Source: Candidatus Nomurabacteria bacterium
GTDB lineage: Bacteria; Patescibacteriota; Minisyncoccia; Phycocordibacterales; UBA9973
Direction: 5' to 3'
NCBI GenBank assembly: GCA_016186435.1
Contig: JACPLQ010000008.1
Location: forward strand, 1-48,823
DNA length: 48,823 nucleotides
In this document: positions 1-48,823 of the stretch, piece by piece
Numbering within the stretch: the stretch's first letter is position 1
Layout: each line of letters starts with the position of its first letter
Notes under the pieces: model-generated
The model's database searches: none
Told to the model about the DNA's origin: nothing
Seen by the model: only the letters and a program-made list of their open reading frames with translations
Program-made: the position numbers and the translations under genes

Positions 1-1285
1 GCATGAAAATTCAAATGCTTATAAAATGATCGGCCGTCCATATTTTGACCTCCGGATTTTTACAGAGATATATGCGTCCAAGATCAACGCTAGGTTTATT
101 ATGGCGGATGAAATACTCCGACTTGAAACGATAGGAAGAGCTGATATAGATCATCTCGTTCCCCTTCACCCGTTATCTTACAGAATAGATTTTAACGGAG
201 AAATAGAGATCTCAAAAAGGAAAACAGGTGACGAAAATAATAAAGAACGTAGAAAATTTCAGATATTAAATGAAAATACTGTTCGGGAAATAAAGTCCGC
301 GCTTCTTGAAAAGAAAAATGTTTTTATTTTTTCGCTGCGCAAAGGCCTCGCTACAGAAACACTCTGCAAAGATTGCGGAGATACGGTAAGCTGTAAAAAG
401 TGCGGAGCCCCCCTCGTGCTTTACTTATCGCATCAGGGCAAAAAGAGGATGTTTGTCTGCAACCGTTGCGAGGAAGAAAAGGAAGGGGATACGTCCTGCG
501 CTTCCTGCGGAAGTTGGAATCTGGTACCACTCGGAGTCGGTACAGATACCGTGTACGAAGAAACGCGAAAACTATTTCAAAAAACTAAAATTTACAAACT
601 GGACAAAGAATCTGTAAAGACGGCTGCTAAAGCAAAAGCAATTGTAAAAGAATTTTCCGCCAAAGGCGCCGCGCCTGCCGGGTTTGGCGGGCAGGGATTC
701 GCCTCTGGCGGAGAAGGTAAAATCCTTATCGGCACTGAAATGACATTTTTTTATTTAAAAAATAGTGTTCCGATTTCTGTAATAGCTTCTTTTGATTCGC
801 TTTGGAACATACCAAGTTTTAAAATGAGCGAAAAAATTATCCAAATCATACTCTCCGCTATAAGCATCACCGAGGATAAATTAATAATCCAGACAAAGAA
901 CGATGGCGATGAGATCATAAAATCTATAAAGTCAGGCAACTTGTTGTCTTTCGTCCGCGAGGAACTGGAAGACAGGAAAAAATTAGATTATCCGCCATAT
1001 AAAAGATTTATAAAGATCACCCATACGGGCAACAAAGAAGAAACAAGGGTGGCAAGAAAAGTTATAGAGGAAATGCTTGAAGGATATTCGCCGGAAATTT
1101 TCAGCGGATTCATAGCGAGATTAAAAGGGAAATATGTAACCAACGCGCTAATAAAACTTGATCTAAAGAAATGGTCATTGCCGGAAATTTCTAGCGGTGG
1201 AAGTTTGGATAAAAATTTACTAGAAAAACTGTCTTTCTTGCCTTTCTCTTTTAATGTGCAGGTTGATCCGGAAGACTTGTTGTAA
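1..1285 (+). CDS. priA: Primosomal protein N' (PriA), 5'-partial
   Basis: Frame is open back to the window start (HENSNAYK-MIGRPY). Four CxxC pairs (CKDC, CKKC, CNRC, CASC), GVGT, ILIGT and a C-terminal YPPY match the PriA C-terminal half. Confidence 0.88.
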   Translation, partial: HENSNAYKMIGRPYFDLRIFTEIYASKINARFIMADEILRLETIGRADIDHLVPLHPLSYRIDFNGEIEISKRKTGDENNKERRKFQILNENTVREIKSALLEKKNVFIFSLRKGLATETLCKDCGDTVSCKKCGAPLVLYLSHQGKKRMFVCNRCEEEKEGDTSCASCGSWNLVPLGVGTDTVYEETRKLFQKTKIYKLDKESVKTAAKAKAIVKEFSAKGAAPAGFGGQGFASGGEGKILIGTEMTFFYLKNSVPISVIASFDSLWNIPSFKMSEKIIQIILSAISITEDKLIIQTKNDGDEIIKSIKSGNLLSFVREELEDRKKLDYPPYKRFIKITHTGNKEETRVARKVIEEMLEGYSPEIFSGFIARLKGKYVTNALIKLDLKKWSLPEISSGGSLDKNLLEKLSFLPFSFNVQVDPEDLL

Positions 1286-1328
1286 AAATTTTAATTTGTG
1301 GTATCATTTTGGCGAAGGAGGAAAGTTC

Positions 1329-1526
1329 ATGACTTGTTTCAGTAATGCACCAAAAGAGGAAAGTCACACACCAACAGCAGAAGAACAGTCTGGGTTCGAA
1401 ATTGTTGGGGGGTGCATGTCGATGCCAGCCGAGAAAGATCTTGTCGGAGTGACAACACACCGACAAGAAGGAGTAGCCGACCATGTCGGCAGAGTGGTGG
1501 AGAGAGACCACCACAATGACAAATAA
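1329..1526 (+). CDS. Small orphan protein (65 aa)
   Basis: ATG at 1329 is preceded by AAGGAGG and an extended -10 (TGG-TATCAT, ~1299-1307). No recognisable domain. Confidence 0.5.
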   Translation: MTCFSNAPKEESHTPTAEEQSGFEIVGGCMSMPAEKDLVGVTTHRQEGVADHVGRVVERDHHNDK

Positions 1527-1589
1527 TCGCCCGGATTCGGACGGAAGAAGGCCTTAGCCTTAGCTTCACCGAGACGGGCTTTCTTCTTT

Positions 1590-2297
1590 TTAGGCAACTA
1601 TTACTGTGAACTCTCCTCTCTGTTTTTCTTTATTTTTTACAAAATATTCCAAGACTTCCGCCGGAGTGCCGGTCTTAAATTCTTCATAAATTTTCGTGAG
1701 CTCGCGCGCAACGCAGACTTTTTTCTGACTCTCTTTGGGACAAAATTTTACAAGCGATTCCAAAGTTTTTAAAATCCTGTGAGGAGATTCGTAAAATGCC
1801 ATAGTCCTTTTTGACGCGATTATTTCTTTAAATAACGTTTCTCTGCCTTTCTTGTGCGGCAAAAAACCCAAAAAAGTAAATTCATGCGTTGGTAGTCCTG
1901 AAGCTGATAGTGCGGCTATAACTGCTGAAGCTCCCGGCACCGGAACCACATCTACGCTATAGCGTAGATTGGAATCATTCTTTATTTTTGATACGAGTAA
2001 TGCTCCCGGATCCGAAATCCCCGGCGTGCCGGCGTCCGACACAAGAGCTAAATTTTTTCCTTCTTTTAAAAGTTCAAATATCTTAGCCAGTTTGCTCTGT
2101 CTATAATTTTTTCCGACGACATCGTCGGATGGATAGCTCATCGTCGGCTTGTGAATGTCGTATTTATCCAAAAGCTTTTTCGTTTCCCGCGTATCTTCGC
2201 ATAAAATTAAATCTACGGTTTTTAGCGTCTCTAAAGCTCTTAAAGTTATATCTCCCATATTTCCGATCGGCGTCGCTACAATGTAAAATTTGGACAT
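1590..2297 (-). CDS. rsmI: 16S rRNA C1402 2'-O-methyltransferase RsmI
   Basis: YIVATPIGN, CEDTR, VSDAGTPGISDPG, FYESPHR, ARELTK and GEF motifs. Start set at MSKFY (2297), just after the atpC stop. Confidence 0.95.
   Translation of the reverse strand: MSKFYIVATPIGNMGDITLRALETLKTVDLILCEDTRETKKLLDKYDIHKPTMSYPSDDVVGKNYRQSKLAKIFELLKEGKNLALVSDAGTPGISDPGALLVSKIKNDSNLRYSVDVVPVPGASAVIAALSASGLPTHEFTFLGFLPHKKGRETLFKEIIASKRTMAFYESPHRILKTLESLVKFCPKESQKKVCVARELTKIYEEFKTGTPAEVLEYFVKNKEKQRGEFTVIVA
1950..1969. repeat. Perfect 20-bp palindrome inside rsmI
   Basis: ATCTACGCTA|TAGCGTAGAT, within the DSNLRYSVD loop. Confidence 0.8.
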
Positions 2298-2302
2298 CTG
2301 GT

Positions 2303-2749
2303 TTATTTTCGGTATTTCTTCGTCCGCCATTTATCGGCAATTTTCACACGGGTGAGAGAGCGCTCAAGCTCAGCTTCAAAATGCTCAAAATCTACATGTT
2401 CTTTATTTTCCATTTGCTTTTTCAATTCCTCTGCGCGAAGTTTTGCTTTTTCAACTTTCTCTTCCGTTATTTCAGAAACATGCTCGGCAAAATCCGCGAG
2501 CACAGCGACTTCAGTAATATCTTCTCCATTCTTTTTCACTTCCAAAAATCCGCCGACGATAGCCATCGGCACATGTTCACCATTCGTGAAAGCGACCACA
2601 TCCCCGGAAGTCAGAGCGGTGATGAGTGGAATATGGTCCGGTAGTACCGTAATCTCGCCAAGTGTCGTAGGCAGACTGACTTGATCCACCATTTCTTCAA
2701 ATACCAAACGCTCTGGGGTAACTATTTTTAATTTTAATTTCTTTGCCAT
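2303..2749 (-). CDS. atpC: ATP synthase epsilon subunit
   Basis: LKIVTPE, GEITVLPDHIP and GGFLEV motifs; last gene of the atp operon. Confidence 0.95.
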   Translation of the reverse strand: MAKKLKLKIVTPERLVFEEMVDQVSLPTTLGEITVLPDHIPLITALTSGDVVAFTNGEHVPMAIVGGFLEVKKNGEDITEVAVLADFAEHVSEITEEKVEKAKLRAEELKKQMENKEHVDFEHFEAELERSLTRVKIADKWRTKKYRK

Positions 2750-2752
2750 AAT

Positions 2753-4144
<1,392 letters not shown>

Positions 4145-4165
4145 TTATTAATAATTTTTAATATA

Positions 4166-4207
4166 CCCCCTCTGTCCTTCGGACATCTCCCCCTTCGCAG
4201 GGGGAGA
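4166..4207. repeat. REP-like double hairpin between atpG and atpD
   Basis: TGTCC-TTC-GGACA followed by TCTCCCCCT-TCGC-AGGGGGAGA. Confidence 0.75.
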
Positions 4208-4210
4208 AAA

Positions 4211-5101
4211 TCAACTTACACTTGCCATACCTGCGCTAATTTCCGATATCTCTCTCGTAATGTTCGCCTGTCTCGCTTTGTTGAACATCAAAGTCAGGTC
4301 GTCTATCATTTCGCTCGAAGCTTCGCTTGCATTTTTCATAGCTATCATGCGCGATGATTGTTCGGAAGCGTTTGATTCTAAAATCATCTGATAAATTTGC
4401 ATGCGGGTAATCTTTTCAGCTAGTGATTTTATCAATACATCGAAATCTCCTTCAAATAAATATTCTGTCTTAGGCCTCACCCCTACCCTCTCCTTATCGG
4501 GGAGAGGGGGAAGAAAGTCTTTTTTTAAAATGGGTAATAATTGCTTGACCGCCGGTTTTTGTGATAAAGCAGAAGTGAAATGCGTGTATGCTATGTAAAC
4601 TTTTTTATAATTGCCGTTCCTGTATTCATCTATAATAAGTTTCGTAAGAGGCAATACATCTCTTAATCCGATGTTCACATCCGGTATATCGGTAAATACT
4701 CCCATTATATTTTGATCCACTCTTCGCATAGCCACATCTCCTTTTCTGCCGACTGTTACTATATCAGCCTCCTCGCCTTCTCCTAAAAGTCTTAATGTCT
4801 GGAGCGCTAGCTTTATTACCTGTGAATTATATCCTCCGCATAGTCCGCGATTAGAAGTAATGAGAACTATGAGATTTTTTCCCTCCGCCTGCTCATTCCA
4901 GAGCGGATCGGTAGATTTTTCTATGTTTTGAGCCACAGACGCAAGAATCTCTGAAGAATATTCTGCATACAGGCGAGAAGCCAAAGTAGAAGAAACCGCG
5001 CGCTTCATCTTTGAAGCTGCTACGAGCTCCATAGCTTTCGTGATTTTCTTCGTGTTCTTCACACTCTTTATTCTTCTTTTAATTTCTTTGGTTCCGGGCA
5101 T
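4211..5101 (-). CDS. atpG: ATP synthase gamma subunit
   Basis: KITKAMELVAASK, RGLCGGYN and ARQANITREISEI motifs. Confidence 0.98.
   Translation of the reverse strand: MPGTKEIKRRIKSVKNTKKITKAMELVAASKMKRAVSSTLASRLYAEYSSEILASVAQNIEKSTDPLWNEQAEGKNLIVLITSNRGLCGGYNSQVIKLALQTLRLLGEGEEADIVTVGRKGDVAMRRVDQNIMGVFTDIPDVNIGLRDVLPLTKLIIDEYRNGNYKKVYIAYTHFTSALSQKPAVKQLLPILKKDFLPPLPDKERVGVRPKTEYLFEGDFDVLIKSLAEKITRMQIYQMILESNASEQSSRMIAMKNASEASSEMIDDLTLMFNKARQANITREISEISAGMASVS
4475..4510. repeat. REP-like element in-frame in atpG
   Basis: CCTCACCCCTA-CCCTCTCC...GGAGAGGG hairpin, read as PPLPDKERVGVR in AtpG. Confidence 0.7.
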
Positions 5102-5127
5102 AAATATTTCAAATAGAGTTTTAGACT

Positions 5128-5154
5128 CCAGATAGAGGCTAAACCTCTATCTGG
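5128..5154. repeat. 11-bp-stem hairpin overlapping the atpA stop
   Basis: CCAGATAGAGG-CTAAA-CCTCTATCTGG. Same GAGG-N5-CCTC core as the RAYT-linked REP at 42008 and 42230. Confidence 0.7.
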
Positions 5155-6652
5155 CTAGAAAGTTACTTTTAAAATCTTCTATAACTTTTTTTAATTCTTC
5201 TTCGCCTTTATCGCTCCACATTTTTTTCTCAGCAACTTCTTTATAAAATACTTTTGCATTTCGCTCGCTGTATTCTATAAGGCCATTTTCAAATGCTTTA
5301 ATTTTTTCTACCGGCACATCATCCATATATCCTTTTGTAAGAGCGTAAAGAGTGGCCACTTGGTGTTCTGTTTTAACAGGAGCGTACTGAAGCTGTTTTA
5401 AGACTTCTACGGCTCTTTTTCCGCGCTCAAGAGTTCGCTTTGTGGAATCATCCAAATCCGAGCCGAATTGAGAAAATGCTTCAAGCTCTCGGAACTGCGC
5501 CAACTCCAGTTTTAAAGTTCCAGATACTTTCTTCATAGCTTTTATTTGAGCATCTCCTCCCACACGAGACACGGAAGAACCGACGTTGACCGCCGGGCGA
5601 ATGCCTTTATAAAATAAATCGGTTTCCAAAAATATTTGCCCGTCAGTAATGGAAATAACATTCGTAGGAATGTAAGCAGAAATATCTCCGGCCTGAGTTT
5701 CAATTATCGGAAGCGCAGTGATTGAGCCGCCGCCATATTTTTCATTCCTTCGGCAAGCACGTTCAAGTAAACGAGAGTGCAAGTAAAAAACGTCTCCCGG
5801 GTACGCTTCACGGCCGGGCGGACGGCGAAGCAAAAGAGAAATTTCTCGGTATGCCACGGCGTGTTTGGAAAGATCGTCGTAAATAATTAAAACATCTTTT
5901 CCTTGGTCCATAAAATATTCTGCAATGGATACTCCAGTATAGGGAGCGATATATGCGAGAGACGCCGCTTCAGATGCCCCTGCAGAAACTATAACTGTGT
6001 ACGCCATAGCTCCGCCTTCTTCCAAACGAGCCTCAACCTTGCGGAGCTTAGAATCTTTCTGGCCGATTGAAACATACACGCAGATCATGTTCTGGCCTTT
6101 TTGATTTAAAATAGCATCAATAGCGATTGCAGTTTTTCCGGTCTGGCGGTCTCCGATGATAAGCTCGCGCTGTCCGCGGCCCACGGGAATTATGGCATCT
6201 ATGACTTTGATACCGGTAGCCACTGGCTGGTCCACAGACAAGCGAGTGACGACTCCGGGGGCAACTTTTTCAATAGGATAAGTCTTATTCGCCTTTATTG
6301 CGCCCTTGCCGTCTATCGGAGTACCGATAGCATTTACAACACGGCCCAAAATATCGTCGGAAACAGGAATTTCTAAAATTCTGCCGGTAGCTTTTACTTC
6401 ATCGCCTTCTTTTATTTTAGAAAAGTCTCCAAAGATAATTACACCTACCAAGTCTTCTTCCAAATTGAGCGCGACACCCGCAGCCCCATTTGGAAAAGCA
6501 ACCATTTCAGAAGATTTAATATCAGACAAACCGGACACTTTCGCGATCCCGTCAAATACTTCAAGAACTTTACCTATCTTCTCGGCTTTTATCTGAATAG
6601 AAAAATTTTCTATCTCTCTTTTTAAATTTTCTACGATGTTATTTGTGCTCAT
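5147..6652 (-). CDS. atpA: ATP synthase alpha subunit
   Basis: GDRQTGKT and [22 protein letters not shown] motifs. Confidence 0.99.
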
Positions 6653-6656
6653 GGTT

Positions 6657-7064
6657 TTATTTCGCGCTATGTGTTAGGTATTCTTGTAATTTCTTCATTC
6701 TATTCTTTAAGGTCAAATCTATCACTTCATCATTCACTTCTATCCGGAATCCGCCCAGCAGTTTTTCATCTATATTTTCTTTAAAAGCCACTCTCCTGCC
6801 TTCGTAGCGTTTTGATAAAGCCTCGGTAATATCCTTTTTTGTCTTTTCGCTAATTTTTTCAACACTAGACACTTTGGCGGAGATTATTTTCTCTTCATCG
6901 TTCGCTATTTTATCTAATCGGACCAGAATGTCCGCTGTTTTTGACAGCAATTTTCTTTTTGCTAAAAATCGCACAACTTTTTCATAAAATTCTGCCTTAT
7001 TCCCCTCTTCCTTAGAGGCTAAATAAATCGCGCGAGCTATGTTATTGTTTGAAAGTACTGCCAT
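6657..7064 (-). CDS. atpH: ATP synthase delta subunit (short form)
   Basis: Lies between atpF and atpA; C-terminal [21 protein letters not shown] is the OSCP/delta motif. Confidence 0.9.
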
Positions 7065-7137
7065 CCCAGTACTAAAATTTTAAATTGTTAATAATATTGG
7101 TCATTTGTTTTTTTGTGAATTTAGTACAGGACATGTA
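7065..7137 (-). repeat. 73-bp element, copy 1 (entire atpF-atpH spacer)
   Basis: Minus strand reads TACATGTCCTGTACTAAATT...AAAATTTTAGTACTGGG directly followed by ATG. Confidence 0.85.
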
Positions 7138-7599
7138 TTATAAATTATTCAAATCGGGCTTCTCTTTAATTAATTTCTCTGTCGCGAGCATTGAAAGAGC
7201 TATGATTTCTTTCTTTGCTTCCTCAACCATTTTCACTTTTTCGGCTTCAAGCGTTTTTTTGCCATTTTCCACTACTGACGCTACTTCATTCTTGGCAGTT
7301 TCAAGCATTTCTGCTCTTTTTGTCTCCGCCTCTTTCTTGCCTTCCTGAAAAATTTTATTCGCTTCGGCTTTGGCTTTGGCGATAGCTGTGTTGTATTCTT
7401 CTTCGGTTTTAGCCAGCATATATGCGTTTGTTTTTGCATCGTCAACACCCTTGGCTATTTTTTCGCTTCGCTCGGCCATAAGCTTTGACAGAGGCTTAAG
7501 GGCAAAGATATACAGTACGGCAAACACAACTCCGAAATTTATCGCTTGGGCGATGATAATTTTCCAATCTATGTGAAATGTGGAAATGATTGAATCCAT
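7138..7599 (-). CDS. atpF: ATP synthase b subunit
   Basis: AQAINF TM anchor, KPL..ER..I and a coiled coil. Start set at MDSII. Confidence 0.95.
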   Translation of the reverse strand: MDSIISTFHIDWKIIIAQAINFGVVFAVLYIFALKPLSKLMAERSEKIAKGVDDAKTNAYMLAKTEEEYNTAIAKAKAEANKIFQEGKKEAETKRAEMLETAKNEVASVVENGKKTLEAEKVKMVEEAKKEIIALSMLATEKLIKEKPDLNNL

Positions 7600-7605
7600 G
7601 GTTTT

Positions 7606-7688
7606 ATTCTCCTCTTGAGGAGTACCCTTTAGGGGGAGGTGGACAAATACTTCCACCCCGCCCGAGGGGCACCCCTCAAGAGGGGAAT
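7606..7688. repeat. Inverted REP doublet (REPIN/BIME-like) between atpE and atpF
   Basis: Forward copy TCCACCCCGCCCGAGGGGCACCCCTCAAGAGGGGAA (7652-7687) and a diverged inverted copy at ~7607-7643. Confidence 0.8.
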
Positions 7689-7689
7689 C

Positions 7690-8817
<1,128 letters not shown>

Positions 8818-8831
<14 letters not shown>

Positions 8832-9087
8832 TTCTTTCCGTTTTTTTCAATTTTTTCATATAATCTCGCACTATTTTAAATATGCCATAACCGGTTACGA
8901 GAAAGCCGAATCCAGCCAGGACCAAAAAAATTACCGGCTCCGTGCCAAAACGTCCGTCCATGTATTTACCGAAAACCAGTGCACCGACTATCGGTACCAC
9001 GATCCAAGTAGAAACATCGCTCATGAGCTTGACGCCCTCCTTCCACCAGGGGCCTTTATTATAAACCTTTTTTTCTTCTTCCGCCAT
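8818..9087 (-). CDS. AtpZ/AtpI-family membrane protein
   Basis: Two TM helices with G.Y.D.RFGT.P; first gene of the atp operon. Confidence 0.85.
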
Positions 9088-9176
9088 TTGGCGCAATTAT
9101 ACACTTTTAGTGAACTTTTTGCGAGAGGAAATCCTAATGCGCTCCGCCGTTATTTTTTAGGGCAAATGGAGCGGGG

Positions 9177-9545
9177 TTAAAAAAAATCAGACACTCTGGA
9201 AATAGCAACATTGCTCACATCTTCGTCATTATAATTATCGACATGGGAAGAAATACACAAAAAAGCTATCATCGCGCCGTTGACAACAAACCAAACTCTT
9301 GGCCATTGATTTGGTCTTAATCCAGAATTTGGAATAACGAGTTCGGTTTTCCAGAGTGTCCAAATATCATTTTGAGTTACGCGATGCAGCTTAGCTGGCG
9401 CAATAACCTGCTTTGGTTTTGTCGGGTTAAATTGAACTTCACACAATCTCTCAAAAGAGGCTAAGCCATCTCGTATAGTGCGAAATCGCCGCTCTAGAGC
9501 GGCGATTTCTTTCTGAACGCCCTCGTGATAGAAAAATTCAATCAT
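9177..9545 (-). CDS. Putative toxin (RelE/ParE-like size and pattern) of a Panacea TA pair
   Basis: 122 aa with a 4-nt ATGA overlap with the upstream antitoxin-like gene; WK...RVWF pattern. Confidence 0.6.
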   Translation of the reverse strand: MIEFFYHEGVQKEIAALERRFRTIRDGLASFERLCEVQFNPTKPKQVIAPAKLHRVTQNDIWTLWKTELVIPNSGLRPNQWPRVWFVVNGAMIAFLCISSHVDNYNDEDVSNVAISRVSDFF

Positions 9546-10033
9546 AAATCACTAAAATCAGTACCACGGTAGAAAGCCAACTCATATGCTATTTCTTTTC
9601 GTAATTCTGTACCAACATATGGCGCTTCTGCGTGAGATAATTCTTCCAATTGTTTTCCATTTAAATGACCGTATTTGACTACAATTCGGTCAAGCATTTT
9701 TTTCTCCTCACCCGAGAAAACTGATAAATCTGGTTCAGTCAGACATTTATAAACTTCTGTCGGATTGTATCCTTCACGCTCCCCAACCTGTTCAATTTCA
9801 AGTATTTTACTCTTGGCCATTTCTCTAGTGATTTCTTCCAATGAAGAAGGAACTGGCCCCATGGGAAGCGCATTGTACACATCGCCAGTTATTGATTTTT
9901 GAATTTTTTCATACAAGTCAAAATCAGCGAAATATAGCAACTTCGCTAATTTTTTCTTTCCCCGTACTTCGCCCTTAAGCTTCCGGCACAAATACAGGAC
10001 CGCATTTTGGTATTTTTTCCGGTGCAGAGACAT
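9542..10033 (-). CDS. Panacea/SocA (DUF4065) antitoxin
   Basis: KLAKLLYFADF, ITG..Y.ALPMGPVP and L.ELSH...Y are typical DUF4065 motifs. Confidence 0.85.
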   Translation of the reverse strand: MSLHRKKYQNAVLYLCRKLKGEVRGKKKLAKLLYFADFDLYEKIQKSITGDVYNALPMGPVPSSLEEITREMAKSKILEIEQVGEREGYNPTEVYKCLTEPDLSVFSGEEKKMLDRIVVKYGHLNGKQLEELSHAEAPYVGTELRKEIAYELAFYRGTDFSDL

Positions 10034-10146
10034 ACCTATATAATACTAAAAATTACAGTAAAGAGCAAACTACAGTTAATAAGTATTTCTATGTTGCAAA
10101 ACAATTATTTAACTAGGCAAGACCTAGTCATTACTCGGGAAAATAA

Positions 10147-10557
10147 TCATACCTTCAGGAATCCATTCTTATTGATTAATACTTCAAGTATTTTTAAAAT
10201 ATTCTTTCCAATTTTCATTGCTTGTTCTGCGTCCTTTTGATTAAATCTCTTTTCTGATAAGTACATTTTGTGAGCAATTTCATTGCGACTCGTGTTGTAA
10301 TTTCTAAGCATAAGCAATAGCTTTTTTGTTTCAGTAGTCTTTTTCATACATGCTTGGAACATAAATATGAGATTACCGAGCGTCCTTTCTAACAAAGATT
10401 TGCTATATTTCTTATCCCGCAGTGAAGAATACAAAAGAATAACAATTACAAGTGTTGTTTGAACTTCATTCGTTTGCAAAATAAACTTTCCGAATATCTC
10501 ATTTTCTGATTCTGGAGCAAATAAAAGTGGTTTCCTTGTGTTTCTTTTCTCTGGCAT
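10147..10557 (-). CDS. Hypothetical protein, possible HEPN RNase
   Basis: Helical 136-aa protein with TLG.L and RNEIAH (Rx4H). Confidence 0.55.
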   Translation of the reverse strand: MPEKRNTRKPLLFAPESENEIFGKFILQTNEVQTTLVIVILLYSSLRDKKYSKSLLERTLGNLIFMFQACMKKTTETKKLLLMLRNYNTSRNEIAHKMYLSEKRFNQKDAEQAMKIGKNILKILEVLINKNGFLKV

Positions 10558-10603
10558 TACTCAATTTGATTTTTACTTATCATGTTTTATGATTTGGTTC
10601 ATT

Positions 10604-11326
10604 TTAATTTCGAATTAGACATTTGTTATATTCTTCACTTAAGAATATATTTATTTTATCGATGGCTTGCTGTTTACTATTTTCTATATCGGCCTTCTGA
10701 CTTTTCCAATATGTTTGTTGGTCATTATATATTTTTTGAGCTTGGAGATCGGCATCATTGTTATATTCGGTAATTAAAGATAGTTTATCGGAACCTGTTA
10801 AATCTGGATTACCACTAATAAGAGCCTGTTGTTTTTTGGTGTAATCGTAAACTTTGTTTACTGCATCATGATATTGTTCATTAAGGGAGTTAAACACTTC
10901 TTGCAACCTATCATTTATTGCCTGATTGATTTTTAAGATTGCAGTGTTGTAATCACTTTCTTTAATTGTTTTACACTTGGCAATTTTTAATTCCATGCTT
11001 CCCTCGTTTGATGTCACAGAAGTTGGAATTACTTCTTGCGATACTTTTGGTTGTGTAATGGTGGTATCTTCATTGATCTTTTTCTTTAAATCTTCGATTT
11101 CCGTTTTCAACTTTTCTATATTTTCAGCTTGATCAGCTTTTGAGGACTCTTCTTGCGTTTCAGAGGAGGTTTTTGTTGGGTTAGAAGAAACATCCGTCGT
11201 TTGCTCAATTTTTATTTCAGATGATCTTTTAAAAATTTTCCAAGTAAAAGGATTCCACCACACAGCTAATGTTACTTGTGGAATAATCAGAAGAGAAATT
11301 ATTGAAAGCAATAAAATTTTTTTCAT
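10604..11326 (-). CDS. Secreted coiled-coil hypothetical protein
   Basis: Signal peptide, WWNPFTW motif, low-complexity linker and helical C-terminus. Confidence 0.75.
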   Translation of the reverse strand: MKKILLLSIISLLIIPQVTLAVWWNPFTWKIFKRSSEIKIEQTTDVSSNPTKTSSETQEESSKADQAENIEKLKTEIEDLKKKINEDTTITQPKVSQEVIPTSVTSNEGSMELKIAKCKTIKESDYNTAILKINQAINDRLQEVFNSLNEQYHDAVNKVYDYTKKQQALISGNPDLTGSDKLSLITEYNNDADLQAQKIYNDQQTYWKSQKADIENSKQQAIDKINIFLSEEYNKCLIRN

Positions 11327-11445
11327 AAATTATTTTGTAAAATACTTGATATCTTTATTGTAAATCTTTGTAAAAACTTGAAGTTCTACAAAATAAGCAT
11401 ATTTCTTTATTCGTATTGACCTAATCATATAATACTATTGTCTAT

Positions 11446-11532
11446 CTAAACATTCAATGCTTTGGCCATTTTCGTAATAGTTGAAAGTGTCGGATTTTTA
11501 TTGCCACTTTCAACATTGTTTATGTATGCTCT
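11446..11532 (-). pseudogene. C-terminal remnant of an XRE-family HTH regulator
   Basis: Manual translation RAYINNVESGNKNPTLSTITKMAKALNV*, with no in-frame start upstream. Confidence 0.7.
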
Positions 11533-11562
11533 GTATCGCCTCGTGTTTCTGGTTCGTTCATG

Positions 11563-12618
11563 TTATTTTGATTTCCTCGCTTCATTTATAGCACGCTCAA
11601 CCATAAATCTTACTCCCTCACTCATGTTTTCATTTTCAAGACGAATATTTGGATGGAGCTCCTGAAAGACTCTGTAAATTTCATCTGCGAAAGCCTGACC
11701 AACCATAGGAACATTTTCATAATCAAAAAGTATAATTTTAAATTTTTCTAGTCCCGCTAATACTCGACGGGCTTGTGAGCGAGAAATATGAATACCGCCT
11801 GCTGTAAACAATTTGACTCGAATTTCAGTTTTATCAAAACCATAATCACTTTCATTTACTAAATTTGTATACTTTTTAAATACATCATTTAAATGACGAT
11901 TTGAATTAGAGTTAATTCTAAAAATTACTCGCGTTCCTCTTTTTTTAAGTGGTATTCTGTGAATAGATACATCAGATTTTATCGTATTAATAACTAATTG
12001 ATATCCAAAACTATCAAGAATAAAAATGTCACCTGATTTAGAAGTAAAGAAAATACCTTCTCCAGAATGAGATTTTGGCATAGTTGTAGTTTTTCCCTTC
12101 AATAGATCTTGTATAGCCTGAATTTCGGATTTAAGATTTCTTTTTTTCATTATATTTCGAAAAACTCCCACCCCAGAATCATTCACAATAAACGAAAGAT
12201 CTTTTTCTCTTACCGCAACCTCGATTGATATACTTTTTGATTGTGAGTGCTCTATCGCATTATTAAACATTTCAGAAAATGCAAAAGTAAAAATACTTCT
12301 CACATTTTCTGGCAATTGAGCGAGTTTGGGAAATCTCTCCTCTATTTCAAGAAGTATTTTATGTTCTTCTAACGACTCATTTTTGTATGTTTTTTTAAAA
12401 ACATTTGGCACAATATCTGGGTGTTTTAAAATGTAGTCTTTGGACACATAAAAAGCATTACGGGTACTGCCGAGTTTCACGACCTCTTTTTCAGTAGCCA
12501 GGTCAGAAATAACCATATTTACATACTGGCGAGAAACTCCAACAACCTCTGTGATTTCACTAGATGTGATCTTACCTTTTTGCTTTATTAACTGCAGTAT
12601 TTTATCCTTATTTGTCAT
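11563..12618 (-). CDS. wHTH + HATPase + STAS-like (DUF4325) protein
   Basis: N-terminal HTH; EMFNNAIEH, D.G.G and HSGEGIF GHKL boxes; C-terminal SRSQARR..FADE. Confidence 0.8.
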   Translation of the reverse strand: MTNKDKILQLIKQKGKITSSEITEVVGVSRQYVNMVISDLATEKEVVKLGSTRNAFYVSKDYILKHPDIVPNVFKKTYKNESLEEHKILLEIEERFPKLAQLPENVRSIFTFAFSEMFNNAIEHSQSKSISIEVAVREKDLSFIVNDSGVGVFRNIMKKRNLKSEIQAIQDLLKGKTTTMPKSHSGEGIFFTSKSGDIFILDSFGYQLVINTIKSDVSIHRIPLKKRGTRVIFRINSNSNRHLNDVFKKYTNLVNESDYGFDKTEIRVKLFTAGGIHISRSQARRVLAGLEKFKIILFDYENVPMVGQAFADEIYRVFQELHPNIRLENENMSEGVRFMVERAINEARKSK

Positions 12619-12624
12619 AAGCAA

Positions 12625-12670
12625 GTCTATTGTAAACTAATCTATATTCAATTGTCAAGTAATTGTCAAC
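12625..12670 (-). promoter_or_regulatory. Sigma70 promoter with direct repeats
   Basis: Minus strand TTGACA-18 nt-TACAAT; TTGACAATT occurs twice with an 11-bp period. Confidence 0.55.
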
Positions 12671-12677
12671 CAAGGTG

Positions 12678-12749
12678 TGAGCGTGGATGGGATCGAACCA
12701 TCGGCCTCTGTCTTATCAGGACAGCGTTCTACCACTGAACTACACGCTC
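12678..12749 (-). tRNA. tRNA-Ile(GAT)
   Basis: Cloverleaf: GAGCGTG/CACGCTC acceptor, GTTC/GAAC D arm, CTGTC-CTGATAA-GACAG anticodon arm, GATGG-TTCGATC-CCATC T arm. CCA not encoded. Confidence 0.96.
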
Positions 12750-12789
12750 AATGTGGAAAACTATACTATAAAAAAACCTTTTGGGCAAA

Positions 12790-12819
12790 CAAAAAGACCC
12801 ACTAGAGGGCCTTTTTGTT
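12790..12819 (-). terminator. Probable intrinsic terminator of the RRM gene
   Basis: AAAAAGACCC-ACTAGA-GGGCCTTTTT hairpin flanked by A/T runs. Confidence 0.55.
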
Positions 12820-12857
12820 TTCTAGAACCTAGCTACTATAAGCTAGAACCTAATTTT

Positions 12858-13172
12858 TTAGTATTCTCGGCGTCCTCCACCGTTTCCATATCCGCCTGAT
12901 CCGCCAGAGCGCGGGGGTCGAGCTTCCATAGGGCGAGCTTCGTTGACTGTTAGTTTTCGTCCTTCGAAATCTTGGTCATTGAACATAGAGATAGCCTTCG
13001 CTGCCTCATCCTGAGATGACATTTCTACGAATCCGAAACCTTTTGAACGACCGGACATTTTGTCCATAATAATCACAGCAGAAACAACGTTTCCAGCTTG
13101 TGCGAAGAGGTCCCTAAGGGCATCTTCTTGAGTGCTGTAAGGGAGTCCCCCTACATATAGCTTTGTAGCCAT
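12858..13172 (-). CDS. RRM RNA-binding protein
   Basis: LYVGGL (RNP2), KGFGFVEM (RNP1), VNEARP and a Gly-rich tail. Start set at MATKL. Confidence 0.95.
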   Translation of the reverse strand: MATKLYVGGLPYSTQEDALRDLFAQAGNVVSAVIIMDKMSGRSKGFGFVEMSSQDEAAKAISMFNDQDFEGRKLTVNEARPMEARPPRSGGSGGYGNGGGRREY

Positions 13173-13315
13173 ACTATTTACTTCTTCCTTTTTTACTAAA
13201 AAGGACAAAAAACTAAAAATAAATCCTGCCTGAAATGAACTTCATTTGAGGCTGGCGCAGAAATCTCTTTTTCGCTAAATGAGATCTACAGGAAAATCAT
13301 AACATATTTAATAAC

Positions 13316-13717
13316 TTACGCAACCGATGGAGTTGAGGAAGTCGGTGCCATAGGCGTTCCTTTGGAATTTGGACCGTATTGGTTGTCTCCCGCCATTGAA
13401 TCAGTAGCCAGCCATACTATCAAAATAATCCATCCCACTATGGGAATAAGCCACAAGAACCACCACCATCCGCTACGATTAGTGTCATGCAGTCTCCTAA
13501 CTGTTACGGCAATGGATGGCACAATAATGGCCAATGAATAAAGTGAACTCAAAATACCATTCCCTCTTCCAACTTCTGTACCTAAAATAGAATCAATAAT
13601 AGATAATGCAATACTAATAATAAAACTAAACAATAAAAACATCCAAAACTCTCGTCTTCGCGCTCTGCCATTAAATTCCGCATACTTTTTAAAAACAACA
13701 TATTTGAATTCTTCCAT
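13316..13717 (-). CDS. DUF805 membrane protein
   Basis: FNGRARRREFW, VRRLHDTNRSGWW and NQYGPN motifs. Confidence 0.93.
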   Translation of the reverse strand: MEEFKYVVFKKYAEFNGRARRREFWMFLLFSFIISIALSIIDSILGTEVGRGNGILSSLYSLAIIVPSIAVTVRRLHDTNRSGWWWFLWLIPIVGWIILIVWLATDSMAGDNQYGPNSKGTPMAPTSSTPSVA

Positions 13718-13758
13718 ATGTATAATTTTGTTAGTAATAATAAATACGAGAAAAGTTC

Positions 13759-14025
13759 TTACTTTGAGTGTTTTTCTAATGTATCAACTCTTACTTTTAG
13801 CTTATTATGTTCTTCAAGCTTTACTCTGTTCATAGCTAGATCATCTATCCTTTTGTTGGTGCCTTCAAGCTGGTTTTTAACCCCTTTTATTTCTTCCTTA
13901 ATGCCCCCTACTTCTTTTTTAATGATGTCACCGACTTTTGTTTCAAGACTTTCAAAACCATCGGCCATCATTATAGCTAATGTATCAATTGTTATTTTTT
14001 TAGTTCTTTTGATTATTTTCTTCAT
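13759..14025 (-). CDS. Small coiled-coil hypothetical protein
   Basis: ITIDTLAIMMADGF followed by heptad repeats; directly follows a small Zn-ribbon ORF. Confidence 0.65.
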   Translation of the reverse strand: MKKIIKRTKKITIDTLAIMMADGFESLETKVGDIIKKEVGGIKEEIKGVKNQLEGTNKRIDDLAMNRVKLEEHNKLKVRVDTLEKHSK

Positions 14026-14029
14026 TTTT

Positions 14030-14188
14030 TTATTTTTCCTCTCTTACCAACTTATGTTTCCTTAAAAAATCCAGTACTGGCTTCCCGCATTTCGAACAAA
14101 AATCCTTGTCACTAAAAAAGTCGGCACCTGCTCTAACTGGATAACCCTCTACCTTCTTTTTACAAATGTCACACTTTTTAACATTCAT
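14030..14188 (-). CDS. Small Zn-ribbon protein (52 aa; not in ORF track)
   Basis: MNVKKCDICKKKVEGYPVRAGADFFSDKDFCSKCGKPVLDFLRKHKLVREEK. TGG-TATAAT lies 6 nt before the ATG. Confidence 0.7.
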   Translation of the reverse strand: MNVKKCDICKKKVEGYPVRAGADFFSDKDFCSKCGKPVLDFLRKHKLVREEK

Positions 14189-14232
14189 GGTTTTATTATA
14201 CCAAGTACTACTTTCTATGCAAAGTGGACAAT

Positions 14233-15051
14233 TTACTCTTCCTCATCCGCACCCACCGCGCCGGACTCAATATCGGAAATTATGCCGCCGATGTCCCCTT
14301 CCATAATGCGCGGCAGATTGTGCCAGGATTTTTTGATGCGATGGTCGGTGACGCGGTCCTGCGGAAAGTTGTAGGTGCGGATTTTTTCACTGCGGTCGCC
14401 GGTGCCAATCTGGCCTTTGCGAATGCCTGCATGTTTCGCCGCTTCTTTTTCTTCTTCAAGCTGTTGAAGCTTGTTTGTTAAGATTAGCATTGCTTGTTCG
14501 CGATTTGCAAGCTGGCTTCTTTCGTTGGTTGACCTCACATCTAGGCCAGTAGGCTTGTGAATAATGCGCACTGCGGTCTCCACCTTGTTTACGTTTTGCC
14601 CGCCTTTGCCGCCGGAACGTGAATACTCCATTTCAAAATCCGCCGGATTGACAACAAGATTTATTTTTTTTCTCATCGGTAGGACTGCGACCGATGCGGT
14701 AGAAGTATGCACTCGCCCATTCTTTTCCGTCGCCGGCACTCTCTGCACTCGGTGCACGCCCGTCTCATAGCGCATCAACTTGTAAACATTTTTGCTGGCC
14801 CCGCCAGAGGCGGGGCCTTTTATTTCAAAACTTGCCTCCTTGTATCCGTTCAGGTCGCTTTTGGATTCATAATTCACTTTCCACTGCCACCTTTGCGCCT
14901 CCGCATATTTTTCGTACATATGCGCAAGTTCCCATGCAAAAAGGCTGGCCTCATCGCCGCCGGCACCAGCCCGCACTTCTAAAACTATTTCATTAGAAAA
15001 TTCTTCCGTTTCTACTTTTTTTTTAGTTTTTTTCCACTCTTCCCAATCCAT
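14233..15051 (-). CDS. prfA: Peptide chain release factor 1, N-terminally shortened
   Basis: EVRAGAGGDEA, HRVQRVPATE (PxT) and GGQ motifs; 272 aa. Confidence 0.95.
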   Translation of the reverse strand: MDWEEWKKTKKKVETEEFSNEIVLEVRAGAGGDEASLFAWELAHMYEKYAEAQRWQWKVNYESKSDLNGYKEASFEIKGPASGGASKNVYKLMRYETGVHRVQRVPATEKNGRVHTSTASVAVLPMRKKINLVVNPADFEMEYSRSGGKGGQNVNKVETAVRIIHKPTGLDVRSTNERSQLANREQAMLILTNKLQQLEEEKEAAKHAGIRKGQIGTGDRSEKIRTYNFPQDRVTDHRIKKSWHNLPRIMEGDIGGIISDIESGAVGADEEE

Positions 15052-15270
15052 TTACTTTTTAGCTTTAACAGAAGCAGCTTTGCGCTTGTTGAATCTTTCC
15101 ACGCGTCCGGCAGTGTCCATTATTTTTTCATTTCCAGTATAAAAAGGATGACAATTACTGCAGATTTCCATTTTAATTTCAGGCATTGTGGAACCAACCA
15201 TAAAAACAGCTCCGCAGGCGCAGGTTGCTTTCGTATTTAGATCATATTTTGGATGCGTATCTTTTTTCAT
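15052..15270 (-). CDS. rpmE: 50S ribosomal protein L31 (Zn type)
   Basis: MKKDTHPKY, CACG, CSNCHPFYTG and GRVERF motifs. Confidence 0.97.
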   Translation of the reverse strand: MKKDTHPKYDLNTKATCACGAVFMVGSTMPEIKMEICSNCHPFYTGNEKIMDTAGRVERFNKRKAASVKAKK

Positions 15271-15277
15271 AAAATTT

Positions 15278-15317
15278 AAGGACTGTCCTTGGAGAAACTC
15301 TCTTAAGGACTGTCCTT
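15278..15317. repeat. Two copies of the AAGGACTGTCCTT mini-palindrome
   Basis: Copies at 15278-15290 and 15305-15317; the core recurs at 43470-43480. Confidence 0.75.
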
Positions 15318-15334
15318 GTAAAGGTATCACGATT

Positions 15335-16708
15335 TTATTGAGAAAGCAAATCTATGTTCGCCTGAATGCCGGTTTTTAATTTCATTACACTATTACTATA
15401 TGAACAACTGGCGCCACCCGTGCCATAGTATTTACAAGCTGCTTTATTTTGAGCTGCTACACTGGTTCCTATTGCGCCAAGGTCTGTCAGGTACATTGAT
15501 GATGCCATAAAAGCATCTCGAGGAGCCCAAGGATTCGCATCTTTGCCGAGCAAAGTTTTTAAGCGACTCTCAAGCAAAGTCCAAGTTGTCGGTATAAATT
15601 GCGCCGGACCCATAGCTCCTCCGTAACCCGCCACTCCGGCAATAGGACAAGACACCGCGGTCTGATTCCATGCCAAGCCAAGCTTAGAGGTAATTCTTAA
15701 GAAATCTTCAACGTCTCCTTTTCGGCCAGTCAGACCCATCGGCTTCATTACATTTGAAAATGCTGTTCCGGTATTTTTCCCCACCCCCGCTCCAGTGGTT
15801 TGATTTGTCAGATAACACTGTCCTACATTGGAACCCAGATTACTCTCCTGCGTTAATATGGCAAGAAGAAATGCGGGCTCTATCCCTGTCAATTTTTGCG
15901 CATCGTCTGCATAAAGAAGCGCAGTGCCAAAATCTATCTTTGTAGAAATACCGGCAAGAGGGAAAAGCGCCGCGCGAATTCTGTCGGCCCGCGCTTTCTT
16001 TTCGGCTGCCAGTTTTTGATAAGCCGCTTCTGTATCTTGGCTGATAGATAAAAGCTGTTTCTTCTCTGCTTCGGCAGCTGCCGTTTTATTCTGCGCGGAC
16101 TCTAGCTCTGCTTTTGCGTCTGTTTCCGCATCCTGTTTTTTTTCAAGATCCTGCTTGGCGCTTTCCGTCTGTGTTTTCACTCCCCTTAACACATCCACAG
16201 AATCTTTTACCGCCTGCTTGATAGAAGCGTAAGATTCCACATCGCTGTAAAAATTGGAAACACTTTCATCTGAAAGAATGAGGTGCACCATATTTTCGTT
16301 ATCAAATTCGTTTGTATTTCGCAAAAGCTGCGCGAGCGACTGATGCTCCTTTTTTATTTTTTGAGAAAGAGAATTTATGGCGCTTGCTTTCTCCGCAATA
16401 TCCACTTTTAATTTTGCTATAACCAAAGCTCTGGCTTTTACTTTTGTCTTTAGGGCATTTATCTGGCTGGTAAGATAATTCACATCGCCTTTTAGGGTGC
16501 CTGTCTGTTTTTGCTGTTCTTTCTGTTTTATCAGAAGCTCTGCGAGCTGTGCTTCTATCTGGCTAAGTTCTTTTTTGCAATAACTCTTGTCAGCTTCGCT
16601 AGACGATGAAGTAAGGGTTAAACAGTCAAAAGCAGCCTTTACTTTGAGGGCATTTGGCATTAAAAATATTGAAGTAATCAAAATAAAAACTATGGTTTTC
16701 TTTCCCAT
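15335..16708 (-). CDS. Secreted coiled-coil lytic transglycosylase
   Basis: Signal peptide, long coiled coil, QESNLG catalytic Glu, and GAMGPAQFIPTTW. Start set at MGKKT. Confidence 0.85.
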   Translation of the reverse strand: MGKKTIVFILITSIFLMPNALKVKAAFDCLTLTSSSSEADKSYCKKELSQIEAQLAELLIKQKEQQKQTGTLKGDVNYLTSQINALKTKVKARALVIAKLKVDIAEKASAINSLSQKIKKEHQSLAQLLRNTNEFDNENMVHLILSDESVSNFYSDVESYASIKQAVKDSVDVLRGVKTQTESAKQDLEKKQDAETDAKAELESAQNKTAAAEAEKKQLLSISQDTEAAYQKLAAEKKARADRIRAALFPLAGISTKIDFGTALLYADDAQKLTGIEPAFLLAILTQESNLGSNVGQCYLTNQTTGAGVGKNTGTAFSNVMKPMGLTGRKGDVEDFLRITSKLGLAWNQTAVSCPIAGVAGYGGAMGPAQFIPTTWTLLESRLKTLLGKDANPWAPRDAFMASSMYLTDLGAIGTSVAAQNKAACKYYGTGGASCSYSNSVMKLKTGIQANIDLLSQ

Positions 16709-16726
16709 AGTTTTTATTGTAGCATA

Positions 16727-16746
16727 CCTGCCTGCCGGTAGGCTGG
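16727..16746. repeat. CCTGCC-family imperfect palindrome
   Basis: CCTGCCTGCC|GGTAGGCTGG; related to the nested insert in priA (674-695). Confidence 0.6.
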
Positions 16747-16763
16747 TTTTGGGAGTTTTTATT

Positions 16764-17444
16764 CTACTTCTTTTCAGACTTTTCTTCTTTAACAGGAACA
16801 GCAGCTTCAGCGCCGGCTTCGCCTTCTTCTTCTTTCTTGCCCTTCTTTTCCACTTCAATAGCAGATAGATCCACCGGAGCGACTTCTTCCTCTTTCTCTT
16901 CCACTTGAGCGATTATAGAAGCAACGACATCAGTACCGGCCGTAATAGCGACTACTCCGGCGGGTAATTTTATGTTTGAAACAATTATAGAGTCTTCAAG
17001 CGCATTAAGTGATGAAATATCCACTGTCAAATCATGAGGCAAATCAGCGGGTAAAGCTTCCACTTCTATTTCGTGAAGCACTTTCACCAAGTTGCCAATT
17101 CCACTTTTGACCGCGCCGGCTATTCCCTCAAAGACAAGAGGTACTTTCACATGTATCTTCTTCTTCATGTCTATAGCAAGAAAGTCCGCATGTATCGGCT
17201 CGCTGGTTACAGGGTCTACCTGCACTTCATGGATAAGCGCGTCTACGGTACCTTCAGGCATTTCAATTTTTACCGCAGAAGATTCTCCGGCATCTCTCCA
17301 GATCTTTTTAAATTCAACTTTTGAAAGCGCGATATGGGTAGTTTGTTTTCCAGCCCCGTAAAAAACAGCCGGGATGTCCCCTGCTTTTCGTAGAATTTCT
17401 AATTTTTGCCCTCCGACTCTGCTTTTAGCTTTTATGGCGAACAT
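16764..17444 (-). CDS. rplY: 50S ribosomal protein L25/Ctc
   Basis: IPAVFYG, EVQVDPV..IHADF, TL5-like C domain and an acidic tail. Start set at MFAIK. Confidence 0.95.
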   Translation of the reverse strand: MFAIKAKSRVGGQKLEILRKAGDIPAVFYGAGKQTTHIALSKVEFKKIWRDAGESSAVKIEMPEGTVDALIHEVQVDPVTSEPIHADFLAIDMKKKIHVKVPLVFEGIAGAVKSGIGNLVKVLHEIEVEALPADLPHDLTVDISSLNALEDSIIVSNIKLPAGVVAITAGTDVVASIIAQVEEKEEEVAPVDLSAIEVEKKGKKEEEGEAGAEAAVPVKEEKSEKK

Positions 17445-17452
17445 AAATACAG

Positions 17453-17511
17453 TATACCCCCACACCCATAAAAAGTCAAAATTTACAACGTTTAATAGGT
17501 GTGGGGGTATA
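17453..17511. mobile_element. MITE-like 59-bp element with perfect 14-bp terminal inverted repeats
   Basis: TATACCCCCACACC ... GGTGTGGGGGTATA with an AT-rich core. Confidence 0.65.
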
Positions 17512-17535
17512 TATAAAAATCTGAAAATTGCAACT

Positions 17536-19401
17536 CTATGCTTTGTGAACTGCATTATGTTCTACGGCTATATGCGAGGCTATGTACTCCTTGGTGCCTC
17601 CCCAGTTTGACGTAGGAACTTTTTTGCCGGCGTTAAAAATATTTTTTGGATCAAAAATATCTTTTATTTTTTTGAAAACTTCAAGCATTGGCGCGCTATA
17701 CATTTTGCCAAGATAAGGCGTACGAATGAGACCGTCATTGTGTTCCCCTGCAATTGAACCGTGATATTTAACCGCTAAGTCATAAACTTTTTCTCCGAGC
17801 TCCAGGATAATCTGCGCCGTGTCAGAGCGTTTAAAATCCATCAGCGGAATTATATGAAAATTCCCATCGCCGGCATGCCCTGCCAATGTGTACATCATTT
17901 TGGATTTATATTGGCTCAATATTCCATTTAGTTCCGGAATAAATTTCGGCAAAAATTCCGGACGCACGATAATGTCATCTATAAACGGAGCGGTTCGCAT
18001 GCCTTTTACATGTTTGCGCAAAAGCGCAAAGCTTTCCCTTCGGATATCCCAGTATTTATTAGCTTCTATTTCGGACTCAGTAATATGAATTTTAAGTTTG
18101 AAATCTTTTATTTTCTCTTTTAATCTCAAGCAGCTTTTTTCCAGCTCTGCTTCGTTTTCCCCTGCAAATTCAGCCAAAATAATAAGCTTGGGAAAGCCGG
18201 AAGAAAGAAGCATGAAAAATTCGGGCAAAAAACTCCACATAAATTTAATCATGCCGACCAATCCTTTATTTTTGAGAAAATCCGGGAAAAATTTTACCGC
18301 AAGCTTCATGGTCTTGTCATCATAAGTTTCCAAAGTTTCCGGATTCAAAGTTAAAATCTCATCCACTAGCCGTCCGAGCGGATTCAAGTCATTCATAAAA
18401 ATGGCGACCAGCTTGGAATGCTTATTTTCGGGAATTATTTTAAAAGTGATCTCTGTAACTATGCCGAGGGTCCCCTGCGAACCCACAAGTAATTTATTTA
18501 AGTCAAAGCTAAAATTTTCTGGCAAGGAATTTTGAGGGGGAGCAGAAGGGGAATTTTGAAGGCGGAAGGTTCCAGCCGAAGGCTGGAGTAATGCCGAAAA
18601 ATTCGCCTTCTGCTCCCCTTTCACCACATTCCAAATATAATAACCGGCAGAATTTTTGCTGACATTCGGCTTAGCATGTTTTATCTCGTCTTCGTTTTCA
18701 TTTATTAAATTAAAAATATTTTTATAAATATTTCCTTCAAAATCTCCCTGCGCCATTTTCTTTTGAAGCTCATCTTTATTCAGGGGCTTAACTTCATATT
18801 CGTTTCCGTCTGCAAACACTGCTTTTGACGACAAAACGTACTCGGAAGTCTGGCCGTATTTTAAAGTCCGCTCACCGGCAGAATTATTTCCAAACATCCC
18901 GCCCATAGCATTTATTTCTTTTGAAGCAGTAAAGCAGGGCAGAATAAGTCCTTTTTCCAGAGTTATTTTTTCAAAATCCCGATAAAACATCCCCGGCTGT
19001 ACAGATATATACGAAGACACCAATGGATAACCCCCTTGATAGTTATGCTTTTTTTTATTTTTAACTGGTAAATTATGAATTGGCACCGGTCCGCCGATAA
19101 GCTTATTCATATAGCGGGTAAAATCTAAAATTATAGACTCCCCGATTGCCCCGCCGGACATGCAAGTCCCGGCGCACCGGGCGGTGATATAAAGTCCGGC
19201 TCCATTGTTCCCAGGATGGACATACATATCTTTATTTTGGGAAACCCATTTCACTAGATTTTTTACATCTTCCGCATCTTTTGGAAATAAAACAAGTTTC
19301 GGCCGCACTTCAAGCAAGCTCGCATCATGCGAGTATTTCGTGAGCGTATCTTCGCTATCTTCCAAGTCTCCCTTAAAAAATTTTAGTATTTCTTCTTTCA
19401 A
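17536..19401 (-). CDS. FAD-binding oxidoreductase (GlcD/D-lactate dehydrogenase-like)
   Basis: YSHDAS, R.AGT..SG, GSQGTLGIVTE, GHAGDGNFH, GEHNDG and FDP..IFN.GK motifs. Confidence 0.9.
   Translation of the reverse strand: MKEEILKFFKGDLEDSEDTLTKYSHDASLLEVRPKLVLFPKDAEDVKNLVKWVSQNKDMYVHPGNNGAGLYITARCAGTCMSGGAIGESIILDFTRYMNKLIGGPVPIHNLPVKNKKKHNYQGGYPLVSSYISVQPGMFYRDFEKITLEKGLILPCFTASKEINAMGGMFGNNSAGERTLKYGQTSEYVLSSKAVFADGNEYEVKPLNKDELQKKMAQGDFEGNIYKNIFNLINENEDEIKHAKPNVSKNSAGYYIWNVVKGEQKANFSALLQPSAGTFRLQNSPSAPPQNSLPENFSFDLNKLLVGSQGTLGIVTEITFKIIPENKHSKLVAIFMNDLNPLGRLVDEILTLNPETLETYDDKTMKLAVKFFPDFLKNKGLVGMIKFMWSFLPEFFMLLSSGFPKLIILAEFAGENEAELEKSCLRLKEKIKDFKLKIHITESEIEANKYWDIRRESFALLRKHVKGMRTAPFIDDIIVRPEFLPKFIPELNGILSQYKSKMMYTLAGHAGDGNFHIIPLMDFKRSDTAQIILELGEKVYDLAVKYHGSIAGEHNDGLIRTPYLGKMYSAPMLEVFKKIKDIFDPKNIFNAGKKVPTSNWGGTKEYIASHIAVEHNAVHKA
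18537..18618. repeat. 82-bp inverted-repeat element in-frame in the oxidoreductase
   Basis: 21-bp arms matching 20/21 (GGGGAGCAGAAGG[G/C]GAATTTT) around a central TCCAGCC-GAA-GGCTGGA. Confidence 0.85.
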
Positions 19402-19408
19402 GTTATTT

Positions 19409-20275
19409 TTATCTGATGTGATTGAACAGTTTCAATCTTTCTAGCACTACTGACTCAACTGCATCTTGGGCGGGCTTGGAAACTTTGTACGGCACAACTT
19501 CATCGGGTTTATCAGCCAGAGATTTTTTTAGAGCTTCTACAAAGGCCACTCTTATTTCAGTGTTTATGTGTACAGTGGAAATTCCCATTTTTATGCCATC
19601 CGTAAAATCACTATCATGAAGGCCTGAACCGCCATGTAAAACGAGCGGTATACCGACTGCTTCCCTGATCTCTTTTACGAGATTTGGATCAATATGCGGA
19701 TTTCCGCTTCTGACAATTCCGTGAATATTACCCACAGACGGCGCAAACATATCTATACCCGTTAACTCTACAAATTTCTTTGCTTCTTCCGGCTTAGTTT
19801 TGATTCCTGCGCCTTCTGGAATACTGTCTCGGATAACCGAACCGGAACCGATAAATCCAAGTTCGCCTTCCACTAAAATGTCTCTACCAGTTGCCTTTGT
19901 AACCAAACGAGCGTAATCCACACATTCTTTGGTAACTTTTACGTTTTCGTCAAAACTCAATTCTGCTCCATCTATAATTACGCAGTCAAATCCCGCATCT
20001 ATGCAAGCTTTCACCTCTTCAAAACTATGATGATGATCGGCATTTAAAAAAATTGGATAGTTATCACGTTCGCGTATTGCGCGAACTAGAGCTACGCCCT
20101 CCTCTATGCCCACAAATTTTTCTTCTCCGCTTGAAAGCCCTATCACAATGGGTACATTTAACTTTTTTGCAGCACTGTAAATCGCGTGCAAAGCTTCCAT
20201 GTTGGAAATATTGAAATGGCCGATAGCTACTCCTTTTTCATCCGCTTCTTTTACACACTCGCGTAACGTTTTCAT
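19409..20275 (-). CDS. fba: Class II fructose-bisphosphate aldolase
   Basis: NADH, VEGELG, VGNIHG and LVLHGGSG motifs. Confidence 0.93.
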   Translation of the reverse strand: MKTLRECVKEADEKGVAIGHFNISNMEALHAIYSAAKKLNVPIVIGLSSGEEKFVGIEEGVALVRAIRERDNYPIFLNADHHHSFEEVKACIDAGFDCVIIDGAELSFDENVKVTKECVDYARLVTKATGRDILVEGELGFIGSGSVIRDSIPEGAGIKTKPEEAKKFVELTGIDMFAPSVGNIHGIVRSGNPHIDPNLVKEIREAVGIPLVLHGGSGLHDSDFTDGIKMGISTVHINTEIRVAFVEALKKSLADKPDEVVPYKVSKPAQDAVESVVLERLKLFNHIR

Positions 20276-20284
20276 AATGTTAAT

Positions 20285-21790
20285 TTATTTTAGTAAACCT
20301 TTTAATAATTTTAAAACTATTTTGGGGTTTGCGCTGCCTTTTGTTTCTTTTATAACTTTACCCACGAGCGACATTACCGCATTTTCTTTTCCGGATTTAT
20401 ATGAAGATATTATTTCAGGGTTTTCCGAAATGACTTTTATAGCAATAGTTTTTATCGCATCTTCATCGCTACTACTTTGAAGCAAGTTTTTCTCTGTTGC
20501 GATTTTGAGTGGTGATTCGTCTCCCAACACAATTATTGCCAGTATGTCCTTTGCTCCTCGAGAAGAAATTTTATTTTCAGTTATAAGGTTTACTAGCTCT
20601 GCAAAATTCTCCCCCGTCGGGTGTTGGACACCCGCATTAGACTTTTTCAGTCCTATGTAGTCTGTCGTTATGTAGTTTGACGCAGTTTTTATCTTCTCTT
20701 TATCATTAAGAATTTTCGCAACATCTTCAAACCACGCGCCGAGAGTCATATCGTTAATATATACTTCAATATCTTCATCTTTAATGCCAAAATCTTTTTG
20801 ATATCTCGCTCGCTTCTGCGCCGGCAATTCCGGTAATTCTTTTTTCATTTTTTCCAAATCCCAGCCAGAGGCTGGTCCGCCTTTGGCGGAAAATGTCCCA
20901 TGTAAAAACATTTTTGGCAGGTCAGGATCCGGAAAATATCTATAGTCTGCGCTTCCTTCTTTCTTTCTCTGTGAATACGTCTGTTGTTTATTTTCGTCCC
21001 AACCTCTGGTTTCCTGCACTATTTCACCTCCCTTTCCGGCTTCCATGAGCTCTGTCATTCTGCCTACTTCATACTTAATTGCCCGCTCCACGCTTCTAAA
21101 AGAGTTTAAGTTTTTTACTTCTACTTTTGTGCCGAGAATTTTCGGGTCTGCAGATATAGAAATATTGGCCTCTACTCTCATTTCTCCTTTTTCCATGTTC
21201 GCTTCCGATACATCCAAATACCAAAGTATAAGCTGAAGCTCTTTTGCAAACTTTATCGCTTTTTTCGCCGTTTCTTCAGTAGTTTCGAAAGTGTGCGGTT
21301 CGGTCACGAGCTCCATAAGCGGTACTCCGGCACGATTAAAATCAATTAAGGAATATCCGTTGTCGCGGGTGTTGGACACCTGAATCTCTTGGTGTCCAAC
21401 ACCCGCGAAGTGCTTGTTATTTGCTGTGTCTTCTTCCAAGTGTATGCGGGTGACATCCATATCTGCCAATCGCCCGCCCGAAACTATAGGATATTTATAC
21501 TGGGATATTTGGTAGCCCTTGGGAATATCGGGATAAAAATAATTCTTGCGGTCAAATTCGGTAAAATCTGCAATAATGCCATCTATCGCCAGACCTACTT
21601 TGATGACATTTTCTATGGCCTTTTTATTGGGCACGGGTAAAGCCCCGGGGTGCGCCATGCACACAGGGCAGATATTGACATTTGGTTTTTCCTCGTCCGG
21701 ATCATTCCTGCAAGAGCAAAACATCTTTGTCTGCGTCTTCAGTTCTGCATGTATTTCGAGCCCAATTGTAGGATAATATTTATTCGGCAT
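20285..21790 (-). CDS. gatB: Asp/Glu-tRNA amidotransferase subunit B
   Basis: IGLEIH, FDRKNYFYPD, HLEED, VEVKNLNS and YRYFPDPDL motifs. Confidence 0.98.
   Translation of the reverse strand: MPNKYYPTIGLEIHAELKTQTKMFCSCRNDPDEEKPNVNICPVCMAHPGALPVPNKKAIENVIKVGLAIDGIIADFTEFDRKNYFYPDIPKGYQISQYKYPIVSGGRLADMDVTRIHLEEDTANNKHFAGVGHQEIQVSNTRDNGYSLIDFNRAGVPLMELVTEPHTFETTEETAKKAIKFAKELQLILWYLDVSEANMEKGEMRVEANISISADPKILGTKVEVKNLNSFRSVERAIKYEVGRMTELMEAGKGGEIVQETRGWDENKQQTYSQRKKEGSADYRYFPDPDLPKMFLHGTFSAKGGPASGWDLEKMKKELPELPAQKRARYQKDFGIKDEDIEVYINDMTLGAWFEDVAKILNDKEKIKTASNYITTDYIGLKKSNAGVQHPTGENFAELVNLITENKISSRGAKDILAIIVLGDESPLKIATEKNLLQSSSDEDAIKTIAIKVISENPEIISSYKSGKENAVMSLVGKVIKETKGSANPKIVLKLLKGLLK
20861..20890. 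repeat. 30-bp twin-hairpin element in-frame in gatB
   Basis: CCAGCC-AGA-GGCTGG + TCCGCC-TTT-GGCGGA, encoding SAKGGPASGW. Confidence 0.9.
21363..21408. repeat. Inverted GGTGT-TGG-ACACC doublet in-frame in gatB
   Basis: Perfect 18-bp arms with a 10-nt spacer. Single copies at 20618-20634 and 43507-43531. Confidence 0.9.
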
Positions 21791-21846
21791 AACTTAAAAT
21801 ATAATAACATATTTAAAAAAAAAAATTTTAAACTTAAACAATATTG

Positions 21847-21878
21847 TTACCATTTTTAACATATGTAAAAGATAGTAA
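21847..21878. repeat. 32-bp imperfect palindrome downstream of the PaaX-like gene
   Basis: TTACCATTTTTAACAT|ATGTAAAAGATAGTAA; sister copy at 22484-22515. Confidence 0.75.
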
Positions 21879-21883
21879 GAAAG

Positions 21884-22453
21884 CTAATTTTTTGATTTAA
21901 AGGTTCCATTTTTTGTTACTTCTAAAATTTCCACGTAATCAAGAATTCCTAATCTATTTAAATCACTGACAAATCTCTCGGGTAACAATACTTTACCAAT
22001 CCATACGCTCTTGTGAATTAAATCAAAACCGAGTATTTGCAAAATATCTCTCAAAATATTTCTTTCTCTATTAAAGGCTATTGGTATGTCATAACTAATG
22101 ATCACAGCACTCTTACCTACTTTCTTTTTATAATCTTCTTTGTTTGATAAAGGAGAATTTTTAAATTTTTTCAATTTCTTTTTGCCCTTTTCGCTTAAGT
22201 AAATTTGTTTTGATTCATTTTCTGAAATTAGTCCGCTATTTTTAAGCTTTGCTAAATAATTTTTAAATTTTAATATCTTTTCTTTTTCTAACTGTTTACT
22301 TATTCTTTTGTCTTGTAATTTTGAAAATTCATAATTTATTTTTCCACCTGTTGCACCGTATCCAGCTTTAAGAAAAGCACTAGTAAAATCAAATTGATCA
22401 AGTACCGCATCATCTAAAGAATTTAAAATCTTATATAATATTTCTCCTTTCAT
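21884..22453 (-). CDS. PaaX-like wHTH + Cas2-like C-terminal domain protein
   Basis: wHTH wing (LSEKG) followed by ISYDIP...R..LR..L..LGF..IHKSVW. Confidence 0.8.
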   Translation of the reverse strand: MKGEILYKILNSLDDAVLDQFDFTSAFLKAGYGATGGKINYEFSKLQDKRISKQLEKEKILKFKNYLAKLKNSGLISENESKQIYLSEKGKKKLKKFKNSPLSNKEDYKKKVGKSAVIISYDIPIAFNRERNILRDILQILGFDLIHKSVWIGKVLLPERFVSDLNRLGILDYVEILEVTKNGTFKSKN

Positions 22454-22483
22454 TTTATATATAATACAACATTGTCAAAGATA

Positions 22484-22515
22484 TGACTACTTTAGACATA
22501 TGTCAAAGATAGTAA
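22484..22515. repeat. 32-bp imperfect palindrome upstream of the PaaX-like gene
   Basis: TGACTACTTTAGACAT|ATGTCAAAGATAGTAA. Confidence 0.75.
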
Positions 22516-22562
22516 TGGGGAAAATTCTGTACTATTGAAGTATGTTTTAAGTCTTATTATTG

Positions 22563-23564
22563 CTATTTTAAGATTTTTGCCAATTCATCATTAAACTTCT
22601 TTACCATTTTATCATCATACAGCGAAAGCGCAAAAACTTTTTTTGATATTTTTTTGAATTCTGCCAATTTTTTATCTATTGTTTTCTGATCTGTCGTATC
22701 GCTTTTGGTGAGGATTATAATCTCTTCTTTTTCATCTAAACCGTTTCCGTATTTTTTTAATTCCCTCCGCACCTGCTTATAGCGAGCCAGCATTGAGGAT
22801 TTCCCTGCCCCGTACTGAGACGAAATCTCTAGTTCGGGGTCAAAAGAGACAAGATGCGCCAGCATCTTTGTGCGCTTGATATGGCGCAGGAATTTAATAC
22901 CAAGGCCTTTCCCTTCTGACGCTCCTTCTATTATTCCCGGAATATCAGCGATGATGTATCCATAAAAATCTCCCAAGTTCGGACCAAGAGTGGTAAAAGC
23001 ATAGTCGCCCACTTTCGCGTCCGCGTTTGTAAGCGTATTTAAAAGCGAGCTCTTCCCGGCGTTCGGAAGCCCAATAAGCCCGATATCGGCAAAAAGCTCC
23101 AGCTCTATCCTGAAAGTCCCTTTCTCGCCCTCTTGTCCCTCGCGAGATTCTTTCGGCGTAGTATTCGTAGAGCTTTTAAAGTGTTCGTTGCCGAAGCCTC
23201 CGTATCCACCTTTTAAAATTAAAAATTTCTCTCCTTCTTCGGATAGCTGCCAAGTCTCATCTGTACTTAAGTTTGTAATTACAGAGCCTATCGGCAATTC
23301 CAATAAAAAATCTTCTCCGTTCTTGCCGTGCAGACTTTTATTTCCGCCGTCTTCGCCTCTGCCAGCAGAAAATTCTTTTTTTGCTTTATATTTTGAAAGT
23401 ATATGAATGTCTCGCACAGCTTTCACGAAAAAATCTCCGCCTCGTCCGCCGTCTCCGCCTGAAGGACCGCCTTTTGGCACAAATTTCTCCTGCCTCCAGC
23501 GCACAACGCCATTCCCGCCTCGTCCAGCAGCGGCTTCTATTTTCATTTCATCTATAAAAGGCAT
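22563..23564 (-). CDS. obgE: GTPase Obg/CgtA
   Basis: Gly-rich Obg fold, GLPNAGKSS, YAFTT, DIPG and TKSD motifs. Confidence 0.97.
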   Translation of the reverse strand: MPFIDEMKIEAAAGRGGNGVVRWRQEKFVPKGGPSGGDGGRGGDFFVKAVRDIHILSKYKAKKEFSAGRGEDGGNKSLHGKNGEDFLLELPIGSVITNLSTDETWQLSEEGEKFLILKGGYGGFGNEHFKSSTNTTPKESREGQEGEKGTFRIELELFADIGLIGLPNAGKSSLLNTLTNADAKVGDYAFTTLGPNLGDFYGYIIADIPGIIEGASEGKGLGIKFLRHIKRTKMLAHLVSFDPELEISSQYGAGKSSMLARYKQVRRELKKYGNGLDEKEEIIILTKSDTTDQKTIDKKLAEFKKISKKVFALSLYDDKMVKKFNDELAKILK

Positions 23565-23566
23565 CC

Positions 23567-24484
23567 CTATGATTCTACAGCAATTTGCGCCAATTTAATA
23601 GCCCCAACTTTCGACTTAGCTCCTGCCAGCCACAAGCCGCGATGACAAAATAGGGCGTCAGCGACACCAGAAACATTTACAAAATCTTCATCTGAAAGTC
23701 CAGCCCAGAGCTTTGGCATATTTTTTCTGTTATTAAAACTTTTCGGGTCTTGTCGTATAGCTTTTACACCCCATGTACCGCTGGTTTTTCTGGGATAAAC
23801 TGCAAAAAGCGGCTCCGGAAAAGTCCAAAGCATATACTCAAAGGGATAATTTTTTTCTAAAACAATAATTCGCTTATCCTCGGTTTTATTGTAAACGGAG
23901 ATTACCGCTTCCTCAGCTTCCAGTGTATCTTGCGCCTGAACAATTTCCCGCAATAAGATATTTTTAGCCAGTTCTACGCATTTTAAAAACATGTCATCAA
24001 TATTTACGTCTTCCTCTTTCCACGTGGGCGACATCGCAAAAAAAACATTTTGCAGATAATATGGAGCAACATCGTATTTATTTTCCACTAAATCAAAACC
24101 ATTGTCCCATGCGTCTATTGGGGCGCAGAGACGCTTTTCAATAATTTCTGCCGCTTTTTTAGAACCGGCAATTTTTTCTCCGAATTTTTTCCAAACAAGT
24201 CCCATGGAAGAATATTCTATATTGCGCGGGCTTTTGCCCGCGCCTCCCACCTGATGATGATCAAAAAGATTTTTACTCTCATCGTATATTCCGCCTATGT
24301 CGTACACAAAGTCGCCGGTTTTCCAGACTTTCGGATCTCGGCTCCTGATTATCTCAAAAGAAATATTTTCTCTCTCAAGCATTATAGACAGAGCGGCAGA
24401 TGCAAAAATATCGTCGGCGTGAAAAGCGCCGTCGTGGGTAATCAACTTTTTACTTAGTATTTTTCGTGAATTAGTTTCTGTCAT
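23567..24484 (-). CDS. MYG1-family DHH exonuclease/hydrolase
   Basis: THDGAFHADD, DIGG, FDHHQ and FCH motifs. Start set at MTETN. Confidence 0.9.
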   Translation of the reverse strand: MTETNSRKILSKKLITHDGAFHADDIFASAALSIMLERENISFEIIRSRDPKVWKTGDFVYDIGGIYDESKNLFDHHQVGGAGKSPRNIEYSSMGLVWKKFGEKIAGSKKAAEIIEKRLCAPIDAWDNGFDLVENKYDVAPYYLQNVFFAMSPTWKEEDVNIDDMFLKCVELAKNILLREIVQAQDTLEAEEAVISVYNKTEDKRIIVLEKNYPFEYMLWTFPEPLFAVYPRKTSGTWGVKAIRQDPKSFNNRKNMPKLWAGLSDEDFVNVSGVADALFCHRGLWLAGAKSKVGAIKLAQIAVES

Positions 24485-25076
24485 TGTAATATTCTTCAAA
24501 TAATTCATAAATCCAGCTGACCAATTTATCAAACAGGATAAATATGAGCACGAGAACCATGACTACCATGGAAAATCTCCATATCTCCTTGCTTACCCTT
24601 AGCGCAGTATAGCTGAAAACATACCCGAGAGAAAGGAGAAATGGCGCCCAGATCAGAGTAGCCAACGCTTCTGCTTTAAAATATTTTTTGTAGTTTACCT
24701 TTTCATACCCGCAGAATATGATGACTACATTGTTTGCTCCAATTATAAATTTTGAAATAAAAATAGACCAAAATGGCTTTGCCTTAAATTTCGGCAGAAG
24801 TCCGTAAACCCGTTTTTGAATATAGCTGAAAAATTTGTGATGATTGAATTTTCTGAACAAGAATTGCCCGAGCTTGTATCCGAAAAAAGTCTTGGCGATT
24901 CCGCCCATTAGTATGAACACGAGCGCGAGAAAAATATTCAGCGCGCCCAAGTGAGCGAGCACTCCGGCAAATATTATTACAAATTCGCCTTCAAAAATAA
25001 TTCCAAGGAAAATAATCGCATATACCAGAACTTGATTATGCTCCACTAAGCGAGTAATAAGATTTACTGTATGCAT
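24471..25076 (-). CDS. DedA/VTT membrane protein
   Basis: EGE...AG.L, GY.LG and SKFI.G motifs with multiple TM helices. Confidence 0.85.
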   Translation of the reverse strand: MHTVNLITRLVEHNQVLVYAIIFLGIIFEGEFVIIFAGVLAHLGALNIFLALVFILMGGIAKTFFGYKLGQFLFRKFNHHKFFSYIQKRVYGLLPKFKAKPFWSIFISKFIIGANNVVIIFCGYEKVNYKKYFKAEALATLIWAPFLLSLGYVFSYTALRVSKEIWRFSMVVMVLVLIFILFDKLVSWIYELFEEYYNDRN

Positions 25077-25080
25077 TTCT

Positions 25081-25365
25081 TTATTGTAAATAAGTTTCCA
25101 AAATCTTAATCTCGGCTTCTTCTTTATCAACTAAGTCCTGCCGGTTCCCCTGCTTAAACAATTCTATCGCTTTTTTACCTTTTTTTACCATGCGTTTAAT
25201 TACAGTAAGCGCGTCTTCATCTGATAGTATTTCATTCGGCTTTCTGTTTTTGCTCACAAGCTCATTGGTAAAAGCAGAAACCATTCCCCGATACGTCTCC
25301 AGCTTCACGCTATCTTTGGCCATCATGGCTTCTTTTATTCCATTTTTTATTTGTTCATGCAACAT
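25081..25365 (-). CDS. YqeY/GatB-domain protein (short form)
   Basis: KEAMMAKD, R.DL..KE.AE..ILE.YL; ends after the N-terminal lobe. Confidence 0.85.
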   Translation of the reverse strand: MLHEQIKNGIKEAMMAKDSVKLETYRGMVSAFTNELVSKNRKPNEILSDEDALTVIKRMVKKGKKAIELFKQGNRQDLVDKEEAEIKILETYLQ

Positions 25366-25469
25366 ACGAAAAAATTATACGAACCCAACGAAAACCTACG
25401 AAAATTTTCGTAGACTTTCGCGACTTTCGCATGATTTTAGTATATCACAATTTATGTTAGAATAGCACT

Positions 25470-26186
25470 ATGGTAAAACTCATATTTTTTGATACGGAGA
25501 CCACGGGAAATACAGAAAAAGATTTTTTGGTTCAGATTGCCTATAAGACAGACAATGAAAGTTTTGCGGAGCTTTACCAGCCACCGATTAAAATCCCTCC
25601 TGAAGCCTCCGCCGTGCACCATATCACCAATAAAATGGTGGCTGATAAGCCGACTTTCAAAGAGAGCACCGACCAGCCGATAATCAAAAAACTTTTTGAA
25701 GATAAGAATTCTATTGTTGTCGCCCACAACGCGCCTTTTGATCTTATGATTATCGCCAAAGAAGGCATCGTTCCTAAAAAATTTATCTGCACGCTCCGAG
25801 TGGCCCGCGAGCTGGACCCCGAAAGCAAAATAGAGCGCTACAATCTGCAGTATCTGCGTTATCTTTTAGATATAGAAATAGAAGCTATGGCTCACGATGC
25901 GCTCGGCGACGTTTTAGTATTAGAAAAACTTTTTGAGCGGCTAAAAAATAAAATAATGTCAGAAGAAAACGTAAATGAAGAAAGGGCTATAGCAAAAATG
26001 GTAGAAATTTCTTCGCACCCGTCGCTTTTCAGAACTATGAACTTTGGCAAGCATAACGGCAAGAAGATAGAAGAAGTGCTGGCCTGCGACCGCGGATATC
26101 TGGAATGGCTCTTGGCGCAAAAACTGGAAAGCGACCAGATAGAAGATGATTGGATTTATACTTTACAGCACCATTTGAAAAAATAA
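25470..26186 (+). CDS. DEDDh 3'-5' exonuclease (ExoX-like) with C-terminal FGKH domain
   Basis: DTETTG, AHNAPFD, HDALGD and FGKHNG...YLEWL motifs. Confidence 0.9.
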   Translation: MVKLIFFDTETTGNTEKDFLVQIAYKTDNESFAELYQPPIKIPPEASAVHHITNKMVADKPTFKESTDQPIIKKLFEDKNSIVVAHNAPFDLMIIAKEGIVPKKFICTLRVARELDPESKIERYNLQYLRYLLDIEIEAMAHDALGDVLVLEKLFERLKNKIMSEENVNEERAIAKMVEISSHPSLFRTMNFGKHNGKKIEEVLACDRGYLEWLLAQKLESDQIEDDWIYTLQHHLKK

Positions 26187-26270
26187 AGTTTTAAGATATA
26201 GTACATCTCGAAATAAGTAAAAAAGAAGGGTCTCCTTCGGGCGGCTCTTCATTTATGCTAGAATATAAAT

Positions 26271-27251
26271 ATGGAAAACGCTTTTTGGATAATTATTGGG
26301 CTAGTTGTCGGCGGGATTTTTGCCTATTTTATTTTTAATAAAAAAAAAGAAGAAAAAAAGGAAGACAACTCTCCCCTGCTTATGTTGCAGCAGCAGATGG
26401 CAGAGCTTACCCGCGAGGTCAATAGGAGCCTTATTGATGTGGCGCGCGAGCAAACCAAGACCAACGAAGCCACGCGGCAGTTCATTACCATAGCGGACAA
26501 GCTGGGTGACCTGGAGAAAACTTTGAAACACCAGAAACAGCGCGGCAACTGGGGCGAAGCTTCTTTGGAATTAATTCTTTCCAATACACTGGCTCCTGGA
26601 CAATTTAAAATGCAGTATGAATTTAAAAATAAAGAAGTAGTGGACGCTGTTATAATAACCAAGGAAGGAATTATTCCTATAGATGCAAAATTCTCACTTG
26701 ATAATTATGACCGCGTGGTGCATGCCATAGATGAGCGCCAGCGCGAAGAGCTTGAAAAAGAATTTAAAAGCGACCTAAAAAAGCGCATTGACGAAACCGC
26801 GAAGTATGTCCGCCCCGAAGAAGGCACGCTCCCCTTCGCATTTATGTACATTCCAGCAGAAGCTATTTATTATGACCTTCTTGTAAACGAAGTCGGCTCT
26901 ATAAAAGTAAATACCCGCAATTTAATAGACTACGCATACAATGATAAAAAAGTTATAGTGATATCTCCGACGACATTTATGGCATATCTGCAGTCTGTAC
27001 TGTACGGCTTCAAAGCATTTAAAATTGAGGAGTCTGCAAAAGAAATAATAAAAAAAGTGGAGGATCTGGGCAAGCATTTGAAATCTTACGACGAATACCA
27101 CACCAAACTCGGTAACGCCCTCGGCACCGTGGTCAACCACTACAACGCTTCCAATAAAGAGCTGAAAAAAATTGATAAAGACGTCTTGCGCATCTCTGGC
27201 GCTTCGCCGGAAATTGCGTTATTGGAAGTGGAGAAACCAAAAGCGGAATAA
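26271..27251 (+). CDS. rmuC: DNA recombination protein RmuC
   Basis: N-terminal TM, RGNWGE, PIDAKF, FAFMYIPAE and SPTT motifs. Confidence 0.93.
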   Translation: MENAFWIIIGLVVGGIFAYFIFNKKKEEKKEDNSPLLMLQQQMAELTREVNRSLIDVAREQTKTNEATRQFITIADKLGDLEKTLKHQKQRGNWGEASLELILSNTLAPGQFKMQYEFKNKEVVDAVIITKEGIIPIDAKFSLDNYDRVVHAIDERQREELEKEFKSDLKKRIDETAKYVRPEEGTLPFAFMYIPAEAIYYDLLVNEVGSIKVNTRNLIDYAYNDKKVIVISPTTFMAYLQSVLYGFKAFKIEESAKEIIKKVEDLGKHLKSYDEYHTKLGNALGTVVNHYNASNKELKKIDKDVLRISGASPEIALLEVEKPKAE

Positions 27252-27254
27252 GAA

Positions 27255-27278
27255 AGGCGGTCGCTTGCGCGACCGCCT
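27255..27278. terminator. Hairpin terminator between convergent genes
   Basis: AGGCGGTCGC-TTGC-GCGACCGCCT, followed by TTCTT on the minus strand. Confidence 0.7.
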
Positions 27279-27335
27279 GTGAGAGTGATCAGGACTCTCG
27301 GCCCGAGCAGAGAGATATTGCTCTGCCGCAATTAT

Positions 27336-28037
27336 TCAATCACTCGGCGGAGTAAGCCGTGGGCGTGGAGTTGTCGCCCACTCCGGCAACAATCCGAGCT
27401 CCTCTGGCGTAAACCAGTAGAGGGCATCGGCCTTATCCATGCCCTCCTCCGACCGGAACTGCTGTTTGTAATGTTTCAACAGCAGTTTCCTCAAGTCATC
27501 GCTGATTTGAGGTTTCTCCACTCCGCTTTCGCGGAGCGAGGAAGTCAGAACACCGATAAGACCCCCGGTGTGGCTGGGGGTCAGCGTACCGTCGCAGGTG
27601 CGGCTCCATTCGTTTTCAAGTTGCTGTCTGCGAGACAAAGGAAGAAGGAGAAGTTTCTCTAAATCTTTCGCAAACAGTGTGGCCGACTCGCGGTATTTAT
27701 GTACTGCATAATCCTTACTCACGCCCGCAGTTTTCCAGTCCGTATCGCTGGCACTGGAAACCGCATAATTCATGTCGATGAGGCTCACATACTGGTTGCA
27801 CAAGACGTCATTCCACCCCATTGTGCTCTCCAGTGGAACTGATGACTTAGCAGATCCGAAAACCCGCCTTATAAGCCTGACTCCCCTTTCAGACTTGTAA
27901 TTAACAGTCTCAGTCACTGCCGCGGACGCGGCAGATGTATCTGTCGCCATCTCCCTCGCCGGGCCGACTGGCTCGGCGTTGCAAGCGATGAGGACGAAAG
28001 TGAAAAGAGCGAGCGTGAAGATTAAAAGTTGTTTCAT
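27336..28037 (-). CDS. Orphan exported protein with lipobox-like signal
   Basis: MKQ + hydrophobic core + LIAC; AGGAGG upstream. Confidence 0.7.
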   Translation of the reverse strand: MKQLLIFTLALFTFVLIACNAEPVGPAREMATDTSAASAAVTETVNYKSERGVRLIRRVFGSAKSSVPLESTMGWNDVLCNQYVSLIDMNYAVSSASDTDWKTAGVSKDYAVHKYRESATLFAKDLEKLLLLPLSRRQQLENEWSRTCDGTLTPSHTGGLIGVLTSSLRESGVEKPQISDDLRKLLLKHYKQQFRSEEGMDKADALYWFTPEELGLLPEWATTPRPRLTPPSD

Positions 28038-28053
28038 TTGGCCCTCCTAAACT

Positions 28054-28350
28054 TTAGTGCAGCAGATTGAAAATTCCCCACACGATGAAGGTGACGGGGA
28101 TGGCGAAGAGGACGAGTCCCCGGAGCGAGGGAACGTTAACGAAGATTCCCTCGGAGAACGAGTATAAGTTGTCGACTTTGCACTTCCGACAACTCTCTTT
28201 CCTGCCCCAATGATACCGCCATTCGCGAACCTCTCGTCTTTCCCCCATGAAAGTACCCGCCAGGGTACTTTGGACAGGATACCTGATTTTCCCCGTCCCG
28301 ACACGCCCAACGTGACTCCATAGAGTATCATAAAACTTACGATTGGCCAT
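28054..28350 (-). CDS. Orphan protein with C-terminal TM
   Basis: ATG at 28350 with GAGG upstream; ends 16 nt before the next gene. Confidence 0.55.
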   Translation of the reverse strand: MANRKFYDTLWSHVGRVGTGKIRYPVQSTLAGTFMGERREVREWRYHWGRKESCRKCKVDNLYSFSEGIFVNVPSLRGLVLFAIPVTFIVWGIFNLLH

Positions 28351-28579
28351 GACAAAACCTCTTCTTTCTAGCAACGCAGTTCTTTCTGACTCGTCATGAG
28401 TTGCCCTTCTTTTGGCAAAGAACTGTCTGCTTATTGCATTACAGCATTTTGTATTTATTTGTCAAACTTGAGTGAGGTAAAATAAAATATGAAAATGAAA
28501 AAACAGCAGCGGGTCTTTGGTTAGCTACATAGCATACTTCAAAATAAAATGTTATATTTTTTCTGCAAGTCGTTTATTG

Positions 28580-28654
28580 GGCCCTATCGTCTAGCGGCTA
28601 GGACGTATCCTTCTCAAGGATAAAACCAGAGTTCGATTCTCTGTAGGGTCACCA
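28580..28654 (+). tRNA. tRNA-Glu(CTC)
   Basis: GGCCCTA/TAGGGTC acceptor, TATCC-TTCTCAA-GGATA anticodon arm, CAGAG-TTCGATT-CTCTG T arm. CCA encoded. Confidence 0.95.
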
Positions 28655-28687
28655 CAGAAAAATTTAAATGTAAAGTGATGCTAGTTT

Positions 28688-28987
28688 TTATCCGGTAACT
28701 AGCAATTCCGGGACCTCTGCGGTAATAGTGATGCGTTCCGATTTTTTTTCGGCGGCTTTGTTGACCGCAGAGATTATGCCGACCGCCTTTACCTGGCAAC
28801 TGCAGGAATTTTCCCCATAAACGGCAATGTAACAGCCGTTGAGGGAAAAACTTCCCCGGTAGTATTCCAGGCGAATTCCTTCCACTTCCGCCTGGAAAAT
28901 TTGGACACTGGTGGAAACAAACCCATTTTCCCCTGCCACGAAGACTTCGTGGACAAAGACATATTCCGCACTGTCCAATATGGACAT
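28688..28987 (-). CDS. Orphan protein (99 aa)
   Basis: AAAGGAG SD before the ATG and a TATAAT upstream. Confidence 0.6.
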   Translation of the reverse strand: MSILDSAEYVFVHEVFVAGENGFVSTSVQIFQAEVEGIRLEYYRGSFSLNGCYIAVYGENSCSCQVKAVGIISAVNKAAEKKSERITITAEVPELLVTG

Positions 28988-29044
28988 GGTATCTCCTTTC
29001 TACGTACTGTTCAAAAGCGATTATACTACCATTGATTTCAAAAG

Positions 29045-29530
29045 CTAGAGATAGCTGTCAAACCAGATGGCGTGGCAAGTGTAGCCGGCTGGATTCTTTT
29101 GTAAGTAATCCTGGTGATATTCTTCCGCTTCGTAAAATTCCCCTAAGGGCTCCAGCGTGGTCACCACCGGGCTCGGCCATCTTTTTGACTTATTTACAAT
29201 ATCTATAAAATTTTCCGCTTCTTTTTTCTCTTCATCGTTCGCGTAAAAAATAGCGGAGCGGTATGAAGTTCCCCTGTCATTTCCCTGCTGATTCAGCGTC
29301 GTCGGATTGTGAATCTGAAAGAAAAAGTCCAGAAGTTTTTTACAAGAAGTTTGCGCGTCGTCATACTCTATCTCCACCGCTTCCGCATGGCCGGGGTGGT
29401 TTTCATAAGTCGGATTTTCATTCTTGCCGCCCGTATAGCCCACACGAGTTTTTATCACTCCCGGCTGTTTCCGTATAAGCTCCTGCAAACCCCAAAAACA
29501 TCCTCCTGCGAATATTGCTTTTTTAGTCAT
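29045..29530 (-). CDS. msrA: Methionine sulfoxide reductase A
   Basis: GGCFWG, GHAEAV and AEEYHQDY motifs. Confidence 0.97.
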
Positions 29531-29569
29531 GATTGATTTTTAAAGAGTGAAACGACTATAAAAATCATC

Positions 29570-29627
29570 ACCCTGTTAAATAAAATCTTTTTGATTTTAA
29601 TTTTTGGGAAAAATTATTTAACAGGGT
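29570..29627. mobile_element. MITE-like 58-bp element with 14-bp terminal inverted repeats
   Basis: ACCCTGTTAAATAA ... TTATTTAACAGGGT in the msrB-msrA spacer. Confidence 0.65.
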
Positions 29628-29652
29628 TTTTAAAATATATTCGCTGCGCTCA

Positions 29653-30015
29653 TTATTTTAATAAAAATTTCATAGAAACCGAATTCACGCAGTGACGAAG
29701 ATTTTTTGGAGTTATGCCTTCTCCGGTAAAAAGATGCCCCAGATGCCCGCCGCATTTGGCGCAAGTAATTTCTGTACGCACCCCGTCGGCATCCAGACTT
29801 TTTTTTATCGCTCCAGAAATTTCATCATCAAAAGAAGGCCAGCCGCAGTTTGATTCAAATTTATCTTTTGAATTGTAAAGGGGCGCCTCGCACTGCCGGC
29901 AGACATACACGCCAGTCGCTTTGTTGTTCACATACTCGCCCGTAAAAGGCAATTCTGTACCCTTGTCTATGATCACTCTCTTTTCTTCCGGAGTTAACTT
30001 ATTTAAATTGCTCAT
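29653..30015 (-). CDS. msrB: Methionine sulfoxide reductase B
   Basis: GTE.PF, GWPSF, HLGHLF and RHCVNS motifs. Confidence 0.97.
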
Positions 30016-30033
30016 GAAAATATTTTAGCATAT

Positions 30034-31374
30034 CTACTCTTTTCGAAGCCATTCCGGATCTTGCCTGACAAGTAAAGAGCTTTTATCCGCTCCATCTTTG
30101 AGAATAGCTTCTACTGTGCGTTCCATGCGCGTCCCCTGCGAACCCTTTACTAGAACAATATCTCCTTTCCTTATAAAAGTTTTCATAAAATTTCCCGCCT
30201 CGCGCGAATTTAGAAATTCCAAAATGCTTCCAGGATTCATTCCCAGCCCGCCAGAGGACGGGTGAATTTCTAAAGCGCCTTCTTTTATAGATTTTGCCCG
30301 CGGACCTACTACAATGAGCGTATCTCCCGGATTATTTAAAATTTCTTTTGCAAGTTTGCCGATATTTTTATGAGCTTCTATGGTATGTTTGCCGAGCTCC
30401 AGCATGTCTCCCAAAATAGCAATTTTTCTCCCCCGAGGGGAACCCTCGGGAAATACTTCACCTAGAGTTTTTAGCGCCGACTCGCAGGCAAAAGGAGAAG
30501 AATTGTAGGTGTCATCAATAATAAGGCTTTCTTTTATTCCGGGAAGGATGCGCATCCTTCCCGGCGGAACATCGTAATTTTTAAGCGCCAGAGCAGCTTC
30601 TACCATATTGAATTTCAAGCCGGAAGATAGAGCGAGGGCCGCGAGCGAAGCATACACATGATTCCGCCCGAATACTCCTTCTATGACGACAGGCAGGCTT
30701 TTTCCTCCTTCATCAACACGGAAAACTACTCCTTCCGGAATCCCTTTTTCATTATATGAAATACTTTCACCCGAACCCAGAATATTCGCGCCCTCTTTGA
30801 ATCCATAAGTGATTACCAGACATTTTGTTTTTGATTTCATTTCCAGCACCGCTTCATCGTCCGCATTCAGCACTAAAAGCCCGCTTGGTTTCAATGTTTT
30901 TATAAGCTGAGATTTTTCTTCTATCAGGTGTTTGCGCGAGGTAAAAAATTCTATATGAACAGGAGTCTCGCCTATCGCCGTCATTATAACTGCATCAGTA
31001 TTGAGCCATGAAGCGGTTTCTTTCATGTCATTTGGCTTGCCTATGCCTACTTCCAAAATTAACCACTCCGGATATTTGTGAGGATAAATTATGAGCCACA
31101 ATCCTTTCAAAATATTTTTAATCCATACTGCGGGATTGTTCCATCCATTCGGAAGGCCCAAGACCGTCAGAGGAAGTCCGAGTTCGCTGTTAAAACTCTT
31201 CTCGCTTTTGCGGACATAAGCTATTTTGGAAAGTACGGCATAAACGGCATCTTTGGTAGAAGTTTTGCCGAGCGAGCCCGTGATAGCTATTACTTTTGGC
31301 TTGTATCGCAAAAGCGCAAGCTTAGATTCTGCTTTTAGAGTTTGAGCTAATATTTTTTTAAAAATAAGTTTCAT
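30034..31374 (-). CDS. murF: MurF ligase
   Basis: ITGSLGKTSTK, DDTYNSSP, LGDMLELG and VKGSQ motifs; dcw context. Confidence 0.92.
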   Translation of the reverse strand: MKLIFKKILAQTLKAESKLALLRYKPKVIAITGSLGKTSTKDAVYAVLSKIAYVRKSEKSFNSELGLPLTVLGLPNGWNNPAVWIKNILKGLWLIIYPHKYPEWLILEVGIGKPNDMKETASWLNTDAVIMTAIGETPVHIEFFTSRKHLIEEKSQLIKTLKPSGLLVLNADDEAVLEMKSKTKCLVITYGFKEGANILGSGESISYNEKGIPEGVVFRVDEGGKSLPVVIEGVFGRNHVYASLAALALSSGLKFNMVEAALALKNYDVPPGRMRILPGIKESLIIDDTYNSSPFACESALKTLGEVFPEGSPRGRKIAILGDMLELGKHTIEAHKNIGKLAKEILNNPGDTLIVVGPRAKSIKEGALEIHPSSGGLGMNPGSILEFLNSREAGNFMKTFIRKGDIVLVKGSQGTRMERTVEAILKDGADKSSLLVRQDPEWLRKE

Positions 31375-31382
31375 GGGTGAAG

Positions 31383-33089
31383 CTATCTGTCGGGCGGAAT
31401 ATTATAATAATTTAGCAAAAATTTTGTGATATCCAAGAATGGATCAGTCCAAGTGGTCGCCGCGTACTGCACGCCTTTCGGATTGACAGCATATAATAGA
31501 ACAATAAACTTCGGATCGTAGGCTGGAAAATAACCGACAAAAGAATGCGTATGCCTGTCTTCATAATATCCTCCGGAAACATTATCTGCAACCTGCGCCG
31601 TACCCGTTTTCGCCGCCACGCTAAAATGCTCCAGGCCCTTTTTAAGACCCTTGTCCATCACCATTACCAGCATCCGTGTTATCTCCTCCGAGGTTTCTTT
31701 TGTTATTTTTGCAGGAGTAAGAGGGTAAGTCATCTCTTTAGATAATCCATTATTGTAATTTATTTCCTTGACTACGTGCGGAACGACGAGATTTCCTTCA
31801 TTTCCAAGCGACGCAAGAGCCCTGATAAGCGCAACTGGCGTGAGCGCTATACCCTGCCCGAAAGCGGCATTGGCATACTCAATTTCTCTGGGACTTTTTA
31901 ATATCCCGCCCATCAGGCTTGAAGTCTCATTTGGAAGATCAATACCCGTTTTGTCTTTAATTCCGTAAGAAAGTAAATACTCGCGAAGCTTCACCTTGCC
32001 GAGCTTTTGCTCCACAAATACCATACCGGTGTTTAGAGACTGATTGAGGACGTCCTGCATACTCGTGCCGCTCCCCCTGGCTTTTTTATCAAAATTGAAG
32101 ATTTCGTGTTTCTCCACTATCACAGAGCCTTTATCGGTATAAGTAGTATCCGCCGTGACTGCTTTGGCATCAAGGGCGCCGGCCATAATCAAAGGTTTGA
32201 CGACAGATCCGAACTCCAGCACATTTTCTACCAAAGGATTTGAAAAAATAGAAATCGTTTTTTCTTCTGAAAATTTATTGGGATCAAAATCAGGCAAGAC
32301 TCCAAGCGCGTAGATAGAACCGTCTTTCGGATTCATTATTATTCCGCCAATAGAGTCAGCTTTATAGCGCTCTCTTACTTCAGTTAATTTCTTTTCAAGC
32401 AAATTCTGCACCTGGGGCTCTATCGTGGTCACCAAGTCCCCTTCGGGCTCCGCATCTTCAAATAAAGACTCCTCAATGTTTGAAAAAACTTCCGCAAAAA
32501 AATTCACATAGGGGTTGTCTATATTTCTGGATAAAAGCGAATTATACTGGCGTTCCAGTCCATAGCGTCCGCCGAGCTCCGAGCCTTTATAGCCCACAAA
32601 GCCAAGAGTGTGCGAAGCCATACTGCCGCCCGGATAGAATCGCCATTTTTCTTTAAACACGCTTATCCCGGGAATTTTCAAAGCCGAGATCGCATCCGCT
32701 TCCTCTTTGGAAAGACGCCCTATGATTTCTTGATAAGGATCACTCTTGTTTTCTGCTCTTTTTATAAATTCTTCGCGGCCAAGCGTAATTATTTTTGAAA
32801 TTTTCTGATAGACATCTTCGGGATCTGTGATTTTCTCGGCTATTATTGCCATCTTAAAACCGGAAGTCTGGGTAGCGGCCGAGACGAGTTCTCCATCCTT
32901 GCGGGTAAAATAAATAATCCCTCGTTCGTAGATGTCCGTTGACGGCGTGACGTATTGGCGATCTGCGGCGTTTGAGTAAGTTTCTCCATGCACTACCTGC
33001 ACATAAAAAAGCTTCGCCGAAAGGACTCCGGCAAAGACAATAACACCCAAAAGAATCATTCTTGACCTGAAAAGAAAACTAGATTTCAT
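31383..33089 (-). CDS. ftsI: Class B PBP (FtsI-like)
   Basis: RG.I, R.YP, GLE, SVVK (SxxK), SLN and KTGTAQ motifs. Confidence 0.9.
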   Translation of the reverse strand: MKSSFLFRSRMILLGVIVFAGVLSAKLFYVQVVHGETYSNAADRQYVTPSTDIYERGIIYFTRKDGELVSAATQTSGFKMAIIAEKITDPEDVYQKISKIITLGREEFIKRAENKSDPYQEIIGRLSKEEADAISALKIPGISVFKEKWRFYPGGSMASHTLGFVGYKGSELGGRYGLERQYNSLLSRNIDNPYVNFFAEVFSNIEESLFEDAEPEGDLVTTIEPQVQNLLEKKLTEVRERYKADSIGGIIMNPKDGSIYALGVLPDFDPNKFSEEKTISIFSNPLVENVLEFGSVVKPLIMAGALDAKAVTADTTYTDKGSVIVEKHEIFNFDKKARGSGTSMQDVLNQSLNTGMVFVEQKLGKVKLREYLLSYGIKDKTGIDLPNETSSLMGGILKSPREIEYANAAFGQGIALTPVALIRALASLGNEGNLVVPHVVKEINYNNGLSKEMTYPLTPAKITKETSEEITRMLVMVMDKGLKKGLEHFSVAAKTGTAQVADNVSGGYYEDRHTHSFVGYFPAYDPKFIVLLYAVNPKGVQYAATTWTDPFLDITKFLLNYYNIPPDR

Positions 33090-33453
33090 TGCTGCCTAAA
33101 GTTAGGCTTCCCAGAGACTTTATAGATTTTCGCGTGGCAAAAGCGCTGTTTACTTCTTTAAAACCCATAGAAAATGCGCCAGACAAGTCCATCGCGCCCG
33201 TAATAGACAGGTAAGCAAGCTCCAATTGGCCGACTTCATTTGAAAGCGCAAGCATTTCTTTTTCCAAAGTTTTCCTTTGGACAATATCAAAAACCATATT
33301 TCCTAGTATGAGAACATACCAAAAAGCAAGGGCTGCCAATATAAAAAGTACGGCATTTAAAACTATCCTGCTCATCTCGAGATTGTTGTTCGTGATGCTC
33401 AAGTTGCCTGCGTTTCGCATACTTGTCTTTAGTTTTAAAGCCGCTTGTCTCAT
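33079..33453 (-). CDS. FtsL-like bitopic protein
   Basis: Single TM plus coiled coil, between rsmH and ftsI. Confidence 0.65.
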   Translation of the reverse strand: MRQAALKLKTSMRNAGNLSITNNNLEMSRIVLNAVLFILAALAFWYVLILGNMVFDIVQRKTLEKEMLALSNEVGQLELAYLSITGAMDLSGAFSMGFKEVNSAFATRKSIKSLGSLTLGSNEI

Positions 33454-34361
33454 GTTTTTTGAATAATTCTTAATTTTGCGCTTCTTGCTCTGGGATTATT
33501 CTTTATTTCTTCAGTGCTTGGTGTAATTGGTTTCTTTGTAATAATTTTTGCCTCTCTATTTCCTTGTCCGCCAGAGGCGGATCCGCCTTTGGCGGAATAA
33601 AATCTTTTTACTATCCTGTCTTCTAGGCTATGAAAACTTATTACTGCCATTCGTCCCCCTGGATTCAGTGAATCAAATCCTTTACGCAAACCTTCCTGCA
33701 AACTCCCCAATTCATCATTGACTGCTATGCGTATCGCCTGAAAAGTCCGTGTGGCGCAGTGCATTTTCTGTCTCTTATATGCTCTGCCTACAGCCCTTTC
33801 TATAATTTTCACTAAATCAAAAGTGGTTTTAATCTCTGCCTTATCTCTTGCTTCCGTAATCGCTTTAGCTATCCTTCGGCTAAATTTTTCCTCGCCATAG
33901 CCATAAATAATATCGGCTAAATTTTTTTCTTCCCAAGTATTTACTATTTCTTTTGCAGTCAGGTACTCTTCGCTTGGGTTACTTTTCATAGTCATTAAAA
34001 GCGGCTCGTCTTTTTGAAAAGAAAATCCTCGTCCGGAATTTTCTAACTGATCTGAACTCAAGCCCAAATCAAAAATAATCGCATCTGCCTGCAAATCTCC
34101 AAGTTCGCGAAAGTTTTGATTCAGGAAGGTCACATTGCAACCTGACATTTTTTCTTTCCCCCGCTCTATTGCACTTCTGTCTTGGTCAATGGCGATAATT
34201 TTTATATCCGGATAGTTTTTACAAACCTGAAGAGCATGTCCGCCGCCGCCGAAAGTCGCATCTATAACAACTTTTTTTGAATCCCCGCTTTGCGCCGAGG
34301 CAGGTAAATTTAGGCCGTCTATTGTTTCTTTTAAAAGAACTGTCTTGTGTACGCTTTCCAT
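33450..34361 (-). CDS. rsmH: 16S rRNA m4C1402 methyltransferase RsmH
   Basis: DATFGGGGH, DLGLSS, RTFQAIRIAVNDEL and NPRARSAKLR motifs. Confidence 0.97.
   Translation of the reverse strand: MESVHKTVLLKETIDGLNLPASAQSGDSKKVVIDATFGGGGHALQVCKNYPDIKIIAIDQDRSAIERGKEKMSGCNVTFLNQNFRELGDLQADAIIFDLGLSSDQLENSGRGFSFQKDEPLLMTMKSNPSEEYLTAKEIVNTWEEKNLADIIYGYGEEKFSRRIAKAITEARDKAEIKTTFDLVKIIERAVGRAYKRQKMHCATRTFQAIRIAVNDELGSLQEGLRKGFDSLNPGGRMAVISFHSLEDRIVKRFYSAKGGSASGGQGNREAKIITKKPITPSTEEIKNNPRARSAKLRIIQKT
33567..33596. repeat. 30-bp twin-hairpin element in-frame in rsmH
   Basis: TCCGCC-AGA-GGCGGA + TCCGCC-TTT-GGCGGA, encoding SAKGGSASGG. Confidence 0.9.
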
Positions 34362-34371
34362 CTTGCTTGTC

Positions 34372-34806
34372 TTACTGCGCTAATTTCTCCGCCAACTGCT
34401 CTGCTTCTCTTGCAGCTTTTTCTTTCTGTTCCGACCACGCTTTCTCGTTCCAAACTTCCACTCTGTCTTTCACTCCGACAATTGCCGCTTTGTCCCGAAG
34501 CTTGATTCCTTCCTGTAAAAATTCCGGTATCAGCATCCTGCCGATAGAATCTATTTCCACTTCCGCCGCCCGCCCGAACATGTATCTGTTAAAACTTCGC
34601 TGGTCTGCTTTCAAAAACGAGAGGTCTGAGTCTGAATCAGAAAGTTTTTTAGAAACTTTTTCCCATTCTTTGGTTGTGAAAATAAACAAGCACTGGCCGA
34701 GTCCGGGAGTAATAATAATTTTCTTGCCGAGCTCTTTGCGAAACTTTGCCGGCATTGAAACTCTATTCTTATCGTCAATCGTGTGTATATATTCTCCGAT
34801 GAGCAT
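34372..34806 (-). CDS. mraZ: Transcriptional regulator MraZ
   Basis: GEY.H.ID.K.R...PAKFR and D..GRMLIP motifs. Confidence 0.97.
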   Translation of the reverse strand: MLIGEYIHTIDDKNRVSMPAKFRKELGKKIIITPGLGQCLFIFTTKEWEKVSKKLSDSDSDLSFLKADQRSFNRYMFGRAAEVEIDSIGRMLIPEFLQEGIKLRDKAAIVGVKDRVEVWNEKAWSEQKEKAAREAEQLAEKLAQ

Positions 34807-34825
34807 AAAAATTTATTAAAATAAC

Positions 34826-34909
34826 TTATCCACAGATTTCCCACTTTTTCCCACTTCGTTAACATTATAAAACACCCCTATAATGAAGCAAGCGCCGGGC
34901 TGTGGATAA
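34826..34909 (-). promoter_or_regulatory. mraZ/dcw control region: MraZ boxes and two DnaA boxes
   Basis: Three GTGG repeats at 10-11 bp spacing (34830-34854); TTATCCACA at 34826-34834 and TGTGGATAA at 34901-34909. Confidence 0.75.
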
Positions 34910-34952
34910 CTCAAGGGACTGGGCTGGACTGGAAAAGTGATACAATTTACTT

Positions 34953-35216
34953 ATGGGCATACCTTTAAGCATGGAGGGATACGGCGACCCCAAATACGAA
35001 GAGCTGAAGAAAAAGGCGCTGGAATATCTGGAGAAGCTCCTAAAAGAACCCGGGCTTTTCACTGACGTTACATGGGAACCAACACCCAAGGAAATTCTTA
35101 GTAACCCCAAGATCAAAAAGGAGTTAATAAATAAATTACCTAAAGGTTTTCCGTTTCCGATGCTGGATGATTTATTGAGAACTCTGGAAAGACGAAGAAC
35201 AAAAACCCGATATTGA
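34953..35216 (+). CDS. Hypothetical protein (87 aa)
   Basis: TGA-TACAAT lies 6 nt before the ATG; plausible composition. Confidence 0.6.
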   Translation: MGIPLSMEGYGDPKYEELKKKALEYLEKLLKEPGLFTDVTWEPTPKEILSNPKIKKELINKLPKGFPFPMLDDLLRTLERRRTKTRY

Positions 35217-35282
35217 ACATATACACTTTACTGGACAAATTAATGATTTTATGGTTATATACATTTGAAGGAGGAATTGGTC

Positions 35283-35435
35283 ATGAAGTGCGATAAATGC
35301 AACTTGGATCTAATTTCGCAGGAAGAGAGAGAGCGGAAAGTTTGCGACTCCTGCGACACCTTGGACACATCCAAGGCGGAAATGTCGTGGGACGCACAGC
35401 TTCCACAACCAGTTCGCGATATTCCCCCGCCGTGA
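35283..35435 (+). CDS. Small CxxC-CxxC protein (50 aa; not in ORF track)
   Basis: MKCDKCNLDLISQEERERKVCDSCDTLDTSKAEMSWDAQLPQPVRDIPPP, with an AAGGAGG SD and its own terminator. Confidence 0.65.
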   Translation: MKCDKCNLDLISQEERERKVCDSCDTLDTSKAEMSWDAQLPQPVRDIPPP

Positions 35436-35462
35436 TGGTCCAATCCCATCCCGGCGGTTTTT
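35427..35462 (+). terminator. Intrinsic terminator
   Basis: CCGCCG-T-GATGG / CCATC-C-CGGCGG stem followed by a T run. Confidence 0.7.
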
Positions 35463-36946
35463 TATTCTTGTTTTGGCTTCATTAAAGGAAACAATTGTGT
35501 TTCTCGCAAAGGTTTGTCCACTAAAAAAGCGAACAGGCGGTCGCCGTAGGCGAAGCCGAAGGCGGGCGGCATGCCGTATTCCAGCATCTCCACGAATTCA
35601 TCGTCGGGCATCATGGCCTCTTGGTCCCCGGCTTCAATTAATTTCTTTTGAATTTCAAATCGTTCGTTTTGGTCGATGGGATCATTTAATTCCGAAAAAC
35701 CGTTGGTCATTTCCGCGCCCGCAAGGAGTAGCTGCACGCGCTCGGTCAAAAGCGGATTTTCCGGTTTGGCTTTGGAAAGCGGCGACACCAGCTTCGGCAC
35801 GTCAATGAGCCAAGCCGGCCCGGTAATCTGCTTCCGGCAATACTTCCAAAGAGAATCCATCAAGCGCTCCATATTATCGCCCTCATATTTCACTTTAAGC
35901 TCATCCAATTTTTTCATCATTTCTTTTGCGGTTGTCTCTAGAACATCCACTCCGGTAATTTTTTTGATAGTATCCGCATAAGTCATGCGTTCCCACTTGG
36001 ACGAGAGATCAATCTTCTCGCCGTGCGTCTCGAATACCAAAGTGCCGAAGGTTTGTTTGGCCACTTCTTTAATCATGCGCTCCGTGAAATCCATCCCCTG
36101 CTTGTAGTCCATAAAGCCCGCGTAAAATTCCAAATTGGTAAATTCCTGCGTGTGCTCCGGGCTGGAGCCTTCGTTCCTGTAAGCGCGACCTATTTCAAAA
36201 ACACGTTCAAAGCCGGCCGCGAGCAATCGCTTCTGCCACAATTCTCCTACGGATATGCGCATATAAACATCCAGATCAAAATCGTTGTGATGCGTTTTAA
36301 AAGGCCGCGCTTCCGCGCCGCCGGTGGTGATTTCTATGGTCGGCGTTTCCACTTCCAAGAATCCTTCTTTATTTAAAAAATTCCGGGTTGCGTCCCAAAA
36401 CTTCGCCTTTTTTTTGAAAAGTTCTTTGAGCTCCGGATTCATCAGAATGTCCAAATATCTTTTTCTGAACCTCTCTTCAATGTCCACAAGCCCATGCCAT
36501 TTTTCGGGCATTGGCCGCAGGCTCTTGGAAAGCATCCGCCAGTCGCGCGCCTCAAGAGTTTTTTCGCCGCGGTTGGTCTGAAAAAAAGTCCCGTAAAGCT
36601 CCACAAAGTCCCCGATGTCGGCAACCTCGTTCCAGAAGTTTAGTTTTTCTTCGCCCAGCACGTCTTTTTTCAAAAGTCCCTGAAAAGAACCGGTGCCGTC
36701 GTAGAGCGTTATGAAAATTATCGCGCCCTGGCCGCGGATGGACATTATTCTGCCCGCAATCCACTTTAAATTCCCCTCTTCTAGGGTGCCCTTTTGGGCG
36801 GGGTGGACAAGTTTGTCAAAATTTAGTATAGCGTCAGCTAGAGAAATTTCCCTTTTAGACTGCGCCGGGTACGGGTTTATGCCCTTCTCTTTCAGAAGCT
36901 TTAATTTTTTGATTCTTGTGTCCCTAATTTCATCAATTGAAGACAT
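35462..36946 (-). CDS. lysS: Lysyl-tRNA synthetase (class II)
   Basis: OB fold, GGAEARPF, YRNEG and YGMPP...G.DRL motifs. Confidence 0.98.
   Translation of the reverse strand: MSSIDEIRDTRIKKLKLLKEKGINPYPAQSKREISLADAILNFDKLVHPAQKGTLEEGNLKWIAGRIMSIRGQGAIIFITLYDGTGSFQGLLKKDVLGEEKLNFWNEVADIGDFVELYGTFFQTNRGEKTLEARDWRMLSKSLRPMPEKWHGLVDIEERFRKRYLDILMNPELKELFKKKAKFWDATRNFLNKEGFLEVETPTIEITTGGAEARPFKTHHNDFDLDVYMRISVGELWQKRLLAAGFERVFEIGRAYRNEGSSPEHTQEFTNLEFYAGFMDYKQGMDFTERMIKEVAKQTFGTLVFETHGEKIDLSSKWERMTYADTIKKITGVDVLETTAKEMMKKLDELKVKYEGDNMERLMDSLWKYCRKQITGPAWLIDVPKLVSPLSKAKPENPLLTERVQLLLAGAEMTNGFSELNDPIDQNERFEIQKKLIEAGDQEAMMPDDEFVEMLEYGMPPAFGFAYGDRLFAFLVDKPLRETQLFPLMKPKQE
36771..36807 (-). repeat. REP copy in-frame in lysS
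   Basis: Minus strand TCCACCCCGCCCAAAAGGGCACCCTAGAAGAGGGGAA closely matches 7652-7687. Confidence 0.85.
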
Positions 36947-36956
36947 TTTTTGCTCG

Positions 36957-36972
36957 CCCCGCCGCGGCGGGG
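36957..36972. repeat. Perfect 16-bp GC palindrome in the greA-lysS spacer
   Basis: CCCCGCCG|CGGCGGGG. Confidence 0.7.
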
Positions 36973-36977
36973 GTAGA

Positions 36978-37445
36978 TTAAGAAACGCTGATGATTTTAT
37001 AATTAACCATACCGCTTGGAGTTTTAAATGTTACTTTTTCGCCCTTCTTTTTTCCGAAAAGCGCCTCTCCAAAGGGAGAACGGTTGGAAATTTTTCCATT
37101 TGCCATATCCGCTTCCTCGCTTCCTACTATAACATAATTTTTTTCTTCCTGCGTGCCTTCTTTCTGCACGATAACTTTAGAACCGATTTCTATGATGTCT
37201 CCACCGCCGCCTTTGACAGTAACAGATGTCTGGAGAATTTGTTCTATTTTTTGTATGCGCGCTTCCAGCTTGCCTTGCTCTTCGCGAGTCTGATGATATT
37301 CCGCGTTTTCGGAAAGATCACCAAGAGATTTCGCGTACTCCAAAGCCAAGAGAATTTCTTTTCTCTTTGGTCCTTTGAGATCTATTAATTCCGCCTCTAA
37401 AGCTTTTCTTTTTTCAGCTGTTATGTAATCTGCTCCTGCATTCAT
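36978..37445 (-). CDS. greA: Transcription elongation factor GreA
   Basis: GDLSENAEY and IS..SP.G.AL motifs. Confidence 0.97.
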   Translation of the reverse strand: MNAGADYITAEKRKALEAELIDLKGPKRKEILLALEYAKSLGDLSENAEYHQTREEQGKLEARIQKIEQILQTSVTVKGGGGDIIEIGSKVIVQKEGTQEEKNYVIVGSEEADMANGKISNRSPFGEALFGKKKGEKVTFKTPSGMVNYKIISVS

Positions 37446-37543
37446 CCCGTTAGAAGTTGTCCTAAGTTTATATCAATTCTGAATAATATTAGGTAACTTA
37501 AAATTATTTAATAATATCATCCCGTAATTCAACTCCTAACGGG
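37446..37543. mobile_element. MITE-like 98-bp element at the greA start
   Basis: CCCGTTAGAAGTTG ... CAACTCCTAACGGG (13/14 inverted repeat), flanked by ATTCAT direct repeats (37440-37445, 37544-37549). Confidence 0.75.
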
Positions 37544-37701
37544 ATTCATGTATTTATTTGATTATTTTTGACTAAAACGACTAAATCCCGCTCACGGGAT
37601 TCATTGACACTTAATATTAAACTTTTTTAATAAAAAAGTCAATAAAATATTCGACGCTCGTCGGCTTGCCAATTATATTTTTTATGATAATCTTAGGCTC
37701 A

Positions 37702-37774
37702 TACCTGTCCCGTACTAAATTTTTGATTACGGAACAGGGTCGCTATTAGTAAAGTTTAAAATTTTAGTATCGGG
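37702..37774 (+). repeat. 73-bp element, copy 2 (before rpsU)
   Basis: TACCTGTCCCGTACTAAATTTTTGATTACG...AAAATTTTAGTATCGGG followed by ATG. Confidence 0.85.
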
Positions 37775-38008
37775 ATGGCAAAAACAGTAATTGAAGTCAG
37801 GAAAAATCCGAACGAAAACAACGCGAGCGTATTGCGCCGATTTTCACGCCGAATACAGGAGTCCGGCATAATTCGCAAAGTGAAGGGCGCCCGCTACAAT
37901 GGGCGAAGCGAATCAAAACTTAAAGTTAAAAAAAGCGCATTAAAGCGAATGGCTCGCCGAAAAGAAATTGAAAAGCTAAAAAAACTCGGCAAAATGCTAA
38001 CAAAATAG
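37775..38008 (+). CDS. rpsU: 30S ribosomal protein S21
   Basis: EV.K..NE....LRRF.R....SG pattern in a basic 77-aa protein. Confidence 0.85.
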   Translation: MAKTVIEVRKNPNENNASVLRRFSRRIQESGIIRKVKGARYNGRSESKLKVKKSALKRMARRKEIEKLKKLGKMLTK

Positions 38009-38023
38009 AAACAAGGTTAAACC

Positions 38024-38380
38024 TTGTCCGAAAAAATGGAGAGAAAATTTTCCAAAATAAAGAACGACATTTTGGGCAAAGACTATTCCCTATCTATGGC
38101 CTATGTCAGCGAAAAAAAATCAAGAGAGTTAAATAAGAAATGGAGAGGCAAAGATAGGGCGACAAACGTCTTATCTTTTGCTTTGAGTAAAAATTTAGGC
38201 GAACTCATTCTTTGCAAGGCTGTAATCAAAAAAGAGGCGAAGGAAAAAAAATACGACAGAAATTTCCAAAATCTTCTCGGATTTTTAGTTATCCACGGCA
38301 TGCTTCATTTGAAAGGACTGGAACATGGAAAAAAGATGGAGCAGCTGGAGAAGCTTTATTGTAAAAAATTTAAAATTTAA
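38024..38380 (+). CDS. ybeY: rRNA maturation RNase YbeY
   Basis: LN..WRGKD.ATNVLSF and HGMLHLKGLEH motifs. Start may be the ATG at 38036. Confidence 0.92.
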   Translation: MSEKMERKFSKIKNDILGKDYSLSMAYVSEKKSRELNKKWRGKDRATNVLSFALSKNLGELILCKAVIKKEAKEKKYDRNFQNLLGFLVIHGMLHLKGLEHGKKMEQLEKLYCKKFKI

Positions 38381-38383
38381 CGA

Positions 38384-39298
38384 CTATCTAAAAATTTCTG
38401 TAAAAATATTTACTAGTTTTTCGTCAAAATTACTAGGTAGTTTTGTGTGTGAAATTTTCAGGTTATCTAAAACATTTTCAAATTTCTTGAAACCCCCATC
38501 GCTTCTTAACTCTACCCATTCCATGTTTAAACTATTTAGTTGCTTTTTGTTTGTATCTGAAAGTTTATCAGCAACAAACACTTTACTGTCTCGAGCTATT
38601 ACAGCATCGGCACTTTCAGGATTTCCTATACCCATTAACTTAACTTCGCATTTATATTGATTTTCACCTTGCACTAAATAAAAATCTATTTCTCTCTCAA
38701 ACTCGTCTTCCTCTAGTTCTTCACCTTTTATCTTTAATGAATAGTTAATTTCAGAGACTCCGTATAACTTGCAAAGTGTTTGCATTAATGGCTTTTCAAC
38801 ACGCTTACCCGCAGTACTCCAAGATCCCCCTCTTATAGCAGCTCTTTTTACTGCAAGAGTATTGATAACAATCAGACTTTCACTCACGTTCAAGTCAACA
38901 CTAACGCCCTTAAATTTAATTGTTAAGGTTAATTCTAGGTCGTGTTCTGTATCTACCAAACTTTTAATTGATTGATATAACAGATCATAATGTTCATCAG
39001 AGGCATCAATGACTATTTCTCTGGTTGAAGAATTAAACATATTGTGTATGGTCTTTTTATTTAGCCCGGAATTAATCGCTATATCATTAGTGGGTAACTC
39101 AGAATTAAGGAATTCTTTTTTATACCAATCAATAGTGATGTCTTGATTTTTAAATTTTGCATCAACAACTTTTTTGAAAAAATCTACTACAAATTGTAAG
39201 AACTGTGCATCTATTAAAGTAACTATTTCAATTCGATAGTCTTCCCCTTTCAATAATTTTTTGATTATATTTTTTGCTACTTGCTCTGTAATTGTCAT
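38384..39298 (-). CDS. Type II restriction endonuclease, CfrBI-like
   Basis: PD-(D/E)xK-type REIDF...CEVK, GNPESAD; translationally coupled to an MTase; AT-rich. Family name is from recall. Confidence 0.75.
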   Translation of the reverse strand: MTITEQVAKNIIKKLLKGEDYRIEIVTLIDAQFLQFVVDFFKKVVDAKFKNQDITIDWYKKEFLNSELPTNDIAINSGLNKKTIHNMFNSSTREIVIDASDEHYDLLYQSIKSLVDTEHDLELTLTIKFKGVSVDLNVSESLIVINTLAVKRAAIRGGSWSTAGKRVEKPLMQTLCKLYGVSEINYSLKIKGEELEEDEFEREIDFYLVQGENQYKCEVKLMGIGNPESADAVIARDSKVFVADKLSDTNKKQLNSLNMEWVELRSDGGFKKFENVLDNLKISHTKLPSNFDEKLVNIFTEIFR

Positions 39299-40710
39299 AT
39301 TGATTGCTTGGTTAATGAAATAAAATTCTGAATATCTACAAAATTAGGTTGATTGTTTTTTGAACTAAATAAACTGCTTCCCCTAATCAAATCCTCTTTC
39401 ATCCTATTAACATATTTTGGCTCTTTTTCAGTTAAAAAGAAATGCCTATCTAAATTAACCGCGGCAAGACCCAAGGTCCCACTCCCAGCAAAAGGATCGA
39501 AGATGAGATCATCCACAAAAGAATAATATTTAATTACTCTATTACATAGCTCAATAGGGAAAACTGCGCTATGCACTTTGTCAAAAGTAGGACCAATATG
39601 CCAAATGTTTGTTGTTTCATATTTATCTGCAACTTTACTTCTCTTTACTTTATCCCAACTGTACTGACTTATATTCCAATCAATTAATTTATCTGTCTTT
39701 TTTCTATAGACCATTATCATTTCTGAAACAGCATTTGGCTTGTATCCTAATGGTTTTCTGTGTTGTAAGAACCCAGCATTTCTATTCTTTACACTAGCTT
39801 CTGGCTTGACCCATACAATATCATCAACAAACTCCCACCCCATTTTTACTAAAATTGGATGAATATCATATGGGATTGGATATCTTTTACTTGAGTGTGC
39901 GCGGCTTATTCTTGGAATTATAATCGGCGAGGTATTTAAAATAAAAAATCTACCTTCTTTCGTAACCCTATGAACTTCTTTAAATACTTTTTCTAAAAAA
40001 TTTAAATACTCTTCGTAACTTTGATATATAGAATAATCTCGAGCATTATAATAAGGAGGAGAAGTGAAGGTTAAGTGCACTGATTCACTTGGAACGTGAC
40101 CCAGCGTTTCCACAACATCACCTTGGACAACTAAGTTTTTTAAATAATTTGGAAATTCGTCATGTTTTCCAGCACTATTTGAGCTATAATTAATTCCATT
40201 TATTTCTTTACCGATAACCTCTTTTATTAATTCATTCGGATGACTAATTAATTTTTTTAATTCTTGCTTAACCGAATCATTCTTTGAAAAAACTAACAAT
40301 CCTCTAATTGCCTGCATTACGACTTTTGGATCTTTGTCCGATAAAAGTTTTATCAAAGCTGGTATTGCTTTTTCATTTCTTAATCTTCCAATTCCCGAAA
40401 CAGATTCTCTTCGTACTTCTGTACTCTCATCCTGCTGTGCAAATTTAAGAAAAATTTGAAGAAGAGAAACATCCCCTATTTTGGCAAGATTTTTTATTGC
40501 AAGCAACCTTATATTTTCATTTTTATTATTCAGTAATTTTATTAATGGTTCTTTACTATCTCCATTTTCTAACCTGCCTAAATTTTCTAAAACATACACA
40601 ATAGAGCCATCATTCTTATTTTCAAAGAAAGAAGACAAAATTTCTGTGTCATTTTTTAAAATATCAATTTCGTCTTTATTAAACTCTTTTTGCAAAACTG
40701 CCCTGTTCAT
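39295..40710 (-). CDS. HEAT-repeat + amino-DNA methyltransferase (beta class)
   Basis: About 4 HEAT/PBS-like repeats (e.g. LIKLLSDKDPKVVMQA), then TSPPY before DPFAGSGT. Confidence 0.88.
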   Translation of the reverse strand: MNRAVLQKEFNKDEIDILKNDTEILSSFFENKNDGSIVYVLENLGRLENGDSKEPLIKLLNNKNENIRLLAIKNLAKIGDVSLLQIFLKFAQQDESTEVRRESVSGIGRLRNEKAIPALIKLLSDKDPKVVMQAIRGLLVFSKNDSVKQELKKLISHPNELIKEVIGKEINGINYSSNSAGKHDEFPNYLKNLVVQGDVVETLGHVPSESVHLTFTSPPYYNARDYSIYQSYEEYLNFLEKVFKEVHRVTKEGRFFILNTSPIIIPRISRAHSSKRYPIPYDIHPILVKMGWEFVDDIVWVKPEASVKNRNAGFLQHRKPLGYKPNAVSEMIMVYRKKTDKLIDWNISQYSWDKVKRSKVADKYETTNIWHIGPTFDKVHSAVFPIELCNRVIKYYSFVDDLIFDPFAGSGTLGLAAVNLDRHFFLTEKEPKYVNRMKEDLIRGSSLFSSKNNQPNFVDIQNFISLTKQSI

Positions 40711-40765
40711 ATGTCTAGATTATAACCCACTAAAGTGTAAAAAATCAAATATGTGGGCTTTTAAG

Positions 40766-40838
40766 TACCTGTCCCGTACTAAATTTTTGATTACGTGATA
40801 TAATTGCTGATATTAAAGTTTAAAATTTTAGTACTGGG
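40766..40838 (+). repeat. 73-bp element, copy 3 (before ftsA)
   Basis: First 30 bp identical to copy 2; ends AAAATTTTAGTACTGGG followed by ATG; internal TGA-TATAAT. Confidence 0.85.
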
Positions 40839-42005
40839 ATGATAAAAAATATTTCGGTGGGAATAGACGTGGGGTCGTCCGTGACGCGAGTCGTGGTCGG
40901 AGAATTTCTAAAAGGAGAAAAAAATCCTAAGATTATCGGCGCGGGCGAATCAGCGACTTTGGGCCTTCGCCACGGATATGTTGTAAATTCTTCTCTTGCA
41001 TCAGCGTCAATAAAAAAAGCGGTAGAATCAGCGGAACAAACTTCCGGCGTAAAAATACGGCGCGCGTTTGTATCACTTTCAGGCATTACTCTCCGCGGAG
41101 AAATTAGTTCAGGCTCTGCAATTATTTCAAAAGCTGACGGCGAAGTAACTGCATTGGATATAAACAAGGCTCTCGCAGACTGCGAAGACAATCTTTCCGT
41201 AGGCAACAAAAAAATCATACATACGTACCCGATATCTTTCCGGCTGGACGGCAAAGAAGTGCTGGGGCGACTGGAAGGCATGCGCGGCACAAAACTTGAA
41301 GCCAAAGCTCTTTTTGTCACCTATTCTGTAGTTCATTTAGAGGATTTACTCGGAGCAATAGCTGAAGCCGGAGTGGAAACCATAGGTGTCATAGCTTCGC
41401 CTGTAGCCATAAGCGAGATTGTGCTAGGAGAAAAACAAAAAATAGTGGGTGTGGCGCTCGTAGACATAGGGGCAGAGACTACATCTCTTTCAGTTTTTGA
41501 AAATGGAGCCATGGTTTCTATCCATACTTTTTCTATCGGCTCTACAGACATCACAAATGATATCGCTTTAGGATTTAAAATAACTTTAAACGAAGCTGAG
41601 GAATTTAAATTTGGAAATATAGGCGAAGGATTCTCTAAGAAAAAACTGGATGAAATCATAGAAGCGCGATTGTGCGACATTTTTGAATCAATAGAAAATC
41701 ACCTGAAGAAAATAAAAAGGTCTGAGCTCTTGCCTGCAGGCATTGTCTTTGTCGGCGGAGGTGCAGGCACTCCAAACCTTATAGAATTATCTAAAGACGT
41801 TTTAAGGCTTCCGGCGAGTCTGGGCTCTACAGATATGTTTGGCAATGTGAAAACAAAGCTTCGGGATTCCACTTGGTTTACAGCTCTGGGGCTTTTATCG
41901 GCAGGAAGAGAGAGTAAGGGCGGATATTCCGATGGATCTTTCAAGGGTTTACTGCGGGATATCAAAAATACCTTTAAATCAAGCCTTAAACAGCTGATGC
42001 CCTAA
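40839..42005 (+). CDS. ftsA: Cell division protein FtsA
   Basis: GIDVGSS, VDIGAETT, ITNDIA, IIEARL and VGGG motifs, plus a C-terminal amphipathic helix. Confidence 0.95.
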   Translation: MIKNISVGIDVGSSVTRVVVGEFLKGEKNPKIIGAGESATLGLRHGYVVNSSLASASIKKAVESAEQTSGVKIRRAFVSLSGITLRGEISSGSAIISKADGEVTALDINKALADCEDNLSVGNKKIIHTYPISFRLDGKEVLGRLEGMRGTKLEAKALFVTYSVVHLEDLLGAIAEAGVETIGVIASPVAISEIVLGEKQKIVGVALVDIGAETTSLSVFENGAMVSIHTFSIGSTDITNDIALGFKITLNEAEEFKFGNIGEGFSKKKLDEIIEARLCDIFESIENHLKKIKRSELLPAGIVFVGGGAGTPNLIELSKDVLRLPASLGSTDMFGNVKTKLRDSTWFTALGLLSAGRESKGGYSDGSFKGLLRDIKNTFKSSLKQLMP

Positions 42006-42007
42006 CC

Positions 42008-42032
42008 CACTTGGAGGTTCTTCCTCCAAGTG
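42008..42032. repeat. REP hairpin upstream of RAYT
   Basis: CACTTGGAGG-TTCTT-CCTCCAAGTG; the 19-bp core is repeated exactly at 42233-42251. Confidence 0.9.
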
Positions 42033-42045
42033 TTATAATGAAAAT

Positions 42046-42345
42046 ATGTCAAGTAGAAAAATCGCTTTTGTTCCCGGAGAATATTATCACGTTTATAACA
42101 GGGGCGTGGATAAAAGAAATATATTTTCTGATAAGTCGGATATTGGAAGATTTCTGCAAAGCATGGAAGAATTTAATACGAAAAATCCTATCGGTAGTTT
42201 ATATGAACACAGCTTCGTTAAGAAAAAGAAATTTGGAGGTTCTTCCTCCAAATTGATAAAATTTATCGCTTTTTGCTTAAATCCAAATCATTTTCATTTC
42301 TTAATAACTCCCCTTGTGGAAAAAGGAATAGAGAAATTTATGCAG
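42046..42345 (+). pseudogene. REP-associated tyrosine (Y1/HUH) transposase, truncated by IS30
   Basis: GEYYHVYNRG....IF and FCLNPNHFH (HUH). Resemblance stops at KFMQ, and the catalytic-Tyr C-terminal half is absent from the window. Confidence 0.85.
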
Positions 42346-43391
42346 GTGAATTCTCTTTTGAATTGCAATGAATTAGAATTGAAATATGAAAGCAAAAAAA
42401 GTTTTCGCATTTTTCCCAAAGCGAGCGGAATGAAATATATATCCTGCGGAGAAAAGGATACTCGTATGCCGATATCGGCAGAGTGTTGTTAAGAGACTGC
42501 GGGGCGGTCTGGCGCGAGTTAAAGAGAAACAAGACCGGGGGTTCATATGATCCCCGAAAAGCCGGGCACAAATCATATGTGAGGCGGCACAATGCCAAGT
42601 ATCAAGGCAAAAAAATAGTTGAAGATACGGCGCTTCGGGTCTTTGTTGAAAATTCTCTTTTGGGCGGCCAGTCGCCGGAAGATATATCAGGAAGACTAAA
42701 ATACAAATATGAAAAAGGTCTGCTGTATGTTTCCAAAGACAGCATCTACCGGTATATTAAGTCTCCATATGGCAGACAAATCGAGGTGAAGCTCCTGAAG
42801 AAAAAGAAGCGCGGAGGCAAGCGGAAAAAACTGGGCACTCTGGACGGCAGGACTTTCATCGACCAAAGACCCAAGCGCATCAATGCCAGAATGAGAATCG
42901 GTCATGCGGAGTTTGACTTCATTGTTTCGGGAAAAACCGGAAAAGGGATATTGCTCGTGGTGATCGACAGGAAACTTCGGACTTCATTTCTGGAGCCGAT
43001 ATACAAAGTGAGCATTTCTGCCGTGCATCTGGCGGCGAGGAAAATCAAAAAGAGATACCCGGAATGGAAGACCGGCACTACAGACAACGATCTTTTGTTT
43101 GCCAGGCACAAGGAGCTAGGGAAAGAATTGGGTATTAAAATATATTTCTGCCACCCGTATCATTCCTGGGAAAAAGGCACGGTGGAGAACACCAACGGAG
43201 AAATTAGGAAGGACATTTCAAAAGGCAGCGACATATCAAAATACTCAAGGTCATTTTTCAGAAAGCTGGAAGAGAAACTGAACTGCAGGTTCATGAAATG
43301 CCTGAACTACCGCACTCCTTTTGAAACTCTAGACATCGCCCGAAAACAAAAAAATCTCCGGGAAAGGAGAAAGGGTGGGCATTGCAATTGA
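42346..43391 (+). mobile_element. IS30-family element with incomplete right end
   Basis: AATTGCAATG (42361-42370) and CATTGCAATT (43380-43389) form an inverted repeat around the transposase. Outer boundaries are approximate. Confidence 0.75.
42386..43391 (+). CDS. IS30-family DDE transposase, frameshifted near the start
   Basis: RELKRN, SPEDIS, SIYRYI, GHAEFD, TDND and HPYHSWEKGTVENTNG motifs. The HTH frame is open from 42390, but the ATG at 42386 is out of frame. Confidence 0.85.
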
Positions 43392-43559
43392 GGCCGTCGG
43401 GCGGGGGGGGATTTAGATGTTTTCATATACCATTATTGTAGCATTTTGCAAGGTGGTTTTCTACGGTGCAGGACTGTCCTTACTAGTATAATGCTTTCGC
43501 CGGGTGTCGTCGGGTGTTGGACACCCGACGAAGCTTATTTGTAATGGGGATAACTTTGC

Positions 43560-43588
43560 TTGTTTAGGTTATCGTTAGGTATTATAAT
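43560..43588 (+). promoter_or_regulatory. Promoter/operator of the lexA-MTase gene
   Basis: TTGTTT-17 nt-TATAAT ending 6 nt before the ATG; TTAGGT direct repeat at 43564 and 43575. Confidence 0.6.
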
Positions 43589-43594
43589 CAATAA

Positions 43595-45484
43595 ATGCCC
43601 ATTGCATTAAATAATCAACTTACAAAAAAACAAGCGAGTGTTCTTAATTATGTAAAAAAAATTCAAGAAAAAAAGAACTATTCCCCTGCTTTAAGTGAGA
43701 TAGCTGATCATTTTGAAGTTTCAATACCTACAATTCACCAGCATGTAGATTATTTAGAAAGAAAAGGTTACTTAGTAAAAGAAAAAGGGGTAAAACATTC
43801 TATACAAACAACAGAAAATAAAATTAATGATTTAATTCAGATACCTTTGCTGGGAACAATTGCTGCGGGGCAACCAATCGAAGCGATTGAAATTCCTGAC
43901 GAAACTATTTCTATAACCAAAAGCGATATTGGACAACAAGGAAAACATTATGCTTTGCGTGTTCAAGGAAACAGTATGATGGATGAAGGTATTTTTGATG
44001 GCGACATAGTGATTATCCGTAAACAAGAATACGCAGAAAACGGACAAACAGTTGTCGCAATAATTGACGACAATGAAGCAACACTTAAAAAACTTTATTG
44101 GGAAAAAGATAAATTTAGGTTGCAACCTGCAAATCCTAGCCTATTTCCTATATTCAGAGACGAAGTAGAGGTTAGAGGTATTGTAGTTAAAATAATTCGC
44201 AATCTTGAATCACAACTGGACCAAGAACAATCAAAAAAAGAAAAGTACGTTCGAAAAATTGATTATTCGTGGGATTACAAAGGAGAAAAAACAAAGTCAT
44301 ATACACACGGAATACACACATATCCTGCTATGTTTATTCCACAAGTAGGACGAAGGCTATTGGAAACTTATAGTAAAAAAGGCGATACTGTATGTGATAT
44401 TTTTTGTGGCTCAGGCACGGCTTTGGTTGAAAGTAAGTTAATAGAAAGAAATGCTTATGGTATTGATCTGAATCCGCTAGCAATTTTCCTTGCTCACGCA
44501 AAAACAACTCCAATAAATCCTCAAAAATTAACAAAAGCCTATCTGGCTTTGCTTGATAGAGTAGAAAAAATAAAAGATAAAGATATAAAAAGACCTGAAT
44601 TTAATAACATTGATTTTTGGTTTAAGGATAAAGTAATAGTTAAGCTCGCTAAACTAAAAAAAGCTATAAAAGAAATATCAGATAAGAAAGTCCAGAATTT
44701 TTTAATGGTTGCCTTTAGTGAAACAGTTAGATATTCTTCAAACACAAAAACAGGAGAATTTAAACTTGTTCGGGTCAAAGGAGACAAGCTTCAACAACAT
44801 GATCCAAACGTAATTGGCATTTTTCGCAAGCACGCTGAAAAAAATATTGCGGGAATGACTGAATTCTATAAGGATGCAACAAAGAATTCGTGGACAAAAA
44901 TTATCTACGGAGATTCATCTAAAAACAACGGCATAAATGAAAAATCTATTGATTGTATAATTACCTCTCCTCCTTATGGAGACAGCAGGACCACAGTTGC
45001 ATACGGACAATTTTCTCGCCTTTCAGCACAGTGGATTGATATCTTTAATGATCCAAATGATGCATCAGGCGTAGATAATGCATTACTAGGTGGCAAAGCT
45101 ACCAAAAATTTGGTTCATTTGTTACCATCAGATTATTTGAGGGAGGCTTTAGAGAAAATTTCTAAACAGGATGAAGCCAGAGCTAGAGATGTTTTGAGTT
45201 TTTATATAGGATTAAATGACTGCTTAAAACAAGCTCATAAAATATTAAAATCGAAAAAGTATTTTTGCCTTGTAATCGGCAATAGATTGGTTAAACAAGT
45301 CAGAATTCCTACAGATTTTATAATAGCGGAATTAGGCGAAAAAATTGGTTTTACTTGTGAAGATATTATTGTCAGGAATATTCCGGGAAAAAGAATGCCG
45401 ATAAAAAACTCACCGACAAATATTGTTGGAGCTTTGGAAAAAACAATGAATAAGGAAAGTATAGTAATTTTAAGAAAAAACTAA
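43595..45484 (+). CDS. LexA-like repressor fused to an N4-C-type DNA methyltransferase
   Basis: LT.KQ..L wHTH, IAAGQP cleavage site, GNSM (Ser) and TLKK (Lys); then HTYPAMF, DIFCGSGT and TSPPY. One uninterrupted 629-aa frame. Confidence 0.9.
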   Translation: MPIALNNQLTKKQASVLNYVKKIQEKKNYSPALSEIADHFEVSIPTIHQHVDYLERKGYLVKEKGVKHSIQTTENKINDLIQIPLLGTIAAGQPIEAIEIPDETISITKSDIGQQGKHYALRVQGNSMMDEGIFDGDIVIIRKQEYAENGQTVVAIIDDNEATLKKLYWEKDKFRLQPANPSLFPIFRDEVEVRGIVVKIIRNLESQLDQEQSKKEKYVRKIDYSWDYKGEKTKSYTHGIHTYPAMFIPQVGRRLLETYSKKGDTVCDIFCGSGTALVESKLIERNAYGIDLNPLAIFLAHAKTTPINPQKLTKAYLALLDRVEKIKDKDIKRPEFNNIDFWFKDKVIVKLAKLKKAIKEISDKKVQNFLMVAFSETVRYSSNTKTGEFKLVRVKGDKLQQHDPNVIGIFRKHAEKNIAGMTEFYKDATKNSWTKIIYGDSSKNNGINEKSIDCIITSPPYGDSRTTVAYGQFSRLSAQWIDIFNDPNDASGVDNALLGGKATKNLVHLLPSDYLREALEKISKQDEARARDVLSFYIGLNDCLKQAHKILKSKKYFCLVIGNRLVKQVRIPTDFIIAELGEKIGFTCEDIIVRNIPGKRMPIKNSPTNIVGALEKTMNKESIVILRKN

Positions 45485-46191
45485 AGAATTCGCCTGTGTA
45501 TTTTAAATAAGTGTGGAAAAGTTTTTTCACTAAGTCGAGTAAGTCGAAAGGCTGAGCCGTGGTCGTGTGGTTTACCGATATTTTTACCACTACGGTAAAC
45601 ACCAAGCCTGATGTCATATTTTGATAGCGCTAGAAATTGCTTCGGGTCAATATTCTTTAAGAGCCATGCTTCTATGTAATGAAAATATTCATACCCTTTT
45701 TCTTTTTTTGAATTAGCAAAAACAAGTATTAACCCGTTGCCAATTTTTTCAGCTGCTTTTTGTCGTAAAAATTCTAGTTTGTAATATCCAAGCGTTGTTC
45801 TGTTTTGGAGTATTAACAATTTGCCCTGATTTTCATCAATCTTACCACAAAAACCTCGGCCATTTTTCTTTCCGTTAGTAATAGTTTGGTGTAAAATTAA
45901 ATGTTTTGGGAATTCTGGATCAGGATAACCAAATCTTTTTAAAATTTCGGCATTGGTAATTCTCTCAGGCTTCTTAGTAAAAAGAGTCATCATAGAAGAA
46001 GTTCCCATTCTTTGTGACTTTAGTTCCATTACCCCAAAATCCGGCAATGCAATATTATTTTCTTTAATTTTCAAATAGTCCTCAAGGGTTTTGCCAATAC
46101 CAGTATTATGCTTTCTATTTGATTTTACCCAACCTAATTCTTTGAGCGCTTTTAATTTCTTCTTAATTTTTCCTAATGTCCATTTTTGCAT
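45481..46191 (-). CDS. MvaI/BcnI-family restriction endonuclease
   Basis: TGIGKTLE.....ENN...PD....ELKS, TLFT and HDHGSAFR motifs. Confidence 0.88.
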   Translation of the reverse strand: MQKWTLGKIKKKLKALKELGWVKSNRKHNTGIGKTLEDYLKIKENNIALPDFGVMELKSQRMGTSSMMTLFTKKPERITNAEILKRFGYPDPEFPKHLILHQTITNGKKNGRGFCGKIDENQGKLLILQNRTTLGYYKLEFLRQKAAEKIGNGLILVFANSKKEKGYEYFHYIEAWLLKNIDPKQFLALSKYDIRLGVYRSGKNIGKPHDHGSAFRLTRLSEKTFPHLFKIHRRIL

Positions 46192-46225
46192 AGTGCAGCC
46201 ATTCTACTCCAACCCACCCCCAAAC

Positions 46226-46444
46226 TCAATCCACCGCCAAAAGCTTACTTGGACTGCGGTGTCCATTAACAATACGAACTTTATTTATCGGCACTTCAAA
46301 ATGTTCCGCGATAAGTTCTAGGACCCGCCCATTTGCCATATTTCTCTCCGCTTTCTCACGCACTGAAATTTCGAAGTGATCTTCGTTTTTCTTTTTAACA
46401 AATTCTTTTCTCGCTCCGGCTATTACTTTCACATGTATGTACAT
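46226..46444 (-). CDS. DUF167 (YggU-like) protein
   Basis: V.V..GA, AN....L.A..F.V and G..S..K pattern. Confidence 0.88.
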   Translation of the reverse strand: MYIHVKVIAGARKEFVKKKNEDHFEISVREKAERNMANGRVLELIAEHFEVPINKVRIVNGHRSPSKLLAVD

Positions 46445-46461
46445 AATTTATTTAAAATATT

Positions 46462-48051
46462 TTACTTTTCAATCAATCCAAGCTTCACCAGCCTAGAACG
46501 GATCCCGCCGGTCTGCCGGCCGGTTAATGCTGAAATATTTTTTACGGATCTTCCGCTCTTCCACATTGCTATTATCTCCCCTTCCTCTTCTGCAGTCCAC
46601 TTTCGGTATGCATTGGCGTGCTTCTCGCGGATTTTTTCTAATCGGCCAATAGACTTTTGAATATTTGAACTTTTTTCATCCCTCCATTTGCCTCCCATCG
46701 CGATAACAAAATTTTTCTGCATCTTTTCATGTTCTTCGGAAGCTATATTGCTAAACACTTCGCGGGCTTTTTCGGATCCAGCGCGAAAGTCCGTATCTTT
46801 TTCTAAAATTCGCGGGTGAACCTGAAGCGCCCGAGCATTTATGCCGAGAAGGTATAGGCCCGACAAGCGCCTGACTCGCGAGAGCGCCACATACCCTTGC
46901 CCGTATTCAAACACGTCGGAAAGGTCCATCACGGCGGCATCCATGCTCATACCCTGACTCTTGTGCACAGTTATTGCCCAGGCGAGGCGAAGCGGAACTT
47001 GGGTGATCTTGGCTTTTATTTTTCCATTTTCCTCCACGCTCCAATCCATCGGCTCTACCGTTATCATCTTACCGCTTTTGGTTTTTATGATCGGATGATT
47101 GGTAAAAGAATCAAAACCTTCCACCGTGCCCAGCGTGCCGTTTACAAACCTTTCTTTCGGATTATTTTTGGTGCACATGACTACAGCGCCTTTTTTCAAA
47201 CGCAGAACCTCCGGTGAAAGGCACCCTTTTTTGAGCGCAAAGACGAGCGATTCTTTACCGGTGGAAGTCATCTCATATTCCTTTAAATCCGCTTCTATTT
47301 TATTTAGCATGCCGCCGTTCACGTCGTCCACATTTATATTGCGCGAAAAAAGCTTGGTAATGCATTCAATATCCTCTCCGAATTTATCCGAAGAAGTCTG
47401 GCGGGAATTTATACGCTCCATGTGCAGTTCTTCCACCTCACCCTTTCGGATAGCTGAAAGCACGGATAGATATTCTGCATCGTCCTGCCGGTGCTGTTCG
47501 GTGAGGTAGCACGTAACCGGAGCAAGCCTGCGCCATGCGTCGCTCTCAAAAGCGAAATATGTTTTTACTTCATTTATTAATTTATTTTGCTCGCCAGCAT
47601 TTACGCCGTACTTTTCTACCGGCGGAAGCTGAAAGAAATCTCCGACAAGCACGATCTGCATACCGCCGAAGGGTTCCGGATTTTGTTTTATTTCCCTACA
47701 TACTGCGTCTATCATCGCAAAAGCTCCGGTGCGGAGCATGGATACTTCGTCTATGATAAGTACGCGGGTTTTTAATATTCTTTTGTGGATGTATTCATTA
47801 CTGGCGATGCGATCCAGATCATAATCTGTAAGATTTTCTTTTATGCCTATACCGCTCCATGAATGTATGGTCATGCCTCCGATATGAGTGGCGGCAATGC
47901 CTGTGGATGCGGTAATTGCCGGCTCTATATCCCGCTCGCGCAAATATGAGACGAATTTATTTATGGTAAAAGTTTTTCCGGATCCCGGCTCGCCAGTCAA
48001 GAAAACATTTGCGCCTGTTTTCAATATGGAAAGAGCTTCATCTTGAGTCAT
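46462..48051 (-). CDS. Pif1-like SF1B helicase with C-terminal HTH
   Basis: GEPGSGKT, DEVSM, GDFFQLPP, PLRLAWAITVHKSQG and YVALSR motifs. Confidence 0.93.
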   Translation of the reverse strand: MTQDEALSILKTGANVFLTGEPGSGKTFTINKFVSYLRERDIEPAITASTGIAATHIGGMTIHSWSGIGIKENLTDYDLDRIASNEYIHKRILKTRVLIIDEVSMLRTGAFAMIDAVCREIKQNPEPFGGMQIVLVGDFFQLPPVEKYGVNAGEQNKLINEVKTYFAFESDAWRRLAPVTCYLTEQHRQDDAEYLSVLSAIRKGEVEELHMERINSRQTSSDKFGEDIECITKLFSRNINVDDVNGGMLNKIEADLKEYEMTSTGKESLVFALKKGCLSPEVLRLKKGAVVMCTKNNPKERFVNGTLGTVEGFDSFTNHPIIKTKSGKMITVEPMDWSVEENGKIKAKITQVPLRLAWAITVHKSQGMSMDAAVMDLSDVFEYGQGYVALSRVRRLSGLYLLGINARALQVHPRILEKDTDFRAGSEKAREVFSNIASEEHEKMQKNFVIAMGGKWRDEKSSNIQKSIGRLEKIREKHANAYRKWTAEEEGEIIAMWKSGRSVKNISALTGRQTGGIRSRLVKLGLIEK

Positions 48052-48078
48052 GAAATTTATTCTAGCACATTTTGAATT

Positions 48079-48534
48079 TTACTTGGAAAAATTTCCGAGC
48101 TTTAGCTCCAAACATTGCGTCAGAGCCGGCGTTTCTGTCCATCCGCATTTGCCGTTTGCCTGCCGTCCGCATTCACCGCTCTTGTAACAAGAATATTCCG
48201 GCTGGTATTCACAGGTAGATACAGCGCCCGGCTCATCTGAACAAATCTGGGAACTGCATCCGCCTATATAACATCCGCCTGTAGCAGTCGCTGTAGATTG
48301 CCCTTCATCCCCGCTCACTATTTTTTCTACATATACATTGCCTTCCGGGCTGGTGCACTGGCGAGGATAACTCTCCATTACCGGATAGCCCGCTTTGACA
48401 CAGTCTTCAAAATCAGCGATAAACGTCGCTGCCTGTTCCAGCGTTTTTTGTTTCTGATATACGAAATATCCCAGCAAAGCTAAAACTGCGAGCCCTATTA
48501 TGATCCATAAAGTCATCTTGTTTTTTTCTTGCAT
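48079..48534 (-). CDS. Membrane-anchored Cys-rich extracellular protein
   Basis: N-terminal TM, FEDC..AGYPVMESYPRQC and a GGCSSQIC...CGW Cys cluster. Confidence 0.8.
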   Translation of the reverse strand: MQEKNKMTLWIIIGLAVLALLGYFVYQKQKTLEQAATFIADFEDCVKAGYPVMESYPRQCTSPEGNVYVEKIVSGDEGQSTATATGGCYIGGCSSQICSDEPGAVSTCEYQPEYSCYKSGECGRQANGKCGWTETPALTQCLELKLGNFSK

Positions 48535-48729
48535 ATGATTTTGAAATTAAAATACTAATGCTCACATTATAGTATAAGACGAACAATATAAATATTTGTT
48601 ACGGATACATCCTGCTAAAATGCGTAATAAATCTGTCACCTACTCGTCTTAATCCTTAGTAGTAGAGTAGTAGAGGCTATACTGCGGCGTGTTTCTTTGT
48701 CGAGAGATACATTTATCAATTATTTTATT

Positions 48730-48759
48730 TCCGCCAGAGGCGGATCAGCCTATGGCTGA
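48730..48759. repeat. 30-bp twin-hairpin element, intergenic copy
   Basis: TCCGCC-AGA-GGCGGA + TCAGCC-TAT-GGCTGA. Confidence 0.9.
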
Positions 48760-48774
48760 AACAAATTTAATTTT

Positions 48775-48823
48775 ATGAACAACAAAACAGCATTGGGGGT
48801 TATCTTGGGAATAGTGATCATAA
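48775..48823 (+). CDS. Start of a membrane/secreted protein, 3'-partial
   Basis: MNNKTALGVILGIVII runs off the window end. Confidence 0.55.
   Translation, partial: MNNKTALGVILGIVII

Follow-up and report, generated by a model that had tools for sequence, protein, structure and literature searches.

How do GC-rich hairpins come to lie within intact open reading frames (ORFs) of housekeeping genes? The question is raised by a stretch of 48,823 nt (hereafter the window), which is an entire contig of a 706-kb Candidatus Nomurabacteria-like genome. The host, a very small bacterium from groundwater, belongs to the candidate phyla radiation, and its gene-dense genome (~90% ORF) is a metagenome-assembled draft of 29 contigs. 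An earlier note on this DNA read the hairpins as products of a REP/RAYT-type system that adds short peptides to surface loops of essential enzymes.

Hairpin excess and repeat families

ORFs were called by our own greedy longest-ORF rule, without a gene finder, and all genome-wide counts of hairpins in ORFs rest on these calls. The gene names of hairpin-bearing ORFs were checked against Pfam and NCBIfam; the priA profile match stays under the curated cut-off, since the contig end truncates this ORF. GC-rich perfect hairpins were defined by a stem of at least 6, a loop of 3-9 and a GC content of at least 70%.

A hairpin was present at every coordinate that the earlier note had listed, and the hairpins were more frequent than in codon-shuffled controls. 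The window ORFs contained 20 GC-rich perfect hairpins, compared with a mean of 3.5 (sd 1.7, maximum 8) in 30 synonymous-codon shuffles. The same shuffles gave 1.2 against 13 observed for stems of at least 7, and 0.2 against five observed for stems of at least 8. Genome-wide, 230 of the 299 GC-rich hairpins were located in ORFs, where five shuffles gave 63-90, and ORF hairpins with stems of at least 8 numbered 51, compared with 1-8 in four shuffles.

Self-BLAST of the genome yielded 102 repeat components, and the majority of the hairpins were members of repeated families with 3-18 copies each, many of them in coding sequence. All four intergenic sites listed earlier (7652, 16727, 43507 and 48730) likewise belong to repeated families. 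They are an 83-nt multi-hairpin element at the 5' edge of atpF (positions 7606 to 7688, a self-BLAST repeat component with a 6-copy family), a family C hairpin of the CCTGCC..GGCAGG type (16726 to 16745, with four further genome copies), a family B hairpin (43507 to 43531), and the intergenic form of a 30-nt double hairpin (48730 to 48759, TCCGCC..GGCGGA plus TCAGCC..GGCTGA). In addition, an intergenic palindrome at 5129 to 5153 is a copy of the one flanking a RAYT-like gene on contig C24. An Rfam 15 scan of the window returned two tRNAs only, with nothing near threshold at the intergenic dimer; a described RNA family was rejected, as there was no other match at gathering score.

In-frame insertions in housekeeping genes

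In-frame insertion into about a dozen housekeeping genes, as claimed earlier, was borne out by orthologue alignments of the 16 intragenic sites. Twelve are in-frame insertions of 4 to ~27 aa, absent from all or nearly all orthologues aligned (priA, rsmI 2112, atpD, prfA, the FAD-linked oxidase, gatB 20861 and 21363, obg, murF 30247 and 30432, rsmH and lysS), one involves no length change, and three are not scorable. The alignments also agree with the earlier view that several palindrome families are involved at once, and they show a patchy distribution of these families among relatives.

The priA site (656 to 712, forward strand) is a composite triple hairpin in which a family C hairpin stands between two family A halves. 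It reads SAKGAAPAGFGGQGFASGG, adds 16 aa relative to seven of eight orthologues, and has a paralogous composite at C6:11390-11450. The remaining intragenic sites are all on the reverse strand. A family A dimer in rsmH (33567 to 33596) reads SAKGGSASGG, with a net gain of 7 aa that is absent in 29 of 29 orthologues; at both rsmH and priA, about three residues were replaced as well. The prfA hairpin GGCCCCGCC-AGA-GGCGGGGCC (14797 to 14817) reads PASGGAS and is a clean 21-nt insert (+7 aa), absent in 12 of 12 orthologues. Similarly, a 30-nt double hairpin in gatB (20861 to 20890), made up of a family E unit and a family A unit, reads SAKGGPASGW and is a clean 30-nt (+10 aa) insert between TTT and GAT, absent in 20 of 20 orthologues. 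Codon-level alignments showed no target duplication at either insert, and none was found by alignment in priA of the relative G010, where a family A dimer occupies the same TTT site. A MITE, an IS-derived element with terminal inverted repeats, was rejected given the lack of target-site duplication at these gatB, prfA and G010 priA inserts.

Two further hairpins in gatB belong to family B. One is an inverted pair of units with 18-bp perfect arms (21363 to 21408), which adds 6 to 14 aa. The other, the single unit CGGGTGTTGGACACCCG (20618 to 20634), occurs in 18 places in the genome and is a replacement rather than an insert, since the length matches 19 of 20 orthologues. The FAD-linked oxidase carries an ~80-nt nested hairpin (18538 to 18617; about +27 aa; MFE of -52.7 kcal/mol for the surrounding 101-nt stretch) with paralogues on contigs C3 and C13; among 11 orthologues, five have no insert at this site and four have other inserts. 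In murF, a degenerate family A-like hairpin (30247 to 30263) reads IHPSSGG and adds 7 aa. This insert is common to G009 only (1/19 orthologues), where the hairpin is more decayed, the peptide being kept while the stem erodes. The second murF hairpin, CCCCGAGGGGAACCCTCGGG (30431 to 30452), reads FPEG and adds 4 aa, and three of 19 orthologues have different inserts two residues off. The rsmI hairpin TCCGACGACATCGTCGGA (2112 to 2129, about +6 aa) is shared, as insert and hairpin, with G018 only (1/14 orthologues).

Three sites could not be scored as inserts because the stretches are hypervariable or N-terminal: the rsmI hairpin ATCTACGCTATAGCGTAGAT in a hypervariable loop (1950 to 1969, with three further genome copies at up to two mismatches), a polypyrimidine/polypurine hairpin of family D in the atpG linker (4486 to 4508, noted earlier as 4475; a hypervariable region in 20 orthologues), and a 42-nt imperfect palindrome near the N-terminus of atpB (8758 to 8799; 6-copy family), where orthologue N-termini do not align.

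Three of the insertions are singletons. These are a perfect 26-nt palindrome in atpD (4011 to 4036; +6 aa relative to four close orthologues), an imperfect hairpin in an obg loop (22807 to 22840; +6 to +12 aa relative to 17 orthologues), and two small hairpins in lysS (36771 to 36806; +8 aa, absent in 14 of 14 orthologues), none with another genome copy. In atpD, the right arm overlaps the ancestral GACAA codons; the 18 nt gained consist of these codons in inverted copy together with a centre. Such sites point to hairpins that form locally when replication switches template (as quasi-palindromes or local inverted duplications) and are not copies of an element. We regard this as an unlikely account of some or all of the hairpins: most sites belong to families in which the same 15-83-nt sequence recurs at unlinked loci and in other genomes, so that local copying cannot account for most of them, and the clean inserts in gatB and prfA have no sequence in common with what lies on either side of them.

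An unbiased screen of 30 window genes recovered 17 window-private inserts of at least 3 aa, seven of which had a stem of at least 7. Across all aligned genomes, stems of at least 7 were found in 25 of 104 private inserts, compared with 37 of 520 random segments of the same length, and stems of at least 8 in 16 of 104 compared with 14 of 520. In relatives, these families occur at other sites; in G007 they account for 6 of 12 private inserts. The earlier placement of the inserts in loops held in the one structure model made. In this GatB model (mean pLDDT 83), both inserts (residues 128-143 and 301-310) are in coil, and pLDDT falls below 50 at residues 127-147 (the family B pair) and 303-307 (the double hairpin).

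Frame, target and spread of the 30-nt double hairpin

Family A copies in ORFs are in phase 0 in 16 of 21 cases, reading S-A-x-G-G, and the 30-nt double hairpin reads SAKGG-SASGG. The intergenic form of family A has TGA in phase 0; in coding copies, TCC/GGA or CCA/TGG takes its place. Blocks of two family A units have TTT on the 5' side or AAA on the 3' side in 10 of 12 cases, compared with a genome frequency of ~5% each, and the TTT at the insertion site is already present in orthologues without the insert. The 30-nt double hairpin is located 3' of TTT, with no target duplication.

The 15-nt unit was found in 49 of the 101 genomes of the order, with up to 38 copies, and reversed-pattern controls were near 0. 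Of 201 phylum genomes sampled, 21 contained the 30-nt pattern (control 0), with 24 specified bases conserved and loops that vary, and it was in phase 0 within ORFs in three other genomes. This conservation, the replacement in place without length change at gatB 20618 and in purD (described below), and the strong frame preference in ORFs might suggest a host-selected signal, of the DNA-uptake type or a protein binding site, that spreads by biased uptake and recombination or gene conversion rather than by transposition. Uptake sequences of Pasteurellaceae show a similar frame preference. However, known uptake signals are far denser, at about one motif per kb, whereas this genome has 17 exact copies of the unit in 706 kb and 52 of the 101 genomes of the order have none; a DNA uptake signal was rejected on this density. 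Most copies add net length and have sharp edges, and no Rfam family matches them. A host-selected signal is thus quite improbable, and the spread of mobile repeats remains our preferred reading.

Four metagenome runs contain these families. Their Logan contigs accumulate at both window dimers with dissimilar flanks, and contigs also break at the rsmH family A dimer. Speaking against the preferred reading, these runs, examined as contigs, yielded neither an empty-site allele nor an excision product or a recent copy. The nearest homologue of RsmH was 76% identical. The breaks at family A dimers, together with the 29-contig draft state of this metagenome-assembled genome, might indicate artefacts of assembly or amplification. 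We consider this extremely improbable, given that independently assembled genomes contain the same families in frame and that these recur in the four runs, that the reading frames remain open, and that the murF and rsmI inserts are each common to a single relative.

RAYT-like genes and a possible mode of movement

The genome encodes six divergent RAYT-like Y1/HUH genes, five intact-looking and one broken. The broken gene is in the window (42046 to 42492, forward strand), apparently interrupted after about codon 100, and scores 18.3 bits against the Pfam Y1_Tnp cut-off of 23; five genes score above this cut-off. The one gene tested against NCBIfam REP_Tyr_transpos reached 40 bits against a cut-off of 80. 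The six paralogues are 34-51% identical and have NHFH and Y..LNP motifs; the window gene aligns with the other five through the NHFH motif and diverges thereafter, and it adjoins an IS30-family transposase ORF (42483 to 43391, forward strand; NF033563, 185 bits).

A repeated palindrome is located at one or both sides of five of the six genes. The palindrome directly upstream of the window gene, CACTTGGAGG..CCTCCAAGTG (42008 to 42032), has copies within three ORFs on other contigs, one of which is gyrB. Three of the flanking families have ORF copies, among others in lepA, purD, gyrB and a ksgA-like gene. The lepA dimer coincides with 9 extra residues relative to PDB 5imq_B, and the purD copy replaces residues with no length change. 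The C10-type palindrome has five of its seven copies in ORFs, and all 15 copies of the C26-type are intergenic. In other genomes, a flanking palindrome was found at 13 of 14 RAYT-like loci and, in a second set, at 10 of 11 RAYT-like ORFs.

The REP/RAYT reading of the earlier note therefore stands in part: RAYT-like genes with their own repeated palindromes are present, and three of these families also occur in ORFs. However, these palindromes are not the GC-rich families that it listed, as family A/E units or other GC-rich perfect hairpins flank none of 32 RAYT-like loci (six from the present genome, the remaining 26 from other members of the order and phylum). Nor is every listed palindrome an element added in this way, as the atpD singleton looks like a local inverted duplication and gatB 20618, like the purD copy, replaces residues. 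It should be noted that simple cut-and-insert does not predict the length-neutral gatB 20618 and purD copies or the replacement of ~3 residues in rsmH and priA.

Families A-E might themselves be REPs moved by RAYT-like Y1 transposases, with several enzyme-hairpin pairs at once, which we regard as possible but doubtful. The six RAYT-like genes and the occurrence of RAYT-cognate palindromes within ORFs are consistent with it, as is the insertion of family A 3' of a fixed trinucleotide without duplication. In single-strand transposition of the IS200/IS605 type, a Y1/HUH enzyme recognizes a hairpin and inserts 3' of a short fixed sequence with no target duplication; judging by its sequence, family A appears to follow the same pattern as an element lacking coding capacity. 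The sole link between the GC-rich families and RAYT-like genes is co-occurrence, calculated without phylogenetic correction. In the order sample, Y1_Tnp was found in 11 of 11 genomes with at least five units, compared with 51 of 90 others (Spearman 0.32). In the phylum sample, it was found in 16 of 21 genomes with the 30-nt element, compared with 69 of 180 without (Fisher p = 0.0017, kinship ignored). However, mobile-element-rich genomes may simply hold both, and five of the 21 genomes with the element have no Y1 match. Most of the 32 RAYT-like loci have another flanking palindrome, and the stems of the element are the same in different classes of the phylum, whereas each RAYT-like paralogue has a different flanking palindrome.

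The repetition, the insertion relative to orthologues, the frame bias, the loop location in one model and the pairing of RAYT-like genes with flanking palindromes are established observations. We think it likely that this gene-dense candidate-phyla-radiation genome has been colonized by many short non-coding hairpin-forming repeat families of 15 to ~90 nt. The repeats would be copied to new places and, intergenic space being scarce, many copies would land in genes; surviving copies would keep the frame, carry no stop codon, sit in loops and, as the intact frames suggest, be translated as short Gly/Ala/Ser/Pro-rich peptides. One class would comprise REP-type palindromes, each flanking its own RAYT-like Y1/HUH gene, some with in-frame housekeeping copies. 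The other would comprise "orphan" GC-rich families, including those listed earlier, of which the 30-nt double hairpin is the best defined. A Y1/HUH enzyme acting on single-stranded hairpin DNA may do the copying, and the orphan families may use such an enzyme in trans.

More tentatively, coding sequence may be the main habitat of translation-compatible hairpin elements in candidate-phyla-radiation bacteria. The 30-nt double hairpin, with stems that are identical from class to class within the phylum, would be one of these, inserting 3' of TTT without duplication as a SAKGG-SASGG linker, moved in trans by a conserved single-strand enzyme (Y1/HUH-type or other) and spreading between lineages. 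Where active, such elements could be a major source of protein indels (7/17 private inserts here and 6/12 in G007). Loop insertions in essential proteins of a very large, poorly understood bacterial branch would then have a concrete, sequence-defined source, and these elements would help account for orthologue length variation in these genomes. Selfish DNA could persist in a 90% coding genome by reading as harmless peptide. Furthermore, the RAYT-like genes and their intragenic flanking palindromes offer a testable enzyme-substrate pair for how RPE-like elements move. In practice, short-read assemblies of these organisms are interrupted at the repeats, which can also lead alignment-based annotation astray.

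In-frame palindromic elements are already known as Rickettsia palindromic elements (RPEs) and intragenic REPs; none was found reported from this phylum in the literature searched. As far as they are described in PMC10969869 and PMC3733652, RPEs (Ogata et al. 2000) form several palindromic repeat families within a genome of small size, and many copies stand in frame inside housekeeping genes that are unrelated to one another; the inserts are judged compatible with the protein fold, a transposase is not known for them in these accounts, and their size is ~150 bp (PMC10969869). The likeness, drawn from descriptions rather than sequences, lies in repeated palindromic families in frame in unrelated genes (12/16 sites here). 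The units here are 15-90 nt compared with roughly 100-150 bp, the host belongs to the candidate phyla radiation and not to the alphaproteobacteria, and one family is conserved across the phylum.

REPtrons, as described by Di Nocera et al. 2013 (PMC3733652), consist of short palindromes, often dimers, that flank RAYT genes; the palindromes bear a GTAG or CGTC tag and mostly lie outside genes, some lie wholly within ORFs and encode 20-30 aa, and REP ends sometimes supply a stop codon. The RAYT-flanking palindromes here likewise flank RAYT-like genes and occur within ORFs, and the intergenic family A form, read in phase 0, would provide a stop through its TGA. However, the C10-type is mostly intragenic and the C26-type purely intergenic, the most abundant GC-rich families have no REPtron, and REPs are species-specific and co-diverge with RAYTs, whereas family A-type stems are conserved phylum-wide. 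In Pseudomonas REPINs, as described by Bertels and Rainey, inverted REP pairs form a longer hairpin, and each of several RAYT paralogues goes with a repeat family of its own. The family B pairs and family A dimers here are similarly paired, and here too several RAYT-like paralogues have separate repeat families. REPIN populations are intergenic with hundreds of copies, compared with the 3-18 per family, many of them coding, in this genome. No GTAG/CGTC tag was present at the 5' foot of the hairpin in the six RAYT-flanking palindromes or family A, unlike in REPtrons. As a separate observation, family B often has (C/T)GTC, but within the stem.

GC-rich hairpins inside genes

The draft genome comprises 705,943 bases on 29 contigs with ~41% G+C, the window being the entire contig C2, and greedy ORF calls cover 90% of the genome. 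Its nearest GatB relatives in public records are up to 78% identical. An earlier note had reported GC-rich hairpins at 16 sites within about a dozen housekeeping genes as well as in intergenic positions, and a hairpin was present at each of the coordinates, all of which were checked. The gene names were backed by Pfam/NCBIfam for rsmI, atpD, atpG, atpB, the release factor, the FAD-linked oxidase, gatB, obg, the Mur ligase, rsmH, and lysS. The TIGR00595 match of priA was below its cut-off because the contig end truncates this ORF.

Hairpins were commoner in ORFs than in controls in which synonymous codons were permuted inside each ORF. The ORFs of the window contained 20 perfect GC-rich hairpins compared with 3.5 ± 1.7 after shuffling (maximum 8, 30 shuffles), 13 compared with 1.2 for stems of at least 7, and 5 compared with 0.2 for stems of at least 8. 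Genome-wide, 230 in-ORF GC-rich hairpins were found vs 63-90 (5 shuffles), and 51 vs 1-8 (4 shuffles) for stems of at least 8. At least one GC-rich hairpin occurred in 146 of the 743 called ORFs. A hairpin frequency no higher than in codon-shuffled controls, which the earlier note had named as a refutation, was therefore not what was observed.

Relatives belonging to the same genus and order, up to 20 in number, supplied syntenic stretches, and every protein was aligned. The claim that the hairpins had been inserted in frame held at 12 of the 16 sites. No orthologue carried the insert at rsmH 33567 (net +7 aa, 0/29), gatB 20861 (+10 aa, 0/20), prfA 14797 (+7 aa, 0/12), or lysS 36771 (+8 aa, 0/14). 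The +16 aa insert of priA (656-712) was matched in one of eight orthologues, that of relative G010, by a family A dimer at the corresponding place. Inserts were also found in atpD at 4011 (+6 aa), gatB at 21363 (+6 to +14 aa), obg at 22807 (+6 to +12 aa), and murF at 30432 (+4 aa), while those of murF at 30247 (+7 aa) and rsmI at 2112 (~+6 aa) were common to only one relative each, G009 and G018, respectively. The stem of the murF insert common to G009 was eroded after insertion. For the FAD oxidase (18537, ~+27 aa), five of 11 orthologues had no insert here and four had different ones. The claim did not hold for gatB 20618, a family B unit where the protein length equals that of 19 of the 20 orthologues, and the remaining three sites (rsmI 1950, atpG 4475, and atpB 8760) lay in unalignable stretches.

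Codon-level alignments showed net in-frame insertions with sharp edges, exactly 30 nt in gatB (TTT before, GAT after) and exactly 21 nt in prfA, and no duplication of the flanks was found at either. The nearest RsmH in a large protein collection was 76% identical, and 27 of 120 listed RsmH homologues showed rare inserts in the protein alignment (e.g., GSALGG, LPAQAG, and GGPAGA). A perfect 26-nt palindrome at murF 30539-30564 was rejected as an insert, as it encodes the conserved PGRMR(I/L)LPG; it is a chance palindrome and serves as a negative control. An apparent in-frame stop in prfA proved to be the stop of rpmE (L31). On the minus strand, rpmE (15052-15270) is followed at once by a 272-aa release factor (14233-15051) that is without the N-terminal ~70-90 residues of same-genus orthologues; that of G009 is also short.

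To locate the inserts in a protein, GatB was modelled with AlphaFold2 using an alignment of 21 rows (mean pLDDT 83; below 50 at residues 127-147, 287-289, and 303-307). Both inserts (residues 128-143 and 301-310) are coil in this model, and the family B site (386-391) is coil between helices 364-384 and 393-404. The proposal that the inserts sit in protein loops is thus supported for this one protein.

All private insertions of at least 3 aa were then screened in the 30 window genes with at least five orthologues, a stem being scored at ≥7 pairs with ≤1 mismatch. The window genome had 17 private insertions, seven of them with such a stem. Across all aligned genomes, stems of at least 7 occurred in 25/104 private insertions vs 37/520 random segments of the same length from the same genes, and stems of at least 8 in 16/104 vs 14/520. 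The stem-bearing share differed among genomes (6/12 in G007; 0 of 5-9 in G010, G012, G016, and G018), and identical hairpin families were found at different sites in relatives. The distribution is therefore patchy, as the earlier note had anticipated.

Repeat families and their spread

Self-BLAST of the genome gave 102 repeat components, with repeated hairpins at unlinked loci. The family A unit is 15 nt long (TCCGCC-NNN-GGCGGA) and occurs mostly as a 30-nt dimer. Filtering by frame and stop codon is evident in this family: 16 of 21 in-ORF copies are in phase 0, giving the peptide S-A-x-G-G, and coding copies have TCC..GGA or CCA..TGG in place of the intergenic dimer end TCAGCC-NNN-GGCTGA, which in phase 0 would yield TGA. 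Family A also has a fixed 5' neighbour. Ten of 12 two-unit blocks had a 5' TTT or a 3' AAA, each of which makes up ~5% of the genome's trinucleotides; TTT (Phe) is present in insert-free gatB and priA orthologues and therefore belongs to the target. No consistent orientation of the asymmetric dimers relative to neighbouring genes was found.

Family B (GGGTGT-NNN-ACACCC) occurs at 18 places, often as inverted pairs. In priA, three hairpins make up a composite element that has a paralogue on contig C6, and the elements of the FAD oxidase, of atpB, and at 7606-7688 belong to families of four to six copies. The atpD, obg, and lysS hairpins are singletons in the genome. The repeats had no Rfam match, and no RNA data sets holding a stretch of the window were listed.

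The family A unit was found in 49 of 101 genomes of the order (1 to 38 copies; reversed-pattern controls near 0), and the 30-nt pattern, with 24 specified bases, in 21 of 201 genomes of the phylum, one of which had 16 copies (control 0). When dimers in other families of the order were scored against ORFs of at least 100 aa, five units were in phase 0 (SARGGSASGG or SAQGGSALGG), six in other phases, and seven outside such ORFs.

Contigs, and only contigs, were checked from four groundwater metagenome runs belonging to a single study. At the rsmH dimer, their summed depth rose from ~10 to 430-3800, and at the gatB dimer it reached 78-840; many contigs with unlike flanks terminated at these dimers. 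This pile-up shows that the repeat is present in many contexts within that groundwater community. No empty-site allele or insert-removing joint was seen among these contigs; the joints that were found are short-sided (<30), and their most likely source is other organisms with the same repeat.

A separate AT-rich element, 80-95 nt long and ending in inverted sequences (..GTCCCGTACTAAATTTTTGA .. TAAAATTTTAGTACTGGGATG), has 19 copies, at 7053-7106, 37701-37732, and 40765-40848 in the window and 16 on other contigs. Nearly all lie at gene edges, and the element may be promoter-associated.

RAYT-like genes and their palindromes

Y1_Tnp had five matches above the Pfam cut-off in the genome and one weak match in the window. 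The six RAYT-like proteins share 34-51% mutual identity and have NHFH and Y..LNP motifs; the one gene tested against the NCBIfam model of REP-associated tyrosine transposases scored 40 bits (cut-off 80). In the window's copy (42046-43391 region), similarity to the paralogues ends after about codon 100, where an IS30-family transposase ORF begins, suggesting that this gene was disrupted by the IS.

Five of the six genes are flanked, on one side or both, by a palindrome that has further copies in the genome and differs in sequence from gene to gene. Outside this genome, the same arrangement was found at 13/14 RAYT-like loci in five genomes of the order and at 10/11 loci of the phylum sample. Five of seven copies of the C10-type palindrome (types are named after the contig of the gene) lie in ORFs, four of them reading (V/I)VRQDL. 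C18-type dimers occur inside three ORFs, as do copies of the palindrome of the window's RAYT-like gene, and all 15 C26-type copies are intergenic. Since cognate palindromes lie both beside RAYT-like genes and inside ORFs, a REP/RAYT-type system with in-frame copies is present in this genome.

Among the host genes tested, Pfam identified lepA, gyrB, purD, and a ksgA-like gene. Compared with solved structures, LepA has nine extra residues at the palindrome dimer (PDB 5imq_B) and PurD shows no length change, while in GyrB the dimer falls in a stretch poorly aligned to the PDB. The lepA locus (L191, G000:C3:23502-25379) has two further inserts relative to 5imq_B, LPHLGWGEESLP and a family C hairpin stretch reading LPGRPAG. 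Three RAYT-like ORFs contain, inside the called frame, a copy of their own flanking palindrome (C18:5047-5065, C24:22087-22111, and C1:12887-12909), and the window's copy has a degenerate palindrome (peptide GGSSSKL) at the corresponding position. The small palindrome AAGGACAGTCCTT, with two direct copies just upstream of the rpmE start (15260-15321), belongs to a family of five copies with a core similar to the palindrome beside the C26 RAYT-like gene.

The earlier note had attributed its hairpins to a REP/RAYT-type system. RAYT-like genes with flanking palindromes and copies in ORFs bear out part of this claim, but the GC-rich families that it listed were beside none of the 32 RAYT-like loci inspected. 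With kinship ignored, family A units and Y1 genes co-occurred in the order sample (Spearman 0.32), and a Y1 gene was present in 11/11 genomes with at least five units vs 51/90 others. In the phylum sample, likewise with kinship ignored, it was present in 16/21 genomes with the 30-nt element vs 69/180 without.

Relation to known elements and probable mechanism

The observation of in-frame hairpins is confirmed, and elements of this kind are already known. Rickettsia palindromic elements are described in passages of a 2024 review as ~150 bp long, in ten families, with 44 insertions in R. conorii, many in frame (PMC10969869). According to Di Nocera et al. 2013, REPs occur within ORFs in several species, their dimers encode 20-30 aa, and REP ends can provide stop codons; 'REPtrons' are described as well (PMC3733652). 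A term search of PMC6006769 gave no mention of Parcubacteria or Patescibacteria. Literature searches, supplementary files aside, found no paper that connects Patescibacteria/CPR with palindromic repeats, REPs, RAYTs, or MITEs, and papers matching 'rayt' had the term once or twice on unrelated topics. As far as found, the novel features besides the host group are units as short as 15 and 30 nt, a double hairpin that occurs phylum-wide and targets TTT, and RAYT-flanking palindromes residing mainly inside genes.

Most likely, the repeats are copied via single-stranded hairpins by a Y1/HUH-type enzyme, after which selection would remove all copies but those that lack stop codons, have a length of 3n, and lie in tolerant loops. 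The in-place replacements (gatB 20618 and purD), the loss of ~3 residues at the insertion sites of rsmH and priA, and family A stems that are identical phylum-wide do not fit this mechanism. The atpD singleton (4011-4036) also falls outside it. This perfect 26-nt palindrome has no second copy, and the codons aligned with its right arm are ancestral, a pattern resembling a local inverted duplication; judging from this alignment, the ancestral right arm points to local template switching as the probable origin of at least some singletons.

The ATP synthase operon spans 2753-8831 of the window. A search of 31 genomes, among them that of the window, gave atpD (E ≤ 1e-60) in 23; besides the window's genome, these were 17/18 other genomes of the genus vs 5/12 from other families within the order. 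Among these relatives, the F-type ATPase seems patchy.

Follow-up and report, generated by a model that had tools for sequence, protein, structure and literature searches.

The pairs of small GC-rich hairpins found within and between genes of a groundwater Candidatus Nomurabacteria bacterium are best read as a selfish DNA insertion element, non-autonomous and of very small size, resembling the REP and RPE families, a reading to which we give a probability of about 0.6. The element came to light in the window, meaning the whole 48,823-nucleotide stretch of contig JACPLQ010000008.1 (assembly GCA_016186435.1) that was analysed. It would move as a folded single strand, either through an enzyme supplied in trans or by way of host replication or repair. 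Selection would then remove the copies that break proteins, and the survivors would mostly be translated as a flexible Ser-Ala-x-Gly-Gly-Ser-Ala-Ser-Gly-Gly loop at tolerant surface sites of housekeeping proteins.

If true, this element would be among the smallest mobile DNA elements known, one that enters essential genes, leaving them intact, in bacteria with some of the smallest genomes, and that adds new loops to conserved proteins. It might also be a marker of cross-phylum DNA exchange in groundwater communities, and the spread of hairpin mini-elements would become directly testable, for example in a cultured carrier. The element would confound metagenome alignment, gene calling and assembly, as unitigs break at its copies.

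Structure of the twin hairpin

The basic unit is a 15-nt hairpin with a 6-bp GC-rich stem and a 3-nt loop, and two such units abut without a spacer to form the 30-nt twin. Three exact twins lie in the window (in gatB, in rsmH and between genes), where 100 dinucleotide shuffles lead one to expect 0.00, and single 15-nt units occur 8 times, again versus 0.00 expected by shuffling. The initial annotation had placed a fourth 30-nt twin in priA. The coordinates of the other three were right, but the priA copy proved to be a 57-nt composite, made up of the first 13 bases of a twin, a 27-nt hairpin and the last 17 bases of the twin (Table 1). Model R1 matches this composite at 650-718 with 29 bits, and its predicted fold has an energy of -20.9 kcal/mol. 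Gene identities follow from Pfam GatB_N/GatB_Yqey for gatB, from the MraW family for rsmH and, for priA, from the top NCBIfam match of a reading frame that is open at its 5' end. The two coding twins share one reading, SAKGG(S/P)ASG(G/W).

Table 1. Positions, strand, build and reading of the hairpin elements in the window (stems and loops separated by dots)
Feature	Positions	Strand	Build	Reading
priA composite, 57 nt	656-712	+	twin whose first unit is interrupted by a 27-nt hairpin	SAKGAAPAGFGGQGFASGG
prfA insertion, 21 nt, single hairpin unit	14794-14814	-	CCCGCC.TCT.GGCGGG (coding strand)	PASGGAS
gatB twin hairpin, 30 nt	20861-20890	-	CCAGCC.AGA.GGCTGG + TCCGCC.TTT.GGCGGA	SAKGGPASGW, phase 0
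rsmH (MraW) twin hairpin, 30 nt	33567-33596	-	TCCGCC.AGA.GGCGGA + TCCGCC.TTT.GGCGGA	SAKGGSASGG, phase 0
intergenic twin hairpin, 30 nt	48730-48759	-	TCCGCC.AGA.GGCGGA + TCAGCC.TAT.GGCTGA (second unit TGA-bearing)	no long open frame across the twin

Two single hairpins had also been assigned to the family. The one in prfA (hairpin proper at 14800-14814) belongs to a real 21-nt insertion relative to three of five congeners. The other, at 18572-18586 in a FAD-oxidase gene, was rejected, as it is part of a separate repeat family of about 54 nt with 6 copies.

The stem variants that had been described as changing in paired fashion (TCCGCC/GGCGGA, CCAGCC/GGCTGG, TCAGCC/GGCTGA and CCCGCC/GGCGGG) are real. 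Pair counts on the alignment of the copies themselves (92% paired, with 0 of 500 shuffles as high) were discarded as circular, since those copies had been picked by their pairing. The pairing was examined instead by a pattern scan of other genomes that left six base pairs unconstrained. Perfect pairing was found in 113 of the 125 matches, and the pairs at stem position 3 were C-G in 182 cases, A-T in 64, A-G in 4 and C-T in 0; the pairing is no artefact of copy selection. Beyond pairing, the stem sequence itself is conserved across distant groups, with TCCGCC accounting for 152 of 226 units. Counting all adjacent pairs of 6-bp hairpins, whatever their sequence, did not separate the family (188 in the genome versus 146-158 in five Markov controls); only the GC-rich class stands out. 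The initial annotation had taken the covariation to mean that selection acts on nucleic-acid structure. Conservation of structure is strongly borne out; its cause may be selection, but it could also be copying or repair that regenerates the palindrome, or recent re-insertion.

The loops follow a simple rule, NNA in the first unit and TNN in the second, which holds in 104 of the 113 perfectly paired twins, so that the twin amounts to one unit joined to an inverted copy of itself. As a whole the 30-mer is nearly palindromic, and because it is almost its own reverse complement, the "orientation" of a copy rests on the loops alone. Stem types are mixed in 65 of the 113, and such mixed twins fold as two hairpins and not as one long one; only twins of two identical units have the single long hairpin as an alternative fold. 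Head-to-head ligation at the central GATC was also considered and rejected, as it predicts a second loop that is the exact complement of the first, which is usually not so.

Insertion sites and coding copies

The 706-kb genome as a whole (G000) holds 16 twins and 2 composites, the second composite having the same build as that of priA and lying in a DHO_dh-family gene on contig C6. A further partial copy on another contig adjoins a run of N. Inserts land both between genes and within them. Empty sites in relatives, which the initial annotation had put forward as a check, were found for gatB, rsmH, a comM-like gene, ileS and priA among orthologues drawn from a 40-genome sample of the genus. At gatB the twin is present in 2 of 30 aligned orthologues (G000 and G022), the other 28 being clean empty sites, and the insert is exactly 30 nt long, between TTT and GAT. 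At rsmH it is likewise filled in 2 of 30 (G000 and G056) and missing from 28, with a net gain of 7 codons since 3 adjacent codons are missing. The comM-like gene carries the twin in G000 and G009, exactly between TTT and RAA; the site is empty in 26 of 30 orthologues and holds 10 other residues in G055 and 4 in G049. The ileS twin, at AAATTT/AAAGTT, was seen in G000 only, among the 26 orthologues readable there. The priA composite follows GAATTT and is missing in all five congeners compared, and the 21-nt prfA insert is absent from G009, G055 and G022, takes the variant form PAKDGAS in G049 and is replaced by 4 other residues in G054.

No target duplication was found at gatB, comM or ileS. The 5' flank is TTT, TTC or TAT at all five twin or composite sites, a motif that is very common in this AT-rich genome, and on the 3' side the inserts meet a purine- or A-rich codon. 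Species differ in a patchy way in which sites are filled, and the pattern is incongruent with the species tree: the genomes that share the gatB, rsmH and comM inserts of G000 (G022, G056 and G009) sit in clades other than its own, and its nearest relatives (G055, G054 and G049; SH-aLRT 98) lack all three. Sister species carry decayed or variant inserts at the same sites. In copies shared across species the third positions are identical at 9/10, 10/10 and 9/10, compared with 35/124, 28/62 and 81/200 at silent sites of the host genes, and the peak of identity does not reach beyond the element and some 45 nt of surrounding sequence. Such conservation is not what an old insertion evolving in a purely neutral way would show; re-insertion, gene conversion or a function is needed.

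Of the 18 copies in G000, 8 lie inside long open frames, as do 25 of the 63 copies from relatives and 52 of the 124 from other genomes. The length of the twin is a multiple of three, and it is free of stops in all six frames when built from TCCGCC, CCAGCC or CCCGCC units. A TCAGCC...GGCTGA unit places a TGA stop in phase 0, so the contrast between coding and intergenic stems is partly forced; in the contig set from other genomes this unit occurs in 0 of 34 phase-0 coding copies versus 30 of 67 non-coding ones. Among the relatives, the 30-nt length is kept exactly by 24 of 25 coding copies, the remaining one being a truncated 28-nt match to the model, and other lengths occur in 16 of 38 non-coding copies versus 0 of 25 coding ones. 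The earlier suggestion that translatability lets the element survive inside reading frames fits these observations, with a stop-free length of 3n and length variants only outside genes. It had further been claimed that coding copies share one frame and orientation. A bias toward the Ser-Ala-x-Gly-Gly reading does exist, phase 0 being used by 20 of the 25 coding copies from relatives and by 38 of the 52 from other genomes, but it is not exclusive: the 25 copies in relatives divide into 15 in sense phase 0, 5 in antisense phase 0, 4 in sense phase 1 and 1 in antisense phase 2.

Distribution among genomes and communities

A scan of related genomes, likewise suggested at the outset, found matches in 19 of 24 congeners and in 7 of 16 other families of the order, and a sample of the phylum gave matches in 42 of 150 genomes. 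Copy number among congeners runs from 0 to about 17 at similar gene content. Five genomes labelled as lying outside Patescibacteria have from 14 to at least 150 matches on both strands, corresponding to some 7 to 75 loci, and the carriers include metagenome-assembled genomes labelled as several other phyla and one isolate, a cultured Marivirga with about 7 loci. Viral contigs hold perfectly paired copies at 15 of 19 loci.

The population data are contigs from four DNA runs of a single study, two of the runs possibly being the source of this assembly. In these groundwater metagenomes contig depth rises from about 10 to 91-193 and 527-862 in two element-holding bins, with many unrelated loose ends, and many organisms of the community must therefore carry it. 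No excision or empty-site variant with 30 nt missing was seen in the contigs of the four runs, which cannot show rare variants, and there was no RNA run among the sequencing runs listed with the element.

The element appears to be undescribed in print, as no description of it was found: neither the 15-mers nor the peptide was met in any paper, and literature searches on palindromic or in-frame elements of CPR bacteria, on RAYTs with Patescibacteria and on miniature palindromic hairpin elements with Parcubacteria turned up no mention of it. Rfam gave no match overlapping the element at 6 loci with intergenic copies (E<=1).

Known systems and alternative explanations

Among the nearest known kinds of element is the REP/REPIN-RAYT system (Bertels and Rainey 2011, PMC3116915; Di Nocera et al. 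2013, PMC3733652). Like REPs and REPINs, the twin is a short, GC-rich, dispersed palindromic unit, often in inverted pairs, with conserved stem pairing and a copy number that varies among relatives. Di Nocera et al. (2013, PMC3733652) also describe REPs and REP dimers inside genes, where they encode 20-30 residues, and a conserved GTAG or CGTC tag at one end of the REP. Unlike REPs, the twin has no GTAG or CGTC in aligned copies and is flanked by TTT...AAA; its unit is only 15 nt long with no spacer, it flanks no transposase gene (no REPtron), and some 40% of its copies are intragenic, whereas REPs are mainly extragenic. REP families are as a rule lineage-specific, whereas the same twin sequence occurs across many phyla.

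Rickettsia palindromic elements (RPE) are mentioned in the same paper (PMC3733652). The likeness here lies in palindromic selfish DNA that is inserted in frame within housekeeping genes, in a genome both small and AT-rich, and is translated as extra loops, and the RPE trait of an in-frame insert with empty sites in orthologues was seen at gatB, rsmH, comM, ileS, priA and prfA. RPEs, reportedly described by Ogata et al. in 2000, are about 100-150 bp long and confined to Rickettsia, in contrast to a 30-bp twin found across phyla.

Miniature elements derived from IS200/IS605 (PATEs), with their peel-and-paste transposition (10.1101/2023.03.14.532601), offer a third comparison. They share with the twin hairpins at both ends; the absence of target duplication and insertion next to a short T-rich motif may be further common traits, that motif being very frequent in this genome, and precise excision of the IS200/IS605 type would explain the patchy sites of the twin. 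In contrast to those elements, no cognate TnpA was found, and the hairpins of the twin are equivalent units instead of distinct left and right ends. The known minimal ends of IS200/IS605 are far larger than the 30-bp twin. GC clusters and double-hairpin elements of fungal mitochondria are likewise small palindromic insertions, GC-rich within AT-rich genomes and at times in frame, for which no mover is known either; some of them make target duplications. Unlike the twin, these elements are organellar, and their sequences are different.

No mobilising gene was found in the genome, in the loci of relatives or in the metagenomic relatives examined. Where copies cluster in the genomes of relatives, the surroundings are ordinary housekeeping operons (SMC, S16, KhpA, TrmD, L32, UvrB and Mur ligases) with no candidate enzyme nearby. 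It is conceivable, though doubtful, that the twin is a 30-bp "nano-transposon" without a dedicated transposase of its own lineage, passing in and out through ubiquitous host replication or repair, or through an unrecognised class of phage-carried enzyme, and selected for its translatability in six frames. Were this so, such shaping would be why one sequence could colonise essential genes across a dozen bacterial phyla.

A host-useful structured signal is an improbable explanation, although it accounts for several observations. Under this proposal selection would maintain either an RNA hairpin that shields or delimits parts of polycistronic mRNAs, a role that REPs have in enterobacteria, or a DNA site bound by a conserved protein, and the coding copies would be tolerated by-products. 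The conservation of silent positions within a narrow peak of identity and that of the stem sequence across distant groups both agree with it, as does the position of many intergenic copies some 5-25 nt from neighbouring reading frames (by a crude ORF call). That said, the decayed versions in sister species imply that the hairpin is not kept everywhere, copy number varies widely among congeners, sites are not conserved, some 40% of copies lie inside unrelated proteins, and there is the lack of an Rfam match. An intrinsic terminator was rejected, as no T run follows the hairpins; on either strand T comes before and A after.

Movement of a REP/REPIN-type element by the genome's own Y1 transposases (RAYT-like and related to IS200/IS605), through single-strand peel and paste with no target duplication and with precise excision, seems quite improbable. 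The genome does have five Y1_Tnp (HUH) genes above the Pfam cut-off, whose RAYT matches in NCBIfam are weak (40-50 bits against a cut-off of 80), and insertion without target duplication together with patchy, tree-incongruent presence fits precise excision. Y1 genes are also commoner in element-positive genomes (27/42 versus 39/108; odds ratio 3.2, Fisher p = 0.003, uncorrected for relatedness or genome size). Yet 15 of the 42 element-positive genomes of the phylum sample, several of them 99-100% complete, have no Y1 match, one 0.7-Mb genome has about 13 element loci and no Y1, and element-free congeners still have Y1 genes (four each in G001 and G015).

The surroundings of the Y1 genes speak against this proposal as well. 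Three of the five above-cut-off genes, and likewise a sixth, truncated gene in the window, have their own exact flanking hairpins, different from the twin, about 35 nt upstream and 6-10 nt downstream, and a TCCGCC-type hairpin occurs in 0 of the 6 loci of about 3 kb around the Y1 genes of G000. Eighty metagenomic Y1 relatives have cognate hairpins of the form ..AAGG-loop-CCTT.. or ..CTAGG.., with TCCGCC at the cognate position in 0 of 80 and elsewhere in the 400-nt flanks in 3 of 80. A single TCCGCC-type match, about 1.2 kb off, was found at 19 Y1 loci in 5 relatives, and among 20 Y1 loci from other phyla one has a TCAGCC unit some 350 nt downstream and one a CCCGCC unit at a distance of about 1.3 kb. 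Seen from the element, a Y1 motif lies within 300 nt at 0 of 124 loci.

Spread by DNA uptake and short-tract homologous recombination among community members, as for DNA uptake sequences and in place of transposition, is very unlikely. The filled gatB and rsmH alleles of non-sister species share derived flanking codons, which suggests short-tract transfer, the same community is extremely rich in the element, and one of its carrier genes is comM-like. Known uptake sequences reach a very high density, about 1 per kb, and originate by point changes, in contrast to the element, which has 18 copies over the 706 kb, or about 1 per 40 kb, and arrives as clean 30-nt blocks at new sites. Recombination alone cannot create such blocks, and the element also occurs in groups of quite different biology.

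That the peptide itself was selected as a Gly/Ser-rich linker, with the palindrome incidental, is scarcely credible despite the dominance of phase 0 among coding copies, being already contradicted by the copies that, by the ORF criteria used, are not internal to a long open frame (72 of 124 in other genomes and 38 of 63 in relatives). The use of other frames, the conserved silent positions and the persistence of pairing under peptide change speak against it as well. An artefact of assembly or sequencing is just as hard to credit: the element occurs with many different flanks in four independent runs and in the assembly of an isolate.

Copies in the window and in the source genome

The twin is a real and very small palindromic insertion element. 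Exact 30-nt blocks were confirmed where the initial annotation had placed them in gatB, in rsmH and between genes, and a degenerate twin pattern with three matches in the window gave none in 100 dinucleotide-preserving shuffles (for the 15-nt unit, eight matches and none in shuffles). The names given to the host genes also stand, with domain matches to GatB_N/GatB_Yqey (gatB), the MraW family (rsmH) and RF-1 (prfA), and best NCBIfam matches to prfA for the RF-1 gene and priA for the 5'-open ORF. The priA copy, taken for a plain twin, proved instead to be a composite. The hairpin claimed in prfA is present, whereas the one at 18572 belongs to a different repeat of about 54 nt with six copies.

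Repeats and related features in the window
Feature	Position	Strand	Location or remark
Exact 30-nt twin, 6-bp stems and 3-nt loops	20861-20890		in gatB
Exact 30-nt twin, 6-bp stems and 3-nt loops	33567-33596		in rsmH
Exact 30-nt twin, 6-bp stems and 3-nt loops	48730-48759		intergenic
Composite, first 13 and last 17 bases of the twin with a 27-nt hairpin nested between	656-712		in priA
21-nt insertion containing a hairpin	hairpin at 14800		prfA
GTC-GGGTGT-TGG-ACACCC-GAC repeat	20619-20633, 21367-21410, 43512-43526
Third repeat family, ~54 nt	18551-18604	minus	in FAD-oxidase gene
Truncated Y1 (HUH) transposase-like ORF, 148 aa	42046-42492	plus	hairpin ~35 nt upstream

The source assembly, of which the window is contig C2, comprises 706 kb in 29 contigs at 41% G+C, with an estimated completeness of 98.75%. 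A covariance model of the twin (R1) built from 16 copies, together with a scan for GCC-NNN-GGC hairpins, bore out the expectation of further genomic copies: 16 full twins and two composites were found, plus weaker single or decayed units. The second composite has the same build as that of priA and lies in a DHO_dh-family gene on another contig. Seven copies lie in phase 0 within long genes, on the strand reading SA(K/Q)GG(S/P)ASG(G/W); their hosts are a UDG-family gene, gatB, rsmH, a comM-like gene, ileS, priA and the DHO_dh-family gene. A further copy supplies the final codons of a GATase_5-domain gene, three gene-end copies are in another phase, and seven are intergenic. All nine twins with a TCAGCC...GGCTGA unit fall outside phase-0 coding positions, as they must, because in phase 0 the unit has a TGA at its end whichever strand is read. 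The aligned copies are usually flanked by TTT on the 5' side and AAA on the 3' side.

In the alignment of these copies 92% of cells are paired, a figure that is circular because the copies were chosen by their pairing, and 7 of 15 pairs show changes on both sides. An independent measure came from a scan of one genome per species in which only GCC/GGC was fixed and three pairs per hairpin were left free. Among the matches listed, from at least 124 loci, 113 of 125 were perfectly paired in both hairpins, against a chance pairing that we put at about 1 in 64 (free positions independent, equal frequencies); the paired stem variation noted at the outset thus holds with the pairs left free. Stem position 3 of the matches listed was C-G in 182 cases, A-T in 64, A-G in 4 and C-T in none, and position 1 was T-A in 200, C-G in 38, C-A in 9 and T-G in 3. 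Only two of those listed look like chance matches, in DNA of 72-77% G+C.

A twin of two identical units could also fold as one long hairpin. However, 65 of the 113 perfectly paired twins combine two different stem types and fold as two hairpins, so what is kept is the local hairpins. In 104 of the 113, the last base of loop 1 is A and the first base of loop 2 is T; a twin is therefore one unit repeated in inverted orientation. Counting the TTT/AAA flanks, the near-palindrome spans 36 bp, and its "orientation" lies in the loops alone.

Empty sites, reading frames and shared copies

Orthologues were aligned from a 40-genome sample of the genus, with up to 30 loci per search, and the empty sites anticipated in relatives were found at gatB, rsmH, the comM-like gene, ileS, priA and prfA. 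The gatB site reads uninterrupted (...TTT|GAT...) in 28 of 30 orthologues, and 30 nt are inserted there in the source genome (G000) and the congener G022. In the comM-like gene the insert lies exactly between TTT and RAA in 2 of 30 (G000 and G009), with 10 unrelated residues at the site in G055 and 4 in G049. The rsmH insert is likewise present in 2 of 30 (G000 and G056); as three adjacent codons are missing, it adds a net 7 codons. Among 26 ileS orthologues readable at the site (AAATTT|AAAGTT), G000 alone has the twin, again with three neighbouring codons missing, in a loop that holds other inserts in several congeners. The priA composite follows GAATTT, at a site empty in all five congeners; the prfA site is empty in three of five, with a variant in G049 and four other residues in G054. 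No target duplication was found at the gatB, comM or ileS inserts.

Compared with empty orthologues, three element-adjacent codons are missing at three of five twin or composite sites (rsmH at 33567, ileS on contig C29, and priA at 656), which brings the net gain down from 10 (or 19) codons to 7 (or 16). In rsmH of G022 and G042 (loci L080 and L081) about 60 extra nt interrupt the protein match near residue 90, which suggests another in-frame insert; R1 has no match at this break. IleS of G000 and G053 is without a stretch of about 190 residues that most congeners have after residue 523, and several congeners carry a clearly different IleS type (42-46% identity; C29 L012/L197 and L198-L226). 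Several species have unrelated inserts in the IleS loop that precedes WTTTPWT, among them one of about 66 nt that reads TSP(D/E).F... and a CCTGCC...GGCAGG hairpin.

Long open frames enclose 25 of the 63 copies obtained from relatives. All but one of these are exactly 30 nt, the 25th being a truncated model match; among the other 38, 16 differ in length (17, 29, 31-34, 36 or 50 nt). The shared frame and orientation claimed for coding copies survives as a preference: sense phase 0 is commonest (15 of 25), but antisense 0 (five), sense 1 (four) and antisense 2 (one) are also used. In the one-genome-per-species set, coding copies are probable at 52 of 124 listed loci (38 in phase 0), and among the matches listed the TGA-bearing unit occurs in 0 of 34 phase-0 copies versus 30 of 67 non-coding ones. 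A TTT-then-AAA target by itself bars one frame (NTT TAA is a stop), so site preference and peptide selection both fit the frame bias, which does not separate them. By a crude ORF call, intergenic copies between co-directional genes are 17 sense and 12 antisense, with 10 between divergent and 4 between convergent genes, and show no clear orientation bias.

A tree of GatB, RsmH and ComM with insert columns removed (33 genomes, LG+G4, SH-aLRT only) groups G000 with G054, G055 and G049 (SH-aLRT 98), and places G022 in a second clade (96) and G009 with G056 in a third (93). The three genomes that each have one insert in common with G000 are therefore not its nearest relatives, and those nearest relatives are without the gatB, rsmH and comM inserts. 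The shared copies are identical at 29/30, 30/30 and 28/30 nt, compared with only 35/124, 28/62 and 81/200 four-fold silent sites of the host genes; some 45-60 nt away from the element, identity is down to the background level, and the filled gatB and rsmH alleles have a few derived flanking codons in common. This pattern would fit repeated insertion into a few tolerated sites, precise loss or short-tract transfer, and equally gene conversion from other copies or selection on sequence; the data do not discriminate among these. That sister species have decayed inserts counts against selection for the hairpin being universal.

Distribution and candidate movers

At E<=1e-4, R1 has matches in 19 of the 24 congeners and, elsewhere in the order, in 7 of 16 other families, with 0 to 34 matches per genome on both strands, that is, up to about 17 loci. 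Among 150 genomes sampled evenly across the phylum, 42 have a match at E<=1e-8. Record titles of the matches listed span many Patescibacteria lineages, along with MAG labels, which can err, of Kiritimatiellae, Planctomycetes, Verrucomicrobia, Lentisphaerae, Omnitrophota, Ignavibacteria, Bacteroidota, Gamma- and Deltaproteobacteria, Bdellovibrionales, Binatia, Eubacteriales and Prosthecochloris; one isolate, Marivirga, is among the carriers listed. Five genomes labelled outside Patescibacteria have from 14 to at least 150 matches each (both strands counted), and on viral contigs copies are perfectly paired at 15 of 19 loci. In a MAG labelled Kiritimatiellae (G057) most twins are carried by a repeat of about 200 nt, itself present in at least 10 copies. 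Elsewhere in this MAG (C3:107000-113000, L395) there are tandem copies of a 127-nt unit that resembles a gene for tRNA-Leu(UAA), and two of the units have a twin between CTT and AAAA of what is presumably the anticodon loop. Four groundwater runs from a single study show depth climbing from about 10 to 91-193 and 527-862 in the two bins that contain the elements, and contigs end at the element, with many, mutually unlike loose ends.

The element might be moved by the genome's own Y1 transposases (an HUH, RAYT-like family), though we consider this improbable. The source genome has five Y1_Tnp genes above the Pfam cut-off; full-length ones encode 183-229 residues with an HUH-like NHFH motif, and the proteins match the RAYT model weakly. 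Exact hairpins of their own accompany three of these five genes and the truncated window copy: each has one about 35 nt upstream, and two of them have another 6-10 nt downstream. Y1-type hairpins also occur as dispersed solo copies (for example CTAGGC.AAG.GCCTAG, three times). In the phylum sample, element-positive genomes have Y1 genes somewhat more often than the others (27/42 versus 39/108; odds ratio 3.2, p = 0.003, without correction for relatedness), yet 15 element-positive genomes there have none, element-free congeners do have them, and a 0.7-Mb genome with about 13 element loci has no Y1 gene. The TCCGCC-type hairpin was found in none of the approximately 3-kb loci of these six Y1 genes of the source genome, and in relatives the sole match near such a gene is about 1.2 kb away. 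In 80 metagenomic loci of the same Y1 family the upstream hairpins are of ..AAGG-loop-CCTT.. or ..CTAGG.. type and never TCCGCC type, which occurs elsewhere in the flanks of three. No candidate enzyme was found near clustered copies in relatives, where clusters sit in ordinary operons. Given these negative tests and neighbourhoods, no mover is assigned to the twin.

In its mode of working the element resembles REP/REPIN sequences and Rickettsia palindromic elements. It differs from the former in having neither their tag nor a REPtron (a RAYT gene flanked by its own REPs) and in being largely intragenic, and from the latter in size. As REPs and REP dimers within genes are already described by Di Nocera et al. 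(PMC3733652), the kind is known. None of the published article texts searched contained the twin sequence or element, which is apparently undescribed so far and, leaving mechanism aside, most likely selfish.

Other repeat families

A second palindromic repeat, GTC-GGGTGT-TGG-ACACCC-GAC, occurs at no fewer than 17 places genome-wide, sometimes as inverted pairs. The pair inside gatB (21367-21410) translates in frame as about GVGHQEIQVSNT and adds six residues relative to most congeners, an addition common to G055. The third family, of about 54 nt, has the core CCAGCC-TTC-GGCTGG, with its other copies on contigs C13 (two), C3, C26 and C14; in the FAD-oxidase gene it is read through as ...LLQPSAGTFRLQNS...
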